A stretch of DNA of 64,000 bases from a virus (Duplodnaviria > Caudoviricetes). Made by a program: the position numbers and the translations under genes. This document shows, piece by piece, positions 1-64,000 of this stretch. The stretch spans positions 1-64,000 of IMG/VR virus record IMGVR_UViG_3300033067_002020; one strand, 5' to 3'. Within the stretch, counting starts at the first letter, position 1. Every line of letters starts with the position of its first letter. The notes under the pieces were generated by a model that was given only the letters and a program-made list of their open reading frames with translations, made no database searches and was not told the DNA's origin.

Positions 1-9
1 GCGAAGGTA

Positions 10-15
10 TACAGT
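10..15 (+). promoter_or_regulatory. -10 box TACAGT of the early promoter family; upstream element lies outside the window
   Basis: GGTA-TACAGT-CTATCTATCAACTGGACACGGAA is nearly identical to 1942-1974. Confidence 0.75.
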
Positions 16-94
16 CTATCTATCAACTGGACACGGAAAGTGCTTCACTTTCCTGGAACCAGCTCCCTCCAAACACTCTCACGGAGATACCATC

Positions 95-418
95 ATGAAC
101 AAGATTTTCACTCTCGGCATGGTTTTCGGTGCGGTTGCTTGTCTTGTCGGCGCAATTTTCACCGGGTCTGCTCCCACGCCCGCTTATGCAAATTCCTCAG
201 TGACACAGGAACCGTTGCCCATGTTGGTGGTAGATTCCAGTGTCACCGTTGGAGAGATCACTCAAGTCGTCCCTGAGCTGGCTCCAGTGATGGTCACCGG
301 TGATGTGATTCACAAGCAAAAAGGTGTCAAGGTTGTGATTGGTGAAAGTGTCATGAAGAAGTGCTATGATTACGGTATGTACAGTGGTGGGACGGATTCT
401 GTGCGTATCTGTGAGTGA
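95..418 (+). CDS. Secreted/membrane-anchored protein, family A copy 1 (C-terminal CYDYGMY...ICE)
   Basis: Hydrophobic N-terminus, PAYA signal-peptidase-like site; paralogous to 1985-2278 and 4481-4789. Confidence 0.9.
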   Translation: MNKIFTLGMVFGAVACLVGAIFTGSAPTPAYANSSVTQEPLPMLVVDSSVTVGEITQVVPELAPVMVTGDVIHKQKGVKVVIGESVMKKCYDYGMYSGGTDSVRICE

Positions 419-447
419 GGCGTGGCACGGTATTTTCCATGAAGAAA

Positions 448-478
448 CTGTGTTAGAGTATATGATGTAAGGTATACT
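448..478 (+). promoter_or_regulatory. Early promoter CTGTGT-N19-TATACT
   Basis: Matches the repeated motif with an exact 19-nt spacer. Confidence 0.7.
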
Positions 479-501
479 CTAACACATGGAATCAAGGAGA
501 G

Positions 502-687
502 ATGACAATGATTGAGATTTACCAGACGTGCAGTCGTCTCGGAACGATTCACTACTACGTCGCCAGTTCACTCGCAGAGTCTCGTGCTCTTGCCACCAAG
601 CTCGCAGGCAAACGATACCGATACATCCTGACGATCTTTCCAACGCATCGAAAATATCACATTGCTAAAAAGATACTTGGGTTGTGA
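502..687 (+). CDS. Hypothetical protein, 61 aa
   Basis: GGAGA Shine-Dalgarno (SD) and promoter upstream. Confidence 0.7.
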   Translation: MTMIEIYQTCSRLGTIHYYVASSLAESRALATKLAGKRYRYILTIFPTHRKYHIAKKILGL

Positions 688-712
688 ACCTTTTTGAACG
701 GTGAGGTAAACT
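682..712 (+). promoter_or_regulatory. Early promoter TTGTGA-N19-TAAACT (leaderless)
   Basis: ATG 719 lies 6 nt after the -10 box. Confidence 0.8.
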
Positions 713-718
713 CTATCT

Positions 719-934
719 ATGTCAAAAATTGATATCGCTGTCCAACGTTTTTGCGCCCAACATGGCATCGATGCAAAAGATGTACTTAACATCATTCCTG
801 ACTTCAATGTTGATTCTGAAGGAAAAGAACCTTCAGCGTACTTTGATGCAAGTTTCCCACATGCAATCATGCCAGCAGATGAACTTCTGGCAGATTGGAT
901 CAAACTGACAATAAAATTGTTTAAACAGTCATAA
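719..934 (+). CDS. Hypothetical protein, 71 aa, leaderless
   Basis: ORF starts directly after a promoter, no SD. Confidence 0.75.
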   Translation: MSKIDIAVQRFCAQHGIDAKDVLNIIPDFNVDSEGKEPSAYFDASFPHAIMPADELLADWIKLTIKLFKQS

Positions 935-949
935 ACTAGACTTTAAATT

Positions 950-992
950 TTTGCCCTCGAATTGTGATGGTTCGAGGGTAAAGGTATAGAGT
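950..992 (+). promoter_or_regulatory. Early promoter TTGTGA-N19-TAGAGT with upstream element in the loop of a 12-bp inverted repeat
   Basis: TTTGCCCTCGAA (950-961) / TTCGAGGGTAAA (971-982), one G.T pair; loop TTGTGATGG. Confidence 0.8.
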
Positions 993-1025
993 CTATCTAT
1001 TGGTTACTCAATAGGAGACGATATC

Positions 1026-1440
1026 ATGATCTCGATCTCGATTTCTGATCTTGTGAGTGTTTGGGATGGAGATGATTTGAATGTCAAAAATGACATTCAA
1101 CGTATCCTGGAACGTTTGCAATCGAAATATGAGATCGTAGGACTTGGACGAAATCGTGTTGTCTTTCGTGACAAAGATTGGGGTGTTCAAGGTTCCATGT
1201 AACACTAACGGTGTCTTAGACAACGAAAACGAATCGTCTGTTTATCATTCTTATCGGAAAAATCATCTCGTAAAATATGCACGTTGTAAAATGTGCAGTC
1301 CTTACGTCCTTGTCATGGAATACGTCGACATTGACATCTCATTGAATGACATGCCGGATTGGGCCATGAGCATAGATTGTCAACAAGTTGGACGTGATCG
1401 ACAAGGGAATATCGTGGCATACGATTTCGGTACCACGTAA
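1026..1440 (+). pseudogene. Small protein-kinase-like gene split by a +1 frameshift at GGGG 1180-1183
   Basis: AGGAG SD and ATG 1026; frame 1 gives EIVGLGRNRVVFRDKDW. Removing one G continues WVFKVPCN..N..E..LVME..D..QVG...GNIVAYDFG, colinear with the kinase at 16503. Confidence 0.75.
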
Positions 1441-1649
1441 TGATGACTTTTCAACCCGGTGAGATTGTGAAAGCCGGTCACTTTGGTGTGACCTTGTCAA
1501 ACAAAGGACAAGAAAAAATAGAGCTTCAACGCGGCGAGTTGATGACAATCTTGAAAATATCGTGGTATGGTGACCACGTGAAGGTACTTTCGACAAAAGG
1601 TCAAGGTTGGACTCATATCAGAGACTGTGATAGACTCGCCAAAGCGTGA
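1440..1649 (+). CDS. Small SH3/KOW-like beta-barrel family member
   Basis: PGEIV start, VLSTKGQGW motif; TAATG coupling. Confidence 0.75.
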   Translation: MMTFQPGEIVKAGHFGVTLSNKGQEKIELQRGELMTILKISWYGDHVKVLSTKGQGWTHIRDCDRLAKA

Positions 1650-1655
1650 TAGAGT
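1625..1655 (+). promoter_or_regulatory. Early promoter CTGTGA-N19-TAGAGT (leaderless)
   Basis: ATG 1663 lies 7 nt after the -10 box. Confidence 0.8.
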
Positions 1656-1662
1656 CTAATCA

Positions 1663-1890
1663 ATGGCAAAAATCAATCTCACTCACAAACAAGTCGCTGA
1701 ACTCTGCCCTCAAGCGTTCCAGACGTTCTTGGAAACATACGGTGAGGCTCCAGAATTCATCGATCAGTGTGAATTTTTCATCAAATTTGAAATCACAATC
1801 AGTGGTGAACACAAATTCACCCTCTTTCATACGGAAGGTCCCGAGGTATTTGCACAAATTTATGAATGGCACAACGGTGAATGGGAGTGA
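1663..1890 (+). CDS. Hypothetical protein, 75 aa, leaderless
   Basis: Clean ORF directly after a promoter. Confidence 0.8.
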   Translation: MAKINLTHKQVAELCPQAFQTFLETYGEAPEFIDQCEFFIKFEITISGEHKFTLFHTEGPEVFAQIYEWHNGEWE

Positions 1891-1908
1891 AAGTTAGAAT
1901 CTTAAATA

Positions 1909-1951
1909 TTTGCCACTGAATTGTGATGGTTCAGTGGCAAAGGTATAGAGT
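1909..1951 (+). promoter_or_regulatory. Early promoter TTGTGA-N19-TAGAGT with upstream element in the loop of a perfect 12-bp inverted repeat
   Basis: TTTGCCACTGAA (1909-1920) / TTCAGTGGCAAA (1930-1941); loop TTGTGATGG. Confidence 0.85.
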
Positions 1952-1984
1952 CTATCTATCAACTGGACACGGAAGGCAAACATC

Positions 1985-2278
1985 ATGAACAATATTTTCA
2001 ATCTCGGGCTCATCTGTGGTGTAATTCTCTCTTTCGTCATGATTCTGATGTCAAGCACCAGTGTCACCCCAGCGCACGCCACTTCAAACACCTCACGTTA
2101 TCAGATGCTTCCCGTGATTGTCAACGTGGTGCCTTCATCTCCCATTCCAATGGCTTCCACTGTCGTCGCCCAAAAGAGCGCCAAAACTCGCGTGGCGGTC
2201 ACTGACAACGGTCATCACAACTGTTATGACTACGGGATGTATTCCGGAGGAACCGACACAGTTCACATCTGTGAGTGA
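1985..2278 (+). CDS. Secreted/membrane-anchored protein, family A copy 2
   Basis: Hydrophobic N-terminus, PAHA site, C-terminal CYDYGMYSGGTDTVHICE. Confidence 0.9.
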   Translation: MNNIFNLGLICGVILSFVMILMSSTSVTPAHATSNTSRYQMLPVIVNVVPSSPIPMASTVVAQKSAKTRVAVTDNGHHNCYDYGMYSGGTDTVHICE

Positions 2279-2300
2279 TAAACGGTGTATTTGATAACAT
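2269..2300 (+). promoter_or_regulatory. Probable early promoter CTGTGA-N20-TAACAT
   Basis: Motif match with a 20-nt spacer, upstream of the SD-led ORF at 2338. Confidence 0.5.
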
Positions 2301-2337
2301 TCTAATGTATGGTTCCAAACAAATAGGAGGATTGTAA

Positions 2338-2547
2338 ATGGATCTCACTCAATTTGAAGTTCACCACAGTGAAAGAGTCCGTACTTCGGTGCCGAGGATG
2401 GACAGTGCAAGATATGTCAAAGCTAAGTTGTTTGGTTTACCAACTGAGATGACTGTTTGGCTGCAAAATGAAACACCCATGGGTTATTGGATTCAAATTG
2501 ATCCTGATGGTCCTTATCGGCTTGTTGAAGAAATCACTGAATTGTGA
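2338..2547 (+). CDS. Hypothetical protein, 69 aa
   Basis: Strong AGGAGG SD. Confidence 0.8.
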   Translation: MDLTQFEVHHSERVRTSVPRMDSARYVKAKLFGLPTEMTVWLQNETPMGYWIQIDPDGPYRLVEEITEL

Positions 2548-2573
2548 TAAATTCTCTGGTCATGGTATAAAAT
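2542..2573 (+). promoter_or_regulatory. Early promoter TTGTGA-N20-TAAAAT (leaderless)
   Basis: ATG 2580 lies 6 nt after; inverted repeat TGGTCATG/CATGACCA flanks the -10 box. Confidence 0.7.
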
Positions 2574-2579
2574 GTTATC

Positions 2580-2741
2580 ATGACCAAAGAAGAACTCTCT
2601 GACAAACTGGATGAGGCTTTCAATCTCGTGGAGGCAGTGAAACTCGAGATTCAAACAGACCCTCGACTCGCTGAGTCGACAAAGCATCTATCTGTCGTCT
2701 GCAATAAACTTACACAAGTCTCAGCGAACCTTCAGAAGTGA
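2580..2741 (+). CDS. Hypothetical helical protein, 53 aa (MTKEELSDKLDEAFNLVEAVK...), not in the ORF track
   Basis: Translated by hand; leaderless start after a promoter; fills the gap between genes. Confidence 0.75.
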   Translation: MTKEELSDKLDEAFNLVEAVKLEIQTDPRLAESTKHLSVVCNKLTQVSANLQK

Positions 2742-2766
2742 ATCTCTCTCACTGAGAGTTTATACT
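2736..2766 (+). promoter_or_regulatory. Early promoter AAGTGA-N19-TATACT (leaderless)
   Basis: ATG 2775 lies 8 nt after; CTATCTC follows the -10 box. Confidence 0.8.
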
Positions 2767-2774
2767 CTATCTCA

Positions 2775-2966
2775 ATGGAAACACTCCAAACTATCGCCCG
2801 TAAGTTTCTCGGTTTCACCACTCTCGAAACTCGCAGGTCAGATTCACTCGACTTCAAAGAAGTTTCTGTCGAATCTGTGAAAAAAGCGCTGGAAGCTGCT
2901 TACCAACTCGGTCGCAGTCATGCTAATTTCACCAACTCTGTGAAAGACTCCAAAGACGAGGAGTGA
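2775..2966 (+). CDS. DUF6900-like small protein
   Basis: IA..FL...TLETRRSDSLDF.EV.V..VKKALEAAY..G resembles the DUF6900 consensus (from recall). Confidence 0.7.
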   Translation: METLQTIARKFLGFTTLETRRSDSLDFKEVSVESVKKALEAAYQLGRSHANFTNSVKDSKDEE

Positions 2967-3347
2967 TGCTGGAATGCACTCAGAATAATCATCGGATTGA
3001 GAGATGGAATCAGTGTCCCTCAACCCGCGGGTTGTCTGATCGCACTTCTGGTGAACGAGAACATGTCTGTGATTGTCATTGTTCTGGACCCACCCAGCCG
3101 GGGCCACTTGTGCCAGTGACACTGTGAGCCGCCATTTTCTCAGTGGATAGATTCAGTGTCCGGCCCATGAAAATAATCGAGGTCACACTCTAGGGCGGCG
3201 ATTCTTGAGCGATGGGTCAGTGCCGCGGCGTCAGGTATCGGTCAGGGGTGAACTGGAACGTCATAACGCCTTCAACGTCAACATCACTTTCACAGTTCAT
3301 GATGAAACGATCAGAACACTCTTGGCACGGATATTTCCACCAACCCA

Positions 3348-3378
3348 GTGTGAACCTGATACGAGGGGAGGTTATACT
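3348..3378 (+). promoter_or_regulatory. Early promoter GTGTGA-N19-TATACT (leaderless)
   Basis: ATG 3386 lies 7 nt after. Confidence 0.8.
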
Positions 3379-3385
3379 CTAACTC

Positions 3386-3664
3386 ATGACCGGAAAGCCC
3401 AACGAAACTGAAACTCGTGCGGACGCTTTGAAACGAATCTTGAAGGAAGAGGTTGATCAATCTGGGTGTGGACACGTTAGTGCTGATGTCTTGTTGGAAG
3501 CTGATATTCATTGTCAATCTTACGATCATGTCTATTATTTCTTGTTCGGCACCCTGTATTGTGGAATCTGGGCATCTAACGAGTTGATCAAACAGAAAGC
3601 ATACTACGACCCGAAGCGCGACGCCTGGTTCAAGGTCAAATGTAATACGCGTTACGCCACCTAA
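3386..3664 (+). CDS. Hypothetical protein, 92 aa, leaderless
   Basis: ORF directly after a promoter. Confidence 0.8.
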   Translation: MTGKPNETETRADALKRILKEEVDQSGCGHVSADVLLEADIHCQSYDHVYYFLFGTLYCGIWASNELIKQKAYYDPKRDAWFKVKCNTRYAT

Positions 3665-3835
3665 TCTGATAATTGTCATCTGAGAGCGGGATCAATGACA
3701 TCCCGCTCTCAGGTAACACTGTCATCTGACGTTCAGATTAGAAACTGACGATAACGCTGGAACACGACATGGCATCCATCCAATAACGGACGATGCCATT
3801 TGATCGTGTTATGATCCCAATCAGTTCTATCCAGA
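3661..3835 (+). ncRNA. Candidate structured non-coding RNA or 3' UTR element
   Basis: Perfect 13-bp stem 3680-3692/3700-3712 inside a 9-bp stem 3661-3669/3733-3741; second hairpin 3761-3767/3804-3810 plus 3769-3776/3792-3799; no ORF. Confidence 0.45.
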
Positions 3836-3932
3836 CACCCATCGACCACACAGAAATATATTCATTTTCAAAAGTTTCAAAATAGTTTGAAACCTAATAG
3901 ATTTTGGATTTTGATTTTAGACACCACATCTC

Positions 3933-3963
3933 TCGTGGCACACAGTGTCTTTAACATTATACT
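3933..3963 (+). promoter_or_regulatory. Early promoter TCGTGG-N19-TATACT with no convincing downstream ORF
   Basis: Exact 19-nt spacer. Confidence 0.6.
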
Positions 3964-3969
3964 TTGGGT

Positions 3970-4150
3970 GTGGCACACTTACACAAAATCTACGTTTATT
4001 GGAACGATCGATTCGTAGACATTCCCGTCCAATCGATCCAACACTGCAAGAAATTTATACCCCACATGACACAAACAGTCATAAAAAAATAATCAAGTGT
4101 TTGTGTATCATCGATGTCGATAGCTTATGACACTTTCACAAAGTGTTGTT
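3970..4150 (+). ncRNA. Candidate promoter-driven small RNA
   Basis: Stems 3989-3994/4014-4019, 4069-4077/4098-4106, 4078-4084/4125-4131 (pseudoknot topology), 4130-4136/4140-4146. Confidence 0.35.
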
Positions 4151-4152
4151 AA

Positions 4153-4190
4153 CTTTTCGATGTGTAAAACAACATCGAAAAGGTTATACT
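4153..4190 (+). promoter_or_regulatory. Early promoter ATGTGT-N19-TATACT within an 11-bp inverted repeat (leaderless)
   Basis: CTTTTCGATGT (4153-4163) / ACATCGAAAAG (4172-4182); ATG 4199 lies 8 nt after the -10 box. Confidence 0.75.
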
Positions 4191-4198
4191 CTATCTCA

Positions 4199-4378
4199 AT
4201 GGCAACCACCCTCGCTCTGCTGGTCACTCTCTTCAACGTCACTTTCACCACGGTGCCCGTTGACACCACCATCGAACTTTCACCGGTCACCATCAGCGCC
4301 GAGGATTGTGAAAGTGACACCCAGGTTGAAGAGTCATACGCTGTGATTATTGAAGAAGCCAAGCTCACCATCTATTAG
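4199..4378 (+). CDS. Small acidic, probably exported protein, 59 aa (start corrected from 4127)
   Basis: Leaderless ATG after promoter; hydrophobic N-terminus MATTLALLVTLF. Confidence 0.7.
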   Translation: MATTLALLVTLFNVTFTTVPVDTTIELSPVTISAEDCESDTQVEESYAVIIEEAKLTIY

Positions 4379-4385
4379 TGTGAAA

Positions 4386-4411
4386 GTTGTGGGGGTGCAA
4401 ACCCCCACAAC
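4386..4411 (+). terminator. GCAA-tetraloop hairpin after the ORF ending at 4378 (terminator or stabiliser)
   Basis: GTTGTGGGGGT-GCAA-ACCCCCACAAC is a perfect 11-bp stem; no U-tract. Confidence 0.5.
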
Positions 4412-4412
4412 A

Positions 4413-4443
4413 CTGTGAATCTTCGACAGCGAAAGTATATAGT
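4413..4443 (+). promoter_or_regulatory. Early promoter CTGTGA-N19-TATAGT
   Basis: Followed by CTATCTATCAACTGG, as in family A copies 1 and 2. Confidence 0.85.
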
Positions 4444-4480
4444 CTATCTATCAACTGGTAACAAGGTGGAGCAAAACATC

Positions 4481-4789
4481 ATGAACAAGATTTTCACCCT
4501 CGGCATGGTTTTTGGCGCGGTCGCTTGCTTGGTCGGTGCAATTTTCACTGCAAGCGTTGAAAAACACAGCTACGCAGCACGCACCACCAATGATGCAGCA
4601 CTGCCCATGTTGGTGACCAATCCCGAGCCCACTGTCACCGTTGGAGAAATCACTGCGGTTGTGAAAGTTGCTGCACCACGCCCGGTCGCAAAATCTGTGA
4701 AGGTCACCGTCGCACAACCCTCACACCCCCACTGCTATGATTATGGGATGTACACAAACAGCAGTGACACGGTTCATATTTGCGAGTGA
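4481..4789 (+). CDS. Secreted/membrane-anchored protein, family A copy 3 (start corrected from 4415)
   Basis: First 23 aa identical to copy 1; GGAG SD; C-terminal CYDYGMYTNSSDTVHICE. Confidence 0.9.
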   Translation: MNKIFTLGMVFGAVACLVGAIFTASVEKHSYAARTTNDAALPMLVTNPEPTVTVGEITAVVKVAAPRPVAKSVKVTVAQPSHPHCYDYGMYTNSSDTVHICE

Positions 4790-4860
4790 GTGAAAGTGTG
4801 GCGATACGCCCCGGTTCATAGCCGGGGTGAAAGACCCTGGTAAAAGGCCGGCGCAAAACA

Positions 4861-4923
4861 CCCCGTTTCAACCCCCTTGTGGGCCCCCTAATAAAGGGCC
4901 TTAAACAACCCCATATTAACCCC
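4861..4923 (-). repeat. Five C4-5 tracts (G-tracts on the - strand)
   Basis: C-runs at 4861, 4872, 4884, 4909 and 4920. Confidence 0.6.
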
Positions 4924-5055
4924 ATCAAAAGGGGTGGAGTGGCTGGCAGCTTTTGTGGGGCCCTTGAGAACCGTCTCGTGGGCACTAAGGCTATGTGCGC
5001 ACGCGAAAAATTTCTGGCTTGAAATAGTCACTTCTATAAGTCAAACACAGGCCAG

Positions 5056-5216
5056 ACGGTCAGGATTCAGTCCTGACCTGGGAATTTATCCTTGATCACC
5101 TCATTTCTGAATTTATTATGTGCGCATAAGGAAATGAAACATTTCCGTTGATCGTGTCATTGACACGACCGTCGAAAAATTTTCAGGTCAAACGGTCAGG
5201 ATATAATCCTGACCTG
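5056..5216. repeat. Two copies of the palindrome GGTCAGGAT-N3-(A/G)TCCTGACC
   Basis: 5058-5078 and 5194-5214, 136 nt apart, in a non-coding region. Confidence 0.75.
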
Positions 5217-5282
5217 AACTGACTTTTGTCTTGTCCTGATAAAATGCAAACGTCAGACAACCAACCGCCCATTACAAGATAG

Positions 5283-5564
5283 TCAATATAACGCTGAATT
5301 TACCACAAAGGAAATGCAATGAATGCATTTCCGCTGGCACTTGTAAGTGACATAAAGGTGATCGCTTAATCCTAATCGTGTCCGACCGCTGAAATCATAT
5401 TCCTCGATTCCTTTTGATGTTAACATCGTGACTTTTGTTCCGTTATGTCTAAGAACGATCATCCTATGATAGTTGTCCTGACGGTTAGGATAAATTCCTA
5501 ACCTCGGCTCCGAGCCATCGCATTCGCCATAGTCCGACCAATGAACCAACCCTAAAGGCATCAT
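5283..5564 (-). CDS. SH3/KOW-like family member in inverted orientation
   Basis: MIVLRHNGTKVTMLTSKGIE matches the family motif. Confidence 0.6.
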   Translation of the reverse strand: MMPLGLVHWSDYGECDGSEPRLGIYPNRQDNYHRMIVLRHNGTKVTMLTSKGIEEYDFSGRTRLGLSDHLYVTYKCQRKCIHCISFVVNSALY

Positions 5565-5639
5565 CTGTGATCATTGAATCTGTTCATTCATTGCAATTCC
5601 GTTGACATGATTTTACGTTATTACATTGCAATGTTTAAA

Positions 5640-5670
5640 TTGTGATCAATGCATCAACTTATGATAACAT
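5640..5670 (+). promoter_or_regulatory. Promoter TTGTGA-N19-TAACAT
   Basis: ATG 5680 lies 9 nt after; no SD. Confidence 0.75.
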
Positions 5671-5679
5671 TAACTGCAT

Positions 5680-6813
5680 ATGACATCACAAATTGAGATG
5701 GTTTGGGTGTGTCCGAGTTGCAAGTCCACCGTCCTCGGACGACACAAAAGTTGCACTGGTTGTGGTCGACGAAAGACACGGCATGAAAGTTTCATCATGC
5801 CATCGGAATTGCAACAACTGACAGATCTGTCGCTTCTTGAGAAGGCGGCGTTGCCACCTGATTTGCAGTGCCAATTTTGTGGCGCGATGCGATTTGCGGC
5901 CACCAGACGGTCAGACAGTCGGGATACATCCCGACCTGGACTAAATCCTGACCTGAATTGCGAGAATTGTGGTGGTCAAGGAAGTGAAACACTTCCATGG
6001 GATGCCCAACCTGACAATGACATTGAAATGACAAAAGCGTTTCGACCCAAGTTTCACAACTGGAAACGTTGGGGGCTCGTGGCTGGTGGCGTTCTTGGAT
6101 TGGCCGTCGTATCATACTTGGTGTTGAGACCACACGTCGAAGGCGCCAAGGTTGATGCGTCACATTGGGTTTACACCGTGAGCGTGGAACGTTTTCATAG
6201 CGTTCATGATGAGGGGTTCAACGCTCCCTTTGGCGCTGAAAACGTCACGATGTCCGGTGCTCGGGTGCATCACTATGTCTCCGTTCCAAACGGGTTTCAC
6301 TCGGAGTTTGTGACCGACTCTCGGTGTGGTCAGGTTTGCACGCCAAGACCCCAAGTGTGCCAAACGGTGCCCCGCAGTTGCACCTCAAATCGCAACGGTT
6401 TTGCGACATGCACAGGTGGAGGAACGACGTGTTCTGGTGGTGGGATGTCATGCGTCACTCGAAGTTGTTCGGTGTCCGTCCAGGATTATCGTAACGATCC
6501 TGTCTTCATGCCATGGTTTTCTTGGGACGTGTGGCGATGGGATCATCAACGTGACGTCGTCACCGAGGGAAATTCCGTGGAGACATGGTGGCCGAGCGAC
6601 GAAAAGATCGCGTTGCGGTTGACGACGTCAGGTCGTGAGGACGAACGAATATCGGATCGCAAGGAAAAGTATGACGTCACGTTCACCACCGATTCAGGAA
6701 AGGTTGTCACCTATCACCCGGCTTCACGACAAGGTTTTATCGGTTTTCGGATTGGTGACCGGCATCGATTGAAAATCGGTCTGTTGGGTGTCGATGTTGT
6801 GAACGGGAAATGA
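5680..6813 (+). CDS. Zn-ribbon membrane protein with a Cys-rich C-terminal extracytoplasmic region
   Basis: W.CPSC...C.GCG, CQFCG and CENCGG motifs; one TM helix (WGLVAGGVLGLAVVSYLVL); later Cys-rich stretch. Confidence 0.8.
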   Translation: MTSQIEMVWVCPSCKSTVLGRHKSCTGCGRRKTRHESFIMPSELQQLTDLSLLEKAALPPDLQCQFCGAMRFAATRRSDSRDTSRPGLNPDLNCENCGGQGSETLPWDAQPDNDIEMTKAFRPKFHNWKRWGLVAGGVLGLAVVSYLVLRPHVEGAKVDASHWVYTVSVERFHSVHDEGFNAPFGAENVTMSGARVHHYVSVPNGFHSEFVTDSRCGQVCTPRPQVCQTVPRSCTSNRNGFATCTGGGTTCSGGGMSCVTRSCSVSVQDYRNDPVFMPWFSWDVWRWDHQRDVVTEGNSVETWWPSDEKIALRLTTSGREDERISDRKEKYDVTFTTDSGKVVTYHPASRQGFIGFRIGDRHRLKIGLLGVDVVNGK

Positions 6814-6823
6814 AACCTTTCCG

Positions 6824-7105
6824 TTGATGTCAACTCTAAACAGAGATTGTTGTTGCAACTATGAGGACTGGCACCGTGGCGACCTGATTCGTTGTAAGCA
6901 TAGTGCCATGGTCTATAGAGGCGTTCATCAAGATAATCCACGCTGGGAAGCCAAGGGTGCCCTTGGGTTTGTCCTCGCTCATGGCCAGCGTTGTGATGAA
7001 TGTCTCAACGATGAATCTTATCTATGCAAATGGCAAACACAAGTCCTGGTGAGGCGTGGCATCGTCTACGTTGATGACGAGGATTGGGTGAAGGTCGATG
7101 ATTAG
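6824..7105 (+). CDS. SH3/KOW-like family member
   Basis: RGDLIRC ... VLVRRGIVYV. Confidence 0.75.
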   Translation: MMSTLNRDCCCNYEDWHRGDLIRCKHSAMVYRGVHQDNPRWEAKGALGFVLAHGQRCDECLNDESYLCKWQTQVLVRRGIVYVDDEDWVKVDD

Positions 7106-7322
7106 GGGTGATCTGGTAAAGATACGGTGGGTTGAAGGTGTGTCTGCATGGACAGAAATTGTTGATCTCGAACGACTGCCACGCGGGGCACCAAGACTCA
7201 CATTAAAAAAATCAGGTGAAATTGGTGTGCTTCTTGAGCGTGGCGACGGCGTTTGCGTCATCCTAAGCGCTCACGGTCAGGTGACTATTCTTAAACATTA
7301 TGTTACAAGGTTTATCACATGA
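7098..7322 (+). CDS. SH3/KOW-like family member
   Basis: RGDLVKI ... ILSAHGQVTI. Confidence 0.8.
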   Translation: MIRGDLVKIRWVEGVSAWTEIVDLERLPRGAPRLTLKKSGEIGVLLERGDGVCVILSAHGQVTILKHYVTRFIT

Positions 7323-7585
7323 TCGGTGAGCTTAGAAAAATGTTGTCGCATGATAGGATTGGTCCGGATGGCAAGGCTCCCAAAGTTTGCCTGTATGCAT
7401 CAGAGAAGGAATACCTATACCGCCTGTATTATGCCGTGTTAGAAGAGGGTGACGTGTGCATCGTTCTTCATCGTGACAACAGTTTACTTCAAGTGTTGAC
7501 ATCAGCCGGCACTGCGTTTATCGAGGTGCTTGACACCAAGACGATTTACGGTGATTATGGTAAATTCTACACTCATCATAGGTGA
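7319..7585 (+). CDS. SH3/KOW-like family member
   Basis: MIGEL ... VLTSAGTAFI; ATGA overlap. Confidence 0.8.
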   Translation: MIGELRKMLSHDRIGPDGKAPKVCLYASEKEYLYRLYYAVLEEGDVCIVLHRDNSLLQVLTSAGTAFIEVLDTKTIYGDYGKFYTHHR

Positions 7586-7745
7586 CATTGCAAAGGTGGA
7601 ACGTAACGACTGGGTCGTGATCATCCTTAAACAAGCGACATACCCGTTGCCATCAGATGAATCAAGATCAATGAAGATGTCTTACGTTCTAAGCGCCAAT
7701 GGCGTCTGGTGGATTGCGACATCTTCCTTATGTTGTGTAAATTGA
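7557..7745 (+). CDS. SH3/KOW-like family member (start 7557)
   Basis: IGDIAKV ... VLSANGVWWI; close paralogue of 8237-8446. Confidence 0.75.
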   Translation: MVNSTLIIGDIAKVERNDWVVIILKQATYPLPSDESRSMKMSYVLSANGVWWIATSSLCCVN

Positions 7746-7764
7746 ATGTCAGAAATGTTATGAT
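7733..7764 (+). promoter_or_regulatory. Promoter TTGTGT-N20-TATGAT (leaderless)
   Basis: ATG 7771 lies 6 nt after. Confidence 0.55.
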
Positions 7765-7770
7765 TGACAC

Positions 7771-7995
7771 ATGATCGGTGAATTGCGATCTTTGCAGGAA
7801 CGCCCGAAAAACGATCAGGTTGGGCTGTCAATGACAGCGGAACGCGCTTGGGCTGGTCTTATTGATTTTTCTGTAAAAAATCATTCTATATGTATCATCC
7901 TTGGTGTGGAAGCCGTCGGTGGTTTTCACATGATTTTTATGTTGACACATCGTGGGATAGGATGGGTCGATAAATCAGAAATTAGGGATTTATGA
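7771..7995 (+). CDS. SH3/KOW-like family member
   Basis: MIGEL ... MLTHRGIGWV. Confidence 0.8.
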   Translation: MIGELRSLQERPKNDQVGLSMTAERAWAGLIDFSVKNHSICIILGVEAVGGFHMIFMLTHRGIGWVDKSEIRDL

Positions 7996-8240
7996 CGTTA
8001 AATCGTGGTGAATTACAATATATACGCCATAATCCTGGCACAAAACGTTCTCGTCACGCTGAACAGATTGGTTTGGCATCGTCCGCCGCACAGGTTTGGT
8101 TGACTCGCACTGATTTTTTCGTAGATCCTTCTCCATGTGTCATTATTGATGTGGCCTTGGTCGGAGGATCTAATGTGATCTTTGTGTTAACCCAACGTGG
8201 GCCAGGATGGATTTACGAATCAAAGGTTGGGGATTTATGA
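7992..8240 (+). CDS. SH3/KOW-like family member
   Basis: NRGEL ... VLTQRGPGWI; ATGA overlap. Confidence 0.8.
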   Translation: MTLNRGELQYIRHNPGTKRSRHAEQIGLASSAAQVWLTRTDFFVDPSPCVIIDVALVGGSNVIFVLTQRGPGWIYESKVGDL

Positions 8241-8446
8241 CGTTAAATCGTGGTGACATTGCGATTATCAAACGTATTGATGTGATCGTGATCGTTCTTA
8301 AACAACGTAGGACACATCGAACAGCTGAAGGATCGCGTTCCCTTCAAATGTGTTATGTTCTAGGTTCAAGTGGTCTTTATTGGATCGCATCATCGTCGTT
8401 ACACATGGTGAAATTGTCGTCAGAATATGATACTATTGACATATGA
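8237..8446 (+). CDS. SH3/KOW-like family member (start 8237)
   Basis: NRGDIA ... VLGSSGLYWI; ATGA overlap. Confidence 0.8.
   Translation: MTLNRGDIAIIKRIDVIVIVLKQRRTHRTAEGSRSLQMCYVLGSSGLYWIASSSLHMVKLSSEYDTIDI
8406..8436 (+). promoter_or_regulatory. Promoter TGGTGA-N19-TACTAT (leaderless)
   Basis: ATG 8443 lies 6 nt after. Confidence 0.6.
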
Positions 8447-8649
8447 CACAACGTTGCAAACATGGTGAATTACTGTTGGTTGATGAAGAATCAACAACGT
8501 TTGCATTTGAAACCATTGGGTGTACACGAAATAAAAGTCATGTTGAAAAAACTGAAGTCGTGATATTCATATTTCAAGCAGGAAAACTTTTTCGAGTGTT
8601 AACGATGCGTGGATTAGAATGGTGTATGGGCGTTGGGTCAAATGATTGA
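8443..8649 (+). CDS. SH3/KOW-like family member
   Basis: KHGELL ... VLTMRGLEW. Confidence 0.75.
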   Translation: MTQRCKHGELLLVDEESTTFAFETIGCTRNKSHVEKTEVVIFIFQAGKLFRVLTMRGLEWCMGVGSND

Positions 8650-8878
8650 ACAACATAAATGTGGCGAGCTTCTGATCATCAAGAGAAGAGGACACGGCGT
8701 GCCGACGACGGCAGGTCTCATGGCTTCCACACATAAAGGTGGTGGAGGAGCGATCCTTTTGCAACCGTATAATGTTGTCATTTTTCTGAGGCGAAGTGGT
8801 TTAGACGTTCAGATACTAACATCGCATGGTGTGGTATGGATTTTTGGGTCTCATGTTTGTAGGTTACCCACAGAATGA
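8642..8878 (+). CDS. SH3/KOW-like family member (start 8642)
   Basis: KCGELL ... ILTSHGVVWI. Confidence 0.75.
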   Translation: MIEQHKCGELLIIKRRGHGVPTTAGLMASTHKGGGGAILLQPYNVVIFLRRSGLDVQILTSHGVVWIFGSHVCRLPTE

Positions 8879-8909
8879 ACTTCTGTGGGATGTAAAATAC
8901 AATAAGTTC

Positions 8910-9161
8910 ATGTCTGACAAGAAAATCTGTCTGAACATTGTTGGTGGGGACACGTTGTGTGTTCTGTTTCCAGAATTCCTCTTATATAACAAGCTTGAAG
9001 TCGCCGCTCGACCATGGTTCATTGATGATGATGGGGAGTTATGGACCAGAGCCGACGGACCAAACGCTCCAGAGAATTGTTTTTTAAAGCTTGTTGAGCC
9101 ACCTCCTGGAAAGGATTGGATCATCGTTCCGTCGTCACAAGTGTCATTTGTGAAATGTTGA
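8910..9161 (+). CDS. Hypothetical protein, 83 aa (start 8910)
   Basis: TACAAT box 6 nt before the ATG; fills the gap. Confidence 0.65.
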   Translation: MSDKKICLNIVGGDTLCVLFPEFLLYNKLEVAARPWFIDDDGELWTRADGPNAPENCFLKLVEPPPGKDWIIVPSSQVSFVKC

Positions 9162-9210
9162 TAAGTGGCATCTAAAGTGTAATAAACACTCAACCATCAG
9201 AAAAAACTCA

Positions 9211-9396
9211 ATGTTTAATTGAGGTGACATTGTCGGCGTTTTTCTTCTTTGTAAGCGTAATCTTCCTTTTGACAAGGGTGCGATCGAACCTGCCATTGTT
9301 ATTAAGAAAACGCTTAACGAAGAAATGGGATGCACCGTTTTAACAAAACAAGGCATTGAAACAATTCGTATTGAATGGTTAACACGTCTTATATGA
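9211..9396 (+). pseudogene. SH3/KOW-like family member with an in-frame TGA at codon 4 (9220-9222)
   Basis: MFN*GDIVGV...AIVI...VLTKQGIETI; ends in an ATGA overlap with the next gene. Confidence 0.7.
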
Positions 9397-9590
9397 AAGA
9401 CAATGAGATTGAAGAAGAACGACGTATCATAAGCTCAGGAGATCTCGTTCTATTTTTGGATGAGAATAGCTATGCTAGGCTAGAAATTGGTATGATCATC
9501 GTCGAGACGTCTGTTCCTAGCACGTTCCAAATTTTGGCATATGATGGCACGCGCAACTGTGCTGCTGCATGGTTTCATATTTGGCTATGA
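9393..9590 (+). CDS. SH3/KOW-like family member (start 9393)
   Basis: SGDLVLF ... GMII ... ILAYDG. Confidence 0.7.
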   Translation: MKDNEIEEERRIISSGDLVLFLDENSYARLEIGMIIVETSVPSTFQILAYDGTRNCAAAWFHIWL

Positions 9591-9868
9591 ATCATCAAAT
9601 AGGATCGTTAAGAAAGTTTTCTGCCACAGGATATTATTGTGCGTATTCATATGACGTCAACTCTGGTGAAATCACCAAAGTAAAATACGTTCCATCAGAA
9701 GAAAGATTGTTCATCTGTCTAAAAAGCGTGACAGTCAAACCTGATGATGATGAACTTCGTGATCGTTTACACGGAGGCACCCCAGATGAACTGATGATGA
9801 TATTGTGTTATAATGGTGTCATGTGGATACATGTAAACACAACAGAATGCGTTCAATGTCATGATTGA
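9587..9868 (+). CDS. SH3/KOW-like family member (start 9587)
   Basis: QIGSL ... LFICL ... ILCYNGVMWI. Confidence 0.75.
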   Translation: MNHQIGSLRKFSATGYYCAYSYDVNSGEITKVKYVPSEERLFICLKSVTVKPDDDELRDRLHGGTPDELMMILCYNGVMWIHVNTTECVQCHD

Positions 9869-10082
9869 ACCTGGAGACTTGTTGTGTATTGCAAAAATAA
9901 GTGGTTTATACGACGGTGACGAAAGTAAATACGTTTATGATCATTGTAAACGTTCTGTTGGCATCATTGATCTATCAGACGTCGCATTGATGATCGCATG
10001 GGATGATGCTGAATGGCGAATCGAGATATTGTCAAAATACGGTGTTGTGTTCCTCACACCGAATAGAGTAACAAAACTATGA
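9861..10082 (+). CDS. SH3/KOW-like family member
   Basis: EPGDLL ... ILSKYGVVFL. Confidence 0.8.
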   Translation: MIEPGDLLCIAKISGLYDGDESKYVYDHCKRSVGIIDLSDVALMIAWDDAEWRIEILSKYGVVFLTPNRVTKL

Positions 10083-10315
10083 TCAATCAAGAATTATCGG
10101 TTGGAACGTTGTGGATTACTTCTAAATCATTGTATCGAACACGTGATGATGGTGAAATTGGTTGTTTAATCCCAGAAGGTTCTGAAACGTTTTTGTTGTT
10201 GTGTCAACCATTTGTTTCGTATGAGTTTGTAAAAATTGTTTTTGTGTTAGGACGTTGCGGTGTAGAAGAGTTTGCAGCCACACACTTTTCTAACGGAAAT
10301 ATGACACAATGTTAG
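10079..10315 (+). CDS. SH3/KOW-like family member
   Basis: SVGTLW ... VLGRCGVEEF. Confidence 0.75.
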   Translation: MINQELSVGTLWITSKSLYRTRDDGEIGCLIPEGSETFLLLCQPFVSYEFVKIVFVLGRCGVEEFAATHFSNGNMTQC

Positions 10316-10500
10316 AAGTTGGAACGTTGCTAACGCTTAGTGATAAACGATCGTCACATCAAAGTCACGTGTCTTCCTCGGACACATTGATTGTTGTCAA
10401 AATCGATCATGACAAAGATTCGTTTTTGACAATAAGTCGACTTGGTTCGATGTGGTGGCCATTTAATTATGTCAATTATATTTTGATGATCGTGGAATGA
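10309..10500 (+). CDS. SH3/KOW-like family member
   Basis: EVGTLL ... TISRLGSMWW. Confidence 0.75.
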   Translation: MLEVGTLLTLSDKRSSHQSHVSSSDTLIVVKIDHDKDSFLTISRLGSMWWPFNYVNYILMIVE

Positions 10501-10516
10501 AAATTCCATGTAAATA

Positions 10517-10813
10517 GTGTTTAATTGTAACATGTCAGACAACATTTCAGAAATTGTTGGTGCTGCCGAGCGTGTTATCACAGTTCGAGGTGTAAATTGT
10601 TGTTGCGAAGGTCCCATCGATATGGGATTCCTTGATGACATATCGCTTGACGCCGCGCAACACATGGTCGATTTCCGTTGTTCATGTGGTAAGTGTTGTT
10701 GGTCAGAAAAAGAAGACCTGCCCCATCCAGAATGTCAACAATTTTTGCTTGCATTACGTAAGGTTTCTGTTGAACAAAGAACCGAATTGTTCAAGAGGAA
10801 CTGGACGTTGTGA
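10517..10813 (+). CDS. Cys-rich hypothetical protein (start may be 10532)
   Basis: In-strand ORF with a CSCGKC motif. Confidence 0.65.
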   Translation: MFNCNMSDNISEIVGAAERVITVRGVNCCCEGPIDMGFLDDISLDAAQHMVDFRCSCGKCCWSEKEDLPHPECQQFLLALRKVSVEQRTELFKRNWTL

Positions 10814-11097
10814 AAAATCCTGGTGATTTTTATCGAGTTTTTACTTCACGATTTTACGTTTACAGCATAGATAACATCGTCGGATTTCTCGAGACAAACG
10901 ATGTGTTTCTTGTCATTCGACCGTGTCCGCCACCTCAATACCATGAATTTCAAGAGGTTTTAATCCTCACAAAATTAGGTATTGGATTCATCACTTGTGA
11001 AACAATAGAGTCGAGCAGCGAATTGATTGAATCATGGATGATTTCACGCCAAAAATCAGGAGGCCGACGCTTTCGAAATGTCAACACGAAAGTTTAA
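10810..11097 (+). CDS. SH3/KOW-like family member
   Basis: NPGDFY ... ILTKLGIGFI; GTGA overlap. Confidence 0.75.
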   Translation: MKNPGDFYRVFTSRFYVYSIDNIVGFLETNDVFLVIRPCPPPQYHEFQEVLILTKLGIGFITCETIESSSELIESWMISRQKSGGRRFRNVNTKV

Positions 11098-11211
11098 TTA
11101 GACTTGCTTATTGGCTTCGGTTAAAAAACGTTGACACAATGAGCCGGCGACAACTGATTAGTTTGATTCACTGGCTCTTTACAAGACGCGAAAAGAAAGA
11201 GAGAAATTTAA

Positions 11212-11475
11212 ATGTCGGAAGATTTTAATGATCAAACCGGGTTAATTGTTACGTTTCGATGTCGGAACTGGTTGACGTATCCTTCATGCATGCGATTTCA
11301 AGCTGGGTATTTTGACCTAAGAAGTGAAACTTGTGACGATATGATTCGAGGTGTTGAAGAGTTGGGTTGGCAAGTTCATTTCAATGATGGTGTTGTCTCA
11401 ACGAGAGCACTATGTCCGGTGTGTGTTAAGAGAGCATCACAGCAGGGCGAAACTTTGCCCTCTGACGGCGGCTAG
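11212..11475 (+). CDS. Hypothetical, possibly Zn-binding protein
   Basis: Two N-terminal Cys residues and C-terminal LCPVC. Confidence 0.7.
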   Translation: MSEDFNDQTGLIVTFRCRNWLTYPSCMRFQAGYFDLRSETCDDMIRGVEELGWQVHFNDGVVSTRALCPVCVKRASQQGETLPSDGG

Positions 11476-11493
11476 AATATTCGCGAGACAATA

Positions 11494-11751
11494 ATGCAGT
11501 ATCATTCACCGGCCCGTGATGAATTATTTAGTGACAACGTGGGTGACCTACGTCAGACAACGTATGTGACGCCAGTGTTTATCAACATCGGTAGTCAAAA
11601 AGAAAGATTGTTAGAAGGTGAGGTCTTCATAATCATACGACGACGTTTTAGTTCAAATATGTTTATTATTCTCACTAGGTTTGGTACACGATTGATTCTT
11701 GGCCATTTTGTAAAAGACGATTCAATTGTCGTGACACATGTTGAAAAGTAA
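11494..11751 (+). CDS. SH3/KOW-like family member
   Basis: NVGDL ... GEVFIII ... ILTRFGTRLI. Confidence 0.8.
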   Translation: MQYHSPARDELFSDNVGDLRQTTYVTPVFINIGSQKERLLEGEVFIIIRRRFSSNMFIILTRFGTRLILGHFVKDDSIVVTHVEK

Positions 11752-11983
11752 CTTACTTTTAAGAAAAGGCGATTTATGTTGCGTCGTGGGTGACATGCCC
11801 TATGCAACAAATGCAAATTTATTTAGAACTGATGGCATGCCAGAAAGCATCATGGCGGGTGAACCTGTCATTTATGTCAGGTTCGATAACAATGTATCAG
11901 GCACTACTTATCATTACGTCTTATCAAAATTTGGATTGATGCGTATGGTAGATAGAAACATCACATATGCAAACATTTCGTAA
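11738..11983 (+). CDS. SH3/KOW-like family member
   Basis: RKGDL ... GEPVIYV ... VLSKFGLMRM. Confidence 0.8.
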   Translation: MLKSNLLLRKGDLCCVVGDMPYATNANLFRTDGMPESIMAGEPVIYVRFDNNVSGTTYHYVLSKFGLMRMVDRNITYANIS

Positions 11984-12203
11984 AGGAAAACTTTACTCTC
12001 TGGTGATTCATCAAGTCGCACAACGGTTCGATGAAGTCAACGCTCATTATGTTACTGAAAACGATGATGAACTTGAAGAAGGGGAATGTGTCATTTACAT
12101 TAGATCGCATAGAGGAGGCTGTCCGTCAACGCTTTGGTGCTATGTGTTGACAAAATTTGGTATTCGTGAAATTCGTAAAGAATGTCTAAAAAAGGAAATC
12201 TAA
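11967..12203 (+). CDS. SH3/KOW-like family member
   Basis: RKGKLY ... GECVIYI ... VLTKFGIREI. Confidence 0.8.
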   Translation: MQTFRKGKLYSLVIHQVAQRFDEVNAHYVTENDDELEEGECVIYIRSHRGGCPSTLWCYVLTKFGIREIRKECLKKEI

Positions 12204-12205
12204 CA

Positions 12206-13195
12206 ATGTTTTTACCTTGGTTTGAGATTGCTAATTTTCATAACGTTCGACGCCTAGTTACACAATATCCACACCTTCTAAATGGTGATTCCAGACGCAA
12301 ATATCGTGGAAAAATCAAATTGCATGGCACGTGTTCTGGCGTGCAGGTGACAAATATTTCCGTCACACCAATGTCGAGAAGTCAATTCCTGTCACCAGCA
12401 AACGGCATTGATAATGCCGGATTTGGAAAGTGGGTCATTGACAATTTTGACAATTTTGCCAACATTGCTGTTGCAAGCGATTCAACACTGATCATTTATG
12501 GCGAATGGTGTGGTAAGGGAGTCCAGAGTGGTGTGGCCGCCAGCCAGTTGTCAGGAAAGATCTGGGCAGTCTTTGGAGCAAAATTGGTTTGTGGTGACGC
12601 AGTAGAGTTTATTGACGATCCTCAACGTTTGAGTGAAATTGTTAGCGGAATTCCTGACACATACGTTCTTCCTTGGATAGAAAACTCTGAAATTATCATT
12701 GATTGGGCTTCATCAGCTGATGAATTAGAGCATGCAATTCAACCCATCAACGATCTCGTTTCACATGTCGAGGCATGTGATCCATGGATCTTAGAAAATT
12801 TTGGAATTCGAGGCGTCGGTGAGGGTGTGGTGTACTATCCGGTCGGAAATAACGTCGAAGATTTCAAAAATTTGGCCTTTAAGGCAAAAGGAGAGAAACA
12901 TAAGGTTGTCGCAACAAAAAATGCTGTTGTCGTTTCTGCGACAGTGACAAAATCATGTGAAGATTTTGCAAAACTGGTGTTAGCACCCGCTAGACTTCAA
13001 CAGGGGATTGATGTAATCGGTGCAGCAACGTTTGAAATGAGTAAAATCGGAAACTTTTTGAAGTGGTGTCATCAAGACGTTGAAAAAGAGTGTCAAGCGG
13101 AGTTTGACGCCACACAAATTGACAAAAAACTATTAGAAAAAGCGTGTTCAACGTACGCTAGAGCATGGTATATCGAACAGTCAAAAAAGGTATGA
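12206..13195 (+). CDS. RNA ligase, Rnl2 family (start probably 12206)
   Basis: Nucleotidyltransferase motifs KIKLHGT, IYGEWCG, GEGVVY, FKAKGEKH. Confidence 0.85.
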   Translation: MFLPWFEIANFHNVRRLVTQYPHLLNGDSRRKYRGKIKLHGTCSGVQVTNISVTPMSRSQFLSPANGIDNAGFGKWVIDNFDNFANIAVASDSTLIIYGEWCGKGVQSGVAASQLSGKIWAVFGAKLVCGDAVEFIDDPQRLSEIVSGIPDTYVLPWIENSEIIIDWASSADELEHAIQPINDLVSHVEACDPWILENFGIRGVGEGVVYYPVGNNVEDFKNLAFKAKGEKHKVVATKNAVVVSATVTKSCEDFAKLVLAPARLQQGIDVIGAATFEMSKIGNFLKWCHQDVEKECQAEFDATQIDKKLLEKACSTYARAWYIEQSKKV

Positions 13196-13196
13196 T

Positions 13197-13400
13197 ATGT
13201 TGGAAATCGGCACTTTGTGCCAAACAATTCATGAAGACACCGTCCAAATCGGAGGAGGTAGATCAAACAATCAAATGGTCAACCTCCACAAAGATTCAAT
13301 CGTGTTGATTTTAAAGTACAATAAAACAAATCATTTGTGTAACGTCATATCAACATCAGGTCTTGGTTGGATTTGGCCGAAAAATTTACGTCAGATGTAA
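13197..13400 (+). CDS. SH3/KOW-like family member
   Basis: EIGTL ... SIVLIL ... VISTSGLGWI. Confidence 0.8.
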   Translation: MLEIGTLCQTIHEDTVQIGGGRSNNQMVNLHKDSIVLILKYNKTNHLCNVISTSGLGWIWPKNLRQM

Positions 13401-13416
13401 TTAAGCAAAGAATAAC

Positions 13417-13698
13417 ATGAAAAAATATCGTTGTCGCGTGATGTTGCCAGAAGTCAGTGAATGGAAAACAATCGAACAACGTTCTGGTGTTATGGCGGCA
13501 AATGAATTCTTTTTTGTGTTTGATAATTTGCCTTGTGTTAGGTATAACAACGTAAATTACGCGACAATTGAAATTGAAGATGATAAACCAATCATCGTAA
13601 GTAATGCACGAGAACGACAAAGTTCTATCAAAATCGCTTCAAAAATAGAACTTTGTGTTCGACTGGCCTGTGACGAACAATTGAATTACAAATGTTAA
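13417..13698 (+). CDS. Hypothetical protein, 93 aa
   Basis: In-strand ORF, fills the gap. Confidence 0.7.
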   Translation: MKKYRCRVMLPEVSEWKTIEQRSGVMAANEFFFVFDNLPCVRYNNVNYATIEIEDDKPIIVSNARERQSSIKIASKIELCVRLACDEQLNYKC

Positions 13699-13976
13699 AT
13701 TTAAGTCAAGGCGATTTGGTAAACATCAATCATCGTATGGGATATAAAAGTTTCCCTCGAGAACACGTTGTCCAATGGATGGGCGATGTTCGTCGAGGGA
13801 TTGTTTTATCTGTTCAAGAAAACACAGATCTTGTTAGAATTTTGACTGCTACGGGAACTTGGTGGATCAATCACGTTCACCTCAACAGAATTAGATTATA
13901 TGAGCCTGTCAGAGTATCAACGGGAGTCTTGCATCTTAAACAACGCAAGCATTCCAACGACTTTGAACATTCCTAA
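13692..13976 (+). CDS. SH3/KOW-like family member
   Basis: SQGDLV ... GIVLSV ... ILTATGTWWI. Confidence 0.8.
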   Translation: MLNLSQGDLVNINHRMGYKSFPREHVVQWMGDVRRGIVLSVQENTDLVRILTATGTWWINHVHLNRIRLYEPVRVSTGVLHLKQRKHSNDFEHS

Positions 13977-14777
13977 ATCTTCTAACGCTTTTGCAGCCTC
14001 TTGAAAAGTTGAACCTGTTGTCACGACGTCATCAACGATCACGACGTTATACATTTTAGAGTCTCCACCGAGAGCAACGTCAATGATTGAATCATTTGCA
14101 GCTTGCCAGTTCTGCACGGCAGACCTGAACGCAGGCTTTACGTATTTTCTGATGCTTGGTGTTGGGTCTGCTTTCATTCTCTCAAGACCTCTTGTCACTG
14201 ACTTTTGAGTTGTCGGTGACATCTTGCTTAATTTTTCAGGATCGAATTGTGCATTTTTCAGTTGTTTCACAACGCCAGCTGGGACGAATTTTGCTCCTAG
14301 TTTTTGAGCGATGACAGTGGCAAATATACTTGCGAGTTGGCTCCTCGATTGAGGACACGTCACGATATCAACTTTTTCTGTTATCCAACTTGCGGCTCGA
14401 CCACCAAATTTTTGTGCAAGTTTTTCCTGAATTCCAGGTTCAATCACCATGTTGTGTTCTGAGGCATTTCCTAGTTTAATTGCTTCAACAACGTCTTCTG
14501 GAGAGAATTCAGGAATGTTTTTTGAGTATGCGCCAGCAAAGCTTTGTGCGACTTGAATCGGTGCGAGAACCTGTTGTCGATTTGAGGTTCCCTTGATGTA
14601 AGGTTTCCCAGGTGCCATGAACCCAAAGCCGTTTTCAGTGTTGCCACCGTCTGTCGAACCAGTAAACGTAACTTGCCACGTTCCAGGTGATTTTGGATCT
14701 GCGGCGACGTTTATTGCCTCAGACAGAGTTTGTCGTATCATCAATCGTAAACATTCTCTTAACGTATGATTAACCAT
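13917..14777 (-). CDS. Type I phosphoribosyltransferase-domain protein (start probably 14777)
   Basis: PRPP-binding loop VVIVDDVVTTGSTF; TATTTA box 5 nt before ATG 14777. Confidence 0.85.
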   Translation of the reverse strand: MVNHTLRECLRLMIRQTLSEAINVAADPKSPGTWQVTFTGSTDGGNTENGFGFMAPGKPYIKGTSNRQQVLAPIQVAQSFAGAYSKNIPEFSPEDVVEAIKLGNASEHNMVIEPGIQEKLAQKFGGRAASWITEKVDIVTCPQSRSQLASIFATVIAQKLGAKFVPAGVVKQLKNAQFDPEKLSKMSPTTQKSVTRGLERMKADPTPSIRKYVKPAFRSAVQNWQAANDSIIDVALGGDSKMYNVVIVDDVVTTGSTFQEAAKALEDLGMFKVVGMLALFKMQDSR

Positions 14778-14825
14778 AATGATAAATAATGTGCATATCA
14801 GCAAGATGAGAATTATAATTGTTTC

Positions 14826-15122
14826 ATGCTTCAAATAGTGTCAGATGGATTTCAAGGTCGATTGTGCAAAATCTTTTGGCACGATTCTAATCCTCTGTCA
14901 CAATATCTTCGAAGTGATCCAACGTCTCCAGTGAATCAGATACCATGTTTCGCCTTTGCCGAAGATCCTCAAAACATTGGGCACAGACAACTCTTCCATC
15001 TTCAATTTAACGATATTGTTATCATTCTTCAAAAACTACGTGGCAAAAAGCGTGTTCAAGTGCTAACTAAGTTTGGTGTTGGATGGGTGAGTATGGATTA
15101 CTTACGTGGTATCACTACTTAG
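14826..15122 (+). CDS. SH3/KOW-like family member
   Basis: NDIVIIL ... VLTKFGVGWV. Confidence 0.75.
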   Translation: MLQIVSDGFQGRLCKIFWHDSNPLSQYLRSDPTSPVNQIPCFAFAEDPQNIGHRQLFHLQFNDIVIILQKLRGKKRVQVLTKFGVGWVSMDYLRGITT

Positions 15123-15144
15123 TGCATTCTAGGGTATCTATACC

Positions 15145-15429
15145 ATGTCGACAAAGTTCCAAGTAAGTAGACTTTTTACGTACGTTGGTAAGAGTCGAAT
15201 TAAGTTATTCAATTTTATTGAAGGTGACGATATAGTCGATCAAACAAAAGGTCAAGCACAATTTCTTTATCATAATGATAAAATAATCATTATTGATATT
15301 TCGCATATCAATGTAACACTTGATATCATGTGGATCTCGTTTTTAACTTCTCGCGGTCACGTAGGAATGATTCAATTAGGAATTGATGATTCGCACAGAG
15401 TTTCATGTTTGTTCATACATGAAACGTGA
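15145..15429 (+). CDS. SH3/KOW-like family member
   Basis: NDKIIII ... FLTSRGHVGMI. Confidence 0.75.
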   Translation: MSTKFQVSRLFTYVGKSRIKLFNFIEGDDIVDQTKGQAQFLYHNDKIIIIDISHINVTLDIMWISFLTSRGHVGMIQLGIDDSHRVSCLFIHET

Positions 15430-15466
15430 TTATGTAACTTATGGCATTTTATGTTACCATTGATGC

Positions 15467-15715
15467 ATGGTAAACACATTTGAATGCCATAGTGTGTATC
15501 AATTTATTGGTCCTGAATCACATTATGTATCAAAAGGTTTGTTTGACGACACGTTCGTTGGGAACGTTCATGAAAATGATCTCATCTTTGTATTGAATGT
15601 CCTTGAAAGTGAAGATCGATATGCACTAAGAATTCTTTCATCGCAATATGGTTGTGGAATTATCGAAGTTGAAAAATCAGAAGTTGACTTGAAAACGTTC
15701 GTTCTAATAACATGA
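15467..15715 (+). CDS. SH3/KOW-like family member
   Basis: NDLIFVL ... ILSSQYGCGII. Confidence 0.75.
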   Translation: MVNTFECHSVYQFIGPESHYVSKGLFDDTFVGNVHENDLIFVLNVLESEDRYALRILSSQYGCGIIEVEKSEVDLKTFVLIT

Positions 15716-16008
15716 AAATCTCTGACAAAAATTTTGCTATAATCGGAAAAGTGTATCGTTTTTTTGGTGAAGCCGACGGCGACTGTTTTTGGTTCGCTAG
15801 GAATCGTGTTGATTATTCGTTAGGAAAGCTTGATGTACGTGTACAATGCGGTGATTTAATTACAGTGTTGGAACATCAGGTAAATTGGTGTGATGAAACA
15901 AGCGATTATGAAATTTCCGTCAAACTCTTGACTAAGAACGGATGTGGATACATCGTTGCAATGATGAATGATGTGAAATACATGCCTCAATTTATGGAAA
16001 TCACATGA
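15712..16008 (+). CDS. SH3/KOW-like family member
   Basis: GDLITVL ... LLTKNGCGYI. Confidence 0.75.
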   Translation: MKISDKNFAIIGKVYRFFGEADGDCFWFARNRVDYSLGKLDVRVQCGDLITVLEHQVNWCDETSDYEISVKLLTKNGCGYIVAMMNDVKYMPQFMEIT

Positions 16009-16238
16009 ATGAAAAAATAGTAATCAATGAATTATTGACATTGTTATGTGAGTTTCTTCCTCAGTGCGTTGGAAATTGTGGTGAGGTTGCAACTCGTAGC
16101 ACAAATTGTTCATGTCCAATGGGTGTCACTTATTATTGCGACGATTGTGATATTCCATTGACAAAGCTATCATCGTTCAAAGGTTGGGAAGATTTACCTT
16201 GGTCTACAACCGTTAGAAACGCTAAAAAATTCAAATGA
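16005..16238 (+). CDS. Small putative Zn-finger protein
   Basis: C..NCGE.AT ... YYCDDC; ATGA overlaps on both sides. Confidence 0.7.
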   Translation: MNEKIVINELLTLLCEFLPQCVGNCGEVATRSTNCSCPMGVTYYCDDCDIPLTKLSSFKGWEDLPWSTTVRNAKKFK

Positions 16239-16480
16239 AATTTAATAAAGGCGATCTAGTTGTCATTATCAATCATAACGGTGTGAAACCGCTTGATAAG
16301 ACATTTGACACAGGAACGTCTTTACGTGTTGCAGTTTATGACGATAACATGAAATATGCAACGCATCTAATAGCAAATCAACATGGAATTGTCATTGAAG
16401 ATAATGACACGATGTTAGTGAGCGTGATGTTTGAGTCAGGACGTTACTTGATTCAACGTAAATTTATAAAAAAGCAATAA
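16235..16480 (+). CDS. SH3/KOW-like family member
   Basis: FNKGDLVV ... GIVIE ... VMFESG. Confidence 0.75.
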   Translation: MKFNKGDLVVIINHNGVKPLDKTFDTGTSLRVAVYDDNMKYATHLIANQHGIVIEDNDTMLVSVMFESGRYLIQRKFIKKQ

Positions 16481-16502
16481 AAATTGCATATTTAACATTA
16501 GA

Positions 16503-17228
16503 ATGAAAGAAACTCTTAGACAATACATTTCCTTAGTTTTAGAAGCAATACATCAAGAGAGACCAGAGGGAACAACCTCAAGTAAGTTTCTATTCAATGA
16601 GTTTAAACAACTAAAAGATCAAAATGAAAAAGTTCAATACGCCAAGCAACGTCTAAAATTGCTTGGCGAAGGCTCGTCACGAATCACGTTCATCTTTACG
16701 AACAGACACGTGCTAAAAATTGCAACTAACAAAGCTGGCTTTGCACAAAACATGGCTGAACTTGACGTTGCAACAAATCCTAACATGAAACCAGTCATTG
16801 CAGAATTGAAGGATTATGATCCTAACGGTTCTTGGCTAGTTGAAGAAATGGTTCGTGAAGTCGACGATCAAGAGTTTGAAGATTTGTCTGGCGTTCCATA
16901 CGTATTTTTTACCCAAATTATCCAGTCACATGTGAATGCGTCACCGTCAGCACAAAAACGGCTTATCAGCAGACTCGATCCAAAGGGTCAGCAGTGGATA
17001 AAAAATGTCATTCATATGATTGAGACAGGAAATCTGATCGAGGCTGACTTTTTGAAAGTTGAACATTGGGGCAAGACAGGTTCAGGTCGTCTTGTCATCA
17101 TGGATTATGGTTATACTGAAGACGTGTTCAATCGTCACTACGATAGTGGTACAGTCGCTCCAACACAAATTGCTGCAACAGAAAAAGCGCCCATAAGCCA
17201 ACAACCCACACGAAATATACAAAAATAA
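16503..17228 (+). CDS. Protein-kinase-like protein
   Basis: Gly loop LLGEGSSR, VLKIA, N..E, D...HWG..GRLVIMDYG. Confidence 0.8.
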   Translation: MKETLRQYISLVLEAIHQERPEGTTSSKFLFNEFKQLKDQNEKVQYAKQRLKLLGEGSSRITFIFTNRHVLKIATNKAGFAQNMAELDVATNPNMKPVIAELKDYDPNGSWLVEEMVREVDDQEFEDLSGVPYVFFTQIIQSHVNASPSAQKRLISRLDPKGQQWIKNVIHMIETGNLIEADFLKVEHWGKTGSGRLVIMDYGYTEDVFNRHYDSGTVAPTQIAATEKAPISQQPTRNIQK

Positions 17229-17258
17229 GGTTTAGGTTACATTTGATTTTAGGTGACA

Positions 17259-17543
17259 ATGAAAAGTTTGAGACAAATGATTTTAGACGTGAAACGACGT
17301 ACATCTCCAACAGTATCTTCTGATGTTGATGAAATCATTGATCTAAAATCAAATCATGTAAAGCCTAGCACTTTGATTGGTATGTCAAAGCAGGACGCTG
17401 TGTCGTTGGTTTAAAAACAACAAATGTTAGCGCGAATCATCAGAGAAGATGATATCTGGTTTGTCGTGACTAGTGACTTGCATCACAATCGAATGAATCT
17501 TGAAATTCAAAAAGGAGTCGTGGTGAAAGCTGCGATTGGATAA
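17259..17543 (+). pseudogene. Protease-inhibitor-like (I78/potato inhibitor I) paralogue with an in-frame TAA at 17412-17414
   Basis: LIGMSKQDAVSLV*KQQMLARIIREDDIWFVVTSDLHHNRMNLEIQKGVVVKAAIG aligns with 17545-17727. Confidence 0.7.
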
Positions 17544-17544
17544 A

Positions 17545-17727
17545 ATGAACGTAAAAAATGTCATTGGAATGAACGTTAATGAAGCTGTTAAACTTTTAAA
17601 AGAATCTGGTTTCACCGTAAATCAACATAATGAAGGAATGCCCCATTTGTTGACGTGTGATTATAGACTTGATAGAGTTACAATTGTTGTTACAAATAAT
17701 ATTGTAACCAATGCTTCGTTAGGGTAA
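17545..17727 (+). CDS. Peptidase inhibitor I78/potato inhibitor I-like protein
   Basis: VIGM...EA..LL ... LTCDYRLDRVTIVV...V....LG. Confidence 0.7.
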   Translation: MNVKNVIGMNVNEAVKLLKESGFTVNQHNEGMPHLLTCDYRLDRVTIVVTNNIVTNASLG

Positions 17728-17752
17728 TCTAAAAATGTAACAGAGGTGTAAC

Positions 17753-17938
17753 ATGTTTAATGTCAGTCGTTTTGTTCTTCCCACGTTGTCTGTCGGCGGG
17801 TCAGTTACGATGATAACAGCAACTGTATGTTGTATGTTTTTTGGGCAAATTGCTGACGTTATATGTTTTGCTACAGTTACAGGATTACAAATTTACAGAT
17901 CGTATCTTGATGTTAATTCTCTAATAAAGGTAAAATAA
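17753..17938 (+). CDS. Small membrane protein
   Basis: GAGGTG SD; hydrophobic sequence. Confidence 0.6.
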   Translation: MFNVSRFVLPTLSVGGSVTMITATVCCMFFGQIADVICFATVTGLQIYRSYLDVNSLIKVK

Positions 17939-18204
17939 TGCAAAAATTGCAAATTGCTGTTGATTGTTTGTCAAATCCAATTTATATTGGCAGTAAAGTT
18001 GCGTATGCAATAGGAACTTATGGTGGTGGCTCTGCTCTTAGAATTGGTGTGGTTTACGGCGTAGACATTAATGAAAAAAGAACTTTATTGCGAATTAAAG
18101 CCACAACAGCTAAAATGTGGGATTACGAGCAACATGATTACGTGACTAAAGAAGTGAATCGTAGTACTTCAAATCTAACAAAGTTAATTGTAATTACAAC
18201 CTGA
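17938..18204 (+). CDS. Hypothetical beta-rich protein
   Basis: IYIGSKVAYA...LRIGVV, a common small phage protein pattern; coupled to the upstream stop. Confidence 0.75.
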   Translation: MQKLQIAVDCLSNPIYIGSKVAYAIGTYGGGSALRIGVVYGVDINEKRTLLRIKATTAKMWDYEQHDYVTKEVNRSTSNLTKLIVITT

Positions 18205-18216
18205 AAGGATATTGTT

Positions 18217-18576
18217 TTGAAGAGTTCTGACTATCGCGCTAGATTGAATTTTGTTGTTTCTTCTTATGTTAAGTCTGGTATTTCTGATTCATTGATACGT
18301 AACAGTCACATGAATCATTACGATGAAGAAACGATTGACTCAAACGTTGTCAAACAACACTTGTTAGCAATTGTTGATGATTTTTGTGAGTCATATCAGG
18401 GCAGCGACAAAATCATTGATGTGTTGAATGGTTTAACAAAGGTAACAAAAAAACATCAATTAGATTATGACGTCTATCGTCAAACCACGATTGATGCATA
18501 TCTTGTTGACTTTTTAAACTATTTTGCCATGAACTCTGGCGTTGATTTAGCGTTATATGTTGGCGATCTTTACTGA
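18217..18576 (+). CDS. Hypothetical protein, 119 aa
   Basis: AAGGA SD, TTG start. Confidence 0.7.
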   Translation: MKSSDYRARLNFVVSSYVKSGISDSLIRNSHMNHYDEETIDSNVVKQHLLAIVDDFCESYQGSDKIIDVLNGLTKVTKKHQLDYDVYRQTTIDAYLVDFLNYFAMNSGVDLALYVGDLY

Positions 18577-18594
18577 CAGATAGTCTAACATGTG

Positions 18595-18619
18595 AAAAGG
18601 CCTGAAAACAGGCCTTTTT
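18595..18619. terminator. Intrinsic terminator, possibly bidirectional
   Basis: AAAAGGCCTG-AAAA-CAGGCCTTTTT. Confidence 0.8.
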
Positions 18620-18657
18620 CCGTTAAACAACGATAATCTATATTTTACAATTTTCAT

Positions 18658-18939
18658 ATGTCGTCTAACACAAAAAACGTCGTAGCTATCACATTAATTG
18701 GTGTTGGTAAAGTTTGTGGATTGTGTGGAATCATGTTGGGTTATACCAATCATAGAAATGTTGCCGCGTTACTTTTGTTGATTTATGGTTTGTTGATATT
18801 AACGTCAGTTTTGCTGTGCATTTCGTCATTGATCAATAACTTAAAAATTGAAAAATCTGATAAAGATGTGATTCGACGCCTTCATGAAGAAGGCGTGTTG
18901 AAACACTATTTATTAGAGGTATGTCAAAACGCAAACTGA
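18658..18939 (+). CDS. Two-TM membrane protein
   Basis: Two hydrophobic segments; TACAAT 6 nt before the ATG. Confidence 0.75.
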   Translation: MSSNTKNVVAITLIGVGKVCGLCGIMLGYTNHRNVAALLLLIYGLLILTSVLLCISSLINNLKIEKSDKDVIRRLHEEGVLKHYLLEVCQNAN

Positions 18940-19553
18940 TAACATTATTGTTAAGTGTCCTTGTGGGATGCGAATCACCTTCTTACGCTAATTCGTCAGA
19001 TGCTTTCATATCGTTACCAGATGTGAATGATAGTGTGATAGCTGACGTGTTAGACTCATCTAACGATACATCATTCGCTAAACAAACAAAAATTTTGTTA
19101 ATAGGTGATTCACAAGCTGGTCGGTGTTCAACAAGAGTTGATCGTGTTAAAAAATCAAACGAAACGGTAGTTGTTGATTACAAGGTCAGCACAACAATCC
19201 AATATTGGAATGACAAGAGATTTGTTACTTCAATTGATCGCTTTTCGCCTGACAAAGTTGTCATATTTCTTGGCACAAACAATTATCTTGATAAAGTTTT
19301 ACCAAACATTGAATCAATTTTGACAACTGTCAAAAATAAATCGCTTGATTGCGTGTGGCTTGGACCGGTTGCCGTTCGTGGTGATAAAAACATTACAATC
19401 AATAAATTGTTGAAAAGAGCAGTTAGCGAAACTTGTGTTTATGTCGATTCAATTGATGCAAACATTCCATTAGAAGATGGAATACATCCTAGTTCATCAG
19501 GAATAGACATATGGTTGAACTTAGCATGGGACAATTTCAGAAAGCGCAATTAA
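18921..19553 (+). CDS. SGNH/GDSL-family esterase, lipoprotein-like
   Basis: LLIGDSQ, FLGTN, DGIHP; lipobox-like LVGC. Confidence 0.85.
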   Translation: MSKRKLITLLLSVLVGCESPSYANSSDAFISLPDVNDSVIADVLDSSNDTSFAKQTKILLIGDSQAGRCSTRVDRVKKSNETVVVDYKVSTTIQYWNDKRFVTSIDRFSPDKVVIFLGTNNYLDKVLPNIESILTTVKNKSLDCVWLGPVAVRGDKNITINKLLKRAVSETCVYVDSIDANIPLEDGIHPSSSGIDIWLNLAWDNFRKRN

Positions 19554-19555
19554 GA

Positions 19556-19789
19556 TTGACACAATCTGGTATTGGTTTGTGTAAAGAATCAAATTGTCAG
19601 TATCATACTGATGTATGGTTATCAACAAATAATGTGTTCATCATACTTGACATGTATGATAACAATGGGAAAAATGATTCTAGTTGTGAAAAGATTGCTA
19701 AAGTCATATCAAAGTTTGGTATGCATTGGATTCGTATTACACAATATCAACATGATTGGATAAACATGCATAGCAAGGACATAACATGA
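19556..19789 (+). CDS. SH3/KOW-like family member (start uncertain)
   Basis: NNVFIILD ... VISKFGMHWI. Confidence 0.6.
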   Translation: MTQSGIGLCKESNCQYHTDVWLSTNNVFIILDMYDNNGKNDSSCEKIAKVISKFGMHWIRITQYQHDWINMHSKDIT

Positions 19790-20316
19790 ACATCTTGATC
19801 GTAGGCCTTGGTAACGTCGGTAAGGAATATTCACAAAATCGTCATAATATAGGTTGGCATGTGTTAGATTCTTTTCACAAAGAACAACAATTTTCAGATT
19901 GGAGAGATGCATATCAAAATTGCAAAATTTCTTCTGGTGTTGCAACCAATCATAACATAACGTTATTGAAACCACTAACGATGATGAATCTTTCGGGAAA
20001 CGCTGTAAAAAATTGTGTTGAATCGAACACTCCAGATAACGTGATAGTGATACATGATGAGATGGATATTCCATATGGCGATGTAAGAATGAAATTCGGT
20101 GGGTCTCGAGCGGACCATCGTGGGCTTCGAGACGTGGTCAGGGTGCTTGATACACATGACTTTCATAGAATCCGTTGTGGGATTGGGCGTCCTCCAAAAG
20201 ATCGTAAAGTTCTTGATCACGTATTGTCTGATTTCACTCAAATTGAACTTGAAACAATGAATTGCTTTATTAACAATATTATGTGTTGTTTGAGTGAAAC
20301 TTTAAATTCATTGTGA
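19786..20316 (+). CDS. pth: Peptidyl-tRNA hydrolase
   Basis: IVGLGN.G.EY...RHNIG, KP.T.MNLSG, IHDEMD, H.GL, R.RCGIGRP. Confidence 0.95.
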   Translation: MNILIVGLGNVGKEYSQNRHNIGWHVLDSFHKEQQFSDWRDAYQNCKISSGVATNHNITLLKPLTMMNLSGNAVKNCVESNTPDNVIVIHDEMDIPYGDVRMKFGGSRADHRGLRDVVRVLDTHDFHRIRCGIGRPPKDRKVLDHVLSDFTQIELETMNCFINNIMCCLSETLNSL

Positions 20317-20338
20317 TTTTTAGTCCATACGTAAATTC

Positions 20339-20584
20339 ATGATCGATTACTTTTTTGAAGAAAAAAAAGCGAAAGGAAGATTAGTAGAAATACTAGAGGA
20401 CGATCTTATTTGCGATCATAACACTACGTCAAAAATCAAAAAAGGAGACAAAGGAGTAATCATAAACGTAATCACAAAATATCCTGATGGAAACGAGTGC
20501 GCAATTGCAAAATATGTCATCTTGTTATCGTCAGGATGTGTTATCACGCTTGAATCAATAGGAGAGACTTTTTGGTTCATTTGA
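20339..20584 (+). CDS. SH3/KOW-like family member
   Basis: GRLVEI ... KGDKGVII ... ILLSSG. Confidence 0.7.
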   Translation: MIDYFFEEKKAKGRLVEILEDDLICDHNTTSKIKKGDKGVIINVITKYPDGNECAIAKYVILLSSGCVITLESIGETFWFI

Positions 20585-20586
20585 TG

Positions 20587-20617
20587 ATGTGAATATTGTA
20601 ACATACTGTAGTAAACT
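20587..20617 (+). promoter_or_regulatory. Promoter ATGTGA-N19-TAAACT
   Basis: Exact 19-nt spacer upstream of 20647. Confidence 0.65.
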
Positions 20618-20646
20618 AAACAAATGACCCAACATGAGGTGCAATA

Positions 20647-21231
20647 TTGACAACGATTATGCAACTGTCGGCTTACTTGACGGCAGCAATGATTTCTTGG
20701 ATTCCTAACGCTGACGTTACTTGGTACGAATCTGTTGCCAACGACGTTGCGACTGTTGTCCTATCAGAAGAAGAACCTGAATTGTTCATTGATGATTTAA
20801 ACAGAACAAAAACCGGTTTATTGATGATCAGCATCGCTCGGTTTGAAAGTAATTTCATCAAGCGAATTGACGAAGGCAAGTGCTATGCAAATGAATGCGA
20901 TAATGGCAACGCATTCTCGATGTGGCAGATTCATCCAATACACGGTATCGTGCTAACACCAACGTCATACATGTATTACACTCGTGAAGTTTCACATGAT
21001 GAGAACATCATTCGTGGAATCGATCTTGTGAAAAACAGACAACTCGCATGTAAAACTGCAATGCATTTTGCTAGAGTTTCATTGTTGAAATATAAATCGT
21101 TGTGTATGTACACAGGTGAATCGTGTAAGACCGGTAGGCATCCAATGGCAGATGTCAGGTTGTCAACTGCGCTATCTTATGAAAAATCGCACCCGCTGCA
21201 ATCGCTACCTGTTGACGTAAGCCTTAGATAA
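20647..21231 (+). CDS. Lysozyme-like/lytic transglycosylase-fold protein
   Basis: SIARFESNF (catalytic-Glu-like) and G.AFSMWQIH; GAGGTG SD. Confidence 0.6.
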   Translation: MTTIMQLSAYLTAAMISWIPNADVTWYESVANDVATVVLSEEEPELFIDDLNRTKTGLLMISIARFESNFIKRIDEGKCYANECDNGNAFSMWQIHPIHGIVLTPTSYMYYTREVSHDENIIRGIDLVKNRQLACKTAMHFARVSLLKYKSLCMYTGESCKTGRHPMADVRLSTALSYEKSHPLQSLPVDVSLR

Positions 21232-21238
21232 TTTGTGT

Positions 21239-21269
21239 TTGTGAATAACTTGCGTCTTTAGGTTATGAT
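21239..21269 (+). promoter_or_regulatory. Promoter TTGTGA-N19-TATGAT (leaderless)
   Basis: ATG 21277 lies 7 nt after. Confidence 0.75.
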
Positions 21270-21276
21270 TAGATTC

Positions 21277-22449
21277 ATGCTAAAGACGCAAGAATATTTA
21301 ATGACGCATTCGTTACGTGATCTTCAAGAGCAACATGGTGTTTATGCAAAGGTTGCAAATGACGGTCGTAAATTTTCATTAAATTACGACATGATTGAAT
21401 TTCAAAAAGGCGATCCGATTGCTGAACAGTGTCGTGGCTTGATTTTACGAGCATCGTTTGACATAACTCAATTTCCACACAAAATTGTTGGCGAAACAAA
21501 AGTCGTTGCATATCCGTTTGACAAGTTTTACAATTCTTCAGAACCAGGTGTGGTGACTGTCGATTGGTCTTCTGCAAAAGTTCAAGAGAAACTAGACGGC
21601 ACGTTGTGTATCTTACATCATGATTCAACAAAGTGGTGTGTTGCGACTCGATCAGTTCCAGAAGCAAATCAAGAAATAGATGGCCGTCCTGAAATGACGT
21701 TTCGCAAGTTATTTGAACTTGCAGTAAAGGAAACATTTGGCACGACGTTTGATGTATTTACAAGTTATCTGCCAACAGATAACACGTATTGTTTTGAATT
21801 GACGTCACCTTGGAATAGGGTTCATTGCGTTTACAACGGCTCAAAAATCACCTTAATCGGTGTAAGACGTAACGTGATGCCTTATAATGAGATTGACATC
21901 GACGCTTTTGTCAATTCTGTTTCCGCCCCAATCCCGACACCTAAAAAATGGTCACTTGCTAGCATTGAAGAGATTCAAGAATTGATGAATTCGTTATCAC
22001 CAACAGAATTCGAAGGAGCGGTGATAGTCGATTCTAATTTTAATCGAATCAAGGTCAAAAATATAAATTGGGTCATTGGAAACAAATTACATACTCGTCT
22101 TGGATCATCGCCACGAAACGTTATGCGATGTATTCTAAATGACTCGATTGATGACGCTATACAATTTTTGCCCAAAGACGTGATTGATAACTTGGATAAC
22201 ATCAAAAGAAAATTATTCGTATTTTTCAATGATATCGACCAAAAAACAATCACATATAAAACCGTCGCCAATGGTGACAGAAAGGTTTTTGCAAAACTAG
22301 TCAATGAAAATGTGAAATGGCCACAACCTTGTTATCAAATCTTTTCTGGTTGTATTTCATCAACACAAGAGTATGTGAAAAAATTAGCCAGTGATGGTAA
22401 ATTGTCTCTGTCACAAATTGATTTTTTGATTGAAGTGACGCAAGGATAA
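21277..22449 (+). CDS. rnlA: T4 Rnl1-like RNA ligase (start 21277)
   Basis: CRGLIL, PFDKFYN, EKLDGTL, FEL.SP.NR, EG.VI, RIKVK. Confidence 0.9.
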   Translation: MLKTQEYLMTHSLRDLQEQHGVYAKVANDGRKFSLNYDMIEFQKGDPIAEQCRGLILRASFDITQFPHKIVGETKVVAYPFDKFYNSSEPGVVTVDWSSAKVQEKLDGTLCILHHDSTKWCVATRSVPEANQEIDGRPEMTFRKLFELAVKETFGTTFDVFTSYLPTDNTYCFELTSPWNRVHCVYNGSKITLIGVRRNVMPYNEIDIDAFVNSVSAPIPTPKKWSLASIEEIQELMNSLSPTEFEGAVIVDSNFNRIKVKNINWVIGNKLHTRLGSSPRNVMRCILNDSIDDAIQFLPKDVIDNLDNIKRKLFVFFNDIDQKTITYKTVANGDRKVFAKLVNENVKWPQPCYQIFSGCISSTQEYVKKLASDGKLSLSQIDFLIEVTQG

Positions 22450-22451
22450 AC

Positions 22452-23759
22452 ATGAACGTATTTCAAATTCTTGAACTGATTGAAACCACTCAAGGCACAA
22501 ATGCAAAAGGCGAGATTCTAAACAAACATCGTGACAATGAATTACTAAAGAGAGTTTTATTTTTGACGTCCGATCCTTATACCAATTTTTGGGTTGCAAA
22601 GGTTCCGAAGGTCAAAACATTACCAAATGAATCATCAAGTGATGAGATGATGGGATTGTTGCTGTGCGCACTTGAAAAAACTATGGCGCGTGTCGTTACT
22701 GGAAATGCCGCGAAGGACATTATTACTAACGTATTGACTGGGATGTCGCAACTTGAATATAAGTGGGCATCAAGAATCATCTCAAGAAAGATGAGATTGG
22801 GAGTCGGAGACTCTTCTATTGAGAAAGTTTGGCCAGGACTCGTTCCATCTTTCGAGCCGTCTCTTGCAAAAGAATGTGATTGGGTCATTGAAAATGACAA
22901 TCTAAAATTGTTGACGCAATTCAAGTATCCTGTCAGAGTCGAACCTAAATGGGATGGATTTCGTTGTGTTGCTGTGAAAACAAAAGGTGTTGTCACATTG
23001 TTTGCTCGAAGTGGTAGAGAGTTTGATAGAGCTCCTGCTATCAAAGCGTTTCTTGAAAAGAACATGTGTGACGAATGTGTTCTTGATGGCGAAATAATCG
23101 GTGCAGAATGGAATGACACTGCATCAATCATCGGTTCTAGAAAAAATCATAAAGATGATGCGACACTTGCCTATCACGTGTTTGATTGTCTTCCTTTTTC
23201 AGTGTGGAAGGATCAAACTGAAAGTCTAAGTTTCGCCGCTCGATCGAATTTGATCCAATCGATAATTCCTTGTAAAGTTGGTGATCCTGTGCAGAAAGCT
23301 GCAGGAATAATCGCAAACAACGAAGAGGAGATTCTTCAATATTACAGTGAAAATATTTCTGGGGGCCTTGAGGGGGTCATGATAAAGGATTTGGGAGCTC
23401 CATATTGTTTCAAACGTAGTGAAGCGATCCTAAAGCTAAAACCATTGACATCATGGGATTGTGTTGTTGTTGATGTCCTCCCAGCAAGGGAAGGAACAAA
23501 ATGGGATGGAATGTACACCATCCTAAGCGTTCAAGTCCCTGGGGGTGGAGTGACACGTGTCGGAACAGGTTTCTCAGATGAAGAAAGAGAATATCTTAAC
23601 GCACAACGATCTAACTTAATTGGCCGAGCGTGTGAAGTCGAAGGTCAACCACCTCTGACAGATGATGGTAAAATTCGATTTCCTCGATTCACACGTTGGC
23701 GAGAAGATTGGGACGTCTCGCCAGAAGTCAAGAGTTTGATCGAAGCAAACTCTAAATAA
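22452..23759 (+). CDS. ATP-dependent DNA ligase (T4 gp30-like)
   Basis: EPKWDGFR, LDGEI, YHVFD, EGVMIK, LKLKP, GTGFSD, RFPRF. Confidence 0.95.
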   Translation: MNVFQILELIETTQGTNAKGEILNKHRDNELLKRVLFLTSDPYTNFWVAKVPKVKTLPNESSSDEMMGLLLCALEKTMARVVTGNAAKDIITNVLTGMSQLEYKWASRIISRKMRLGVGDSSIEKVWPGLVPSFEPSLAKECDWVIENDNLKLLTQFKYPVRVEPKWDGFRCVAVKTKGVVTLFARSGREFDRAPAIKAFLEKNMCDECVLDGEIIGAEWNDTASIIGSRKNHKDDATLAYHVFDCLPFSVWKDQTESLSFAARSNLIQSIIPCKVGDPVQKAAGIIANNEEEILQYYSENISGGLEGVMIKDLGAPYCFKRSEAILKLKPLTSWDCVVVDVLPAREGTKWDGMYTILSVQVPGGGVTRVGTGFSDEEREYLNAQRSNLIGRACEVEGQPPLTDDGKIRFPRFTRWREDWDVSPEVKSLIEANSK

Positions 23760-23768
23760 TTTCAGTAA

Positions 23769-24038
23769 TTACAGTACACCCTCGACAACTACGTCAACTA
23801 ACGTATGACCTGTCGGGGGTGGTGTGTTTTTTGTTGATCCTGTCCACACTTCAAATGTCGCGCCGGCAACGTAATATCCACGTAAACGATAAATGATGTC
23901 AGGGGTATATGGAACGTTAAATATTCTAGTTGGTTGTCCTAACGTTGTCAAGTTTATAACTTGATTGCTTTGAATAGGCGATATTGTTGTGATCTTTTGC
24001 GGAGGATCAACAAATTTCGTTAAATTATGTGCCATCAA
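23769..24038 (-). CDS. Small protein at the end of the tail-fibre module
   Basis: Coupled (ATGA) to 24035-25171. Confidence 0.7.
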   Translation of the reverse strand: MMAHNLTKFVDPPQKITTISPIQSNQVINLTTLGQPTRIFNVPYTPDIIYRLRGYYVAGATFEVWTGSTKNTPPPTGHTLVDVVVEGVL

Positions 24039-25171
24039 GTACCTGTTTCTATTCGTCCAGATCTAGAATTTGAAATGTATCCGGGTGATGGTCCAGCCCA
24101 AGGAAAAACAAACTTTTGTGAAAGAATTACGTTAGAACCAATAACTAAACTTGAACTAGATGGTGAAACGGTTGGTGCGGGGGAACCATAACATAAACTG
24201 ACGTTGACTACAGTACCTAACATTCCAGTGTCTGTTCCGTCTTTTATACCGATGTAATAAGGAAACACTTCATAAGACGAAGACATGAATGTATTAAGAT
24301 AATCATATGCTGTCTGCGTTTGATTTTGGCCAATCCCATAAAACGTGCATGTTTTTGTTCCATTTGTTGAATTCAACGTAGGAGTCGGAAATCCTCCTTC
24401 GTTGTCAGGCGAATACGCTCCAGCAGTAGCACCAACTGTTGTTGTGTAAAACACTGGCTCACCACCAAATGTGTCTCTAACAAACATAAAATATGGAACA
24501 TCTAACAAAACACCAGATCTTGGCAAAACAGGACCAAAATGAACGACTTTATACTTTCCAGGAGAGTTTCCAGCGTCCATTAACATTGTAAATGAATCTT
24601 CTGTCAGAATTATATGCTGTCTTGTTGCAAACGATGTTGCAGGTGAAATTTTTACTTGATATTGCTTATTAGTTGCAAAAGCCCCGCCTGGCGCGTTTTG
24701 TCGGGGCCATGTAGCAAGTCTTCCAGATGAATCAGTCTTAAAAACTGGTGTGCCAACAGTTCCTGACGTAAATGATCCTGATGAACCGTTCCATGGAACT
24801 GTCACGCTACCAGAAACATGTGCTGAAATAGACAATCCAATCATTCCATATAATGGGTCTGACGTTGCAGTGTTTACGTTAAATGGAATAGACGTAATAG
24901 AACCAGTCGTATAAGACAACACAAGATCAAATTGTCCGTATGATGACGATAAAAATCTAAAACAACCCCAAGCTCGAGGACCAACTTGATCAAATGTGTC
25001 TGTGTAGTTAAATCCCCTTCCATTTAAACCTCTGTTTAGTTCAACTGTTTTAATTCCAAGTTGAGCTGCATCAGAACTTGTTAAAAACTGAATGATATTG
25101 CAAAAAACTTCACTAGTGTTCTCCATTTGTGATGACGTTATGTAACAATCTGCTTTAACTTTTACTGTCAT
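24035..25171 (-). CDS. Tail-fibre-associated structural protein
   Basis: G/S/T-rich beta-type sequence downstream of the fibre gene. Confidence 0.7.
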   Translation of the reverse strand: MTVKVKADCYITSSQMENTSEVFCNIIQFLTSSDAAQLGIKTVELNRGLNGRGFNYTDTFDQVGPRAWGCFRFLSSSYGQFDLVLSYTTGSITSIPFNVNTATSDPLYGMIGLSISAHVSGSVTVPWNGSSGSFTSGTVGTPVFKTDSSGRLATWPRQNAPGGAFATNKQYQVKISPATSFATRQHIILTEDSFTMLMDAGNSPGKYKVVHFGPVLPRSGVLLDVPYFMFVRDTFGGEPVFYTTTVGATAGAYSPDNEGGFPTPTLNSTNGTKTCTFYGIGQNQTQTAYDYLNTFMSSSYEVFPYYIGIKDGTDTGMLGTVVNVSLCYGSPAPTVSPSSSSLVIGSNVILSQKFVFPWAGPSPGYISNSRSGRIETGT

Positions 25172-25184
25172 GTGAAAGCGTCCT

Positions 25185-28100
25185 CTATGTCCATTCTATA
25201 TCTAATCTTGCGTTTTTAACTACAGACTGATTTCCAAGCCCGTCAACCCACATCCTCGCTTCAAGAATGCCAGAACCTGTCACAAGTAAAAATGCGTCCG
25301 AAACATCAGCTTCATATTGACCCAAAGATTGACTATAGTTTGTTATGATAGACCCTGAAACCTGTCCAGGGTACCCTAGAATGATTCCAGAATAATCGTA
25401 CATATCTAGATGAGCAACACCTAAGCTGATATTGTTTGGCGCAAATATACCTCTAAAGAAATATCTAACAGTCCCGATTGATGTGTTTAGTTTTGAAGGA
25501 TCAAAATAATTCATTCCAAGCGAGTCTTTAGAATCGACGTCCTGCGCAGACTGTTTTGTTCCAATGAACAACGGTATAGACTCCATACGTCTTATTGCAG
25601 AACCTGTAGTAAACCCTGCACCACCCGAGCCAGACGCATGAATGATGATAGAACCATTGCTTTGAGACAAAATGGTGACGTTATTGCCAGCAACAATGAA
25701 CGGTGAACCATCAAATAAAGACGTCATTGATCCGGTGAAACCACTTATTGACGTCACTGAACCTGTTATCAATAATGATGACGTTGTTTGAAGAATGTTT
25801 CCTAAGTCATTCCAACCGTTTGGTCCAGAAGGCCCAATTGGAGACGTTCCACTTATTGTTGCTTCAGACGAAATGACAACTTGACCGTTTGATTGTGATG
25901 AAATTTTTATAAATTCGCCAGCAACTAAATACGATAATCCCGATGGAAGTTTTTGGACTGACCCTTGTACACCTGTTTCAAATATTCCAGAACCACTGAC
26001 GTAAACATCACCACCAAATACAGATGTTTTTTTGTCTACGCCAACTCCACCAATAGAGCCTGAAACATAAAAGAACACATCAGTTCCAATTTGACTTACG
26101 CTTCTATTTTGCGAATCAATTGAAACAGAACCAGTTGTGACGAATGAATTGATTAAATCACGCCAAGTTCCTGTAACCGGTTGTTTATTCGCAATTACAA
26201 TCTGACCATTTGATTGAGAAGTGACTGTTGTGTTTGCACCAGCGACAAGATACGATAAACCAGTTGGCAATTTTGACAAAGAACCTGTCAATCCTGCTAA
26301 CGCTTCAACAGGTCCCGTAAATCTCGATCCTGTAATCATTGCAACAATGTTATCATTGACTGCGAATGTTACGTTTCCACCAGGACCTCCGTCTGTCAAT
26401 CTAAGACCTGTACCAGCAGCTAACGCTCTTTCATTGTCAAGAGATGCAGTAGTTGCCATCACAACGTACGATGCAAAAGCATCTGCGCCTGCACCACCAA
26501 CACCTGCAAGATTTGCCTTAATAACAACTTGCCCGTTTGACTGTGAAGTTACTGTGATGTTGTCACCTGCAACAATGTAAGACAACCCAGCAGAAACTTG
26601 TTGAATCGAACCTGTTGCTCCCCCGCTGAAAATTGTCGGTCCGGTAAATGTTGCTCCTGTCGTTCTTGCAACAGTTGAAGAAACTGCGACCGTAAATGTT
26701 GAACCAACACCAGCGTCAGTAAATGTTATGCCAGAACCAGCAGTTAAAGCTCTTTCATTAGCAAGTGACGATGTCACACCAACCACGAGATATGATGCGC
26801 TAGGATCACTGTTCGCAGAACCAATATCAAGAGAATTGATGATTATTTGTCCATTTGAAGCTGTAACGACTTGAATGCCAGTTCCGCCTGCTATGAATGA
26901 AATTCCGCTTGATAACGTAGAATGTGATCCTGTGAATCCACCAGTTGATTTTACTGGTCCGTAAAATGAAGAACCAGACAACGTTGCAACAATGTTATCA
27001 TTCACTGACAGCGTGACAGATGACCCTACACCACCGTCTAACAATTTGACGCCAGTGCCAGCCGTCAAAACTCTTTCATTTGGCAATGATGACGTTGATG
27101 TCAGAACAACATAGCTAGCTTCTTGATCTGCACCAGAACCTGCGGAGCCTGAAGCAAATGACGAAATAATGACTTGACCGTTTGAACCAGTTGAAATTAC
27201 AACGTTTTGTCCTGCAGCAAAAGCTGGTTGACCAGACGGTAATTGAGTTAATGAGCCTGTAAGCCCAGCATTGAATTTTACTGGACCGAAAAATGAAGAT
27301 CCTGAAAGAGTTGCTACAACGTTATCTTTTATTCCAAGGATTACGCCATTGTTTGAACCGCTGTCAAATAAAACAATACCAGTACCAGCAGTAAGCGTTC
27401 TTTCATTTGGTAACGAAGATGTTGACGCAATGACAATGTATGAAGCATCTGGATCTGCACCATTTGCAAACACAAGTGATGACGTAACGTTTGATGTGAT
27501 AATAACTTGACCGTTAGAAGCTGTTAGAATGTCAATTCCAGAGCCAGCGGCCAAATAACTCAACCCATTTGTTAGTTTTGATAATGTTCCAGATAAACCT
27601 GCATTAAATTTTGTAACACCTGTAAATGTCGTTCCAGAAACAGTTGCAACGATTCCATCATTTATTGACAACGTTGCGTTGCCTCCTGCACCTCCATCAG
27701 TAAGACGAACGCCAGTTCCAGCAGTCAACGCTCTTTCGTTTGCTAACGATGAAGTTACTCCCATCACTAAATAAGAAGCACCCGCGTCAGCGCCCAGCGA
27801 CGCTGTTATTCCAGACGTAGCTGAAATAATAACTTGACCAATAGAAGATGTGGTGATATTAACATAATCACCAGCAACAAGATAACTGACTCCATTAACA
27901 AGTTTTGTTAAAGAACCTGAAAGTCCAGCATTAAATTTTGGCGCACCATTGAATATGCTACCAGACAAAGTTGCAACAACTCTATCGTCAACATTAACAA
28001 TGTAATTTCCTCCCGGCCCTATGTCACTGCCAGTAAGACCCAATCCTAACGTAAATTTTCTATGATTTGCTAATGATGAAGTTGCCGCTAATAACAAATA

Positions 28101-29285
28101 TTGAGCGCCAGGATCTCCGCCACCACCACTTCCACCTACACCAGAACCACTCAATAAATCAGTTAATGTGACACCTCCAACGTGATTTCCATCATAGAAA
28201 TACATGTTATTCGAGGTTCTTGCAATACGCGTATTTGCATCAAATCTAACTGAACCTTGGAATGTCACGTCACCAGAAAAAGTTGAACCTGACGTTGTTG
28301 CAACAATATTGTCATTTATTGCAAATGTCACAGATGAACCAGCACCAGAATCAGTTAATCTTAGACCAGTTCCTGCTGAAAGCGCTCTTTCATTTGGCAA
28401 AGATGACGTGTTATTGAGCGTCACGTATGACGCGCCTTTATCTGCACCAGTTTCCTGGACTGTCGCAGATATGGTCACAGAACCCCCTGGACCGCCATCA
28501 GAAATATTTATCCCAGATCCAGCAGTTAGAACCCTTTCATTTGGTAGGGCGCTTTCTGGATTTATCGACACATATGACGCAGTACCTGGTGCAGCAGATC
28601 CCGTAGTTATTGCAGTTATTCTACCTTGCGAATCAACTGTTAGTTGAGGAGTGTTGTACGTGCCTGCAACGACGCCAGTATCAGACAACTTTATTTCAAT
28701 TGTTGAGTTAGGCCCATTGTCTGTGATCACTAAACTACTGTCAGTGTCAAGATTTCTTTCTTGCGACAATCCAGTTTCAGAATTTACTGTGATATAAGAT
28801 GCACTTGATGGTGCAAATATTCCACCAGTACCGCCTCTAGCAATTGTGACCCATTGTTCACCGTTATAGATGATGATAAATGATCCATAATTGTCGTTAA
28901 TTGTGATTCCGGCCATTTGATTATCAATCAAAACGCCAGATGCTCCGACAACTTGTATTGGATATTGTTGGGCTGTACCTGCAACATCCTTTACAATATA
29001 CATTTTTCCCTTATTGGGAATTTTTGGCAAATAGATTGTTGTTTGAACAATCGGTGCTGAAACACAAACAACAATTTCTTCGCTTGATAACGTAAAAGAT
29101 GGATTTACAGGATTTAGACGCACAACTCTTGAGGTTATCTCAAGACCACCTGTCAAAATGAGTGTTGCTTCGTTACCTTGAAATCCTACCTGAAAATCGC
29201 CTGTATTTATAACCTTTCGAACGTTCCCTTGAGGATCTTTTATAACGACATTGACACTTTTTTTTGCTTCGGCGACTGTAGTCAT
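25185..29285 (-). CDS. Long repeat-containing tail fibre, 1366 aa
   Basis: Nine A-repeats (GAD..ASY....TSSL.NER.LTAG.G) alternating with B-repeats (..SYLVAG.N....SNGQV.I). Confidence 0.85.
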   Translation of the reverse strand: MTTVAEAKKSVNVVIKDPQGNVRKVINTGDFQVGFQGNEATLILTGGLEITSRVVRLNPVNPSFTLSSEEIVVCVSAPIVQTTIYLPKIPNKGKMYIVKDVAGTAQQYPIQVVGASGVLIDNQMAGITINDNYGSFIIIYNGEQWVTIARGGTGGIFAPSSASYITVNSETGLSQERNLDTDSSLVITDNGPNSTIEIKLSDTGVVAGTYNTPQLTVDSQGRITAITTGSAAPGTASYVSINPESALPNERVLTAGSGINISDGGPGGSVTISATVQETGADKGASYVTLNNTSSLPNERALSAGTGLRLTDSGAGSSVTFAINDNIVATTSGSTFSGDVTFQGSVRFDANTRIARTSNNMYFYDGNHVGGVTLTDLLSGSGVGGSGGGGDPGAQYLLLAATSSLANHRKFTLGLGLTGSDIGPGGNYIVNVDDRVVATLSGSIFNGAPKFNAGLSGSLTKLVNGVSYLVAGDYVNITTSSIGQVIISATSGITASLGADAGASYLVMGVTSSLANERALTAGTGVRLTDGGAGGNATLSINDGIVATVSGTTFTGVTKFNAGLSGTLSKLTNGLSYLAAGSGIDILTASNGQVIITSNVTSSLVFANGADPDASYIVIASTSSLPNERTLTAGTGIVLFDSGSNNGVILGIKDNVVATLSGSSFFGPVKFNAGLTGSLTQLPSGQPAFAAGQNVVISTGSNGQVIISSFASGSAGSGADQEASYVVLTSTSSLPNERVLTAGTGVKLLDGGVGSSVTLSVNDNIVATLSGSSFYGPVKSTGGFTGSHSTLSSGISFIAGGTGIQVVTASNGQIIINSLDIGSANSDPSASYLVVGVTSSLANERALTAGSGITFTDAGVGSTFTVAVSSTVARTTGATFTGPTIFSGGATGSIQQVSAGLSYIVAGDNITVTSQSNGQVVIKANLAGVGGAGADAFASYVVMATTASLDNERALAAGTGLRLTDGGPGGNVTFAVNDNIVAMITGSRFTGPVEALAGLTGSLSKLPTGLSYLVAGANTTVTSQSNGQIVIANKQPVTGTWRDLINSFVTTGSVSIDSQNRSVSQIGTDVFFYVSGSIGGVGVDKKTSVFGGDVYVSGSGIFETGVQGSVQKLPSGLSYLVAGEFIKISSQSNGQVVISSEATISGTSPIGPSGPNGWNDLGNILQTTSSLLITGSVTSISGFTGSMTSLFDGSPFIVAGNNVTILSQSNGSIIIHASGSGGAGFTTGSAIRRMESIPLFIGTKQSAQDVDSKDSLGMNYFDPSKLNTSIGTVRYFFRGIFAPNNISLGVAHLDMYDYSGIILGYPGQVSGSIITNYSQSLGQYEADVSDAFLLVTGSGILEARMWVDGLGNQSVVKNARLDIEWT

Positions 29286-29304
29286 TTTAATCTTAATTAA
29301 TATA

Positions 29305-32300
29305 TCAAGTTACAGAAGACAATTCAAGACTAGAAACATTTATCGGATTTTCCCTATTTTTAACATCACCATCAAAATATGGAAGCGACGAAGAACATTC
29401 AAAGTGAAGATTTGACGAGTATGTAAATTCCGGTCTTGTCTGTTCACCTTTATAATTGACAAATCTTACGTTTACAGCTCCTGGCGTCGGTCCAGTTGAC
29501 TCATAAAATTTTGTGTCGACTCTTTGTTCTAACATGTCTCTAAATTGACCAAACTTGTCATGTCTAAAGATACACTTGCTAAATTGTGCAAAGCCATTTA
29601 TCAAACCATATTTCCAACCTCTGATAACCGCACCACGATTTGCTGGAGTTCTTGGGCAAGTCGTTGTTGTGCTACCAGAATAATGCAAAATCGTTCTAGG
29701 TTGTGGAGCGTTGGTGCAACCAAAAATTCTGTTTGTCGTTGAAGGGACGACGTTATCACTACAGTTGCTTGCAATTTGTGATTCTTGTAATCTTTGTGGG
29801 TAAGTGTTTGAATCACCGAACCCATACACAAGTTTTACAATTGTGTCAGGTCTTACACCGTTTGTGACGTTATAAAAATTAGACGTTTCACCAGCCCAAC
29901 GTGACGTGAGTGTATGATTTACAAGTGATCTTGCCGCGCGATATTCATCAATATTTCCTGCGTTATTATAAACTTGCAAATATCCACAACCATATGCGAT
30001 TGTTTTTCTTGAGTATGTTGTATGCTCAATTTGTCTTGACACAGTAGAATACTTTGCTTCGAACGGATATGACTTTGTCCAGTGAATATTGGACGAATAC
30101 ATCGAGTCTTGATAGTCGTAATTTTGTGCTGACGCATCATTTGTGTTTATGTCAAAGTTAATGTAAACGACTGGTAATCCACGTGGCATTGGAAATGAAC
30201 ACGGCAAATAAAGGTATTGAACACCATAAACAAACGCAGAATCTGCTTTGAATATACCGTCAAGAGACGGCACCATGCTGTCGTAAAATCTTTCATGTGA
30301 TGATGCTAGTTGTATAAATCTTTGAAATGAAAACTTTTCTTTCTTTACAGTGTTGTAATCGCTGTAAGAAATAACTTCGTTTTCAGTGCCTATGTTTTTA
30401 TTGAAAATTTCAACATTTTGATAATACGTATTTTTATCTGTTTTGTCTGCAACAAGTTTTCTATTACCTGTCGTAATGACATTTGATGAATCAATACCAA
30501 CTAAAGAACCTGTAAGATAATCAGATAAAAATGAACCAGCATGTGTTGATGTATACTCTACGTTAAAATCATCTAAAATAGGTTCTCCACCAATAATTTC
30601 ATGTATTTCGTTTGTTTCTAAACGTTGATTTAACGTGTCGTGATATTCTCTCTCTTGAGAAATTAGAGATCCATATAACGTAATGTTTATCGTTCCAGTA
30701 AACATTGCGACGTCATGCGAACCTGTCAACAACCAAGGTCCGTCAATATCGTTATTTAATGCGTAAATATTTTTTGTCGCTACTGGTCTGTGTTTAGACG
30801 CAAATAATATTACTTTGTCATTTGGAAACAGAACATAAGGTGAATATGCACCTTGTTCGTAATTGTAAATTTTTGCGTCTCGATAAGGAGCACCATCAGG
30901 CGAACCTGTGATCTGACCAAAAAGTCTTGTGTTGACACTTCTGATTGATGTATCTTGTGGCATCATAAATTCTCTGCCAACATATGATCTGCCAGAAGGA
31001 ACGCCTGACATATTGCGTCCAAAAGGATTCACAGCTATGATATATGAATCTTTTACTGTTCCATCGTGATCAGAAGAACTTAAAAGATCATTATACGTAA
31101 TTGCACCATTTGAAACAGCTGGGATCATGTTCATTGTAACAGATCCTGTAAAAAAGCCGTTTTCGTTATCTTTTACAATACCAGCGGGTGTTGCATATGA
31201 TGAAAATCCCCATACAAATCGGTTCCAATCACCTACTTGAGGATGTTTTTCTATCACTTGAAATGATACGTTATCTTTATCTGGAATTATTGTTCCTGAA
31301 ATTATGACATCTCGCGTTCTTGTTGCGAGTTGATTCATAAGACCAATTGTTATAGCAGGCCCACCGATATCTAATGTGTCATTTGCAGTACCACTGATAT
31401 AATCAAGCTTTTTAATACGTGTTTGATCTCTTGTCCACCCTGGTCCTGCCTTGATCGGCATGTCAATGACCATTTTCTCCAAAAGAAATGGTTGATTTAT
31501 CAATTTTGACATATCGATCACTTGTGACGTTGAAGGTTCAAAATTTGCATTCAACGTAACATTTGAAGGATCTGATAATAACAAGCTTGCTTCTAAAATG
31601 TTATTTTTAACATACTTTGGAGCGTGAGAAGTAAAAACATCAGTATACAGGTTCGGCAATAATGAACCACTGATTACATTATTGCCGAACGCGCCAAATA
31701 ATTTAGCATCAGCAAAGACATCAATGCATCGTGTCAAACCATCGTCTTCTGAAAATGAGACAGATTTTCTACCTTTTCCAATAGGAGGCTCAAGATCACC
31801 AACCTGTTCCCATTTTTGACGTTTTGAATTGTAATACATCAAACTAGCTGTTGTTGCATTCCAGGTAGTGATGCTACGAACCGGTAATGACAAACGAATT
31901 TGTGTTTTGCTGCCTAAATTTGAACTGAATCCAAATCCAACGTTTCCTACGTCACTTCCCGTTGCATAAAATGCTGAAGTTTTATCAAGATTTTGTTCAA
32001 AAAGCTTATTTTCACTAAATGGAACAAACTTTTCTGTGTTTGTTGATGCAACAATCCAATTTTCTATGGCATTTTTTGATACGCTTGATGTTATTTGAAT
32101 GTCACTAGACATTCCTGTCTTTAGAAAGCGACTTGCGACTGGTAACGTTGTTGGAAATGACACGACGCTCGATGTTATAAACATCACAACATCAGTATCA
32201 TCAAAAAATATATTATTGTTACCTTTTCGACCACGATCACCAGTTCTAGCAATCGTTGGATAACTTCCTGCAAGTCTATCTTGCTTTCGTAGTTCTAGCT

Positions 32301-32331
32301 TTGGTAATACATGTCGTATTTTAGATGCCAT
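29305..32331 (-). CDS. Large virion/baseplate-associated protein, 1008 aa
   Basis: Position in the structural module; composition. Confidence 0.7.
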   Translation of the reverse strand: MASKIRHVLPKLELRKQDRLAGSYPTIARTGDRGRKGNNNIFFDDTDVVMFITSSVVSFPTTLPVASRFLKTGMSSDIQITSSVSKNAIENWIVASTNTEKFVPFSENKLFEQNLDKTSAFYATGSDVGNVGFGFSSNLGSKTQIRLSLPVRSITTWNATTASLMYYNSKRQKWEQVGDLEPPIGKGRKSVSFSEDDGLTRCIDVFADAKLFGAFGNNVISGSLLPNLYTDVFTSHAPKYVKNNILEASLLLSDPSNVTLNANFEPSTSQVIDMSKLINQPFLLEKMVIDMPIKAGPGWTRDQTRIKKLDYISGTANDTLDIGGPAITIGLMNQLATRTRDVIISGTIIPDKDNVSFQVIEKHPQVGDWNRFVWGFSSYATPAGIVKDNENGFFTGSVTMNMIPAVSNGAITYNDLLSSSDHDGTVKDSYIIAVNPFGRNMSGVPSGRSYVGREFMMPQDTSIRSVNTRLFGQITGSPDGAPYRDAKIYNYEQGAYSPYVLFPNDKVILFASKHRPVATKNIYALNNDIDGPWLLTGSHDVAMFTGTINITLYGSLISQEREYHDTLNQRLETNEIHEIIGGEPILDDFNVEYTSTHAGSFLSDYLTGSLVGIDSSNVITTGNRKLVADKTDKNTYYQNVEIFNKNIGTENEVISYSDYNTVKKEKFSFQRFIQLASSHERFYDSMVPSLDGIFKADSAFVYGVQYLYLPCSFPMPRGLPVVYINFDINTNDASAQNYDYQDSMYSSNIHWTKSYPFEAKYSTVSRQIEHTTYSRKTIAYGCGYLQVYNNAGNIDEYRAARSLVNHTLTSRWAGETSNFYNVTNGVRPDTIVKLVYGFGDSNTYPQRLQESQIASNCSDNVVPSTTNRIFGCTNAPQPRTILHYSGSTTTTCPRTPANRGAVIRGWKYGLINGFAQFSKCIFRHDKFGQFRDMLEQRVDTKFYESTGPTPGAVNVRFVNYKGEQTRPEFTYSSNLHFECSSSLPYFDGDVKNRENPINVSSLELSSVT

Positions 32332-32353
32332 ATTGTTTGTATTGTATTACATA

Positions 32354-33940
32354 TCACGTAAGTGAATATTTCAAAGATGCATATTTCTTGTATGAATCAC
32401 GTTCATCAGAATCAAAAGACGTATTTGTGATTCCATACTCGGCAATGTTTCCATAAAAAGGATATACTGGATCGTTTAAGTGCAAATAACGATTTGAATT
32501 TACTATCAAGCCCGTTGCCGCCGTTGAAATCTCTGATTCTCTATTTTTTGAAATTGTCAGTCTTCCATTTTCAAGTCTACACTCAATTAACATCCATGTG
32601 TCAAGAGAAATTGCGACTTCAACAGTTGTTAAGACAGCTGATGCGTTTACGTACCATAATTGAAGTTTATTTCCACCACTTGTAGATGCTGATAATCCTA
32701 CCATTTGAGAACTGTAAAATCCAACATCTCCCCAAATTCTATCGTTTATTCTTGGATCTGAATTTGACGTTGTTATTTGTGTAATTTTCAATACGATGTA
32801 TACATCAAAAAAACTACGAGACGTTATTGACAATATTCCGTTACTAGAGTAAAGCACACCTGGTGTTGAAGCATCAAATCGTATACTTTGATTTTCGTTT
32901 ATTGTTTCACCTTCACTTGGCGCACCGTAATTTCCAATTTTATAATCAAACTTATATCCAGACAAATCAAGCCAGCGACTGACGCTTCTTGGGTTTGCTG
33001 AATCAGAATAAATCGTTGATTCTCTGTACCAACCAACCCACGGTAAAACTGTCGGATCGAAAGAAAACACAGTCGAATCATATCTTTCAAACGTTTCAAC
33101 GATTCGCTCTGACAACGTTCCTGATCTGTACGTTAGATTTCCATATGCAATTGAATCGGATCTTGGTGAACCAATGACATTTTCGTAATCAGTACCAACA
33201 ACACTTCTTGTGTAATTTTTTGGTAAATAATTGTCAGTTGCTGGCGTCATATTTGTCAACGTTCCAACAATAGATTCAGACATTTTTTCACTAACAATCA
33301 CGCCAGACTTGATTTGTTCATCTTCGTAAGGTGAAATAACTTTGGATGTGTTGGGAAAATACCCTAAATTTATAGGTGAACCGTTGAAGTTATCAATATT
33401 ATCTTCAAATAGATGAATGCCTCTTGTCACATCTGAGTTCTTTTGAACATCAACAACCCTGTCTGAGTTTATGTAACTGTTGTAGTTACCAGACTCTAAG
33501 TTGCCTTTAACTGAATGTGCTTCAAACGGTGCATCAATTGATGAAAACATCGCAACGTGTCTAATGGCAAAAGGTTCAACAATTCCATCAAGTACATTTG
33601 CTGCTTTCAATATTGAATGTTGAAAAACAATAGGATACGTCAATCCAGATTTTTTTGTGCCACTTTTTCCTTCAATGTACGTCAAAGGATTGAAATAATC
33701 AACATCAACAAACAATTTTTGTTCAATTATTTCATCAGATTGTTCACCAAATTGTGTCTGAGGCAACGTATGTCGTGGATAACCAGCATGAATTTTAACA
33801 AGTCCTAGACAATGAAACTTGTCTTCTGTTAGTTCGATTCCTTGTCTAAAAGGATCTATGAATTTTGTGTTAATGCTTCCAGATTTTGTCAGATGAATCT
33901 TGGGACCAAGAGGTCCTTCACTAAATGGCGCAAAACTCAT
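32354..33940 (-). CDS. Virion protein with a C-terminal LamG/concanavalin-like domain
   Basis: W.DLSG ... IRFD ... W.LIECRL ... G.IAE beta-sandwich pattern. Confidence 0.7.
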   Translation of the reverse strand: MSFAPFSEGPLGPKIHLTKSGSINTKFIDPFRQGIELTEDKFHCLGLVKIHAGYPRHTLPQTQFGEQSDEIIEQKLFVDVDYFNPLTYIEGKSGTKKSGLTYPIVFQHSILKAANVLDGIVEPFAIRHVAMFSSIDAPFEAHSVKGNLESGNYNSYINSDRVVDVQKNSDVTRGIHLFEDNIDNFNGSPINLGYFPNTSKVISPYEDEQIKSGVIVSEKMSESIVGTLTNMTPATDNYLPKNYTRSVVGTDYENVIGSPRSDSIAYGNLTYRSGTLSERIVETFERYDSTVFSFDPTVLPWVGWYRESTIYSDSANPRSVSRWLDLSGYKFDYKIGNYGAPSEGETINENQSIRFDASTPGVLYSSNGILSITSRSFFDVYIVLKITQITTSNSDPRINDRIWGDVGFYSSQMVGLSASTSGGNKLQLWYVNASAVLTTVEVAISLDTWMLIECRLENGRLTISKNRESEISTAATGLIVNSNRYLHLNDPVYPFYGNIAEYGITNTSFDSDERDSYKKYASLKYSLT

Positions 33941-33955
33941 AATATGTTCTTTCTA

Positions 33956-36900
33956 TTAGTAACGCACACAAGTTCCCACAATTTGTTGAACTAGCAAAGT
34001 GTCTCTTTGATGATGTCTGTCACTTTCAACTAAGTAAATGTCAGAATAATTGTGTTCAAATTTCGGTCTTTCTAACATATGTGATTCAATCACAAAGTTT
34101 GTTCCATAAAACTTTGTCTTGCGTGGAATCAATTGTTCGATAAACCCGCCTATAGAAGTATCAAACCATCTAAAAAAGTCAAAAAACGATTTTATGTTGA
34201 TTTTATCAGTAAGACGTTTGAAATAAATTTCACGTAACGTTTCTAACGTTGGATAATCTTGAGAAAACACAAGTTCTGGATTTCCCAATGCATTTTCTAA
34301 TGAATCTAGAGTTGAAAATATCAATATGATATCTCTGTTTAACGCATCAATTATTGAAAATTCAATTGCAAATCTAGTATCATCCGTTGGCGCTTCACTA
34401 GGTCTAATTTGATAGACAGGTGCTATTTCAGCCCATGGTGTGTCTTTTGCCAATTCATAATCTTGAAAGCTACGAATACGAACTTTTTCATTTGTAGCTG
34501 CTTCATCAAATACTGGTGATATTGAATTTTGTGAAAATGATGAATTTTTAAAGACGTTTGTGTTTGAGACGAAACTTCCAGAAAAATGACAATTATTTTG
34601 AGAAAAATCAAATATTTTCAAAAATCCATTTGAATCAGTGATTAATTCTTGTTGATCCATTGACAGATCACATCTCAATCTTTCCCATGAACCAGATCTG
34701 ACAGTTTCAAAATTGAAATTCTTTGTCGGATCGTTGACACCGAGTGATTGAAAGTTTCGAATGTGTTCTTTGATTTCTGTTATTGAAAGATCTTTTGTCC
34801 AAAATCTCACCTTTGAAACTTGACCATTGAAATTTGTTGTTCTAGAAGTCAATGATGTATTTGCAGAATTCAAAAACGAGCCAGTAGAGATTGAAAGTGA
34901 TGAGCTACCAATTTTAAGTGTTGGTCCAAAAACGTTATCATTTGTAACATTTTGTAAGACGTTATGAGAAACGTCAACATTACCTGTTTCATTCCAAAAA
35001 GATTGAACAGACGTTATGTTTGTGATCTCTCCTGCTTGTTGGTTTCCAACTGTCAAAAAATATGAAGATGAAACAGCTGAATTTATTGCATCGTTTCTGG
35101 TCCTACCAACTATGACATTCCAAGGCTTACCATCAAAAACGTCAACTGAATCAATGCTTAATTCTAGTGGAGAAACGTTTGGTTGATTACAAACACCAAA
35201 GTATGCTTTGATTCCAACTGAAGAACCTGTTGTGGCAACAACATTCATAACAAGATTGTCAACGTTATTTGAATTTTTGACAAACATCTGAACAAGACTT
35301 TGTGTCAAACCTGACAATTGCCTACCCACTGGAAATCTGTAAATCGCTTCGTACGTCCAAGAACCACTAGTGTAGAGACCGTCCGAACGGTTGTTAGAAA
35401 TTCCATGATAATTTGTGGATATTCCCTTATTGAATTGCCCAGAAGGCGCAGGAAAGCCCACCTCGGCCCTTGATGAGCTCAAATATGGTGAAGTTAGTTT
35501 TCCATTTCCAACAAAGTCAAGAAACCGTCCTGAAACAAGTCTTGATTCTCGAGCATGTTCAAGTTGACGTTTTGTTGGACCGCCAAATTCTCTGATACGA
35601 AAACTATTGTCTGGATCAATACCAACAGTTCTCATGAATGCTTTTACGCTATGTTGTGTTCCTTTAGATTTCACAATTTCAGTTATGTTTGTCAACACTC
35701 GTCTCATAATTTGATTTTGAACAAATTGTAAAGACTGTTCGTCAGAACTAATCACAGGTTGAATGTTTTCACCATCAATATATTGTTCAATTGATGAATC
35801 TAAGAAAAATGGAGGAGCATCAAATCCAAATTGTTTCATCAAAACAGGCAAAAAATGATCTGGAATTGATTTCTTTGCGTTGTAATCAACGAAATTCAAA
35901 TCACTAAAAGCATCAATGTAAAGTTTTAGTTCATCAAAAAATTTTGCCCAAACATACAAGAACGATAACATCAATTGTGTTGTTCCGAGTTTTCCATCTT
36001 CAGTAATTTCCCTGTTGATGGTTCCATTATCACTGTCAAGACCTTCGTATTGACGGCCATCGACGAAATAATGTGAAGGAATCAATCTTGTTATGAGATT
36101 GGGATTTGCTTGATCATAAACTGATGCACTATGTAATAGTTTTGAGTTTAACGCATATACTTCGTCAAATCCAGGAAACAAAACAGGACATAACGATTGT
36201 TTTTCTAACGTCAGTGGATTTTCTAAAATAGTTCCACGTAATGATGGATCATATGACTGTTCAGAAATATATGAATGTAAAGAATTTCCAGAACTATCCA
36301 AAACTATGCGATTTATTGAATCGTTTTCATCTGATGAAAACCAACCATTCGGTTCATTGAACTTGTAATACAGTTTTAGTTCAGGAATAGAGTAAATAGA
36401 TTTTTTTGCAAACGTATTTATCTGTTCAATCGTTCTTGCTTTATGAAAAAACCTAAATTCATCAAGAGCTCCAGATAACGTTTGTGTTGGTGTGAGTGTT
36501 GATCCGTTGACAGTAAGTTGACTGCCACTTCCAATGTAGAAAGTAGTTGCCTCAATTCCCAATAGACCGAAATTTATCGATTTTTCAGTCTCTGACAGAA
36601 CGTTTCCATTAACAATGATTGATGACTTGTTTTTTGCATTTTTCTTATCATGAACCAAACACACATGATTGAACTTTCCCTTGTCAAGGGTTGCTGAAGT
36701 TATTAAACTGACGCTGCCAGAGACAATTGCAAATGCTATTTCACAATTATTTACATTTGATGTTGGTTTGATAAACGATGAAAATCCATGTGTTGGATCT
36801 GATAATTTTTGACAAATAACTTGCATTGAATTTGCTTTATCAGCCAAAAACAAATGCATTTCTATAGTGAACGAACCTAACGTTGGATCCAGAACAGATT

Positions 36901-37387
36901 TTCCTGATTTGTTTTTTGACAACGTTTGAACGGGACCACCTGCATAATCAGTCACTGAAATAAACGTTCCTAACGTTCCGTTGGTATCTTCGTTAGGTTG
37001 CGTTCCAGAAAACAAAAGAAATCCAGAATTTTTTGGAAATTGATCATACACCCATTTTTCAAATCCGGTCAAACGTTCAAAAAATAGTTCGTGTTCTTTT
37101 CTTGTTCCATCAAACGGGAAATTATTGATGATTTGATCAAACACAACATTGACGTTTACTTCTGCAGAATTAAAAAACGTATGATTTTCAAATTTTGACC
37201 AATCAACATTTAGTTGTTGTGTTGATTTAAGACCAAGTGCTGGTGGATCATAAAAAAATGATGACGAGCTTTGAACGTTTGTGTCAACTCGATCTTGACC
37301 CGTCATTTGAACGAGTCGATTAGCCTCCAACAACGATTTAATGCTTTTACCTGGAACGTAGGTAGGCTTTAGCGAGTTATTGTTCAT
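33956..37387 (-). CDS. Baseplate-associated protein with two LamG-like domains, 1143 aa
   Basis: FTIEMHL...FNHVCLV...LDEFRFF...L.LYYKFNE; WTYE...W.V.V.R...VSKVRFW. Confidence 0.75.
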   Translation of the reverse strand: MNNNSLKPTYVPGKSIKSLLEANRLVQMTGQDRVDTNVQSSSSFFYDPPALGLKSTQQLNVDWSKFENHTFFNSAEVNVNVVFDQIINNFPFDGTRKEHELFFERLTGFEKWVYDQFPKNSGFLLFSGTQPNEDTNGTLGTFISVTDYAGGPVQTLSKNKSGKSVLDPTLGSFTIEMHLFLADKANSMQVICQKLSDPTHGFSSFIKPTSNVNNCEIAFAIVSGSVSLITSATLDKGKFNHVCLVHDKKNAKNKSSIIVNGNVLSETEKSINFGLLGIEATTFYIGSGSQLTVNGSTLTPTQTLSGALDEFRFFHKARTIEQINTFAKKSIYSIPELKLYYKFNEPNGWFSSDENDSINRIVLDSSGNSLHSYISEQSYDPSLRGTILENPLTLEKQSLCPVLFPGFDEVYALNSKLLHSASVYDQANPNLITRLIPSHYFVDGRQYEGLDSDNGTINREITEDGKLGTTQLMLSFLYVWAKFFDELKLYIDAFSDLNFVDYNAKKSIPDHFLPVLMKQFGFDAPPFFLDSSIEQYIDGENIQPVISSDEQSLQFVQNQIMRRVLTNITEIVKSKGTQHSVKAFMRTVGIDPDNSFRIREFGGPTKRQLEHARESRLVSGRFLDFVGNGKLTSPYLSSSRAEVGFPAPSGQFNKGISTNYHGISNNRSDGLYTSGSWTYEAIYRFPVGRQLSGLTQSLVQMFVKNSNNVDNLVMNVVATTGSSVGIKAYFGVCNQPNVSPLELSIDSVDVFDGKPWNVIVGRTRNDAINSAVSSSYFLTVGNQQAGEITNITSVQSFWNETGNVDVSHNVLQNVTNDNVFGPTLKIGSSSLSISTGSFLNSANTSLTSRTTNFNGQVSKVRFWTKDLSITEIKEHIRNFQSLGVNDPTKNFNFETVRSGSWERLRCDLSMDQQELITDSNGFLKIFDFSQNNCHFSGSFVSNTNVFKNSSFSQNSISPVFDEAATNEKVRIRSFQDYELAKDTPWAEIAPVYQIRPSEAPTDDTRFAIEFSIIDALNRDIILIFSTLDSLENALGNPELVFSQDYPTLETLREIYFKRLTDKINIKSFFDFFRWFDTSIGGFIEQLIPRKTKFYGTNFVIESHMLERPKFEHNYSDIYLVESDRHHQRDTLLVQQIVGTCVRY

Positions 37388-37409
37388 GTAATTCTAAGTA
37401 TCGATAGTA

Positions 37410-38930
37410 CTATATCTCAACGACTTTGAATATAGGAGATGCATCACGATAAATCTGACGATTGCCATTTTCAATTACGAGAATATCAATAACATATGTT
37501 CTGCCAGGAACTAACGATTCGCACCATAGGTTAAAATACATTGTTTTTTGATTGTTTGACAACTTTGTAGAATTGTATAACTCATCAAAAGGTATTACTG
37601 TTTTGTTTGTTATTGCATCTCTTACTGAGTAATAAACATTTTCTAATATTACACTCGGTGTTTCAAATGGTGTTTTTGACATCTTGACATATGCTTGCGA
37701 ATTGTCAAAAATGTAAACATTCAATTTTGCAACATCAGTGTTCAGGTATTCGCTAAACAAGTTTGTTATGTTAACAAAATATTGTTTTGAATATGATGCA
37801 ACGTTTGTTGGATAGACAGTTAGCGACCCACTTTGATACGATACAGTTCCATCAAATGACGACCAGATTTTATCAAATTTTACCGATCCAGATTGGATCA
37901 ACTTTGTTGAATAAAATTGATCTGTTGAATCAAGCGTAAATTTTGCAAAATAAGTGCCAGTGACGTATTGATTTCCGATCTTATATTGTGATGCAGTGAC
38001 GTAATTTTCGTAATTAATAAATCCAGCTGACGTTGAAACTGGCGTCACTAACTTAAGCAACATACAATTGTCACCCATAATTTCAGTGCGAGCGCTACCA
38101 GATAAGACGTTAGTGAGATTACCTCTGACGGAATTATGCATGAATATCGAACCAGGATAGTCAAAAACAAAGTTCAAATCATTGCTTGTGATTGCGTCAT
38201 CATATCGAACAATTAATTTCGGTCTAGAATATGGATCGCTTGCTTGACTTGACCCGAATCGTTTTACAAAACGTGTTTTTTGATCTTGTTCTTGCGATTC
38301 AGTGAAGGACACCCTAAAACCGTTATCTGGTAAAATTCCACACAAAGTTGATGATACAATATGTGTTACATTCACATCTAAATTTTCTGTGCCATTCTTG
38401 AAGCTTTGAATGGCATTAAAATTGAGTCCATTTCCATTAGACGTAACTACGTCTATGTTAGAACTACCTAAAACTCCCTTTGAATTTGCGCCGCTTGCAA
38501 ACCATAAATTTGTTTCACCAGCGGCGTACGATCTTGTCAAAAAATTTGCGTTATCTGTGTCTTGATAAAACACGACATCTTGTCCAATACCTTCATCCCA
38601 TGATGATGACAATGGTAACACTTCAATTGAAAAATCAGTTGGTGTTGTTTGACCGCCAAAGACATCAATTAGGTTTAAAGACACATTAAAGTTTTCATCA
38701 TTTATGTCAATGATCCCATTTCTAAAATCATCTTTTAACGATGTCAAATCAAATTTTATTAAAATTCTTGACAACTCATTGTTTGGATTGCTTCCAGAAG
38801 AAGTCACACCATATAATTTAAACAAATCTAGCGTACCAGCTTGTCCAACGTTTGCATTATAAGTTCTTTTTTTTCGAATCACTCTATCGGTGATGTATGT
38901 GTCAGCGGATGTTTTTAAGATTCTGTACAT
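37410..38930 (-). CDS. Baseplate-region virion protein, 506 aa
   Basis: Next to the gp6-like gene; DTYI...SRILIKFDL pattern. Confidence 0.7.
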   Translation of the reverse strand: MYRILKTSADTYITDRVIRKKRTYNANVGQAGTLDLFKLYGVTSSGSNPNNELSRILIKFDLTSLKDDFRNGIIDINDENFNVSLNLIDVFGGQTTPTDFSIEVLPLSSSWDEGIGQDVVFYQDTDNANFLTRSYAAGETNLWFASGANSKGVLGSSNIDVVTSNGNGLNFNAIQSFKNGTENLDVNVTHIVSSTLCGILPDNGFRVSFTESQEQDQKTRFVKRFGSSQASDPYSRPKLIVRYDDAITSNDLNFVFDYPGSIFMHNSVRGNLTNVLSGSARTEIMGDNCMLLKLVTPVSTSAGFINYENYVTASQYKIGNQYVTGTYFAKFTLDSTDQFYSTKLIQSGSVKFDKIWSSFDGTVSYQSGSLTVYPTNVASYSKQYFVNITNLFSEYLNTDVAKLNVYIFDNSQAYVKMSKTPFETPSVILENVYYSVRDAITNKTVIPFDELYNSTKLSNNQKTMYFNLWCESLVPGRTYVIDILVIENGNRQIYRDASPIFKVVEI

Positions 38931-38933
38931 GTA

Positions 38934-40778
38934 TCAAACCGCTCTTCCCAAAATGTCAATGTCTGGATACCTGATTTCAAATATTCCACCAGCTTGTGGG
39001 ATCAACAACCCTTTTGTTGTCTGAGATTTTACGTCCAAGTAAACATCACTATATTGTCTATTTGCAACATTTCCAGTGACACTATCAAATTTAAAGTTAT
39101 TGACCGAAATAACACCTACAGTGTTGAATATGATGTTTGAAACATCTGACAACATGATTGGTTGATCAATTTGAAAATTCTTGATATCAAAGTACTTCTT
39201 TAGTTTTTTGATTATTTGTTGTAAAACTAATCGATTGTTCAATGTTGGATCTGCTATAATCTCAAATTGTAGTTTGAGATTTATGACAGGAGCATCAAGA
39301 ATGTCAATTGCATCAGAAATCATGCGATAGTCATTCAAAAATTTTCTCAGATTTTGCTTTAGCGCATCAGGTGCAATTACAAGTTTTGATTGCGAATCTC
39401 GACTGATTATGAACAACTGTGATGATAAAGGATTATTTGGGTTCGACCTTACACCAGCCCTGAAAACCCTTCCAAAGTTAGAAGGCATCATATAAACTCT
39501 AGAAATTAAATCACTCTTTGAAACAATTCTAGATTGTGAATTTCTAGCTGGCGCAATTTGTTCTTTCAAATCATCTATCGTAGGAGCATCGTCTCCACCA
39601 ACAGCTGGTTTGATGTTTCTTGTTTCGATTGTAGATCTAATTGCAGATGCAAGAGAAGGTTGCGGATTTGACGGAAATCGTAATTGCAACGTTTTGATTG
39701 AACGAATTGAATCTGGTTCGGCATTATGATTTAATCCACCACCATACCTGTAGTTAACTGTGAGTGTTGTGTTTGGAGCGATAACACCAAGTGTTTTTGT
39801 GTTTAATAATTGTTGTGGATTTATGCTCAATCTTGAAAACGTTGTTTTTCCATACAACGGCAACGCAAATTCACTCGGATCTGGAATTACATCATCTTCC
39901 ATCGTGTCAGCTGACCCACCACCGAATTTTAATGTAGTTGTTCTAGTGTCAAGATTTACTTTTTTTGTGAATCTATAAGGTGCTGGGATGACTTCTAAAC
40001 TTTCTTTCACAAGTTCATTATCATCGTTTAAATTAGGAACGCCTCTATACACAACATCTTGTGCAAGACTCCCAACTTCAAAGTACGTATTACCGTACGA
40101 ATCATACACTGATTGAATTTCAGTAACGTCAGGATTTGATAATGACAACTCAAGAAAAGGAACAAACGAACCTATGTTAAACGATTCTTGTGTTTGAAAT
40201 CCTGACACACACATTCCGCTTTGAACTAAAATAAACGTTTGTGGGACACCACTGTCATCAACATTTCCAACCACGACTTCGCATTTTAATTCACCATTTT
40301 GTTTTTTTTCAGTAAAATCAACTGGTTCAAGTAAAATGTATTCAATGCCAGATTCTGAAATAACGACAGTTCCATCATCAATAACACAGATCGCTTCAGA
40401 CATAGGAATCGAAACACCGTTGGTTTTTACAGCAGGTATTTCTACATAAAAAGTTTGATTTACAACAGACGGCGAGGCTCCAGTTATATCAACTCCTGAA
40501 TTTTTCAGCATTCTCTCTATGTTTAGAGTTTCGACAGCTGTTTCTGGATTTAGCTCCGTGAATTGATGATCAAGATAAAATGACATCACATCGCCAACAT
40601 ATGATGCAAAATCAAGAAACACGCCTCCTAAGCTTGCGTCTGAAAAATCGTTAATACGCTCTTTATAGAACGTTTTTGCGTATTCTAGAAGATCACCTCT
40701 AAACGCATCAAATTCTTTGTTAAGGTATTTACGATGTCGAACTGCTCGTAAAACATCTTTTTTTGTATCACTTGCCAT
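38934..40778 (-). CDS. Baseplate wedge protein (T4 gp6/baseplate J-like)
   Basis: YLNKEFD..R.DL.EYAK.FY..FSDAS.G..F.D.ASYVGDV.SFY.D.QF.E; R.V...D. Confidence 0.85.
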   Translation of the reverse strand: MASDTKKDVLRAVRHRKYLNKEFDAFRGDLLEYAKTFYKERINDFSDASLGGVFLDFASYVGDVMSFYLDHQFTELNPETAVETLNIERMLKNSGVDITGASPSVVNQTFYVEIPAVKTNGVSIPMSEAICVIDDGTVVISESGIEYILLEPVDFTEKKQNGELKCEVVVGNVDDSGVPQTFILVQSGMCVSGFQTQESFNIGSFVPFLELSLSNPDVTEIQSVYDSYGNTYFEVGSLAQDVVYRGVPNLNDDNELVKESLEVIPAPYRFTKKVNLDTRTTTLKFGGGSADTMEDDVIPDPSEFALPLYGKTTFSRLSINPQQLLNTKTLGVIAPNTTLTVNYRYGGGLNHNAEPDSIRSIKTLQLRFPSNPQPSLASAIRSTIETRNIKPAVGGDDAPTIDDLKEQIAPARNSQSRIVSKSDLISRVYMMPSNFGRVFRAGVRSNPNNPLSSQLFIISRDSQSKLVIAPDALKQNLRKFLNDYRMISDAIDILDAPVINLKLQFEIIADPTLNNRLVLQQIIKKLKKYFDIKNFQIDQPIMLSDVSNIIFNTVGVISVNNFKFDSVTGNVANRQYSDVYLDVKSQTTKGLLIPQAGGIFEIRYPDIDILGRAV

Positions 40779-40805
40779 TTGTTATCTTTTCATAAGTATG
40801 AATCG

Positions 40806-41267
40806 TTATATGATACGCAAAACAATTTCAAGTGCTTTGTTAACAACATTCAAAATTGGGATGTCGTATGTTATTTTAAATCTAACGTAATTTCCAGCAT
40901 TTTCCTGATCTAGTTGTGGTTCAAATTCGTTCAATGACACAAATGGCATCCATTTTGATACAGCTGAGTTTATTCGAACAACAGCTTCATTATCAAAATC
41001 TTCTCTGCTGGCATATTCAGTCGTAAGTTCTTTTAAATTTGCACCAAAATCATATGATCCAAGTCTTTCACCCCAATTTGTCAAAATCAAATTTCGTAAA
41101 TTATCGTGTATTTGATCTGCTAGTGAAAAATGCATGGCAAAAAGACCTTCACTGCTTTCACCAACTCGTAATGGTGTTTTAATGCCAATAGGTGTAGGTG
41201 TTTCTTTTAACGATTCTTTTTGTAGCGTTTCAATTGTCTTTCCAACGCTTTTAAACGAAATTGCCAT
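40806..41267 (-). CDS. Baseplate wedge protein (gp25/GPW-like)
   Basis: QI.DNLRNLILTN.GER...DFGANL.EL. Confidence 0.9.
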   Translation of the reverse strand: MAISFKSVGKTIETLQKESLKETPTPIGIKTPLRVGESSEGLFAMHFSLADQIHDNLRNLILTNWGERLGSYDFGANLKELTTEYASREDFDNEAVVRINSAVSKWMPFVSLNEFEPQLDQENAGNYVRFKITYDIPILNVVNKALEIVLRII

Positions 41268-41274
41268 AATTTAA

Positions 41275-42270
41275 CTATGCCAAACCAATAAGTGTAGATA
41301 CAATTTTAACCAACGCGCCGGTGCCAAGTAGTGAACCAATTATTACACACAATAACATTCCTGTCATGTTTTTGATGATAACCATCAATGATGACAACAA
41401 CAACTTTGGTACACCGACTATCATTCCTAGTTTTTCAAGTATCGACAATACCATTTTCACAATCAATTCTATGATTTTTGTAAATAAATCCATAGGATCA
41501 ATTGAAATGCTTGTTATCAATGTTATTAATTGAGGCAATAAATCAAGTGGAATCTTGAACAATCCCAATACTAAATCTGGCATGATAAAACTAGGAATTC
41601 CTGACGATGGTAACGGTGGAATTGGAATTTCTGGTATCACTATAATCGGAGGAAGAGGTATTGGTGGCGCTAACACTAATTGTATTAGATCTAAAATCTT
41701 TAGATCACTAATACCATAATCAAGAGCCAACTTGATTTTTGCTGCAGGCATTGTTGGTAATCCAGGTGCCGCAAGATTTGCTTGAATTATTATTTCAGCC
41801 AACAAAGAAGGAATGTCTGGCAATTTTATGTTAGCAAACTTTGGTTTTGATAAATCTACAAAAATTGTTGGGTCAAACACTGGTCCAAGTGATGTCTTTC
41901 CACTGACATTCAACATTCCACATAAAGGTTCATAAACCTTATCAATTATGAGTTTTTGATATTCTTTTTGTGGATCAAGAACAACAGGTGTGCTTGCTAA
42001 CGCAATAAGTGGATCTGGTTTAAACCAAAAAAAATCTTCGCCACTTGGGTTTGTTATTGAAATTGCAACTTTTGGTCCTGGAACTGGGAACACAGGAAGA
42101 GGCAACGGTGGAACCGTATGTAAAAGTCCCATTCCATTTTCGTTACCGTTTGCCATGATCGACAACACGTCAACACAAAATTTATCACGTGCTGATTTCG
42201 TTAGTTTTCCGTTTGAATCTAACAATCCAGCGCCAGCAGGCCCGAGAATTTTATCAGTTCCTACAGCCAT
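41275..42270 (-). CDS. Pro-rich, very hydrophobic protein between the spike and gp25-like genes
   Basis: Poly-P/L/I tracts; amphipathic and hydrophobic C-terminal helices. Confidence 0.75.
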   Translation of the reverse strand: MAVGTDKILGPAGAGLLDSNGKLTKSARDKFCVDVLSIMANGNENGMGLLHTVPPLPLPVFPVPGPKVAISITNPSGEDFFWFKPDPLIALASTPVVLDPQKEYQKLIIDKVYEPLCGMLNVSGKTSLGPVFDPTIFVDLSKPKFANIKLPDIPSLLAEIIIQANLAAPGLPTMPAAKIKLALDYGISDLKILDLIQLVLAPPIPLPPIIVIPEIPIPPLPSSGIPSFIMPDLVLGLFKIPLDLLPQLITLITSISIDPMDLFTKIIELIVKMVLSILEKLGMIVGVPKLLLSSLMVIIKNMTGMLLCVIIGSLLGTGALVKIVSTLIGLA

Positions 42271-43673
42271 TATTTGATCAAAACTTTTGTAGAAAACTTG
42301 CCATGAGCACTACCAGGTCCTACACCCAATATTCCACCCATTGTCGTTACTAATGGTGGCGATGTAACTTTGCCACCTGCTGAACTTGCGCCAACGTCAA
42401 GACATAATATAGCTGACGTTGCGTCTTCACCACCAAGTTTGATTACTTGAGAATCAGACGGTATAAAAACGATTTCACCGTTATCTTTGATGACAACACC
42501 CGCACACTCTGATTCAGGTGAATCGAATTTTGGTTGAACAAGAAATTTGATTGACTTTCTTGCAATTATTCTGATATGATCAACTTTTATGACACCAACA
42601 CAGTCTTCAGAACCAGATTTGTCAATTCCACTTAGATTGACATTGAAATTTTTGTCAACGTCAGATTTCATGCTTAGGTAGATACGACCAAGGTCTGTCT
42701 CGAAGTCAGGATCACCCTCAGATTTTTTTTCATCATTTAGTGATTTGCTAACTTCTTTCTTTGACAGGGAATTATCTACAACGTTCTTGGGCTTTGTTTT
42801 ATCGCCTGCACCTCGTCCAACGACAAGATCAATGGCGCCTGCTTTGCCTTTTTTGTCTTTGTTAGGTTTCCCCTTGACAGAATTACCTTTTTTGTCATTA
42901 ACAGAATAATCTGCAACTGGCCCAGTCCTGTCAGTTCCAAGAGAGATCAAGGTATTATTCGAACCTTGCATAACGTAATCACCAGGACGTTTTTTGTATC
43001 GTGGTACATCTTCCATTTCTGAAATTTTACCAGAGTCAGAATCATTTATGATTTTTTCGTATGCTTTTTCACCACCAAGAGCAGAAGCTGTTATTCCGTC
43101 AATTACTTTTCCGTCTTTTGATTTTCTTGTTGCGCCGTTATCAAATCCAGGCGTCTTACTTGAAGTTCCTTCAGCTTTTTCAATTGTGCTACTCTTTTGT
43201 TCAAGGTGGAACTTTCTATCTGCGTGTGTATGATTTACATCATCAATGTCTCTGGGTTCTGTGATTCTTGATATCCAAAACCCATACAAATTTTCTTTGT
43301 TAGGTTCATAAAATACCCACACATGCTCGCCTGCTTTGATAGGCAACATCATGTGTTGTGAAAAGAATGGGAAAAAATACTGTGGTGAATTTTCACCAGT
43401 GTCAGTACCATCAAGAACTCGTCTGCCTAAAATCGTATTAACAGGCAATTTTCTAACAAAAGACGTATCACGTAACCCGTAAGTTTTTATCAAATACTCA
43501 ATTCTTTTATCATCGTATGAAGTTGGATCGAACACAACCTCTTCAACAACAACACGTTGAAACGTTTGTGAATTGCTATGCACATCTCCAGTGATAGAAG
43601 ATCTGCTTAATACGTCTATTGCAGAACCTTCTGTTGCTGCTTTAGCTCCAAACGTTTTTGTGTATTCTGACAT
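42270..43673 (-). CDS. Baseplate hub/central spike (gp5/VgrG-like, no lysozyme domain seen)
   Basis: P.....LP.KAGEHVWV OB-fold motif; PGD.VMQG.NN..I.LG; position. Confidence 0.7.
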   Translation of the reverse strand: MSEYTKTFGAKAATEGSAIDVLSRSSITGDVHSNSQTFQRVVVEEVVFDPTSYDDKRIEYLIKTYGLRDTSFVRKLPVNTILGRRVLDGTDTGENSPQYFFPFFSQHMMLPIKAGEHVWVFYEPNKENLYGFWISRITEPRDIDDVNHTHADRKFHLEQKSSTIEKAEGTSSKTPGFDNGATRKSKDGKVIDGITASALGGEKAYEKIINDSDSGKISEMEDVPRYKKRPGDYVMQGSNNTLISLGTDRTGPVADYSVNDKKGNSVKGKPNKDKKGKAGAIDLVVGRGAGDKTKPKNVVDNSLSKKEVSKSLNDEKKSEGDPDFETDLGRIYLSMKSDVDKNFNVNLSGIDKSGSEDCVGVIKVDHIRIIARKSIKFLVQPKFDSPESECAGVVIKDNGEIVFIPSDSQVIKLGGEDATSAILCLDVGASSAGGKVTSPPLVTTMGGILGVGPGSAHGKFSTKVLIK

Positions 43674-44069
43674 TTATTTCTTTTGTATTTGCTTATAAAT
43701 TTCTTCAGTGTCCATAGGTTCATCATCGTCGTCATTTTCTAACTCTTCAGCATTCTGTATCAATTCGGCAAGACGAATAATTTGATCGTTTGCCTTTGCC
43801 ATGCATGCAATGTACTTGTTGATATTAGGACCATGAATTGCGTGTTCAGTAGAGTTAGTGATGACGGTTCCCATTAAAGCTGTCATTAAAATACTTGAGT
43901 TATTTCGATCGATAATTGCATTACTGTAAATGTCAATCCACAACCTCTTCTTTTTTTCAGACAATGTTTTGAGACCGTCCAACAAACACGAAAAATCGCG
44001 TATTTTTTGATCTGGAGTGGTGTTCTCCTCTTTGGTCAATTCATGTTCAAGGTTTGTTTTGGGCATCAT
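43674..44069 (-). CDS. Hypothetical helical protein
   Basis: Coupled to the sigma factor and spike genes. Confidence 0.75.
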   Translation of the reverse strand: MMPKTNLEHELTKEENTTPDQKIRDFSCLLDGLKTLSEKKKRLWIDIYSNAIIDRNNSSILMTALMGTVITNSTEHAIHGPNINKYIACMAKANDQIIRLAELIQNAEELENDDDDEPMDTEEIYKQIQKK

Positions 44070-44820
44070 ATCTGCTCTTGACGTAATGTTTCTTGATAAT
44101 TTGCATTGCCGCTGTCAACTGCTTTGGTGATAGACCTGTAAGCTCTCTCATATATAACAACACGGCGCTTTTATTTAGCAAATCAACTTTATCAATGTCT
44201 TTAAAAATAGATTTGATTGCGTTCATACACACTTCTTCATGTTCACCGTGAACTTTGTGATGAACTTCATATAACAAATTGCTGATGTCAGCTGTTTGAT
44301 TTAAAGTTTCTAAAATTGCTTCTTGAGATTGTAACGTTGTGTGATCTTCAATTAATTCAATATCTGATTGTGTTAGCAAATCTAAATCATCAATACTAAC
44401 ATTTCTCTTCATTCTTAATGATTTTTGTTTTGTTCTTACGATTAACCAATTTTTTGCGACAACATTGAAATATGAAAATGCTGCAGTTCCTCTAGATGCA
44501 TCGAACTTAAAAATTGTTTCAAACAAAAAATTGACGCAATCATTTTTCAAATCATCAAATGAATCAAATAATCCAGTGAACTTGTGAATATTGATTAGAT
44601 TTTCGACGAGTTTTGAAAATGCAGGTAATATTTCAGTGACATACAACGTGTCTCGTTCTTTTTTTGTTGTAGCACTTTGATACGCAACAATTGCAGCTTG
44701 CGTATTTTCATTGAAATATAGTTTTGGGCTATTGGGATTTGACCCATTTTTTCGTCGGCGTCTAATCTTAACTTTAGGCATCACTGGCGGAGGTGATTGA
44801 TCGTTTGAATTGTCACTCAT
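44047..44820 (-). CDS. Late-transcription sigma factor (T4 gp55-like)
   Basis: LYF.......I..Y, L.......KFD..RG..AFSYF..VAKN.L region-2 pattern. Confidence 0.8.
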   Translation of the reverse strand: MSDNSNDQSPPPVMPKVKIRRRRKNGSNPNSPKLYFNENTQAAIVAYQSATTKKERDTLYVTEILPAFSKLVENLINIHKFTGLFDSFDDLKNDCVNFLFETIFKFDASRGTAAFSYFNVVAKNWLIVRTKQKSLRMKRNVSIDDLDLLTQSDIELIEDHTTLQSQEAILETLNQTADISNLLYEVHHKVHGEHEEVCMNAIKSIFKDIDKVDLLNKSAVLLYMRELTGLSPKQLTAAMQIIKKHYVKSRYDAQNKP

Positions 44821-45106
44821 CTTTTTCTTCGCTTTCCCAACCTTCTGTTATCTGATTTGCAATGACTAAAATTGCTTCTTGTGATCTTTTGATTTCATTA
44901 ATCACGCCTTTTATATATGGATCGTCACTACCTATTGGTGTTTCTAACACCTTACCAATGTTGACATATGATGTGTTTAGAACATCTAATGATTCATTGA
45001 TTGCATCTTCCATATTGAGAACAATTTTTGCCAGTCTAAAACAATGGTAACAACAAAAAACCAGCAATGCAACTAAAATAACGATAATAATTACACAAAC
45101 GATCAT
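44813..45106 (-). CDS. Single-TM coiled-coil membrane protein
   Basis: Hydrophobic N-terminus; overlaps both neighbours. Confidence 0.75.
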   Translation of the reverse strand: MIVCVIIIVILVALLVFCCYHCFRLAKIVLNMEDAINESLDVLNTSYVNIGKVLETPIGSDDPYIKGVINEIKRSQEAILVIANQITEGWESEEKDE

Positions 45107-46272
45107 ATAATTCCCTTGAGTACATCATCATATTTCTTCATGATTGTCTGAATGTTGTAATTCTCAAGAATCAATGGCTTCAATTCTGATGCCCATCTTT
45201 TTGGAGCTTCGTAATTTGAATGCAGTTTTTTGATTTTTCGTTTAAAACACTCTTCAGAAGGAGCTGCCCACTTTGAATCTTTCATAAAAATCTGATTATC
45301 AACTCTTGAAGGATGAATCTCAACAAGCCGACTATCAATATCAATGTATTTTCCTAAACCAAGAAATTCAGTGTGCGCCGACCAGTTTGTTGCGACAACT
45401 GGCAAACCCGCGGCAGCAGCTTCAAGAATTGGCAATCCAAATCCTTCGCCTCTTGTTAATGCAACTAAAGCTTTGATAGATTCATTATGCATTAACGCAT
45501 GAACTTCGTTATCTGTCATATCACCATGTAATAGGTGAACCTTTGGAAATTCAGAAGTCTGTCGAACTTCTTTTAGTAAAGTCGTAAAAACATTCTTCAT
45601 CATGCTTCTGTCAAAGTGACTGCTTTTTCCACCGTTTGTTTTGACAACGATACCGACATCTTTGTTTCCTGCAAATGTGTCGCACAACCATTTAATCGTA
45701 TAGAAAATATTTTTGCGATCGTTTTCTGGATTGTTGCCTGTAAGTTGTCCAAAGACTAGAAAATTGAATGGCGTGTCAAATCCAAAATCAACGTCTTCAA
45801 TCACATCTTTAGAGTACACTACAGGAAACGCTTCTGGGACCACTTTTGAAGGCGTCAAGAGCGTTCCAGATTTTTTTATTGACTTCAAAGAGTGTTCTGA
45901 AGGAACAATAACTAATTGCATCTTGTTGCAAGCTGTGACCCATTCAGGGTTACATCTATCTGTTTCAACACCAGCGGTCATACCTACGTTGTAGGTCGCC
46001 ATTGCAGTTGACCATTCATTTGGCAATTTCAATTGTAACGAAACGTCATACTTGGGAAGAGGCGGAACTGTCCTCTTCATGACTTCTCCAATAAGACCAT
46101 CTTTATTTGCTGGATTTACGTGCCATGATGTGTCGCCCCAAGGCACCACTTGAACGTGAAGCTTGATTCTTCCTTGTTTTTCTGCGTTAAGGAGATATTG
46201 AAAAACTTGTTGTGCATGAACGCCATAACCACTTTGAGTCAACACTGGTGCGCTAAAAAGAACTGTTTTCAT
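45103..46272 (-). CDS. GT4-family glycosyltransferase
   Basis: SGYG, RGEGFGLPILEAAAAGLPVVAT.WS. Confidence 0.9.
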   Translation of the reverse strand: MKTVLFSAPVLTQSGYGVHAQQVFQYLLNAEKQGRIKLHVQVVPWGDTSWHVNPANKDGLIGEVMKRTVPPLPKYDVSLQLKLPNEWSTAMATYNVGMTAGVETDRCNPEWVTACNKMQLVIVPSEHSLKSIKKSGTLLTPSKVVPEAFPVVYSKDVIEDVDFGFDTPFNFLVFGQLTGNNPENDRKNIFYTIKWLCDTFAGNKDVGIVVKTNGGKSSHFDRSMMKNVFTTLLKEVRQTSEFPKVHLLHGDMTDNEVHALMHNESIKALVALTRGEGFGLPILEAAAAGLPVVATNWSAHTEFLGLGKYIDIDSRLVEIHPSRVDNQIFMKDSKWAAPSEECFKRKIKKLHSNYEAPKRWASELKPLILENYNIQTIMKKYDDVLKGII

Positions 46273-46287
46273 TATGTTTCCTTATAA

Positions 46288-48717
46288 TCAGATTTTGATT
46301 GATTCCCAGCGCTTATACGAAGATTTCCAATTTTGCAACGTATTTGTTATGGTATCATCCCATGTTTGTATCAATCGTGGCAAAGAAAATTCTTGATGTG
46401 CATACAACATTGCTTTTTGACCGATATTACGTCTTTGTTCGTCACCAAGTTCATACATTTTCATTAATGTCTTTGCTTTAGTCTCATTTGTGACGTGATC
46501 TTCATAAATTCCTGGAACTTGCTGACTTCCAGTTAGTGTCTTGAATTCAACTGGCAATGCTAATCCATTCTCTGAACCATCACGATAATCAATAACTTGT
46601 CTCTCGAGGCCACCAGTTTTAACTGCAATGATTGGTTTTGCACAATACATTGCTTCTAGTGTTGCAAGTCCAAAGCCTTCGGCGCAGTTGTGCACAGTAC
46701 ACCCAGGTAATGAATATGTGTGATCGTCTTCAACGTCAAAATTATAAACTTCGCCTGAAGCTGTTGAATCGAACGATACACTATGAACTCTTGAAACAAT
46801 ATGACCATTTATATTCCAAGAACGACACGATCCGTTATTTGTTCTCTTGCGTTCGTTCCATTCAATTGTCCAAATTTTATTTTTTGCAAATCCACCATTT
46901 TCACTATAATAAGCATTTGGACAATACCCAAGATGTATCAATAAAGTTTTTGTGCCATACGCTAATTGATGTGACACTGTTCGAATACGATTTTTTTTAT
47001 TTCCGTATTGTGGGTGTGTCAATTCACAACCATCACCATCAAAATAACCTTTCAAGAATGCTTTTCGAATGTCATTGTTAGAATTTAGAATTTCATTTGG
47101 CACTTTTTTTCCATGTGAATACATTCCACAAACATTATTAAAAAATTCAACAAGAACAGCTGATTCTTTAATGGAAACACCAATTCGATTGTTTTTGTTC
47201 TTGTAAAAAGATTCTTTATTGAAAACACGCTTAATTTTTTCTTGTAATTGATGTGCAAGTTCTTCTTCTGTAAGTCCGTTTAAACAAAATACAACAGAAT
47301 TTGTTGTTCCATCAGCGCACCACAAACCTAAAATATACGCTAAATCTTCATCTAGTTTTAGAAATCTATCACATACTTGTCTGCCTGAATTAGTGTAACC
47401 TGCATAGATGTATGAATCATCAGCAGAATATTGATTACAAGTTGTTTGTTCATTATAAGAAATTTTTCTATCTTTTACGTAATCAAACAAATCAAACGTA
47501 AATGAATCGCAATCAGACAATTTTTGGTTATCATAAACAACATAATCGCCAACTTTTATATCAGATGCTTTTACCCACGTAACTAAATCTAGCATTTTAT
47601 CAAGATTTTCATTAATCAAAAAATTAACATCTGACTTACGAATCACTCGAAATGGATGTTCTGGTGTTACAACAACTTTGTCTGTGTTAGTTACACCAAA
47701 AGTATAAAGACCTTCATTTGGTTGAAGATTACGACACGATTTATTTTGAACACGTTTATAGTGACCTTCGTGTGTCAACACTAACTCACCAACATTTACA
47801 TCAGCAATTTGCTTGTATCCTTTATCTGTCACAACTAATTGAGTCCCTGGAAAACAACTATAGTTTATAACAGTATCGGCAATATTATACAGTTGATTCA
47901 TTTCCTCAAACATCGGTTTCGATCTACTGAAAACAACTTTGTCTTTAATTCCGAGTGCTTCAACAATCACGTTTAGATTGGGTCCTTCTGGATCTAACGG
48001 ATCAGTGTGCATAATAAGTGTTGCTTTAGAATGACCGTGTTTTTCTTGCAAATTATCAAGAAACATTTTCCAAGAAACTAAAACATCGCCTGGCATCTTG
48101 CGTCTGGCGTTTCTATTCACCCACAAAACAACAAATTCATCATCAGGTCTTCCTGATAACAACTTGCGTTTATGTTTCAGTTGCTCTTCAACAGAAAGGG
48201 GATGAAATAATTCTTGAGGCAATGCATGTGGTGCCCAATTCACTTTATTGGGATACTTTTCTTCAGGATACATCTTTTTTAGAAAATCATACGTCGGTCT
48301 ATTGATGCAATTCAATAAATCGACAGAATCATAAATCTCTTTGTTATATGTCGGTGCATATTCACATTGATCCCATAAGTGATTATAAAGAATGGGACAT
48401 ACTTGATGAACCTCATCTGACATCGCAAAGATGTGCATGAAGAATCTAGGATCAGTAAACAACAGAAGGCCATCAGGACGCTCAGTCGCCAACAGCACTC
48501 GAATCATATCTTGGTTACCAAACCCATCAATGGGTTTGATTATGAAATCTTCGTTAACAGCGACAGTTTCATATGATTCATGTCGAATTGCTCCACCCAA
48601 AACTCTAAATGAATATTTTCCAGTGTTAATCAAACCGTGAATCAAATACCTCGCTTGACAGCCTACCCCGGAGCTTGATAACGGGTGATCTGAAAACATT
48701 AGAATTTTCTTCTTCAT
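46288..48717 (-). CDS. GT4-family glycosyltransferase containing an intein
   Basis: SGVG, NRN.RRK; after splicing reads NYS-CAEGFGLATLEA. Confidence 0.9.
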   Translation of the reverse strand: MKKKILMFSDHPLSSSGVGCQARYLIHGLINTGKYSFRVLGGAIRHESYETVAVNEDFIIKPIDGFGNQDMIRVLLATERPDGLLLFTDPRFFMHIFAMSDEVHQVCPILYNHLWDQCEYAPTYNKEIYDSVDLLNCINRPTYDFLKKMYPEEKYPNKVNWAPHALPQELFHPLSVEEQLKHKRKLLSGRPDDEFVVLWVNRNARRKMPGDVLVSWKMFLDNLQEKHGHSKATLIMHTDPLDPEGPNLNVIVEALGIKDKVVFSRSKPMFEEMNQLYNIADTVINYSCFPGTQLVVTDKGYKQIADVNVGELVLTHEGHYKRVQNKSCRNLQPNEGLYTFGVTNTDKVVVTPEHPFRVIRKSDVNFLINENLDKMLDLVTWVKASDIKVGDYVVYDNQKLSDCDSFTFDLFDYVKDRKISYNEQTTCNQYSADDSYIYAGYTNSGRQVCDRFLKLDEDLAYILGLWCADGTTNSVVFCLNGLTEEELAHQLQEKIKRVFNKESFYKNKNNRIGVSIKESAVLVEFFNNVCGMYSHGKKVPNEILNSNNDIRKAFLKGYFDGDGCELTHPQYGNKKNRIRTVSHQLAYGTKTLLIHLGYCPNAYYSENGGFAKNKIWTIEWNERKRTNNGSCRSWNINGHIVSRVHSVSFDSTASGEVYNFDVEDDHTYSLPGCTVHNCAEGFGLATLEAMYCAKPIIAVKTGGLERQVIDYRDGSENGLALPVEFKTLTGSQQVPGIYEDHVTNETKAKTLMKMYELGDEQRRNIGQKAMLYAHQEFSLPRLIQTWDDTITNTLQNWKSSYKRWESIKI
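46687..47856 (-). mobile_element. Intein with LAGLIDADG homing endonuclease (390 aa, residues 288-677)
   Basis: Block A CFPGTQLV..G...I..V.VG..VLTH.G; LGLWCADG and FLKGYFDGDG; VYNFDV...HTY......VHN then Cys+1. Confidence 0.93.
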
Positions 48718-48752
48718 GACTCTATATTACTTTCTTACGTAAAAACGTATAA

Positions 48753-50279
48753 CTACACATCAATTATAAATTTATGTTTTACACAACCGTAAATTTTATA
48801 CATTTTACGTTCTGTAATTTCATTTTGTTGTGTTATTTGTTGATGTGAAAAACGTTGATTTTTATCTGTTAACCAGAACTTAACATCTGTGTCATCTAAT
48901 TGCTTAAATCCTATTTTCATATATGACAATCCAGAACCAATTCTTGCATCTACACATGTTATGATTTGCGTATACTCATGCATTTTAGCCCATGTCTTTA
49001 CGAATGTCATTAATTTTGACAAGCCGCCAGTTACACAAATAAATTGTTTTGTTGCGAATCTTACAATTTCAATTATATTTCCGTGTTCACTAAAAGATTT
49101 ACGTAAACTAATAGCGGCAACAATTTCGTTTTTATATGTCAATCCAAACGAAATTATCGATTCTGCGTCACCATCGAGATGATTGTTAGAAAAAAATTCT
49201 TTCTTTTCATCGTTCTTTAAAACAACAATATTACACTTTCTAGCGCCAACTTTGACACTTTTCTTTAAACGATGCAAAATCATTGATTTGCAAATATCAA
49301 TTTTGTTTTCCCATTCATCTTCAAAAAATGATAAAAATTCTACTTGTTGTTGTAAACAGTTTTTACGTTTATTTTCTTTGTCATTTTTAGATGAAAATAA
49401 TTCAGAGTGCCAATACAAACCATCAAATTCAATCGCCAATTGATCTGGAACTAACACATCAATTTCCAACGGAGAAATAAACGTTCTGTTATTCAACAAC
49501 ACTGGTACATTTAATGATTTCACATAATTGAAAATTTCAATTTGCGATCTTGAAGGTGTTGAATCAAATCCACAATTTTTACAACGTAATTGATTATCAT
49601 ATCTTATTAGATTGTAGGCACTCGACTTATGTTCATAGGCACAAGTTTTACACTTTACAATTAATAGATGATCAATGTTTGTGTTTCGATTATCAAAATT
49701 TTGTAAACCATCAATAATTTCAAATTTATCTTGAATTACTAAATTCAAGCGTTGAATAAAAACATCATATGACATCCGTAACGGATTGTTTTTTACACAA
49801 TAATTCTTCTTACGTGTTTGTGATATTGATCTTCTAATTTCTTCGCTTTTGTCAGTTGACATCCACATGACAACTTCACCAGTTTGAATTTTATTTTTCA
49901 TTGTAACAGAACGTTTTTGTGATGCTTTCTTAACAATTTCTACGTTCTGTTCTTTTGTTGACCAATGTTTCCAGTCTGATGATTGTGTTGTTTGTAAACG
50001 ACTTTTTACAATTTTTTGAATTATTTCATCAGTTGTATGACCATGAGCAAGCTTTCCAAACCCATAATTCCAACCTGACCAACGTGTATAATTTTCACAA
50101 TCATTTTTACAAGAACACTTCGGTCTGATATTGTTACAAAACAACATAACATAAAATTCTTCAGAACTAATATTGTGTTGTTTTGCGTGTAATCCTAACG
50201 ATCTTGAATAACCAGTAATGTGCAAATTGCAAATAGGACATTTCACATCGTATGTTTTAAGCCGAGATTTTTTTCTCAT
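48753..50279 (-). mobile_element. Free-standing Hef-like homing endonuclease (Zn finger plus Vsr/DUF559-like domain)
   Basis: CPIC...H; LEIDV...LAIEFDGLYWHS..FEDEW; GARKC...NHLDG...GG.SKL. Confidence 0.8.
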
Positions 50280-50280
50280 T

Positions 50281-51894
50281 TCATCTCTTCTTCACAAGTA
50301 ACTTATGCTCAGGAAAATATAGGTAATCAATTTGTGTCTTCATAAAGCAATTAATCGCATGAATTGGTTCTTCGACGATTGGCTCTCTGTCATTGAATGA
50401 CGTATTCAACAAAATAGGAACGCCTGTTCGTTGATACCATTTTGTCAAAAATGCGTGATACCATTCGTTGTCTTCTTTTCTGACAGTTTGTAGTCTGCCA
50501 GTTCCATCAAAGTGAACGACGGCAGGAACTTTTGATTTCACTTCATCTTTAAACGGTAAGACGAAGTTCATATACGGACTTTCTACGTCAGAATATACCT
50601 GAAACCATTCACGAACATGTTCATACAAAATTGACGGTGCAAATGGTCTAAACGATTGACGGTGTTTGACTTTCTGGTTGATCATGTCCTTCATTTGCGG
50701 ATTTCTAGGATCAGCAATGATTGATCTGTTACCCAGAGCCCTTCTCCCGGACTCCGCCCTCTCGTTGAACACAGAAATAATCGAACCATTTGACAGTAGT
50801 TCTATCACAAAATTGTCATCCGAATTTTCTACCACCGCTTGAGGGCAACTTTCCAGAGCATCTAACACTTGTTTTTTAGAATATGACTTCCCAAGATATG
50901 ATGATGCGTTTTTGTTCCAATCGACTCTTTGGTTACCCAAAACGTGATGCCAAGTGTGTTGGGCAGAACCTATTGTTAGGCCCGCATCATACGGGACGGG
51001 TGGAATATAAACATCGTACATGTTTGATAACATTCCCATGGCAACTGAATTTAAAGCAACACCACCAGAAATACAAATGTTGCCAATTCTAAGTTCCTGT
51101 ACAGCGTCTCCAACAATGCCCAAGATCAATTCTTGTGTCGCCATTTGCAACGCACCAGCCATGTCAAACTTAGCTTGCTCATCGTTTTGTGCGATGTCAC
51201 GCCATTTTCCAAGGAATGGATGCCGAGGTTCTCTTGGATCTTTAACAGACATACCTGTAATATGACCAGGAGCTCTTGCGACAGTTTTCGCTAAGTTATC
51301 TGTCATAAAAGACCTAAAATCTTTTAGATACTTTTCTGGGTTTTTTGCCAGCGCCGCAAGTGCCATTGTTGTTCCACACTGATTTCCGTATGGATATCCA
51401 GATTCATATCCAAAAACGCAGCGTGTCACTCTTGACCAAACACCACCAATATTGATCTGTGATAATGGAATGTATTTGACGGCTTTTAGTTTTGTATCAT
51501 CACCTTTCCAAACTGTGACGCCAGTAGTGAATCCTGTCTCGTCTTCAATGCCACCACCATCTATTGTGATGATAATCGCAGATTTGAAATTGCTGGAATA
51601 AAATGCATTTGACGCATGCGATTGATGATGTCCAACGACGTAAAGTGGTGCAATACCAGAGATTTTATCCCATGATTGTTTGTACTCTTTGATTCCGTTA
51701 TCAAGATGACATGTTGATAAACCAATGATATCACTTACATCACCATGATGGTCAAAGAACAATTTAATGCTATCATAAGGAGGTTCTTTTACACGAAGGT
51801 GTCTTTCTGCCTCTGTGTGCAGTTCAATTTTACCATCGTTTAAAACACAAAATGATGCATCGTGCCCACTCCAAAGACCTAAAATCTTTTTCAT
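50281..51894 (-). CDS. Carbamoyltransferase (NodU/CmcH family)
   Basis: GHDAS, ER..R.K, HH.SHA, GG.ALN, RALGNRSI, RPFAPS, DGTGRLQTV, LLNTSFN. Confidence 0.95.
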   Translation of the reverse strand: MKKILGLWSGHDASFCVLNDGKIELHTEAERHLRVKEPPYDSIKLFFDHHGDVSDIIGLSTCHLDNGIKEYKQSWDKISGIAPLYVVGHHQSHASNAFYSSNFKSAIIITIDGGGIEDETGFTTGVTVWKGDDTKLKAVKYIPLSQINIGGVWSRVTRCVFGYESGYPYGNQCGTTMALAALAKNPEKYLKDFRSFMTDNLAKTVARAPGHITGMSVKDPREPRHPFLGKWRDIAQNDEQAKFDMAGALQMATQELILGIVGDAVQELRIGNICISGGVALNSVAMGMLSNMYDVYIPPVPYDAGLTIGSAQHTWHHVLGNQRVDWNKNASSYLGKSYSKKQVLDALESCPQAVVENSDDNFVIELLSNGSIISVFNERAESGRRALGNRSIIADPRNPQMKDMINQKVKHRQSFRPFAPSILYEHVREWFQVYSDVESPYMNFVLPFKDEVKSKVPAVVHFDGTGRLQTVRKEDNEWYHAFLTKWYQRTGVPILLNTSFNDREPIVEEPIHAINCFMKTQIDYLYFPEHKLLVKKR

Positions 51895-51895
51895 G

Positions 51896-52063
51896 TTACA
51901 ATTTTACCCTTGTTCCGTCGCAAATTATACGCAAAAAGGGACGAAATTTTCCGTCCCAATCTACTATTCCTGATAGTATTTGTTGATCGTATGGATGTTT
52001 TCTGTATTCTTTACCACAAATCTGACAAACACAATCTCCAGACGCTCTAATAAAATCAATCAT
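51896..52063 (-). CDS. Small Zn-binding protein, 55 aa (MIDFIRASGDCVCQICGKEYRKHP...CDGTRVKL), not in the ORF track
   Basis: Translated by hand; ATGA overlap with the nuclease stop; fills the gap. Confidence 0.75.
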   Translation of the reverse strand: MIDFIRASGDCVCQICGKEYRKHPYDQQILSGIVDWDGKFRPFLRIICDGTRVKL

Positions 52064-52869
52064 TTGCAATGTTCGGTGTCTTTATAGTCACAATATTTAC
52101 ATGATTCTTTATTTTTCAATGAAAATCCACGTTTGATGCAAGACAGTGAATTTCCAAGAATCTTAAGTGATCTATCAATTGTGACATCGCCAACAGACAC
52201 TGGAATTGAGTAACAAATCTTTCCAGGTTTTCCAGACTTCAACAGAATAAGAAAGGCGCATCTAACATCTTTTAATGGAATGTTATGTTTTGTTGCCCAA
52301 AATTTCTTGTATAAGACAAGCTGAGCTCGCTTTTTAACATCACCAATTGCATCTCGATTCCATGGTCTATTTGCAGTCTTGAAGTCAATGATCCAATATA
52401 GAAATTGTCCAGGCTTTTTTCCAGGAACTTTTATGACGCAATCTATGAATCCTTTAAAATTCAAACCGTCATGTTTTTCAAAGAAAACTTTCAAGTCTTC
52501 AAACAATGCTTCTTCAGAAGCAATCATTTCCCAATTTGGGAAAGTATCATCTAAAAATTTTGGCAATTCATTCATGATATTTTGAATTGATTGCACTAAT
52601 TTTTCTTTATTGCTTTCTTGAAAGCTTTCTGAAGTACCAAACTTTTCAAATCCTTCATCAAGAATTTTTTTTGCAGTGTCTAGATTTACTTCTTTGTTTT
52701 TCAAAAAATGTTCTGCAGCCGCGTGGACTGCAGAACCGAAAACTAAATGAATACTGGGTTTTGACAAATCAATTTTCTTGACATGTCTAAGATAATGACG
52801 ATAAGAACAATCCCACCAATCCTTAAGTTCAGAAAAAGAAATGTGAGGTTTTCCGGTGGGTAATATCAT
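52060..52869 (-). CDS. PD-(D/E)XK Cas4/RecB-like exonuclease (start 52869)
   Basis: ISFSE...C, FG.AVH, GFIDC, IIDFKT, QL.LY, C.YC.Y...C. Confidence 0.85.
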   Translation of the reverse strand: MILPTGKPHISFSELKDWWDCSYRHYLRHVKKIDLSKPSIHLVFGSAVHAAAEHFLKNKEVNLDTAKKILDEGFEKFGTSESFQESNKEKLVQSIQNIMNELPKFLDDTFPNWEMIASEEALFEDLKVFFEKHDGLNFKGFIDCVIKVPGKKPGQFLYWIIDFKTANRPWNRDAIGDVKKRAQLVLYKKFWATKHNIPLKDVRCAFLILLKSGKPGKICYSIPVSVGDVTIDRSLKILGNSLSCIKRGFSLKNKESCKYCDYKDTEHCK

Positions 52870-52871
52870 GA

Positions 52872-53288
52872 TTATTTTCCTAAGAAACACAAACCAGTAA
52901 GAATGCAAGCCAATCCAATCACTTTTGCAGAAGTAATTGTTTCATTGAAAATGAAAATAGAAAGAATGAACGTAACCATCGGATACGCAGACGTCAATCC
53001 TACAACCTTTGACACACTTTCAGTTCTTAGTGAAAACGTAAATGCTAACGTGGCCATCGCACCACACAAGGCTCCAATTAGAGCATAACAATTACCTTTG
53101 AAATTTGAATCAAACGAATGATTTGAAATTTTCAACATGTACAAGTAAATTGGAATTGTTATTCCGCTGCCGAGAGCCGCAATCAATGATACTTGTACTG
53201 GATAGATTCGTAATTGGGCTGCTTTATTAAAGATCCCCCAAAGACCCCAACACAAAATCGCAATTGCGATTAAAATGTTACTATTCAC
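52872..53288 (-). CDS. EamA/DMT-superfamily small transporter
   Basis: WG.W..F.K, S.V..L...YP......IF.E.IT..K.IG; several TM helices. Confidence 0.85.
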   Translation of the reverse strand: MNSNILIAIAILCWGLWGIFNKAAQLRIYPVQVSLIAALGSGITIPIYLYMLKISNHSFDSNFKGNCYALIGALCGAMATLAFTFSLRTESVSKVVGLTSAYPMVTFILSIFIFNETITSAKVIGLACILTGLCFLGK

Positions 53289-53512
53289 GGGACCATCAAT
53301 GCTTGAATAGCAGTGATAACTCTATTTTTCAAATCATCTGGTAGAACCGAAAGTTGCACATACTCTTCTTGAACCATTCCACCACTTGAATACCCGCCAG
53401 TATGCAATTGATTTGGTCTCGGTGACAAGGTACGAATAAACAAAGGTCTTGTTGAATCAGTCGAAGTAATTGGTAATGTTAGTGTGACAACTGTTTGATC
53501 AGAAACATTCAT
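53285..53512 (-). CDS. Hypothetical protein, 75 aa
   Basis: AGGAGA SD; GTGA overlap. Confidence 0.75.
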   Translation of the reverse strand: MNVSDQTVVTLTLPITSTDSTRPLFIRTLSPRPNQLHTGGYSSGGMVQEEYVQLSVLPDDLKNRVITAIQALMVP

Positions 53513-53530
53513 GTGAATTCTCCTAAAAAG

Positions 53531-53574
53531 AGACTGACACTTGCAAAGGTAAATCTTATTGCAAGTGTTAGTTT
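53531..53574 (-). terminator. Hairpin, likely a terminator for - strand transcripts
   Basis: 13-bp inverted repeat 53534-53546/53559-53571 (one mismatch), followed on the - strand by TCTCTTTTT. Confidence 0.55.
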
Positions 53575-53592
53575 TATACAGTAAAAACTACA

Positions 53593-53820
53593 TCAACCGT
53601 AATAATGAGTTTCTAGAAGACGCAAAAGAGTTCTTGCTTCGTGACCATTTAGTTCCACAGTCACACCGCCTCTAGACAAAAGAAAGTTTGTTGCGTTGTT
53701 GGTCGACGTTTGTGCAACTGCAACAAGACTCCCAGGATCACGACGATCAGTGTAAGTCTCACGGGCATGAAGTGTATGAACGTTGACATTAGAAACGATA
53801 CGTGCATTACGATTGCTCAT
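53593..53820 (-). CDS. Hypothetical protein, 75 aa
   Basis: GGAG SD. Confidence 0.75.
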   Translation of the reverse strand: MSNRNARIVSNVNVHTLHARETYTDRRDPGSLVAVAQTSTNNATNFLLSRGGVTVELNGHEARTLLRLLETHYYG

Positions 53821-53886
53821 TTATTTTCTCCAGTATTGTTTGAGTGTTTCGTTACTTTTTTACAGTACCATCTACTAAACTTATGT

Positions 53887-54210
53887 TCAAGAAGTGCAAA
53901 GAAATTGTTTCGCCTCTTCAACAAACAATTCCATATCTTCCAGTGACATAATCAAAGGAATTTCAACCGTATCAACTCTAAGCGTGTAATAAGATGTCTT
54001 TGTAGCCTCGTCTTGTTTTAAGACGATTTCTAATGCTCTTGAAGACCTAAGACAATAAACAACTTTTGCCGTCATTACCATATCTCTGGTAAAACGTAAA
54101 GTTAACACGCCATTGTCATCGAGTGATACGACACTTACATCATCTATTACTTGTTCTTGACTTTTAATAAAGTCGCCAACATTCACTGTTCTAACAAAAA
54201 TTTGTTTCAT
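53887..54210 (-). CDS. Hypothetical protein, 107 aa
   Basis: ATGA overlap with the methylase stop. Confidence 0.7.
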   Translation of the reverse strand: MKQIFVRTVNVGDFIKSQEQVIDDVSVVSLDDNGVLTLRFTRDMVMTAKVVYCLRSSRALEIVLKQDEATKTSYYTLRVDTVEIPLIMSLEDMELFVEEAKQFLCTS

Positions 54211-54812
54211 TGTGACTCCTTGAGTTTAGCTAACGATTCTCTAACGTCAAGACCATCTAATTCATTTCCAGTGCAAGTCCAACCTTCTGTGTGTCGTCTC
54301 GCGAACAATTCAAGTTTCTTTGCATCAGGAAACATTAAATTGAATGAATTATGCAAGTTTTGTGGTTTCTTACTGTGCATCTCGTTTAAAGCAAGCTCAA
54401 AATCAGGTGGCAAATCTTCATCAACAATGAGTGATCTTTGCGATTTATTTTGAAGATTTGCATATGGTTTACCGCATGTTCCAATCAACGCAATTTCATG
54501 AGAACCTCTAAACATTCGACCCATGCCGAATTCAATTTTTCCTGATTTTGTGGTTTTACCCCAAACGTATGTTGTTGTTTGTCGAAATCCCCACGATGTC
54601 ATTGTCCTAAGTCCATCAGATAACATCGATGAAGGAACCCATAATGCTAAAACTCCCCAATCACCAACGATAGATTGCACGTCAATATTGACAATGTCAT
54701 CCACGGATAAAACACCTTTATATTGAGATTCTGCTCCTCTTTTGACAGAACTCATTGTCAATTTATCATCAAATTTCCACGGCGGATCAGCGATTATTAC
54801 GTTAAATTTCAT
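54207..54812 (-). CDS. MT-A70-family N6-adenine methyltransferase
   Basis: IIADPPW, LALW, WGF, VWGK, GMG, HS.KP, LELFARR..GW...GNE. Confidence 0.92.
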   Translation of the reverse strand: MKFNVIIADPPWKFDDKLTMSSVKRGAESQYKGVLSVDDIVNIDVQSIVGDWGVLALWVPSSMLSDGLRTMTSWGFRQTTTYVWGKTTKSGKIEFGMGRMFRGSHEIALIGTCGKPYANLQNKSQRSLIVDEDLPPDFELALNEMHSKKPQNLHNSFNLMFPDAKKLELFARRHTEGWTCTGNELDGLDVRESLAKLKESQ

Positions 54813-55481
54813 TCAACATCTCCTAATTTCACCGCTTAAACGTACTAAAGAATACTCAATTTGACAAAAACTAATGTCAATTTGTTTGTTTAAAACATGA
54901 TACGTAAAAATTGTCTCTGGTCTGAATTGTGCAACGTTTTTACATAAATCGTCAAATTGATCATAAAGTTCAAAGTAAGATTTCATCACAGAAACATCAC
55001 CAAAAGCAAAATAATCATGTAATGTTCCGTTTGGCGTTTTAACGTTTCCTGGTAAAAACAACACTTTTTCTCTACTTGACAAGATAACATCTTCATGAAA
55101 TAACATGTCAGGTCTGACTGACACAATTACATCATATTTAATTTCACTTTGTTGTGATAACTCAAAACTTTTTTTAGCAGAGTACCACTTACTTTTTACG
55201 TTATGTGGTGGGGTTCTTGCGTATAAAAAACAATCATGATTTTCCAAGTCAAATTGAATTTGTGGTTCAATCATTAATGTTTTGATTTTACATAACGCAT
55301 TTAATGATGCATCGTCTATTGGCGACAAACCGCCAACGTCTTCTTTTCTTGTGGTACCTTTGACGTCCCAAGTATGCATAAAAACATCACAGTCATACTT
55401 GTCAAGTAAGTGTTGACGAATAGACTGTGATGTTTTTTCAAACGTTCTTACGTGTCCAGAAAAGCAAACGGCAACTTTCAT
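54813..55481 (-). CDS. Putative glycosyltransferase (K.A.C.SG..R type)
   Basis: VAVCFSGHVR, DVFMHTW, YDVI...RPD, D.FAFG; glycan-cluster context. Confidence 0.6.
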   Translation of the reverse strand: MKVAVCFSGHVRTFEKTSQSIRQHLLDKYDCDVFMHTWDVKGTTRKEDVGGLSPIDDASLNALCKIKTLMIEPQIQFDLENHDCFLYARTPPHNVKSKWYSAKKSFELSQQSEIKYDVIVSVRPDMLFHEDVILSSREKVLFLPGNVKTPNGTLHDYFAFGDVSVMKSYFELYDQFDDLCKNVAQFRPETIFTYHVLNKQIDISFCQIEYSLVRLSGEIRRC

Positions 55482-55765
55482 AGCAATCTTTTAAATTCTG
55501 TTACAATTTCCAAATCAATTTGACACAAAACACACACATAATCTTTAATTTCAAATCTAGATTCTATTACGTGGTCGCAATAACAACATACTGAATTACA
55601 AGCTTTTGTTTGTAACCATAAATCTCTTAATTCAGTATGTTCATTAAGATCTAGCCAAGGACTCAATGCCCAATAAACAGGAAATTTTTTAACTTCACCT
55701 GTTTGTAAAACAAATTTAAGATATGACCCTTCTATGTATGAACTTACAACTTTCATTTTCTTCAC
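55478..55765 (-). CDS. Hypothetical protein with C..C motifs
   Basis: In-operon ORF, ATGA overlap. Confidence 0.6.
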   Translation of the reverse strand: MKKMKVVSSYIEGSYLKFVLQTGEVKKFPVYWALSPWLDLNEHTELRDLWLQTKACNSVCCYCDHVIESRFEIKDYVCVLCQIDLEIVTEFKRLL

Positions 55766-55792
55766 AACGTATTACGTCAACTACTCGATAGT

Positions 55793-56986
55793 TCACTGAA
55801 CCAATCCCCATGTGGAAATGGCTTCATCATACTCTTTACCATGTTGGCGATCAATAGCTTGTCTCATGGCTCGAGCACCATTGACTGTGCCTCCCGGATG
55901 GCCATGGATCGCTCCCCCACAATTTAGAAGCAGTTCATTACCTAACTTTCCTCTAATATATTCTACAAGGCCTGGGTGCATTCCACAACTAAGCGCTGGC
56001 ATTGTACCATGAGATTGTAAGATCTCGACAGTTTTCTTCAATTCACTTTCATCGTCTGATGAATACCCGCCTAACATTCCATTGTGAATGAAATCGGCAC
56101 CCATCATTCCAGCTAATTTACAAACAACGCTCCAATCAATGTGAAAAGCATGTTTCTTTGAAGTGAAAATCTTGTCACCACTCTTTTGAAAGTGTAAAAA
56201 CAAAGGCAAATCAAGCTTACGGATGCTATTGTAAACACCCAAACCAGACCAGAAATTTACATGAACACCATTAACACCAGCTTCATGAACTTGCTTTACT
56301 CTATCAAGAACGTTATGTGGATCTGCGTTAATACAAACACAATACACAACATTTTGTGTTGAAAGATATTGTGCTAGTTTTGGCAGTCTTTTTTCAAGAG
56401 TACAACATGATGGATTTGCCATAATCTCATCTTCTTTTATGAAATTGACGCCACCGTCGACCAAAGCTTTGACAAGATCTAACAAAATGTCTTCATTCAT
56501 ACAAACTTTTGGTTTGACAATTCCACCAAGAAGAGGCTTGTCATAAACACCAGTGTACTTTCTAATTCCTTGAATCCCAAATTTTGGTCCAAGAAAAGTG
56601 TTCTTAACACTATCTGGAAATTGCACATCTAAAACATGACATTTCACAATACTATCAATGTCAAGCTGACCACCCATGATGTGGCACAAAAATTGTGACA
56701 TACCATCAGACAAAAAATCAATGTTTGACAAAGGAAATGCAATTTTTACAGTTCCAGATTTACGTTGAAGTTTTTTGCTACCACGTTGTTCTAACACAAT
56801 GCAAGAATGCTTGGCGAATAGTTCATCAGACTCCCAAGCATTTCTAACGTTAGGATTTCCAACGCTTTGACCTATTGCTAAATTCCATGCAGCGTTTTCA
56901 AGACTTTTTGTTGACGACAATTTGTACGTCACAACAAAATAATCAGTTGTGTCAAAATCAGGTTGAAATACTTCAAATTGTGTCAT
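55793..56986 (-). CDS. RuBisCO-like protein (form IV RLP)
   Basis: PLLGGIVKPK, GG.NFIKEDE, ADFIH, LS.GMHP, GGAIHGHPGG...GA.AMRQA; several carboxylase residues are substituted. Confidence 0.92.
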   Translation of the reverse strand: MTQFEVFQPDFDTTDYFVVTYKLSSTKSLENAAWNLAIGQSVGNPNVRNAWESDELFAKHSCIVLEQRGSKKLQRKSGTVKIAFPLSNIDFLSDGMSQFLCHIMGGQLDIDSIVKCHVLDVQFPDSVKNTFLGPKFGIQGIRKYTGVYDKPLLGGIVKPKVCMNEDILLDLVKALVDGGVNFIKEDEIMANPSCCTLEKRLPKLAQYLSTQNVVYCVCINADPHNVLDRVKQVHEAGVNGVHVNFWSGLGVYNSIRKLDLPLFLHFQKSGDKIFTSKKHAFHIDWSVVCKLAGMMGADFIHNGMLGGYSSDDESELKKTVEILQSHGTMPALSCGMHPGLVEYIRGKLGNELLLNCGGAIHGHPGGTVNGARAMRQAIDRQHGKEYDEAISTWGLVQ

Positions 56987-57296
56987 ACTTGTCTCCTGGA
57001 ACGCTTGGTGTTTTCACAACAACTAACTCACAATCTTCTAAAAAGATTGGGTCGCCAATCTCACTTGGTTCAACAACAAAAATATCGCCAGAATTTAATT
57101 CTTGACCTTGAAATAACATTTTTCCCTTTACAAGAAAATTTATTTCAGTGGCAATTCGATGTATATGAGGTGCCCAAAATTCACCTTTTTGATGAATCTT
57201 GTAACTCACTTCACATGCTTCTGTGACATGTGCAGAAGGTGAAAAGTTTCCAACGAACCATCCACCTTTCATCTGTTCAAATTTGTAAATCTTCAT
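56973..57296 (-). CDS. Cupin-fold protein
   Basis: GWF.GNF, H.H...TE......G......GDIFV, VVVK.PS.PGDK. Confidence 0.85.
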   Translation of the reverse strand: MKIYKFEQMKGGWFVGNFSPSAHVTEACEVSYKIHQKGEFWAPHIHRIATEINFLVKGKMLFQGQELNSGDIFVVEPSEIGDPIFLEDCELVVVKTPSVPGDKYDTI

Positions 57297-58018
57297 TTTA
57301 TTGTTGATCTCGAAAGATATTTTTGCAAATCTTCTGGCGTTCCAATTGGGTGATGTTGAAAAATTGGGTAAATTTCAACAAGACCACCACGAGAAATTGT
57401 TTCATTGTAGACAGGACAAACATAAAACTCATTGTTTGTACGAATGTTTTTTCTGATCATGTTTGATGCGTCAGAGACAAAATCAGAGCCTTTTCGCCAA
57501 TAGTAAAGACCAGTTGTTGCGCAATTACTGATGACTTCTTTTTCAGCAACACGAGACACTCTGTATTTTAAAGGATCGTTTACATCAATTTCAGCGTAAC
57601 TGTTCTTGACATCATTTGAATGATACGTCACAATAATGCCATCAGCTGTCGATGTAGAAACACAATTCATAAATTGTTGTGGAGTCCAATCCTCAATTTG
57701 ATCACAATTTGCAATCAACAAACTATCATCTTGAATGTAATCTTTTGCTAACAAACAAGTTTCAGCCGCACCACGTGTCAAATGACTTGTTGTAATGACT
57801 TTGCATCCCGGCTTCAGTGACGACAACAACAAAATTAGGCGATGATAATCTGGTGCATCTTCTCTAACAACAAACACGTACTTTCCAATATTACCAAGAT
57901 TATCAAGTACTCTGACAATCATTGGTAGACCGTTGACGTCAATTAGTGGCTTTGAATCTTTATATCCATTTTGAGAAAACCTTGTACCACCACCAGCCAT
58001 CGGAATCAATATATTCAT
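57293..58018 (-). CDS. Sugar-phosphate nucleotidyltransferase (GlmU/RmlA-like)
   Basis: ILIPMAG.G.RF...GY...KPLI.V.G..MI; T.GAA.T; NCDQ; EK; NEFY..P.YN; GTPEDL. Confidence 0.9.
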   Translation of the reverse strand: MNILIPMAGGGTRFSQNGYKDSKPLIDVNGLPMIVRVLDNLGNIGKYVFVVREDAPDYHRLILLLSSLKPGCKVITTSHLTRGAAETCLLAKDYIQDDSLLIANCDQIEDWTPQQFMNCVSTSTADGIIVTYHSNDVKNSYAEIDVNDPLKYRVSRVAEKEVISNCATTGLYYWRKGSDFVSDASNMIRKNIRTNNEFYVCPVYNETISRGGLVEIYPIFQHHPIGTPEDLQKYLSRSTIK

Positions 58019-58827
58019 GTGATGATTTTATTCTTTTGCATGGTCAATGTATTCCAACGATCAGCTTGATATAGCCAAAATTGTGCAAAAGGGTCATCTG
58101 CTGGTTTAACACTAGAACCTTTCATGTGAGTTAAAAATGGTTCATTTTCATAATGAAATTCTTGACCAGTTCCTAACCGCGTTGGCTTTGTAAAATTAAA
58201 ACAAAACCCATCAAGACCGTATGGTCGTAATTTCATAGGAAACTCATAGCCAACATCAAGATAAATTCTTGATCCCTTGGGCCGCCCGTATGATAACGCT
58301 TGTTCTTTTGTTACAATTTCGTGCGCGCCCTTATCAGGATGAGGCATAAATGAAATATTGTGTTTTTTCATCAAATTATGTCTAAACATTGCAACAATCA
58401 ATGCTGGGAAGTTAACATACTTTGGTAAATTACTGTCTTTAAAATAATCTGTGCCACAAATGACAGTCTTATCAGTTAGCTTTGAAACCATGATTTGGTC
58501 CCAATTTTTACGCAACATCATGACATCGCAATCCGCAATCAGACAATAATCAGCATCAACATCATCATATAACGATTGAAGAACAAGCGCATGGCCAACT
58601 GACCCAGGTTCTGTTTCAGTATCCACTGATTTGATTTTTAGTTCTGCATGTTGATTAACAAATTCAACATGTGAATATTCAAATTGTGGAAAATTGTTTA
58701 ATCCAAGTGAAAATGTTAAATCATATTCACCAGAACAAGTTTCCAACGCAGATTTCATATACTTTGCAACAAACTTGTCAGAATTTTGTCCACATGGAAT
58801 AATGACTTCAATTTTTTCTTTATTCAT
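58015..58827 (-). CDS. GT-A fold (GT2-like) glycosyltransferase (start 58827)
   Basis: VIIP, DY.LI.DCD (DxD); ATGA overlap. Confidence 0.75.
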   Translation of the reverse strand: MNKEKIEVIIPCGQNSDKFVAKYMKSALETCSGEYDLTFSLGLNNFPQFEYSHVEFVNQHAELKIKSVDTETEPGSVGHALVLQSLYDDVDADYCLIADCDVMMLRKNWDQIMVSKLTDKTVICGTDYFKDSNLPKYVNFPALIVAMFRHNLMKKHNISFMPHPDKGAHEIVTKEQALSYGRPKGSRIYLDVGYEFPMKLRPYGLDGFCFNFTKPTRLGTGQEFHYENEPFLTHMKGSSVKPADDPFAQFWLYQADRWNTLTMQKNKIIT

Positions 58828-59363
58828 TCGCAAATCCAATTAGTTTTCAACATGTACATACAAATTTCATCATGATATTCGTTATCACGAAATAATGATT
58901 GAACGTGTCTACCTTCTTCAAGAAATCCTAGTTTCTTATAGACTTTTTTTGCAATATCGTTATAATCTGCAGTTGTTAGACTTACTCGATGTAAACTTAG
59001 TCCTGGGTATGTTTTATCAAAACAATAATCAAGCATCAACTTCCACATCGTTATGGCATGTCCCTTACCACGATGTTGAGGATGTATGTCAGCACCTAAA
59101 ATGCAATTATTGTTATTCTTGTCAATGTTGTAAAACTTACAGAATCCAACATTTTCATCATTGACACAAAAAATGAGTCTTTTTTCAGTTTGTGAATTGT
59201 TTATTCTATTCCACCAATTCATATGACTTTTAAAATCAATTGGTGTTGGATCTGTTATATTGCGTAATGTTGTTTGATCATTATGCAATTCAACTAACCA
59301 CTGATGATCATCATCTGACACATATCTTAAACAAGCGTTATCGTATTTTCTTACACATGTCAT
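58824..59363 (-). CDS. GNAT N-acetyltransferase (PseH/RimJ-like)
   Basis: H..W, VG...FY.I, GADIHP..RGKG, Y.KLGF..EG. Confidence 0.88.
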   Translation of the reverse strand: MTCVRKYDNACLRYVSDDDHQWLVELHNDQTTLRNITDPTPIDFKSHMNWWNRINNSQTEKRLIFCVNDENVGFCKFYNIDKNNNNCILGADIHPQHRGKGHAITMWKLMLDYCFDKTYPGLSLHRVSLTTADYNDIAKKVYKKLGFLEEGRHVQSLFRDNEYHDEICMYMLKTNWICE

Positions 59364-60490
59364 CTACATAACTCAATAACTCTACGAGCAATGTGTTCAA
59401 TATCTTTTGATTTAAGCCACCAACCAACAGGTAAACACAATTGTTGTTTAGAAAATTGTCTCACTCCTGGTAAGTCTGCTTTGAATTTATTAAAACAGGT
59501 ATATGTGTCATTTGGAACGTGAACAACACCTGCTTTAATTCCTTCTGAATTAAGTTTTTGCAATAATTGATCACGTGTTATAGGTGAATTATCAGAAAGC
59601 GTAATTCCGTACACCCAATGACTTGACAATGCTTTTGGGTGTCTGATCAGTGGATTTACATTACGTAACATTGCATCATAGATTGTTGCATTTTGTCTAT
59701 GAGCGTCAATGATCCCATCAATTCGCCACAAGTTTGCAAGCCCAATTGCAGCTGAAACATTATTCATGTTATGTTTCCAACCTGCTTCAAGAATGTCAAC
59801 GTCCCACTGTTGACCTTTCCAGTTTCCAACTTCATCTTTTGATTTGTCTCTATCAAGACCAAACCATTTTAGCGCTTTTGCACGCTCAAAGGTTTCGTTA
59901 TCAGAACAAACAAGTGCGCCCCCATCGCCCGTCGTAAAATGCTTGATGGCTTGAAAGCTATAACAAGTGAAGTCTACAAATTCTGACACAGGTTTGCCCT
60001 CAAATAGGGCTCCAAAGGCATGTGCTGCATCGAGGATTAGTTTTATAGAATGCTTCTTGCAAATATTCTGGACGCTGATTAGGTCAGGTGGTGTACCGCC
60101 CCAAGCAACAACAACAACTGCTTTTGTTTTTGGTGTTATTTTTGCCTCAATCATCTCTGGTTCTGGCATTCCACTGTGAGGATTAATGTCAGTCCAGACA
60201 ATGTTCGCACCTAAGTTAACAATTGGCGTGTTCGTTGCAACACAAGTCATCGGCGTAGAAACAACATCATCACCAAATCCGACGCCAGAAAGTTGTAATG
60301 CCAACGTCAGTGCAGATGTACAACTATTTGTTAATAACAATTGTTTTGAACCAAGTTTTACTTGCAACGCCTGGGTCAATTCAGTGACTTGAACACCTTC
60401 ATTTATAAATCCTGAATTAAAAACATTTTCAATTTCTTTAAGGGCATGCAAGTTACTGACACCAACACGAAATAATGAATACTCTTTCAT
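59360..60490 (-). CDS. DegT/DnrJ/EryC1/StrS sugar aminotransferase (PseC-like)
   Basis: TNSCTSAL, T.VAT, DAAHA.G, SFQAIKHFTTGDGG, LCLP. Confidence 0.93.
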   Translation of the reverse strand: MKEYSLFRVGVSNLHALKEIENVFNSGFINEGVQVTELTQALQVKLGSKQLLLTNSCTSALTLALQLSGVGFGDDVVSTPMTCVATNTPIVNLGANIVWTDINPHSGMPEPEMIEAKITPKTKAVVVVAWGGTPPDLISVQNICKKHSIKLILDAAHAFGALFEGKPVSEFVDFTCYSFQAIKHFTTGDGGALVCSDNETFERAKALKWFGLDRDKSKDEVGNWKGQQWDVDILEAGWKHNMNNVSAAIGLANLWRIDGIIDAHRQNATIYDAMLRNVNPLIRHPKALSSHWVYGITLSDNSPITRDQLLQKLNSEGIKAGVVHVPNDTYTCFNKFKADLPGVRQFSKQQLCLPVGWWLKSKDIEHIARRVIELCR

Positions 60491-61536
60491 GTTGTTGAAA
60501 TTTCCTCAATTTTTTGACCTGAAAATTGATCAAGTTTCATGTCAAACACGTTCAATTTGATTAGGTGTTTTTTAAGTTCTTCTTTTGTTAGAACTTTCAT
60601 CGAACTGTCATAAGATTGAACTTCACGAGAACAAGTTGTTGAAAACACTGGTTCGATTACGTAATTTTTAGCTTTTGAACTCTTGTAATCACAAATTTTT
60701 CTTGTTCTTGTTGCTTCGGATGTGTTGATTAAATCTTCATGTAATTTTTCACCAGGGCGTGAGCCAACAATTCTAATTTTCTTTCCTGATATTTCAGAAA
60801 ACAATTCAGCTAAATCACCAATTTTCATTGCTGGTATGACTGGAATCCACGTTTCCCCAGATGCACCATTTACGATGGTTTTGCATATTAGATCAACGCT
60901 ATCATCAAGCGTCATTACAAATCTTGTCATTTCAGGATTCGTAACTGTCAAGCAATCATTTTTTTCTGATTGATACTTGAATAGTGGAATTATACTTCCT
61001 CGCGACTCAAGCACATTTCCATATCGAGTACACACAAATGCAACATTATCTTTACGCTCAGTCGATGCTTGACTAGTTATCAACCGTTCAGATATTGCTT
61101 TGCACATTCCATATGTGTTTATTGGAGATGATGCCTTGTCTGTGCTAACGTATAAAACTGTTTCAAGTCTCTTTGAATGAACGTCATTAATTGCATTTAT
61201 GACATTTTGCGTGCCGTGAACATTTGTTTGAATACTTTCCCAAGGCGAAAGTTCACATGTATCAACTTGTTTAAGGGCTGCAGCAAGAATGATAATGTTT
61301 GGTTTGACTTGTCGTATTACGTCTTTGACTCTATTGTAGTCTCTAACATCTCCAACGTAAAATTTGGGTTGTTCAATAGAATATCCTTTGATTGACAGAT
61401 CGTTTTTAAGAGTCCACTGTTTTAATTCATCACGTGAATATACACTAATTGAATTGTTATCTGACAATCTATCAATTAGCTTTTTACCAAGTGAACCTGT
61501 GCCACCAAATATCAAAATTGACTTGCCTTTGATCAT
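60487..61536 (-). CDS. UDP-GlcNAc 4,6-dehydratase (PseB/FlaA1/CapD-like)
   Basis: GGTGSLG, SRDELKQ, GDVRD, AAALKQV, STDKA..P.N.YG..K, RYGNV..SRGS, MTRF, RPGEKLHE. Confidence 0.95.
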   Translation of the reverse strand: MIKGKSILIFGGTGSLGKKLIDRLSDNNSISVYSRDELKQWTLKNDLSIKGYSIEQPKFYVGDVRDYNRVKDVIRQVKPNIIILAAALKQVDTCELSPWESIQTNVHGTQNVINAINDVHSKRLETVLYVSTDKASSPINTYGMCKAISERLITSQASTERKDNVAFVCTRYGNVLESRGSIIPLFKYQSEKNDCLTVTNPEMTRFVMTLDDSVDLICKTIVNGASGETWIPVIPAMKIGDLAELFSEISGKKIRIVGSRPGEKLHEDLINTSEATRTRKICDYKSSKAKNYVIEPVFSTTCSREVQSYDSSMKVLTKEELKKHLIKLNVFDMKLDQFSGQKIEEISTT

Positions 61537-62378
61537 TTTGTTCCTTGAAAAATTTGAATCAAATCGTCTTTGACGTCAACTATGAAATCACTGCGAGTTT
61601 CTCTATAACCGATAGAATTTCCATTCTGGACATAACTTCCCATCAAAACAGATTCTGGGGTGTTACCTAACTTTGAATGGAAAATTCCACCGTCTAAAAT
61701 CGCAGATTGTTTATGATATTCATGATATAATCTTTGAAAAGTCATCTCATTAAATGACTCTAATTTTGCAAGTTTTTCAAAAATTTCATACATCACTTCA
61801 AGACGACTTACAGTTGGTATTTTAGCTAAAAAATTGGTTTTGTATATTTTTGCCTTTTCATCAGCAATATCAAACCAAACTCGCTCTCTTGTCAAAAAAT
61901 TATTCTGTACACACCATGCATATTGTCTTGAATCGACACAAGGTCGTTGTTTATCGTATAGATGACGCTGATTTACGAAAAATTCTTCAACTCTAACAAA
62001 TCCAACTTTTCCATTTTCATCTAGAAAATGTTCAACATCTTCTAGACGTTTAAAAGCATCATCTGTATGAATCAAATCTGATTCAATCACATAAAGATAT
62101 TTGTATTGTCTTCCTAAAATTGTTTGGTAGTTACGTAACACCCATCGAATCGCACTCCAAAATCCAACGTTGTGTTTGCTTTTTACCACATTTAAAAAAT
62201 TACTTGTTAGTATCGTATCAGACTCTGCGATCGTTGATGCATTGTCAAATACGATCATGTGATGTAAAAAATCTTGATCTTCAAATGATTTCAGATTTTG
62301 CACAACTTGTTCAAGAACATTAAATCTTGTTTTTTCTAACGAACAAGTAACTAACAGATACAGAATATCGTTTGTCAT
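61533..62378 (-). CDS. Putative GT-A glycosyltransferase
   Basis: VFDNAS, N.G...A, YLYVIESD; ATGA overlaps. Confidence 0.65.
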   Translation of the reverse strand: MTNDILYLLVTCSLEKTRFNVLEQVVQNLKSFEDQDFLHHMIVFDNASTIAESDTILTSNFLNVVKSKHNVGFWSAIRWVLRNYQTILGRQYKYLYVIESDLIHTDDAFKRLEDVEHFLDENGKVGFVRVEEFFVNQRHLYDKQRPCVDSRQYAWCVQNNFLTRERVWFDIADEKAKIYKTNFLAKIPTVSRLEVMYEIFEKLAKLESFNEMTFQRLYHEYHKQSAILDGGIFHSKLGNTPESVLMGSYVQNGNSIGYRETRSDFIVDVKDDLIQIFQGTK

Positions 62379-63481
62379 GCTAACCTGTCAAGAAAATCTG
62401 ACCAATTTTTCCAATATTGTTCATTGAAAATACGACGTTTCATCTCTAACATGCCATGACGTAAACTTTCAGCAAACTCATGATCATTTTCAATTTTAAG
62501 AACTGCAGTGACAGCATCTTGAGGAGTGTTCACTAACACACAATTGAATCCATCAATCAAGTATTTTTGTGAACATGATTGTTGTACGTATGATTCAGTT
62601 GTAATCATAGGCGTTCCAGTATTCAATGCATGGAAAAAACACCCGCCGCCCCAATCTGTTTGTTTAAAATGAACTATTGCTTTCAACGTTGATATGAATG
62701 CTAGACAGTCTTTTGGAGATAAAGTTGGAAAGTTTCCTGTCGGCCCATTTTTATGATACCTGATATCAGCACCCATCGAACGAATGTTTCCACCGTAATT
62801 TGTGACCGACATTGAATGTTCATTTAACAAATGATTCATTTCAACGAAAAGTCTGTAATCCCTTGGTTGTCTGATTTCAAAGTTATGATTAAACGAAGCA
62901 AAACCGTGTCTACGTTGTTGTGGCGTTACGCCTAACAAATTCAATTCAATTTCATGACACATAATTGTGCATGAATTACTTGATGTTTTAGCGTTTTCAT
63001 AGCTTGCAGGAATAATCTTTGCAATGTTTGGTGCCATGACACCACCTGGAGAGATATCCCATGCATTAAGTGTTGATGAAACCCATTTAGCTGAAGGAAA
63101 GTGCTCTCTGGTTATCTGAACATACTTTGAAAGGTATCTTTCACCACCTCGAAGGGTGTGATAAATGTCGATATCATATTTTTGTTGTGTCAAATCAACT
63201 ATATCACATATCAAATCAGTGTTAGACTCGACTGTTTGTTGAGTCAAAAAATAATCTTCACCAAACAAATCATCTTGTGTTCTATCAAATCCATGAATGT
63301 CAAAGTTTTTTTTGCCATCTGAATTTCGACACAACAACATTGGCCACGTAGCAATTTTCGACCATTCAAGACCTAAAGTGCCGTGTTTTGGTAAAAACAC
63401 GTTATGACCCAACAATCTATAGTGATAGATGATTGAAAGTTGTCCAGACCTATCATCTGTTGGGAAAATAAACACGTTCAT
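62375..63481 (-). CDS. Putative GT-B glycosyltransferase
   Basis: C-terminal K..D.GG....AL..GTP.I...Y...L.DG.N; ATGA overlaps. Confidence 0.65.
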   Translation of the reverse strand: MNVFIFPTDDRSGQLSIIYHYRLLGHNVFLPKHGTLGLEWSKIATWPMLLCRNSDGKKNFDIHGFDRTQDDLFGEDYFLTQQTVESNTDLICDIVDLTQQKYDIDIYHTLRGGERYLSKYVQITREHFPSAKWVSSTLNAWDISPGGVMAPNIAKIIPASYENAKTSSNSCTIMCHEIELNLLGVTPQQRRHGFASFNHNFEIRQPRDYRLFVEMNHLLNEHSMSVTNYGGNIRSMGADIRYHKNGPTGNFPTLSPKDCLAFISTLKAIVHFKQTDWGGGCFFHALNTGTPMITTESYVQQSCSQKYLIDGFNCVLVNTPQDAVTAVLKIENDHEFAESLRHGMLEMKRRIFNEQYWKNWSDFLDRLA

Positions 63482-63936
63482 CGTGAAGACTCAAGATAAT
63501 CGCTACAATAGCCAGAACACCTGTTTTCAAATAACTTATACGAATCTTTTTCAAGTTTGACAATGACTGATTTTTGTGTGACAGGTTTTCCTGGATAAGT
63601 CCAGATGTATCCTTTTGATGTTAGCGTATGATCGTCATTTTCATGCCAAAAACAATGAATGTTATTTTCAAGCAAAAATTGCAATGCTTGATGATTTTTT
63701 GCATGAACCCAAATTTTGTCATTTTTCAAAAAATCAACATCAATTTTATATGTCGGTGTGTCATGTCCGAGATACAAACCATTGTAAGGCTCATATTGCT
63801 GTGAATCGTCAATCCAGACATCAACTTCAATATCAAATCCAGCTTGCAAAGCTTCTAACAAATAGTCAGGATGATTTTCCCACTTTGTCTTTCCACACAT
63901 ATTTCCACGATGAGCAATCAAATGAAATTCAGACAT
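63478..63936 (-). CDS. PLC/GDPD-like phosphodiesterase
   Basis: LIAHRG, EN.P.Y...AL..GFDIEVDVW, LGHD, HAKN, WHE.D..TLTS.G.IW.YPG. Confidence 0.85.
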   Translation of the reverse strand: MSEFHLIAHRGNMCGKTKWENHPDYLLEALQAGFDIEVDVWIDDSQQYEPYNGLYLGHDTPTYKIDVDFLKNDKIWVHAKNHQALQFLLENNIHCFWHENDDHTLTSKGYIWTYPGKPVTQKSVIVKLEKDSYKLFENRCSGYCSDYLESSR

Positions 63937-64000
63937 TTAAACTCCTCACATACTCTCTAACAGGATCATCAATTTTACGTTGAATACGTTTCACACCAAA
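63929..64000 (-). CDS. 3' end of a gene that continues beyond the window
   Basis: Open frame FGVKRIQRKIDDPVREYVRSLNV* overlaps the phosphodiesterase start. Confidence 0.5.
   Translation of the reverse strand, partial: FGVKRIQRKIDDPVREYVRSLNV

What the first reader, a model, noticed from the sequence alone, without database searches (positions are those of the whole stretch)
95..4789. Three-copy expression cassette for an exported protein ending in a conserved two-Cys peptide
Seen: 95-418, 1985-2278 and 4481-4789 each follow the same -10 box plus leader CTATCTATCAACTGG. Each encodes a signal/TM segment, an AxA-like site, an LP(M/V)(L/I)V motif, a variable V/T/P-rich linker and C-terminal CYDYGMY(SGG/TNS)(T/S)D(S/T)V(R/H)ICE. 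The first 23 codons of copies 1 and 3 differ at 8 codons, all synonymously, which indicates purifying selection. Inference: an early exported effector whose terminal disulfide beta-hairpin binds a conserved envelope target (superinfection exclusion, receptor or outer-membrane-assembly interference), with linker variants tuning reach.
Basis: partly seen in the sequence, partly recalled or inferred. Interest (0 to 1): 0.7.

Follow-up and report, generated by a model that had tools for sequence, protein, structure and literature searches.

The report
Small exported two-cysteine phage proteins
An uncultured giant phage carries three diverged copies of a small, previously unclassified exported protein that always ends in the same two-cysteine peptide. 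The repeated "cassette" in front of each copy is an ordinary shuffling early-promoter module already known from T4-type phages, and the proteins' target is still unknown.

Summary
Three paralogous genes (95-418, 1985-2278, 4481-4789, + strand) each follow the exact 16-mer TCTATCTATCAACTGG. Each encodes an N-terminal hydrophobic export segment, an Ala-x-Ala type site, a paralog-specific middle part and an invariant C-terminus, CY(D)YGMYxxxxDxVxICE-stop.

The genes are real. Ortholog dN/dS is 0.10-0.25. Copies 1 and 3 differ in their first 23 codons by 8 synonymous and 0 nonsynonymous changes.

The family is an orphan, with no Pfam, PHROG, NCBIfam, PDB, GenBank-phage, IMG/VR or GTDB match. Among 1.84 billion representative proteins only five clusters match. 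Those with DNA in hand lie beside the same phage genes, one on a 297-kb contig. All 32 homologues keep both cysteines.

AlphaFold (low confidence) gives a membrane helix, a disordered middle and a C-terminal beta-hairpin with a cysteine at each end.

The "cassette" is not specific to this family. In relatives the same stem-loop/promoter/leader module drives unrelated genes, is absent before copy 1 in one variant, and marks the gene-replacement breakpoints. That is how PeSL cassettes of T4-type phages behave.

Function is inferred only. The proteins are most likely early periplasmic or membrane-tethered binders, analogous but not homologous to T4 Spackle and RI. The host and the target are unknown.

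Other notes of this scan flagged the promoter element separately on this same genome.

The parts
1..30 (+). Truncated early-promoter module of copy A: -10-like TATACA (8-13) and the start-region 16-mer TCTATCTATCAACTGG (15-30). The upstream stem-loop and -35 are lost at the contig start.
   Evidence: The complete module is seen before the orthologue in L006:9878-9941.
31..94 (+). 5' leader of copy A, with hairpin GGAAAGTGcttCACTTTCC (35-53), Shine-Dalgarno GGAGA (83-87) and 'catc' before the ATG.
   Evidence: Similar leader hairpins with different loop bases occur in L006 and L007.
95..418 (+). Copy A, 107 aa. Hydrophobic segment at residues 4-26 (GxxxG at G8 and G12), AYA|N site after residue 32, middle part 33-89, C-terminal CYDYGMYSGGTDSVRICE (90-107).
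450..485 (.). Perfect 13-bp palindrome GTGTTAGAGTATA-N10-TATACTCTAACAC, 3' of copy A. Its right arm holds the -10 of the next gene's promoter. Its left arm reads as a mirror-image promoter pointing back into copy A.
   Evidence: The left arm stays linked to copy A in L004, L005 and L006, even where the right arm is lost in L006.
1888..1984 (+). Complete promoter module of copy B. It comprises GTGAAAGTT after the upstream stop, an AT-rich tract and a stem GCCACTGAA (1912-1920) / TTCAGTGGC (1930-1938). The 9-nt loop of that stem holds the -35-like TTGTGA (1921-1926). A 17-nt spacer, -10 TATAGA (1944-1949), the 16-mer (1951-1966) and SD GGAAGG (1971-1976) follow.
   Evidence: The stems covary between modules (GCCCTCGAA, GCCACTGAA, GCTTCCGAA, CGTTCCAGAA) while the loop is conserved.
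1985..2278 (+). Copy B, 97 aa. Divergent hydrophobic segment, AHA|T site, shorter middle part lacking VGEIT, C-terminal CYDYGMYSGGTDTVHICE.
4387..4480 (+). Promoter module of copy C. It comprises a stem-loop TTGTGGGGGT-gcaa-ACCCCCACAA (4387-4410), -35-like CTGTGA (4413-4418), a 17-nt spacer and -10 TATATA (4436-4441). The 16-mer (4443-4458) and SD GGTGGAG (4465-4471) follow.
   Evidence: Conserved in L007:300-406.
4481..4789 (+). Copy C, 102 aa. Its first 23 residues are identical to copy A's. SYA|A site, own middle part, C-terminal CYDYGMYTNSSDTVHICE.

Best explanation
What is shown. The window is the first 64 kb of a 75-kb fragment of an uncultured giant tailed phage, whose relatives reach 297-300 kb. 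Its first ~5 kb is an ORFan-rich early region punctuated by repeated regulatory modules. Each module has an AT-rich tract, a covarying stem-loop, a sigma70-like promoter (TTGTGA-N17-TATAGA) and a conserved start region. These modules behave like the PeSL cassettes of T4-type phages, and three of them drive three old paralogs of one orphan protein family.

What is inferred. Each protein is inserted into or passed through the inner membrane by its N-terminal hydrophobic segment, with the N-terminus in and the C-terminus out. It is probably cleaved by signal peptidase I after the invariant Ala32 (my estimate about 70%). Otherwise it stays anchored. The exported part is 65-75 residues.

Its last 17 residues (Cys-x15-Cys), followed only by the terminal Glu, form a beta-hairpin that is closed by a disulfide in the oxidising periplasm. 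This invariant head is taken to be the binding element for one conserved partner. The constrained but paralog-specific middle parts give each copy its own specificity or reach.

The most likely role is an early modification of the infected cell's envelope. That could be blocking a host or incoming-phage envelope or periplasmic component, or tuning lysis timing. T4 Spackle and RI are analogues by class, not homologues.

My odds: real, expressed protein family 0.95. Exported 0.85. Disulfide hairpin 0.6. Envelope-acting binder of the Spackle/RI functional class about 0.4. Superinfection exclusion specifically about 0.2.
For: - Reality and constraint: ortholog dN/dS is 0.10-0.25 overall. The last 18 codons of A versus B show 10 synonymous and 2 nonsynonymous codon differences. 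The first 23 codons of A versus C show 8 synonymous and 0 nonsynonymous.
- Export: there is a 23-27-residue hydrophobic span (mean Kyte-Doolittle 1.9-2.5 over 19 residues) and one Lys on the N side. The -1 residue (Ala32) is invariant in all 32 sequences, and the site reads AxA or SxA in nearly all members, clearly not in P0037. There is no Pro at +1.
- Cysteines: the exported part has exactly two Cys at fixed spacing, the second one penultimate, in every member. This holds for the distant P0036 and P0037 as well.
- Structure: AlphaFold on two paralogs gives helix 3-22, a disordered middle and a hairpin at 90-94/102-106 (A) or 80-84/92-96 (B), with the Cys residues at its ends.
- Age of the paralogs: A, B and C each have their own orthologues. 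A more distant relative seems to keep an A-like and a B-like copy on one 34.5-kb contig.
- PeSL-like modules: they are repeated, intergenic and covarying in the stem, drive unrelated genes, and sit at the breakpoints between relatives. The published definition is in PMC2839356 and PMC4122927.
- Analogues: Spackle is an early T4 protein that is periplasmic, 75 aa when mature, and has one disulfide (PMC7677548). RI is a periplasmic T4 antiholin with a cleavable signal peptide (PMC8385771).
Against: - No signal-peptide predictor was available. The hydrophobic span (23-27 aa) and the 32-aa presequence are long for a Gram-negative signal peptide, and P0037 has Lys at -3.
- The exact amino-acid conservation of the hydrophobic segment, with its GxxxG motif, is unusual for a segment that is merely cleaved off. 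It suggests a retained membrane helix.
- The hairpin rests on low-confidence models (pLDDT 60-72) built from one shallow alignment, and no disulfide has been shown.
- Early timing is inferred from promoter type and gene neighbourhood only. No RNA data could be obtained.
- The host and its envelope type are unknown.
- Nothing links the family to any particular target.
- The T4-type late promoter TATAAATA is not enriched in the window, so 'T4-type' applies only loosely.
Confidence: 0.4

Rival explanations
1. The proteins are uncleaved single-pass inner-membrane proteins. The conserved N-terminal helix is the working part, pairing through its GxxxG motif with itself or with a membrane protein such as a holin or a host transporter or sensor. 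The periplasmic hairpin serves as a sensor or lock. This would be an antiholin-like or membrane-modulator role.
For: The helix sequence is identical in A and C across 8 synonymous changes. G8 and G12 are nearly invariant, and P0036 keeps G-x3-G. The hydrophobic span of 23-27 aa is long enough to cross the membrane. The middle part of about 57 aa, if extended, could span a periplasm.
Against: Ala at -1 is invariant, position -3 is Ala or Ser in nearly all members, and Pro sits at -4 or -6. All three are typical of a signal peptidase I site. T4 RI was long read as an anchor and turned out to be cleaved (PMC8385771). Early sigma70-type promoters are not typical of lysis genes.
Confidence: 0.2
2. 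The conserved hairpin is an envelope-biogenesis or receptor inhibitor. It docks by beta-strand addition onto a conserved beta-rich envelope protein (Lpt bridge, BamA, TonB-dependent receptor plug), as the insect peptide thanatin does on LptA. This would shut down a host envelope function early in infection. It is a specific sub-case of the first reader's idea.
For: A single-disulfide beta-hairpin of similar size is predicted at the C-terminus. The head is invariant while the rest varies. Thanatin shows that such a hairpin can block LptA (PMC11395501, PMC7913509).
Against: The hairpin is neutral to acidic (D, D, E versus one R or H), unlike cationic thanatin. There is no sequence similarity, no host to test, and no homologue outside this phage clade.
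Confidence: 0.12
3. The proteins are secreted pro-peptides. After Sec export the C-terminal cyclic 17-18-mer is cut off and acts as a diffusible signal between infected cells or as a bacteriocin-like peptide, in the manner of Phr or AimP pro-peptides.
For: The architecture matches: a signal sequence, a variable pro-region and a conserved extreme C-terminus. There is a weak, non-significant hit of P0037's N-terminus to the Phr N-terminal model (E 0.15).
Against: No processing site is conserved before the first Cys (KK, HHN, HPH, SKG, HKD). No receptor-like (TPR/HTH) gene is adjacent, and all neighbours are ORFans. The peptide is invariant across paralogs and relatives, whereas signalling peptides diversify. 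The middle part is under purifying selection. No stand-alone short forms exist.
Confidence: 0.07
4. The ORFs are chance or decaying frames carried along by repeated promoter DNA, with no protein function.
For: None, beyond the absence of any database annotation.
Against: Purifying selection is strong and synonymous sites are saturated between paralogs. There are 32 intact homologues with an invariant C-terminus. Shine-Dalgarno sites lie at the proper distance.
Confidence: 0.01

Closest known systems
PeSL (promoter-early stem-loop) cassettes of T4-type phages (Arbiol et al. 2010, PMC2839356; Comeau et al. 2014, PMC4122927)
   Same: Both are repeated ~100-bp intergenic modules that combine an AT-rich tract, a stable stem-loop and a sigma70-like N17 promoter, ending at the SD and ATG of the next gene. 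Both are concentrated in an ORFan-rich plastic region and sit at the insertion, deletion and replacement breakpoints between close relatives.
   Different: The consensus is different: (T/C)TGTGA-N17-TATAGA plus a conserved start region GTCTATCTATCAACTGG. [quoted passage not shown] The phage is a ~300-kb uncultured myovirus, not a classified T4-type phage. Promoter and terminator activity are untested.
T4 Spackle (gp61.3), periplasmic superinfection-exclusion protein (PMC7677548)
   Same: Both are early phage genes of about 100 codons (Spackle's numbering runs to Glu97) with an N-terminal export signal. Spackle's mature periplasmic protein is 75 aa and has a single disulfide, and its C-terminal residues are part of the binding surface.
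   Different: There is no sequence relationship. Spackle is an alpha-helical bundle, whereas this family is predicted to be disordered plus a beta-hairpin. Spackle is single-copy. Its target, the gp5 tail lysozyme, is known, whereas none is known here.
T4 RI antiholin (PMC8385771)
   Same: RI is a small periplasmic phage protein whose N-terminal hydrophobic segment was debated as anchor versus signal peptide and is in fact cleaved. It acts by binding the periplasmic domain of another protein.
   Different: There is no sequence relationship. No holin partner was identified here. The function is unknown.
Thanatin-type single-disulfide beta-hairpin peptides that bind LptA (PMC11395501, PMC7913509)
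   Same: Both are beta-hairpins of roughly 17-21 residues closed by one disulfide, a shape suited to beta-strand addition.
   Different: Thanatin is an insect-derived, cationic, free peptide. This hairpin is acidic to neutral, forms the C-terminus of a 65-75-aa exported phage protein, and has no similarity in sequence.

Membership tests
PeSL regulatory cassettes (T4-type phages) | sigma70-like early promoter with a 17-nt spacer | tested here: met
   TTGTGA-N17-TATAGA (copy B) and CTGTGA-N17-TATATA (copy C) were read directly. The same layout occurs in over 10 modules of the window and of L004-L007. The generic scanner missed them because both hexamers match the consensus only 4/6.
PeSL regulatory cassettes (T4-type phages) | adjacent stable stem-loop and an AT-rich tract upstream | tested here: met
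   There are 9-10-bp stems with compensatory changes between copies, preceded by AAAT(T/A)TTT(G/C).
PeSL regulatory cassettes (T4-type phages) | located in ORFan-rich plastic regions and at indel or replacement breakpoints between close relatives | tested here: met
   Window 1969-4413 is replaced by a single 221-aa gene in L006, with the modules at both junctions. The module is absent before copy A in L004. The neighbours have no family hits apart from one DUF.
PeSL regulatory cassettes (T4-type phages) | measured promoter and terminator activity; mini-circle formation | not testable with these tools
   This needs reporter assays and inverse PCR.
Sec/signal peptidase I substrates | positive n-region, hydrophobic h-region, small residues at -3 and -1, no Pro at +1 | tested here: inconclusive
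   K3 is present in most members. The h-region is 23-27 aa, which is long. Ala at -1 is invariant and Ala or Ser stands at -3 in nearly all sequences, clearly not in P0037. Position +1 is N, A, T or F. No SignalP-type predictor was available.
Bacterial lipoproteins | lipobox L-(A/S)-(G/A)-C with a conserved Cys | tested here: not met
   Cys16 of A and C lies mid-helix. It is Ser in B and Ala in P0036 and P0037, and P0008 has F at -1.
T4 Spackle / RI / Imm families | sequence homology to the family profile | tested here: not met
   No Pfam, PHROG or NCBIfam hit below E = 0.005, and none to these families. The PDB profile search gave its best hit at E about 1, to an unrelated MBT repeat.
Phr/AimP-type secreted signalling pro-peptides | adjacent cognate receptor gene and peptide diversification between lineages | tested here: not met
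   The neighbours are ORFans without TPR or HTH hits. The C-terminal peptide is invariant in 13 of 18 positions across all lineages.
Thanatin-like beta-hairpin antimicrobial peptides | cationic single-disulfide hairpin that binds LptA | tested here: not met
   A hairpin with terminal Cys residues is predicted at low confidence. Its net charge is about -1 to -2, so it is not cationic. Binding is not testable.
SH3-like small paralog array of the same phage (window 5283-20584) | profile similarity to the array's family | tested here: not met
   hhalign of A3 against A4 gave a probability of 0.1%.

The most novel reading that the evidence does not exclude
The invariant C-terminal Cys-x15-Cys hairpin is a phage-evolved docking peptide. 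It would bind by beta-strand addition to one conserved envelope machine of the host, such as the LPS-transport bridge, the BAM complex, or the plug or TonB box of an outer-membrane receptor. The three paralogs would present it at different reach or with different co-specificity. This would be a new natural scaffold for blocking Gram-negative envelope functions and a new mechanism of early host takeover or superinfection exclusion.
Probability: 0.12. Interest if true: 0.75.

Novelty: new variant of a known kind. Interest (0 to 1): 0.35.

Why it matters
Small exported early proteins are how T-even phages re-tool the envelope of an infected cell (Imm, Spackle, RI), and very few such proteins are understood. 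This family adds a structurally different example, predicted as a disordered stalk carrying a disulfide-locked hairpin. It is kept in two to three diverged copies by a clade of giant phages. If its partner is a conserved envelope machine, the 18-residue head would be a compact natural ligand worth characterising.

The finding also extends PeSL-type mobile promoter cassettes to an uncultured ~300-kb phage lineage. Here there is an unusual twist, because the -35 element sits in the loop of a covarying stem.

As it stands the function is unknown and the host unidentified, so the immediate value is modest.

Tried and rejected
**Database searches that found nothing**
- Pfam, PHROGs and NCBIfam gave no significant family.
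- GenBank phages were negative by blastn and tblastn.
- IMG/VR was negative by peptide patterns for A1, P0036 and P0037, and by a degenerate DNA pattern for the C-terminal motif.
- GTDB genomes were negative by peptide patterns and by the DNA pattern.
- Searches for longer (fused) and shorter (stand-alone) forms among 5.8 billion proteins were negative.
- The ESM Atlas gave no usable hit, and the earlier-findings look-up by sequence found nothing.

**Structure and complex**
- The PDB profile search gave its best hit, an MBT repeat of L3MBTL3, at E about 1. It suggested a Tudor/SH3-like barrel. I rejected this because the E-value is not significant, hhalign against the phage's own SH3-like array gave 0.1%, and AlphaFold shows no barrel.
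- Foldseek of the model against the PDB gave no match.
- The homodimer co-fold (complex prediction) returned 'no answer'. It is not used as evidence either way.

**Ideas rejected**
- Lipoprotein reading of 'AVAC': the Cys is not conserved.
- T4-type late promoter TATAAATA as a marker: only 1 hit, which is no enrichment.
- Rfam on the whole window: no family.

**Tools unavailable**

Full report
**1. What is there**

The window is bases 1-64000 of a 75,310-bp IMG/VR virus record rated 20% complete. They align along their whole length. A is 59% identical to C and 41% to B, with identity concentrated at the N-terminus and in the last 18 residues.

The 16-mer TCTATCTATCAACTGG occurs exactly three times in the 64 kb, once before each copy. 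Allowing three mismatches adds no further hit.

**2. The genes are real and constrained**

In the last 18 codons, A and B differ at 10 codons synonymously and at only 2 nonsynonymously.

A Nei-Gojobori analysis of orthologous pairs from related metagenome contigs gives dN/dS of 0.10-0.25 for the whole gene and 0.06-0.37 for the middle "linker". The linker is therefore constrained within each ortholog group and is not a free spacer. Between paralogs the synonymous sites are saturated, so the duplications are old.

**3. Distribution**

No Pfam, PHROG or NCBIfam family matches. Nothing matches in GenBank phages, in IMG/VR or in one genome per GTDB species.

A profile search of 1.84 billion representative proteins finds five clusters only. 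Three correspond to A, B and C. Two are distant 101-aa proteins, P0036 and P0037, ending CYNYGMYAAGSDTVRICE and CYTYGMYSAGTDSVRICE. The word-index search of 5.8 billion proteins finds the same clade and no fused or stand-alone forms.

Each paralog has its own orthologues. P0008 (A-like, 61%) and P0038 (in the B-like P0036 cluster) both report a longest contig of 34,509 bp. A more distant phage therefore probably also keeps at least two paralogs.

Members sit on contigs of 297,205 and 299,776 bp, so the phage is a giant one. The window carries gp6- and gp25-like baseplate wedge genes, an RnlA-type RNA ligase and an ATP-dependent DNA ligase. That makes it a myovirus with T4-like traits. TATAAATA late promoters are not enriched, and the host is unknown.

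**4. Anatomy of the protein** (32-sequence alignment A3)

- *Export segment.* The N-terminus starts M-N-K and continues with a 23-27-residue strongly hydrophobic span, with nearly invariant G8 and G12 (GxxxG). Proline sits at -4 or -6. Position -3 is Ala or Ser in nearly all members (clearly not in P0037), and Ala32 at -1 is invariant. Proline never occupies +1.
- *Orientation and cleavage.* The charge bias puts the N-terminus inside and the rest outside. The site looks like a signal peptidase I site. The long hydrophobic span and the strict amino-acid conservation of the helix keep the uncleaved-anchor reading alive. I put cleavage at about 70%, and no predictor was available.
- *Middle part.* It runs 47-64 residues, is rich in V, T and P, and is specific to each paralog. 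The motif LP(M/V)(L/I)V is shared, and VGEIT occurs in A and C only.
- *C-terminus.* The last 18 residues are C-Y-(D/N/T)-Y-G-M-Y-x-x-(G/S)-x-D-x-V-(R/H)-I-C-E, followed by the stop codon in every member. The exported part always has exactly two cysteines, 16 positions apart.
- *Lipoprotein reading.* It is rejected, because Cys16 is not conserved.

**5. Structure**

AlphaFold2 was run with A3 (copy A first) and with A7 (copy B first). Both runs give the same picture: helix 3-22, a disordered middle, and a C-terminal beta-hairpin. The hairpin spans 90-94/102-106 in A and 80-84/92-96 in B, and the two cysteines face each other at its open end. Confidence is low: mean pLDDT is 55-57 overall and 60-72 in the hairpin.

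Foldseek finds nothing. A weak PDB profile hit to an MBT repeat (E about 1) suggested a Tudor/SH3-like barrel. I rejected that, because hhalign against the phage's own SH3-like paralog array gives 0.1%.

**6. The "cassette" is a generic, mobile promoter module**

Reading the upstream regions gives the following consensus, in order:

- GTGAAAGTT just after the preceding stop codon;
- an AT-rich tract, AAAT(T/A)TTT;
- a 9-10-bp stem whose sequence covaries between copies (GCCCTCGAA, GCCACTGAA, GCTTCCGAA, CGTTCCAGAA, and others);
- a conserved 9-nt loop carrying the -35-like (T/A)(T/A)GTGA;
- a 17-nt spacer and then TATAGA;
- GTCTATCTATCAACTGG;
- often a leader hairpin (GGAAAGTG-nnn-CACTTTCC);
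- a GGAG-type Shine-Dalgarno site and 'catcATG'.

In L006, which is 20 kb of the 297-kb relative, the same module including the CAACTGG leader precedes at least three unrelated genes (module positions 8133, 9165 and 10458), as well as copies A and C. In L004, where copy A is 98% identical, the module before copy A is absent and the gene simply follows the upstream ORF.

BLAST breakpoints between the window and L006 fall at the modules. Window 1969-4413, holding copy B and about eight ORFans, is replaced by a single 221-aa gene.

This is how PeSLs behave. PeSLs are small cassettes of a strong sigma70-like promoter plus a stem-loop, enriched in the hyperplastic regions of T4-type phages, and they mediate modular shuffling of ORFans (PMC2839356, PMC4122927). 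The repeated promoter and leader is therefore a known kind of element and not a dedicated expression cassette for this family. The placement of the -35 in the stem's loop is a local peculiarity, which two other notes of this scan also flagged on this genome.

**7. Function**

Nothing homologous has a known function, the neighbours are ORFans, and the host is unknown. Function is therefore inference.

The features point to an early protein acting in the periplasm or at the inner membrane through its conserved head. Those features are sigma70-type promoters in an ORFan-rich early-type region, Sec-type export, a single probable disulfide, an invariant C-terminal head, and paralog-specific constrained bodies.

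The closest functional analogues are T4 Spackle and T4 RI. Spackle is an early, periplasmic protein, 75 aa when mature, with one disulfide, and it inhibits the tail lysozyme of superinfecting phage (PMC7677548). RI is a periplasmic antiholin whose N-terminal segment is a cleavable signal peptide (PMC8385771). Neither is a homologue, and both are helical.

A thanatin-like docking of the hairpin onto a beta-rich envelope protein is an attractive sub-hypothesis. The hairpin is acidic, however, not cationic.

A pro-peptide or signal-peptide reading is unlikely. There is no conserved processing site and no receptor gene. The peptide is invariant, and the middle part is constrained.

**8. What could not be done**

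- The homodimer co-fold gave no answer and is not used as evidence.

**9. Verdict**

This is a new, narrowly distributed orphan family of a familiar functional class, riding on PeSL-like mobile promoter modules. Interest is moderate to low until a host or partner is known.

Noticed in passing
window 4790-5010 (+); L006:11604-11828; L007:716-945: A ~220-nt GC-rich non-coding block starts right after copy C's stop codon. It is nearly invariant in three relatives and more conserved than the flanking genes. RNAalifold gives -75 kcal/mol but only one compensatory pair with three sequences, and Rfam has no hit. It is a candidate structured RNA or cis element.
   Followed up: partly
window 5010-5680: The rest of the 900-bp gene-free stretch holds three copies of a 33-nt element containing the hairpin GGTCAGGAT-n5-ATCCTGACC (5048, 5184, 5473). 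It also holds paired GGAAATG-n-CATTTCC hairpins. It looks like an origin or a regulatory region.
   Followed up: partly
window 719, 1663, 2775, 3386, 4200 (gene starts): A second promoter class (GGTTATACTCTATCTCAATGG and variants) puts the ATG only 6-9 nt after the -10 hexamer. These small early genes would then be translated from leaderless or nearly leaderless mRNAs.
   Followed up: no
window 450-485: A perfect 13-bp palindrome lies after copy A, and its two arms both read as -10 plus start regions in opposite directions. The left arm, pointing antisense into copy A, stays linked to copy A even in L006, where the right arm is lost. It may be an antisense promoter or an RNA hairpin.
   Followed up: no
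window 1-8000 versus the rest: The early region is compositionally distinct, at 43-49% G+C against about 35% in the structural and glycan genes.
   Followed up: no
window 5680-6813 (+): This 377-aa protein has N-terminal zinc-ribbon-like CxxC pairs, one membrane helix and a Cys- and Gly-rich outside domain. It is the first gene after the non-coding block and is conserved in L006 and L007. It is another exported Cys-rich early protein and a conceivable partner of the two-Cys family.
   Followed up: no
window 18921-19553 (+): This predicted lipoprotein (LVGC lipobox) has a weak GDSL-lipase hit. Right after the lipid-modified Cys it carries SPSYANSS, which shares the 5-mer YANSS with copy A's AYA|NSS site. 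This may be chance or a shared module.
   Followed up: no
copies A and B, P0004, P0036 (residues 33-37); copy C hairpin loop: Asn-x-Ser/Thr sequons sit immediately after the predicted cleavage site (NSS, NVT, NTS, NTT) and inside the group C hairpin loop (NSS, NST). The phage also carries a ~30-kb glycan-synthesis island. The link is purely speculative.
   Followed up: no
window 2775-2966 (+): This is the only neighbour with a family hit: DUF6900, E = 1.6e-20.
   Followed up: no

Follow-up and report, generated by a model that had tools for sequence, protein, structure and literature searches.

The stretch of DNA analysed here (the window; 64,000 nucleotides) belongs to a 75-kb contig, estimated to be approximately 20% complete, of an uncultured giant myovirus-like phage from wastewater and river sources; one sibling contig measures 297 kb. 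In the variable, early-type region on the plus strand of this contig, about 25–29 neighbouring genes form a lineage-specific multigene family encoding stand-alone SH3-fold barrels of 60–100 aa. The family is an SH3-type barrel protein without earlier classification, and none of the Pfam models, PHROG models, and GenBank phages covers it. The same plus-strand block also encodes Rnl2-like and Rnl1-like ligases, together with a DNA ligase and a peptidyl-tRNA hydrolase. At 26 of its 45 junctions the neighbouring genes overlap (as ATGA in 10 of those 26), in agreement with the translational coupling proposed in an earlier note on this DNA. When the whole 75-kb record was searched in six frames with the family profile, 23 matches were obtained, all on the plus strand and within 1440–19774. 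Array sequences were also present in RNA-seq libraries, a presence that is no proof of transcription.

Membership was evaluated using an HMM built from 11 BLAST-linked seed ORFs and then iterated within the window. This HMM converged on 18 ORFs at E<0.01, the best shuffled decoy reaching E 0.02–0.1. An HMM constructed solely from sequences of the unrelated contig L033 detected 19 window ORFs at E<0.01 and newly brought in 11738, 15712, and 9861 (ORFs are named by their first coordinate). Under leave-one-out testing of the 21 firm members, 19 were recovered at E<0.01 and 20 scored above all 1,585 decoys. The HMM check proposed in the earlier note was thereby run, and HMMs from partial sets, as well as from L033 alone, recovered other members above the decoys. 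Moreover, an independent profile of 50 sequences, from whose construction the weak candidates were left out, placed these candidates directly beneath the firm set, with E values of 1e-3 (15467), 4e-3 (16235), 7e-3 (9375), 0.02 (15145), 0.05 (6824), 0.06 (10079), 0.09 (5283, minus strand), and 0.34 (20339). ORF 17938 gave no match with this profile and is without sequence support. Judged by profile scores, the window holds 24 intact supported members (21 firm and three more) and one pseudogene, beyond which lie four marginal candidates and one or two ORFs without support. The family is real and far above chance, but the claim of about 30 paralogs was reduced to these 24 intact members and the pseudogene.

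The firm member at 1440–1649 (plus strand, 69 aa) precedes the main array by 5 kb (leave-one-out E 9e-8; L033-only HMM E 7e-3; weak match to Pfam SH3_16, E 0.0095), and its closest relative in the sibling phage L036 is found inside the array, at 3952–4134. The only inverted candidate, at 5283–5564 (minus strand, 93 aa), had been described as an inverted copy of the family. It is a genuine minus-strand gene, conserved at 90% identity in L036 with a dN/dS of 0.30, but its score with the independent profile (7.3 bits) was below that of the best decoy and its hhalign probability was 1.8%; it is kept as a marginal candidate. The gene at 6824–7105 (plus strand, 93 aa, Cys-rich N-terminus) is also marginal (E 0.046 with the 50-sequence profile and 0.024 with the L033-only HMM) and is kept in the siblings with a dN/dS of 0.16.

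The densest sub-array, at 7098–8878 on the plus strand, consists of eight firm members in direct succession, with start positions 7098, 7319, 7557, 7771, 7992, 8237, 8443, and 8642 (leave-one-out E 6e-8 to 6e-3). It is 96–100% identical in the sibling L037 and strongly rearranged in L036 (identities of 38–77%), where the counterpart has additional 7319-like copies. The closer pairs listed in the earlier note were reproduced: 7557/8237 (50% identity, E 4e-15) and 7771/7992 (38%, E 5e-16) are recent duplicates, and 8443/8642 and 11738/11967 matched at E 1e-3 and 7e-4, respectively. The broken member reported previously was likewise found. Its plus-strand frame, 9211–9396, carries TGA at codon 4 (9220–9222) and is matched by the six-frame profile at 9286–9390 (E 2e-4), while both siblings, L036 (7225–7455) and L037, have intact orthologues with TAC (Tyr). 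A contig of an independent wastewater run carries the same TGA allele (8230–9833, 0 differences); the nonsense allele is polymorphic.

Downstream, all members and candidates described are on the plus strand. The supported member at 9375–9590 (71 aa; hhalign probability 35%) is followed by two firm members, 9569–9868 and 9861–10082, identified by the HMMs and leave-one-out, by a marginal candidate at 10079–10315 (78 aa; E 0.056; hhalign probability 6.7%), and by a firm member at 10309–10500 (63 aa), identified by the in-window HMM, the L033-only HMM, and leave-one-out. A long C-terminal tail distinguishes the firm member at 10810–11097 (95 aa; L033-only E 1e-8; leave-one-out E 9e-4), and three more firm members (11494, 11738, and 11967) occupy 11494–12203 according to the L033-only HMM and leave-one-out. 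Next come the firm members at 13197–13400 (67 aa) and 13692–13976 (94 aa; HMMs and leave-one-out), the latter with a C-terminal tail that overlaps a convergent PRTase gene, and the firm member with the largest RT-loop insert, at 14826–15122 (98 aa). The marginal candidate at 15145–15429 (94 aa) equalled the best decoy at 9.4 bits. Supported members were located at 15467–15715 (82 aa; six-frame E 9e-3) and 16235–16480 (81 aa), on either side of a firm member at 15712–16008 (98 aa) that was recovered by the L033-only HMM at E 2e-4, with an hhalign probability of 45% and a weak leave-one-out E of 0.04. The firm member at 19511–19789 (92 aa; HMMs and leave-one-out) is coupled through ATGA to the peptidyl-tRNA hydrolase gene. 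The ORF at 20339–20584 has no support from sequence as a family member (hhalign probability 1%); it is a conserved genuine gene, 98.8% identical in both siblings.

The fold had been proposed from pattern only. Structure modelling with AF2, which took in two members, 13197 (pLDDT 86.6) and 14826 (pLDDT 81.3), gave the same core in both. The first model has strands at residues 7–10, 14–18/26–30, 35–42, 47–52, 55–59, and 64–66, with a turn at 61–63, and was matched by Foldseek to Abl/Fyn SH3 (E 3e-4, TM 0.67–0.79). The second has strands a and b separated by an insert of approximately 47 residues, at the same place as the RT hairpin that was modelled at lower confidence in the first, and in PDB searches it came closest to SH3 and SH3b domains. 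An N-terminal helix and Sm motifs were absent from both models. KOW, CPH, and Tudor barrels were structural near ties to SH3 in PDB searches of the models, and the matches included the Hpy99I N-terminal domain (Z 9.2), PWWP, Tudor, and the NusG KOW (Z 8.2, rmsd 1.3 Å over 51 residues); the array family itself has a long a/b insert. At the sequence level, the 18-member profile matched SH3_3/SH3_1 repeats of long proteins among 1.84 billion representatives (E 3e-8 to 1e-3), in stretches that coincide with Pfam SH3_3, SH3_1, and SH3_2 domains of multi-SH3 proteins; since profile scores sum over repeats, the link is to the SH3 clan and not to one particular family. None of 50 members reached any Pfam SH3 gathering threshold (three were sub-threshold, E 0.01–0.08), no family member matched Pfam KOW, and a PHROG search of the members gave no match at E<0.01. 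Taken together, the models and profile matches support the proposed fold, with an SH3-type five-strand barrel as the predicted structure of the family.

Conservation is confined to fold-determining residues: a Gly and hydrophobic positions in strand a, the hydrophobic positions of strand b, VLT-xx-G of the distal hairpin, and an aromatic in strand d. The consensus of 18 and that of 50 members retain only G, L, D, and VLT-xx-G, with the strand d aromatic present in many. The motifs noted earlier were borne out: at least 90% of the members have the Gly of G(D/E)L, and that of (V/I)L(T/S)xxG is present throughout. The canonical SH3 peptide-binding residues (ALYDY, WW, and PxNY) are not conserved in either consensus, and the binding mode cannot be transferred from eukaryotic SH3. 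The variable insert noted earlier corresponds to the RT loop, of 1–47 residues in the second segmentation, and the n-Src loop is variable too (6–23 residues), both differing in length and sequence from copy to copy. In SH3 domains, the RT and n-Src loops flank the ligand-binding face. The paralogs are 15–30% identical, and their pI ranges from 4.4 to 10.1, ten being acidic (pI 4.4–6) and ten basic (pI >8), a spread more in keeping with diversified surfaces than with one common nucleic-acid ligand.

On comparing the members with their L036 counterparts, the median dN/dS was 0.27 (n=22, maximum 0.52), against 0.08 for non-member neighbours (n=18; Mann–Whitney P=4e-6). The members are kept by purifying selection under a constraint three times weaker than that of their neighbours. 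The suggested loop-versus-core check was also run, and dN/dS between orthologues was 0.40 in loops and 0.23 in the core. The loop described as hypervariable is so among paralogs, but between orthologues the loops are under purifying selection. Nothing pointed to an ongoing arms race within individual copies, and as dN/dS is <1 everywhere, the direct signature of diversifying selection is absent.

Syntenic arrays are present in sibling phages, and the second clade has 39–46 copies in 13–14 kb. At E<0.01, 46 copies were counted in 12.9 kb of L117 and 39 in 14.4 kb of L033; L036 and L118 gave 33 apiece, and the distant L076 gave 8. Certain window copies are nearer to copies of clade B than to any other copy in the window, and by this measure some copies appear to predate the split of the two phage clades. 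Within the array, the nearest paralog tends to be close by (P=4e-4), and a block of eight genes was found in L036 only. L036 also has a hybrid gene (9780–10022), of which the N-half derives from 11738 and the C-half from the adjacent paralog 11967, with the crossover point in their shared GE(P/C)VIY strand. Cassette replacements were observed at 9625–9861, 11381–11727, 12013–12144, and 13206–13408 in otherwise near-identical contigs of other studies. The 9569 gene has its C-terminal three quarters swapped for unrelated sequence in run X10, the 11494 gene has no counterpart in L037 and is replaced in run X15, and the 13197 gene is swapped in X15 and only 43% identical in L037. Neighbour genes are 97–100% identical between relatives, whereas among the members replacement, duplication, fusion, and absence were all observed. 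Turnover proceeds through local duplication, unequal crossover in the conserved strand b, whole-gene cassettes, and occasional inactivation. The birth-and-death expansion suggested earlier is therefore upheld by the local paralog clustering, the pseudogene, the hybrid gene, the L036-only block, and the cassette replacement.

The best explanation as a whole, to which we assign a probability of about 50%, is that the array is a predicted repertoire of single-domain binders acting early in infection. Each member would recognise a different partner, most likely host proteins with a role in take-over or counter-defence, and different repertoires would suit different hosts. The anti-defence and decoy roles suggested in the earlier note are likewise putative. 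Crossover in strand b would re-pair the RT loop of one copy with the n-Src loop of another and may thereby create new binding faces. However, loops that are looser than strands are the pattern of any small barrel, and nucleic-acid-binding barrels are equal in structural score on the predicted models; these points, together with the non-conservation of the canonical SH3 peptide-binding residues and dN/dS values below 1 throughout, count against a binder repertoire. The members may instead be putative nucleic-acid binders like KOW or LSm barrels, each paralog being tuned to another transcript or site, which we consider a tentative alternative of clearly lower probability. The NusG and Spt5 KOW, the Xrn1 barrel, PWWP–ssDNA, and the DNA-binding N-domain of Hpy99I are among the best structural matches (Z 6.8–9.2), and RNA ligases and peptidyl-tRNA hydrolase are interleaved with the array. 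The ten basic members agree with such a role, but the ten acidic ones do not. T4 has SH3/LSm-like barrel early proteins, and gene 41 mRNA is more stable in a GoF mutant (PMC12152347); however, the helix and Sm motifs are missing from both models, T4 GoF and MotB.1 are unlinked to the array by the family HMMs (E >20) or hhalign (<1%), and the top matches of the sequence profile are SH3 repeats that bind proteins or glycans rather than KOW domains.

That the copies are largely redundant, either supplying one generic activity in high dose or arising as a neutral by-product of recombination-prone repeats in a hyperplastic region, so that the specificity of single copies would be of no consequence, is unlikely. 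Copy number does vary freely among close relatives, part of the population carries one copy in inactivated form, and the members are under a threefold weaker constraint than their neighbours. However, the low identity of the paralogs and their differing loop lengths stand beside orthologue pairs that are under purifying selection, loops included, and redundancy would predict that copies become uniform or decay, yet some appear older than the two-clade split. A still far less probable role is that of putative cell-wall-binding SH3b modules of the endolysin/autolysin type acting on the envelope. The profile matches bacterial SH3_3 and GW repeat proteins, and endolysin and autolysin SH3b domains are among the structural matches, but the array proteins stand alone and lack a catalytic partner domain, inspection of the sequences by eye showed neither a signal peptide nor a membrane segment, no member reached any Pfam SH3b threshold, and the genes lie in an early-type block apart from the lysis and structural genes.

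Compared with known systems, the array family resembles the T4 GoF-type proteins, which are small early-region proteins with an N-terminal five-strand barrel having SH3-topology neighbours; the T4 set is non-essential and composed of paralogs too diverged for BLAST (PMC12152347). In T4 there are three copies, all bearing an additional C-terminal domain, whereas the array family has 25–46 single-domain copies in one array. GoF and MotB.1 showed no sequence relationship to either family HMM (hhalign probability at most 0.8%), and the array models show an SH3-type RT hairpin and 3-10 turn rather than Sm features. Bacterial SH3b (Pfam SH3_3, SH3_4, SH3_6, and GW) and Src-type SH3_1 domains share the fold and strand order, with the RT loop, n-Src loop, distal hairpin, and 3-10 turn in common and their repeats matched by the profile. 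Unlike these domains, the array proteins pass no Pfam threshold, do not conserve proline-peptide-binding residues, and are stand-alone and cytoplasmic-looking rather than modules of larger enzymes or adaptors. NusG/Spt5 KOW, CPH, Tudor, and PWWP domains give equal or better structural scores (Z 8.0–8.2, rmsd 1.1–1.3 Å), and KOW likewise has a first strand of the GD-x-V type, but a sequence-level match is absent and the long RT-type a/b insert is a feature of the array family, not of KOW.

In Bacillus phage G, a lineage-specific expansion of approximately 35 zinc-ribbon genes was termed 'unprecedented' (Iyer et al. 2021, PMC7824862). Both cases represent a giant phage in which a single tiny domain is present in dozens of copies; the fold in phage G is, however, a zinc ribbon, and that phage is cultured. 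The phage G survey gave no evidence of cassette exchange or hybrid genes, whereas the array family has both. In the hyperplastic regions of T4-like phages, variable small early genes lie between conserved blocks and are swapped by recombination (Comeau, Arbiol and Krisch 2014, PMC4122927). The array resembles these regions in its placement and in swapping between close relatives, and its gene content varies among close relatives while the flanking genes are conserved. In those regions, the swapped genes are mutually unrelated and exchange occurs at promoter/stem-loop motifs (PMC4122927), whereas the units exchanged in the array are paralogs belonging to a single family, with one exchange point at least falling within the coding core.

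The SH3/KOW-like assignment, which an earlier note had offered as a guess from sequence pattern, proved right at the level of fold, as judged from two structural models and from profile matches to SH3 domains. Models were made for two members, the products of 13197-13400 and 14826-15122; members are named here by their start coordinates. The 13197 product, modelled with an 18-member alignment, formed an all-beta barrel with a 3-10 turn preceding the last strand (pLDDT 86.6), and Foldseek returned Abl, Fyn, and other Src-type SH3 domains as the top PDB matches (E 3e-4, TM 0.67-0.79). In an exhaustive structural alignment of this model, SH3-like barrels were nearly tied: the Hpy99I N-terminal domain (Z 9.2), plectin SH3 (Z 8.3), NusG KOW (Z 8.2), and a CPH domain (Z 8.0) were followed by many SH3, SH3b, Tudor, and PWWP domains. 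In the 14826 product (pLDDT 81.3), the same core was extended between strands a and b by some 47 inserted residues, and SH3 and SH3b domains were likewise its top matches. Among 1.84 billion representatives, the family profile matched long proteins, in 3-7 stretches each (E 3e-8 to 1e-3); all eight that were checked were multi-SH3 proteins, with the matches lying on their SH3 domains. A feature search of the ESM Atlas gave leads only, namely unnamed clusters and some SH3_3, and a PDB sequence-profile search reached only Abl SH3, short of significance (E 0.08). Pfam and PHROG models gave no significant match on any of 50 members. The family constitutes a new branch, not yet annotated, of the SH3-like barrels.

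All-against-all BLAST linked only part of the ORFs, including the closer pairs pointed out previously, 7557/8237 (50% identity, E 4e-15), 7771/7992 (38%, E 5e-16), and 8443/8642 and 11738/11967 (both about E 1e-3). An HMM of 11 linked seeds recovered six further ORFs, and its iteration gave 18 at E<0.01 among the 317 window ORFs; the best of 1,585 shuffled decoys scored E 0.02-0.1. The strongest test of the family was an HMM built only from sequences of L033, an unrelated contig; it recovered 19 window ORFs at E<0.01, adding 11738, 15712, and 9861. In a leave-one-out check of the 21 firm members, 19 were recovered at E<0.01 and 20 scored above every decoy. The weak candidates ranked right below the firm set under A2, a 50-sequence family profile that omits them: 15467 (E 1e-3), 16235 (E 4e-3), 9375 (E 7e-3), 15145 (E 0.02), 6824 (E 0.05), 10079 (E 0.06), and 20339 (E 0.34). 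The gradient obtained by hhalign of orthologue trios agreed with A2, with all negative controls lower. The proposed inverted copy on the minus strand, 5283, scored E 0.09 under A2 and is counted as a marginal candidate, and ORF 17938 gave no profile signal. A six-frame search of the whole record yielded 23 matches, all of them on the plus strand from 1440 to 19774; the last 11 kb had none. Accordingly, the previous count of about 30 members resolves into 24 intact members with support, one broken copy, and four marginal candidates, with one or two unsupported. About half of the genes in the 15-kb early-type block belong to this one unclassified family.

In the GenBank phages, megablast of window positions 5000-21000 found nothing similar at the DNA level, and tblastn with two members gave no match with E below 0.1. 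Searching with the RNA ligase encoded in the array led to the sibling phage contigs L036 (297 kb; ligase 92% identical) and L037 (70 kb; 86%), whose arrays are syntenic. Look-ups of profile matches added a third sibling (L118), the fragments L035 and L034, the contig L032, and a second clade, consisting of L033 and L117, which is composed almost entirely of family genes; a word-indexed protein search with 50 members returned 11 matches only, its k-mer filter being too coarse for this family. Copy numbers in the relatives, proposed earlier as a check, were, at E<0.01, 46 in 12.9 kb of L117, 39 in 14.4 kb of L033, 33 each in L036 and L118, 25 in L037, and 8 in the distant relative L076. The 46 copies in 13 kb rank with the largest expansions of a single domain seen in any phage. 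No member lay near the ligase gene in thirty IMG/VR contigs found via the RNA ligase (29-44% identity), and L026, a whole 322-kb phage record with a 44% identical ligase, contained zero members at E below 0.01; the same search of the window's own genome served as the positive control. Between window copies and second-clade copies, the distance is about the same as among the window copies themselves, and 14826, 10810, 9861, and 15712 are each nearer to a second-clade copy than to any window paralog; therefore, part of the expansion is older than the divergence of the two clades. Data sets of eight studies, covering wastewater, river, estuary, and sludge, contained the phage. Two adjacent members also occur at L032:166-662, on a 1-kb JGI contig of 60% GC, and the family is therefore not limited to low-GC phages. 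The array is terminal on its contig in both lineages (L117:1-12852, the end of a 139,921-bp contig; window 1-21000, the contig start), which could mean that the genome ends there or that the assembly stopped within a variable, repeat-like stretch.

To map the variation, the members were aligned with the family model. Strand a (G-D/E-L), strand b, the VLT-xx-G hairpin with the strand d aromatic, and the last strand were conserved. The RT loop, an insert after strand a, ranged from 1 to 47 residues and the n-Src loop, after strand b, from 6 to 23 residues, while the pI of the members spanned 4.4 to 10.1. In SH3 domains, the ligand face is flanked by these two loops. Compared with L036, the median dN/dS was 0.27 for members (n=22, range 0.07-0.52) and 0.08 for interspersed non-members (n=18; Mann-Whitney P=4e-6), and the picture with L037 was the same. 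The hypervariable loop proposed earlier was borne out between paralogs only: between orthologues, in pooled segments, the RT and n-Src loops gave a dN/dS of 0.40, higher than the 0.23 of the core, but still below 1, and no non-synonymous excess was found gene-wide or loop-wide. The amino-acid divergence was 23% in the RT, n-Src, and tail segments and 16% in the core (P=2e-4). The members are real genes under constraint, and their evolution is faster than that of the neighbouring genes. A non-coding or artefactual origin was rejected, as all tested members showed dN/dS of 0.07-0.52 with many synonymous changes.

Birth-and-death turnover, as previously suggested, was evident from the position of the best paralog, which was usually near (mean rank distance 5.6 vs 10 expected, P=4e-4). 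L036 carries three 7319-like copies, compared with one in the window, and an extra eight-member block at 4168-5925 that is absent from the window. A single gene at L036:9780-10022 resembles 11738 in its first half and 11967 in its second half, with the join lying within the shared GE(P/C)VIY strand b, and the protein database holds the same hybrid (entry P0041). This gene is the product of an unequal crossover between adjacent paralogs, and it combines the RT loop of one with the other's n-Src loop. Contigs obtained in other studies show 97-99% identity elsewhere but have 9625-9861, 11381-11727, 12013-12144, and 13206-13408 swapped for unrelated sequence of similar length; the replacement at 13206-13408 is exactly the 13197 gene, and the L037 counterpart is merely 43% identical. 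The nonsense copy reported earlier was confirmed in frame 9211-9396, where codon 4 is TGA (9220-9222). In L036 and L037, the site reads TAC (Tyr), and the gene is intact and matches the family profile; a contig from an independent wastewater run, covering 8230-9833, has zero differences from the window. Therefore, the nonsense allele is real and polymorphic and not an assembly error. Taken together, the analysis establishes a new SH3-fold family, its expansion into arrays, and its evolution via duplication, crossover, cassette exchange, and loss.

The full IMG/VR contig is 75,310 bp, of which the window is the first 64 kb, and it is rated about 20% complete; hence the phage is very large, and the sequence covers a fragment of it. 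The window holds divergent baseplate-wedge genes and a glycan island in its minus-strand part, and its first 24 kb form a plus-strand block of small genes, in which 26 of 45 junctions overlap, ten of them as ATGA. This block includes an Rnl2-like RNA ligase (12182-13195) inside the array, a peptidyl-tRNA hydrolase (19786-20316), an Rnl1-like ligase (21265-22449), and an ATP-dependent DNA ligase (22452-23759). These genes (12182-23759) make up an RNA-repair-type set inside and adjoining the array; the window has no tRNA genes. Interspersed among the array members are non-family genes, including those for small Cys-rich proteins, a kinase-like protein, and the RNA ligase, as well as a PRTase-like gene in antisense. 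The PRTase-like gene (13917-14834, minus strand) overlaps the convergent 13692-13976 by about 60 nt and is 98-99% identical in both siblings (dN/dS 0.01-0.04), a constraint far above that of the surrounding SH3 genes. The Cys-rich genes, zinc-ribbon-looking in appearance (10517-10813, 11212-11475, and 16005-16238), are also conserved in the siblings much above the SH3 genes, with 16005 being 99-100% identical. Upstream of the array, a second, smaller family of three paralogs (95-418, 1985-2278, and 4415-4789) encodes proteins with an N-terminal hydrophobic segment and a conserved C-terminal end, CYDYGMY...(I)CE. The GC content is 45% in the first 9 kb, 38% at 9-24 kb, and 36% further on, with the same gradient in L036, and the GC-richest family members are those at 6.8-8.9 kb.

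A sigma-70 scan of 5000-21500 gave 65 promoter-like sites, none strong, compared with about 46 in shuffles (sd 5.6), and terminator-like sites in the same interval were no more numerous than in shuffles. A repeated promoter-like element, TTGTGA, about 17-19 nt, and (G)GTATA..TCTATCT, was observed on the plus strand at 450-15470 directly before ATG codons, which implies very short leaders without a Shine-Dalgarno sequence. Fourteen clear copies were found, with three in the array (7735, 8408, and 15426) and one just upstream (5642). Four wastewater RNA-seq runs contained the array as contigs only and were informative on neither transcription nor strand.

Regarding function, we infer, with a probability of about 0.5, that the array is a repertoire of single-domain binders with copy-specific partners, acting early in infection. 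Ranked second, and possible at considerably lower odds, is that the members bind RNA or DNA in the manner of KOW or LSm barrels; a KOW barrel is among the nearly tied structures. That the copies are largely redundant is less likely and rather doubtful. Wall-binding SH3b modules, a fold type that also appeared among the structural matches, are highly improbable.

Beyond the repertoire of binders, the array may tentatively be viewed as a phage-encoded combinatorial system, a proposal that is itself unlikely. Recombination at strand b would join the RT loop of one copy to the n-Src loop of another, and whole-gene cassettes would pass between related phages, so that the phage population might keep a common, ever re-assorted library of SH3 binding faces, possibly directed at variable host defence or take-over factors. 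If true, this would be a diversity system at the protein level, needing no dedicated mutagenic enzyme. Factors for host take-over and counter-defence come mainly from small early phage proteins, for most of which family, fold, and function are lacking. The array is suited to experiment, as the SH3-type fold is well understood, its binding face is known, and natural variants reveal the variable parts. Moreover, loop-swapped hybrids occur naturally, making the array a compact set with which the role of such arrays can be tested. No sequence link of the family to T4 GoF or MotB.1 was found. Among known systems, about 35 zinc-ribbon paralogs were described in phage G by a jumbo-phage survey and called unprecedented (PMC7824862), and hyperplastic regions in which small early genes are swapped by recombination are established in T4-like phages (PMC4122927).

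What the first reader, a model, noticed from the sequence alone, without database searches (positions are those of the whole stretch)
55793..58018. Phage-encoded RuBisCO-like protein coupled to a cupin and a nucleotidyltransferase: candidate new activated-sugar pathway
Seen: a complete 397-aa RuBisCO-fold gene directly overlapped by a cupin, which follows a nucleotidyltransferase, inside a glycan operon that also has a phosphodiesterase (63478-63936) and several glycosyltransferases. By-eye alignment to plant RbcL keeps K175/K177 (IVKPK), the K201-x-D203-E204 metal site (KEDE) and H327. It appears to lose E60 (AIGQS), N123, H294/R295 (LHFQK) and loop-6 K334 (GGYSS). Established: characterised form IV RLPs are enolases/tautomerases (MtnW), isomerases or (trans/de)carboxylases of sugar phosphates, not CO2 fixers. 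Inference: the RLP, cupin and nucleotidyltransferase make an unusual ketose-derived or branched nucleotide sugar for the neighbouring glycosyltransferases, a biosynthetic rather than catabolic RLP role, here in a virus.
Basis: partly seen in the sequence, partly recalled or inferred. Interest (0 to 1): 0.88.

Follow-up and report, generated by a model that had tools for sequence, protein, structure and literature searches.

The report
Phage RuBisCO-like sugar-activation gene cassette
A large T4-like phage carries a RuBisCO relative that cannot fix CO2; across phages, SAR11, Legionella and tiny archaea this gene almost always sits beside, and is sometimes fused to, a sugar-activating enzyme, so it probably helps build an unusual activated sugar for surface glycans, a role never shown for this enzyme family.

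Summary
Window 55793-56986 (-) encodes an intact 397-aa RuBisCO-fold protein. A 107-aa metal cupin overlaps its start by 14 nt, and a 241-aa sugar-phosphate nucleotidyltransferase (NTP) precedes the cupin.

The RLP keeps the enolisation core (K175, K177, K201, D203, E204, H327, the P1 glycines). It has lost E60, N123, H294, R295, H298 and K334, so it is not a carboxylase. It also lacks the MtnW catalytic lysine.

In a tree it falls in a well-supported clade apart from MtnW, OiaX-like and form III sequences. This is the phage/Beckwithbacteria "form IV-like" clade of Jaffe et al., whose function is unknown.

In 114 related loci (80 viral, 34 cellular):
- NTP lies within 1 kb of the RLP in 104.
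- A miniature GDPD-like protein (window 63478-63936) occurs in 83.
- The cupin occurs in 76, fused to NTP in 21.
- A methyltransferase occurs in 56.
- NTP-RLP fusions exist in both orders.
- The neighbouring PseB/C/H-like genes are not conserved with the cassette.

In Legionella the partners are LicD, RLP and NTP.

Best reading: a cassette that makes a nucleotide-activated sugar or polyol-phosphate donor. The substrate is unknown. This scan reached the same reading before on other DNA. Phage RLPs themselves are already published.

The parts
55793..56986 (-). RuBisCO-like protein (RLP), 397 aa, 'form IV-like' clade. Enolisation core kept, carboxylation residues lost.
   Evidence: PF00016 4.2e-30. 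AF2 pLDDT 93, TM 0.86 to form III RuBisCO. Residue map. Clade placement.
56973..57296 (-). Small metal-binding monocupin, 107 aa, with an H44-x-H46-x4-E51-x6-G58 motif. Overlaps the RLP start by 14 nt.
   Evidence: Cupin_7 1.3e-4, below cut-off. Family invariants. AF2 pLDDT 95. Foldseek finds archaeal cupin phosphomannose isomerase 7zvm, KdgF and Pac13, TM 0.6-0.7. Present in 76 of 114 related loci, fused to the C-terminus of NTP in 21.
57293..58018 (-). Sugar-phosphate nucleotidyltransferase (NTP), 241 aa, with a P-x-x-G-x-G-x-R loop.
   Evidence: NTP_transf_3 9e-10 and NTP_transferase 6e-8. Family profile hits uncharacterised NDP-sugar pyrophosphorylase 4evw at 1e-34, then RmlA and GDP-mannose pyrophosphorylases at about 1e-9. 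Within 1 kb of the RLP in 104 of 114 loci. Fused to the RLP in P0016, P0074, P0095 and P0124.
63478..63936 (-). Miniature GDPD-like phosphodiesterase (p152), 152 aa. Fourth conserved cassette member. In this phage it lies 6.5 kb upstream of the RLP, separated by the Pse-like genes.
   Evidence: No Pfam hit. Family profile against PDB GDPDs: 7e0v 1.4e-4 and 3i10 8e-4, over the N-terminal HR...EN...ExD...GHD motifs. Invariants H9, R10, E20, N21, E37, D39, H58, H78, K80. Present in 83 of 114 loci.
54813..55481 (-). DUF7796 protein, 222 aa. Accessory partner, candidate glycan-modifying or transfer enzyme.
   Evidence: PF25072 4e-6, just below cut-off. Homologue found in 27 of 80 viral loci. Atlas structural neighbours are viral, one named 'capsular polysaccharide biosynthesis', with fusions to sulfotransferase, PRK-family kinase and GT92. 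Not LicD-like.
55478..55765 (-). 95-aa ORF between the RLP and DUF7796. Unknown function, not conserved.
   Evidence: No Pfam hit. No homologue in 80 viral loci.
58015..58839 (-). 274-aa protein coupled to NTP by a 4-nt overlap. Weak GT2-like lead.
   Evidence: No Pfam or NCBIfam hit. Atlas feature neighbours carry Glycos_transf_2 in only 11-20% of members. Not conserved with the cassette.
58824..61536 (-). Neighbouring but separable cassette: PseB-like 4,6-dehydratase (60487-61536), PseC-like aminotransferase (59360-60490), PseH-like GNAT (58824-59363).
   Evidence: Pfam and NCBIfam hits, all below the equivalog cut-offs. Co-occur with the RLP in only 6, 10 and 1 of 80 viral loci.

Best explanation
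The RLP is one enzyme of a conserved, horizontally mobile cassette. Its parts are a nucleotidyltransferase and the RLP, usually with a small metal cupin and a miniature GDPD-like phosphodiesterase, and often a methyltransferase. The cassette builds an unusual nucleotide-activated sugar or polyol-phosphate donor for decorating a glycan.

Shown here:
- The RLP keeps the carbamate-Lys/Mg2+ enolisation machinery and the P1 phosphate cradle, and lacks the residues needed for CO2 addition.
- The gene linkage and the fusions.
- The surface-glycan gene context.

Inferred:
- The RLP abstracts a proton next to a carbonyl of a phosphorylated keto-sugar. This could be either the free sugar phosphate or the NDP-linked sugar. 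It then re-protonates the enediolate to give an isomer or epimer.
- The cupin, whose nearest folds are cupin-type phosphomannose isomerase, KdgF and Pac13, performs a second enolisation-type isomerisation or dehydration.
- NTP joins the sugar phosphate to a nucleotide.
- The unit is then passed to a glycan by a glycosyltransferase, or as a phospho-unit by LicD (Legionella) or possibly by the mini-GDPD or DUF7796 proteins.

In this T4-like phage the cassette sits in a roughly 20-30 kb glycan island. It most likely remodels the infected cell's surface glycan or glycosylates phage components.
For: Active site: K158, K160, K184, D186, E187, H301, S333, G335 and G357/358 are retained and invariant across the family.

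Linkage in 114 loci:
- NTP in 107, within 1 kb in 104, on the same strand in 96.
- p152 in 83.
- Cupin in 76.
- Methyltransferase within 3 kb in 56.

Fusions:
- NTP-RLP: P0016, P0074, P0095.
- RLP-NTP: P0124.
- NTP-cupin in 21 loci.
- HAD-NTP.

Depth: the RLP-NTP adjacency persists down to 35% identity, in Legionella, Turneriella, Francisellaceae, Azospirillum, Elusimicrobia and DPANN.

Glycan context:
- LicD next to RLP-NTP in four Legionellaceae.
- GT2, a Wzx-like flippase and a GT1/methyltransferase in L126.
- GT9 and a KdsB/NeuA-like cytidylyltransferase in a complete Pelagibacter genome.
- WavE/GT2/methyltransferase next to the fusion protein.

Sporadic occurrence in cells fits variable surface-glycan islands and horizontal transfer: 1 of 121 Legionellaceae and 2 of 151 Pelagibacteraceae species genomes.

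From my own knowledge, not tested here: ketose-phosphate cytidylyltransferases (CDP-xylulose, CDP-6-fructose) and LicD/FKTN-type transfer of phospho-alcohols from CDP donors are known.
Against: - No substrate, product or acceptor is identified, and no biochemistry exists for any clade member.
- The order of steps (RLP before or after NTP) is open.
- The cupin is missing in about a third of loci and the mini-GDPD in about a quarter, so only RLP plus NTP is universal.
- In this phage the mini-GDPD lies 6.5 kb from the RLP.
- Gene neighbourhood is indirect evidence, and glycan islands are gene-dense, so some co-occurrence (SDRs, GTs) is expected by chance.
- No cultured phage in INPHARED has a homologue, so the host and glycan target are unknown.
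Confidence: 0.62

Rival explanations
1. Methionine-salvage-type auxiliary gene set. The RLP would be an MtnW-like diketo-methylthiopentyl-phosphate enolase working with a HAD phosphatase (MtnX-like) and a cupin dioxygenase (MtnD/ARD-like), or an R. rubrum-type RLP plus cupin methylsulfurylase pair. Either would recycle methylthioadenosine during infection.
For: - The best solved structure by sequence is MtnW 2oej, at 3e-36.
- RLP plus cupin plus HAD recalls MtnW/MtnX/MtnD.
- A HAD-NTP fusion lies in this phage just beyond the window.
Against: - MtnW models score far below cut-off: 138 against 513.6 and 166 against 409.
- The catalytic Lys at the N123 position (Gk K98) is Gly/Gln here.
- True MtnW (P0246, 652 bits) sits across a 99-supported split in the tree.
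- HAD occurs in only 8 of 114 loci.
- The cupin's nearest folds are PMI, KdgF and Pac13, not ARD.
- The universal partner is a nucleotidyltransferase, which has no role in methionine salvage.
Confidence: 0.03
2. Phage DNA or nucleotide hypermodification. The cassette would make an NDP-sugar that is attached to phage DNA bases, as in T-even glucosylation or arabinosylation, rather than to a glycan.
For: - This is a T4-like phage: RNA ligases, DNA ligase and baseplate genes.
- DNA methyltransferases lie nearby: MT-A70 at 54207-54812, and N6_N4 and D12 methyltransferases in L009.
- A thymidylate-synthase-like gene lies near the cassette in L005.
Against: - The same cassette sits in cellular polysaccharide loci with a flippase, GT2, GT9 and LicD, and in Pelagibacter, Legionella and DPANN genomes that are not known to glycosylate DNA.
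- No hydroxymethylase or DNA glycosyltransferase is consistently linked in the neighbour census.
Confidence: 0.06
3. A genuine carboxylase or oxygenase, or an AMP/nucleoside-salvage RuBisCO of the form III type, that boosts host carbon metabolism.
For: - K175-P-K177 and the K201/D203/E204 metal site are as in true RuBisCO.
- The nearest folds are form III enzymes.
Against: - E60, N123, H294, R295, H298 and K334 are all replaced, and invariantly so.
- The form III model scores 171 bits against a 497 cut-off.
- No phosphoribulokinase, AMP phosphorylase or R15P isomerase is linked.
Confidence: 0.01
4. The RLP is a non-catalytic scaffold or regulator of the nucleotidyltransferase.
For: - Fusions to NTP exist in both orders.
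- No activity is known for the clade.
Against: - All metal-binding and proton-abstracting residues and the phosphate cradle are invariant across more than 40 sequences at 57-83% identity to the window protein, and down to the 35%-identical homologues. That pattern is typical of a working active site.
Confidence: 0.03

Closest known systems
'Form IV-like' RuBisCO-related proteins of phages and Beckwithbacteria (Jaffe, Castelle, Dupont & Banfield; bioRxiv 10.1101/386292 = PMC6389311)
   Same: Same clade. It is borne by myovirus-type phages. It groups with Beckwithbacteria/Patescibacteria sequences (L099 53% and L095 58% identity; same starred 26-row set). It is highly divergent from other RLPs, with key residues only partly conserved.
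   Different: That paper left the function 'unclear' and discussed carbon metabolism and gene transfer. Here the clade is tied to a nucleotidyltransferase/cupin/mini-GDPD cassette in glycan loci, and is extended to SAR11, Legionella, Azospirillum, Turneriella and DPANN.
MtnW / YkrW, 2,3-diketo-5-methylthiopentyl-1-phosphate enolase (PDB 2oej, 2oem, 4nas)
   Same: RuBisCO fold, carbamylated Lys and Mg2+ site, an enolisation mechanism, 27-28% identity, and the best PDB sequence hit.
   Different: It lacks the catalytic Lys at the N123 position and keeps KPK as in true RuBisCO. It is in a different tree clade, scores below the NCBIfam cut-offs and has no methionine-salvage neighbours.
Form III RuBisCO (T. 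kodakarensis 3a12/3kdo; P. horikoshii 2cwx)
   Same: Best structural match, TM 0.86-0.87. K175, K177, K201, D203, E204, H327 and S379 are shared.
   Different: E60, N123, H294, R295, H298 and K334 are replaced. The rubisco_III model scores 171 bits against a 497 cut-off.
OiaX / OiaC RLPs of D-apiose catabolism
   Same: RLPs acting on branched keto-sugar-acid phosphates. About 30% identity to rhizobial OiaX.
   Different: The OiaX model scores 138 bits against a 700 cut-off. OiaX-like sequences fall in a separate clade. Those are catabolic operons, whereas this context is biosynthetic.
CDP-alcohol / CDP-ketose donor pathways with LicD-type transfer (TarI/TarJ-LicD, ISPD-FKTN/FKRP, AbpA CDP-xylulose, C. 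jejuni CDP-6-fructose). Recalled from my own knowledge.
   Same: A small nucleotidyltransferase activates a sugar or polyol phosphate. In Legionella a LicD-family gene lies next to RLP-NTP.
   Different: None of those pathways uses a RuBisCO-fold enzyme, a cupin or a mini-GDPD. The nucleotide used by this NTP family is unknown. Its nearest solved relative, 4evw, is uncharacterised.

Membership tests
RuBisCO large-subunit superfamily (PF00016) | Catalytic TIM-barrel domain scoring over the Pfam cut-off, plus an N-terminal alpha/beta domain | tested here: met
   PF00016 scores 105.5 bits against a 30.1 cut-off. The N-domain scores 20.3 against 20.7, borderline. The AF2 model has TM 0.86-0.87 to form III RuBisCO over the full length.
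RuBisCO large-subunit superfamily (PF00016) | Carbamylatable Lys201 with Asp203/Glu204 metal ligands, and Lys175 | tested here: met
   K184, D186, E187 and K158 are aligned and invariant in the family. Carbamylation itself cannot be tested with these tools.
Bona fide RuBisCO (forms I-III) | E60, N123, H294, K334 (CO2 addition and intermediate stabilisation) and R295/H298 (P2 phosphate) | tested here: not met
   These positions are G39, G106, Q267, Y308, K268 and D271. NCBIfam form III scores 171 against 497, the large-subunit model 153 against 438, and form II 95 against 489.
MtnW (DK-MTP-1-P enolase) | Score over the equivalog cut-off | tested here: not met
   TIGR03332 scores 138 against 513.6 and NF007095 scores 166 against 409. 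True MtnW P0246 scores 652 and 641.
MtnW (DK-MTP-1-P enolase) | Catalytic Lys at the position of N123 (K98 in G. kaustophilus) | tested here: not met
   The window has G106/Q107 where MtnW has GK.
MtnW (DK-MTP-1-P enolase) | Groups with MtnW in a tree | tested here: not met
   The 48-row clade holding the window is split from the side that holds MtnW with SH-like support 99. This is a FastTree tree with midpoint rooting only.
OiaX (3-oxo-isoapionate-4-phosphate decarboxylase) | Score over the equivalog cut-off and clade membership | tested here: not met
   NF042437 scores 138 against 700. The OiaX-like clade (P0215, 524 bits) is on the other side of the tree.
'Form IV-like' phage/Beckwithbacteria RLP clade (Jaffe et al.) | Phage-borne RLPs that cluster with Beckwithbacteria sequences, apart from the other RLP clades | tested here: met
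   234 IMG/VR contigs carry relatives. Beckwithbacteria L099 and Patescibacteria L095 fall inside the window's 26-row starred set.
Sugar-phosphate nucleotidyltransferase (PF00483 / PF12804) | Domain over cut-off and the N-terminal G-x-G-x-R pyrophosphorylase loop | tested here: met
   PF12804 scores 39.3 against 27 and PF00483 scores 33 against 21.2. P6, G9, G11, R13 and K23 are invariant. The family profile hits 4evw at 1e-34 and RmlA at 1e-9. Substrate and nucleotide cannot be tested here.
Cupin superfamily | Double-stranded beta-helix fold with the G-x5-H-x-H-x3,4-E-x6-G metal motif | tested here: met
   AF2 pLDDT 95; Foldseek probability 1.0 to monocupins, TM 0.6-0.72. H44, H46, E51 and G58 are invariant. 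Pfam Cupin_7 scores only 22.2 against 27.
Glycerophosphodiester phosphodiesterase (GDPD, PF03009) | Full TIM-barrel domain of about 230-250 aa over the Pfam cut-off | tested here: not met
   No Pfam hit. The protein is only 152 aa. DPANN loci carry roughly 250-aa relatives.
Glycerophosphodiester phosphodiesterase (GDPD, PF03009) | Catalytic HR...EN...ExD...HD motifs | tested here: inconclusive
   The family profile aligns these motifs to 7e0v and 3i10 (E 1.4e-4 and 8e-4) over about 50 residues only. H9, R10, E20, N21, E37, D39 and H58 are invariant. The fold was not modelled.

The most novel reading that the evidence does not exclude
The RLP works directly on a nucleotide-linked keto-sugar. 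That would make it the first RuBisCO-superfamily enzyme with an NDP-sugar substrate. In this reading the clade-specific, invariant N44-P45-x2-R48-x2-W51-E52 loop, which replaces the T65/W66 P1-phosphate loop, holds the nucleotide diphosphate. The product is then transferred as a phospho-sugar unit by LicD or by the miniature GDPD-like protein acting as a transferase. Together these would define a new donor class for phage-driven surface-glycan remodelling in SAR11-type hosts and others.
Probability: 0.2. Interest if true: 0.85.

Novelty: new variant of a known kind. Interest (0 to 1): 0.68.

Why it matters
Every characterised RuBisCO-like protein works in catabolism or salvage: methionine salvage, the MTA-isoprenoid shunt and apiose degradation.

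A clade wired to a nucleotidyltransferase inside glycan clusters would give the RuBisCO fold a biosynthetic job. It would also point to an undescribed activated sugar or polyol-phosphate.

The clade is large. In a 1.84-billion-protein library, 176 representatives of 50%-identity clusters match the RLP family profile at E <= 1e-30 (that count includes more distant RuBisCO-family proteins; about 20 score above 300 bits). 234 IMG/VR contigs carry relatives. It is common in uncultured aquatic T4-like and jumbo phages, and occurs in SAR11.

It also answers a question left open in 2019, namely what phage RLPs are for. They are not photosynthesis or CO2-fixation auxiliary genes, which matters for annotating viral 'rbcL' hits in metagenomes.

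Two cultivable bacteria with minimal loci make it directly testable: Legionella nautarum ATCC 49506 and Azospirillum oleiclasticum RWY-5-1-1.

Tried and rejected
- Complex prediction of RLP plus NTP gave no verdict (score 0.00). It is not used as evidence either way.
- tblastn of the RLP against 50,697 GenBank phage records found nothing.
- Literature searches for RLP with nucleotidyltransferase/cupin, LicD or 'form IV-like' after 2019 found no paper assigning a function.
- DUF7796 was tested for a LicD relationship by hhalign (probability 0.1%) and against the PDB (no meaningful hit). The idea was rejected.
- HAD phosphatase as a core member was rejected: 8 of 114 loci.
- PseB/C/H as part of the cassette was rejected.
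- My first residue map, from the pairwise phmmer alignment (H265 = H294, Q107 = N123), was replaced by the multiple-alignment map.
- The cupin fold search did not single out ARD, RmlC or a methylsulfurylase.
- An SDR epimerase/dehydratase is common nearby (47 of 114 loci) but loosely linked (median gap 1.9 kb). I treat it as glycan-island background.
Full report
**What is in the window**

On the minus strand there is a run of tightly packed, mostly overlapping genes:
- 63478-63936: 152 aa
- 62375-63481: 368 aa
- 61533-62378: 281 aa
- 60487-61536: PseB-like dehydratase
- 59360-60490: PseC-like aminotransferase
- 58824-59363: PseH-like GNAT
- 58015-58839: 274 aa
- 57293-58018: nucleotidyltransferase (NTP), 241 aa
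- 56973-57296: cupin, 107 aa
- 55793-56986: RLP, 397 aa
- 55478-55765: 95 aa
- 54813-55481: DUF7796
- 54207-54812: MT-A70 methyltransferase

The RLP start codon lies inside the last codons of the cupin gene.

The record is an IMG/VR virus contig of 75,310 bp, which CheckV rates as about 20% complete. It carries T4-type genes: baseplate wedge subunits, two RNA ligases and a DNA ligase.

The same gene order was assembled independently from four samples, and GC content is flat across the region. A host-phage chimera at this point is therefore excluded.

**The RLP itself**

- It matches RuBisCO_large at 4e-30.
- It folds with pLDDT 93.
- It superposes on form III RuBisCO at TM 0.86-0.87 and on MtnW at 0.82-0.85, with 24-28% identity.
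- It is far below every curated NCBIfam cut-off: form III 171/497, MtnW 166/409 and 138/514, OiaX 138/700, form II 95/489.

An L-INS-i alignment of 142 family representatives gives the residue map.
- Retained: K175 (K158), K177 (K160), K201 (K184), D203 (D186), E204 (E187), H327 (H301), S379 (S333), G381 (G335), G403/404 (G357/358).
- Replaced: E60 to G39, T65/W66 to N44/P45, N123 to G106 (followed by Q107), H294 to Q267, R295 to K268, H298 to D271, K334 to Y308, G380 to C334.
- The T65/W66 replacement is followed by an inserted loop with invariant R48, W51 and E52.

All of these positions are invariant or nearly so in 40 homologues that are 57-83% identical to the window protein. The motifs persist in the 35-45% identical cellular homologues.

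The enzyme can therefore bind Mg2+ through a carbamate and enolise a phosphorylated carbonyl compound. It cannot carboxylate. It also lacks the MtnW general-base lysine.

**Which clade**

A profile search of 1.84 billion cluster representatives found 1,726 relatives, 176 of them at E <= 1e-30. About 20 representatives scored above 300 bits, followed by a gap.

In a FastTree tree of 142 rows:
- The window protein sits in a 48-row clade with SH-like support 99.
- That clade also holds the viral sequences and those from Pelagibacter, Patescibacteria/Beckwithbacteria, DPANN archaea, Legionella, Francisellaceae, Azospirillum, Turneriella and Elusimicrobia.
- The other side of the split holds true MtnW (P0246, 652 bits), OiaX-like (P0215) and form III-like sequences (P0226, P0160).

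This is the 'form IV-like' phage/Beckwithbacteria clade that Jaffe et al. reported with about 90 phage sequences and 'possible functionality unclear'. So an RLP in a phage is not new. Earlier GOS work had also seen unplaced marine RuBisCO homologues.

**The new information is the company it keeps**

I fetched 80 viral loci (55-64% identical RLPs; 234 IMG/VR contigs matched in all) and 34 cellular loci. I then searched their ORFs with the window's proteins and with family HMMs.

| Partner | Loci out of 114 | Notes |
|---|---|---|
| NTP homologue | 107 | within 1 kb in 104; same strand in 96 |
| 152-aa protein (p152) | 83 | |
| Cupin | 76 | |
| Methyltransferase (FkbM-, CmcI-, TylF- or class I-type) | 56 | within 3 kb |
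| SDR epimerase/dehydratase | 47 | loosely placed |
| HAD | 8 | |

The usual order is NTP-cupin-RLP-p152.

Gene fusions link the parts:
- NTP-cupin in 21 loci.
- NTP-RLP in P0016, P0074 and P0095.
- RLP-NTP in P0124.
- HAD-NTP in several loci, including this phage just beyond the window's right edge.

By contrast, homologues of the PseB, PseC and GNAT genes next door appear in only 6, 10 and 1 of the 80 viral loci. They are a separate pathway that happens to be inserted between the mini-GDPD and the NTP gene in this phage.

**The partners**

- **NTP.** It has the G-x-G-x-R loop. Its nearest solved relative is an uncharacterised NDP-sugar pyrophosphorylase, 4evw (1e-34), followed by RmlA and GDP-mannose pyrophosphorylases.
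- **Cupin.** It has an H-x-H...E metal motif and a confident monocupin model. Its nearest folds are archaeal cupin-type phosphomannose isomerase, KdgF and the nucleoside dehydratase Pac13. All of these are sugar enolisation or dehydration enzymes. They are not acireductone dioxygenase or RmlC.
- **p152.** It aligns to the N-terminal catalytic half of glycerophosphodiester phosphodiesterases, with the HR, EN, ExD and HD motifs invariant. It is only about 60% of a GDPD barrel. DPANN loci have roughly 250-aa versions.
- **DUF7796.** It is a viral glycan-associated domain of unknown activity and is not detectably LicD-like.

**Cellular contexts say 'surface glycan'**

- In Legionella nautarum, L. 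drozanskii, L. maceachernii and a Tatlockia MAG the locus is minimal: a LicD-family gene, then RLP and NTP.
- In a complete Pelagibacter genome the cassette lies with a heptosyltransferase, a HAD-NTP fusion and a KdsB/NeuA-like cytidylyltransferase.
- In Azospirillum oleiclasticum the order is p152-RLP-cupin-NTP.
- In a bacterial contig (L126) it lies among GT2, a Wzx-like flippase and a GT1/methyltransferase.
- The clade is rare within lineages: 1 of 121 Legionellaceae and 2 of 151 Pelagibacteraceae species genomes sampled. That is the pattern of strain-variable glycan islands and horizontal transfer.

**Most likely mechanism**

Shown: an intact enolisation active site, obligatory linkage to a nucleotidyltransferase, and a glycan context.

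Inferred: the RLP isomerises or epimerises a phosphorylated keto-sugar through an enediolate. The cupin adds a second isomerisation or dehydration step. NTP makes the nucleotide-activated form. The unit is often O-methylated. It is then transferred by a glycosyltransferase, or as a phospho-unit by LicD and possibly by the mini-GDPD or DUF7796.

Whether the RLP acts before or after nucleotide attachment is open. Because NTP is the hub of all the fusions, and because the P1-phosphate loop is replaced by an invariant Arg/Trp-bearing insert, an NDP-linked substrate is a live possibility. I give it about 0.2.

**Rivals**

Methionine salvage, CO2 fixation, DNA hypermodification and a non-catalytic role are each contradicted by specific tests listed above.

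**Relation to earlier scan notes**

This scan has met the same cassette repeatedly on other DNA. Earlier follow-up agents reached the same reading. I reproduced the key points independently here before reading those notes. New here:
- The multiple-alignment residue map.
- The labelled tree.
- The 114-locus neighbour census with distances.
- The LicD-only Legionella pattern.
- The RLP-NTP fusion in the reverse order.
- The sporadic-distribution counts.

**Limits**

- There is no biochemistry.
- The tree is FastTree with midpoint rooting only.
- The viral loci are the 80 best of 234 and are not independent of one another.
- The complex prediction gave no verdict.

Noticed in passing
P0160 and P0177 (proteins, not in the window): Form III-like RuBisCO domains fused behind a ribose-1,5-bisphosphate isomerase (e2b2) domain, 726-742 aa. 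This joins two consecutive steps of the archaeal AMP/nucleoside pathway in one polypeptide (NCBIfam hits).
   Followed up: partly
window 52872-53288 (-); compare L003 6255-6471: The EamA-family transporter gene of this phage is absent from the otherwise co-linear JGI variant contig L003. Only 35- and 61-aa ORFs lie at that site there, so this is a presence/absence polymorphism between near-identical phages.
   Followed up: no
window 50281-51894 (-): A NodU/CmcH-type carbamoyltransferase (Carbam_trans_C 9e-63) lies in the phage glycan island, which suggests O-carbamoylated sugars. Homologues occur in 5 of 80 related viral loci.
   Followed up: no
beyond the window's right edge (G000 > 64000; L001 783-2177): A 464-aa HAD-phosphatase/NTP-transferase fusion and a 294-aa unknown protein lie directly upstream of the mini-GDPD gene. 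The phage therefore has two paralogous nucleotidyltransferases of the cassette's family. The same pair occurs in L022/L023 and in Pelagibacter L091.
   Followed up: partly
window 54813-55481 (-): In other viruses, DUF7796-fold domains are fused to a sulfotransferase, a PRK/uridine-kinase-family kinase or GT92 (Atlas structure neighbours). A PRK-family kinase linked to an RLP cassette would be worth checking.
   Followed up: no
window 12182-13195 (+), 21265-22449 (+), 22452-23759 (+): T4-like RNA ligase (Rnl2-type PHROG 548), an Rnl1-type 'tail fibre attachment catalyst' and an ATP-dependent DNA ligase. These support a T4-like lineage for this uncultured phage.
   Followed up: no
whole RLP family: No homologue of this RLP was found by tblastn in 50,697 GenBank phage records, although 234 IMG/VR contigs carry one. 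The cassette appears confined to uncultured phages.
   Followed up: partly
L125 3133-4035 (Azospirillum oleiclasticum): A PAPS-reductase-family gene follows p152-RLP-cupin-NTP in the Azospirillum locus. Its relation to the cassette is unknown.
   Followed up: no
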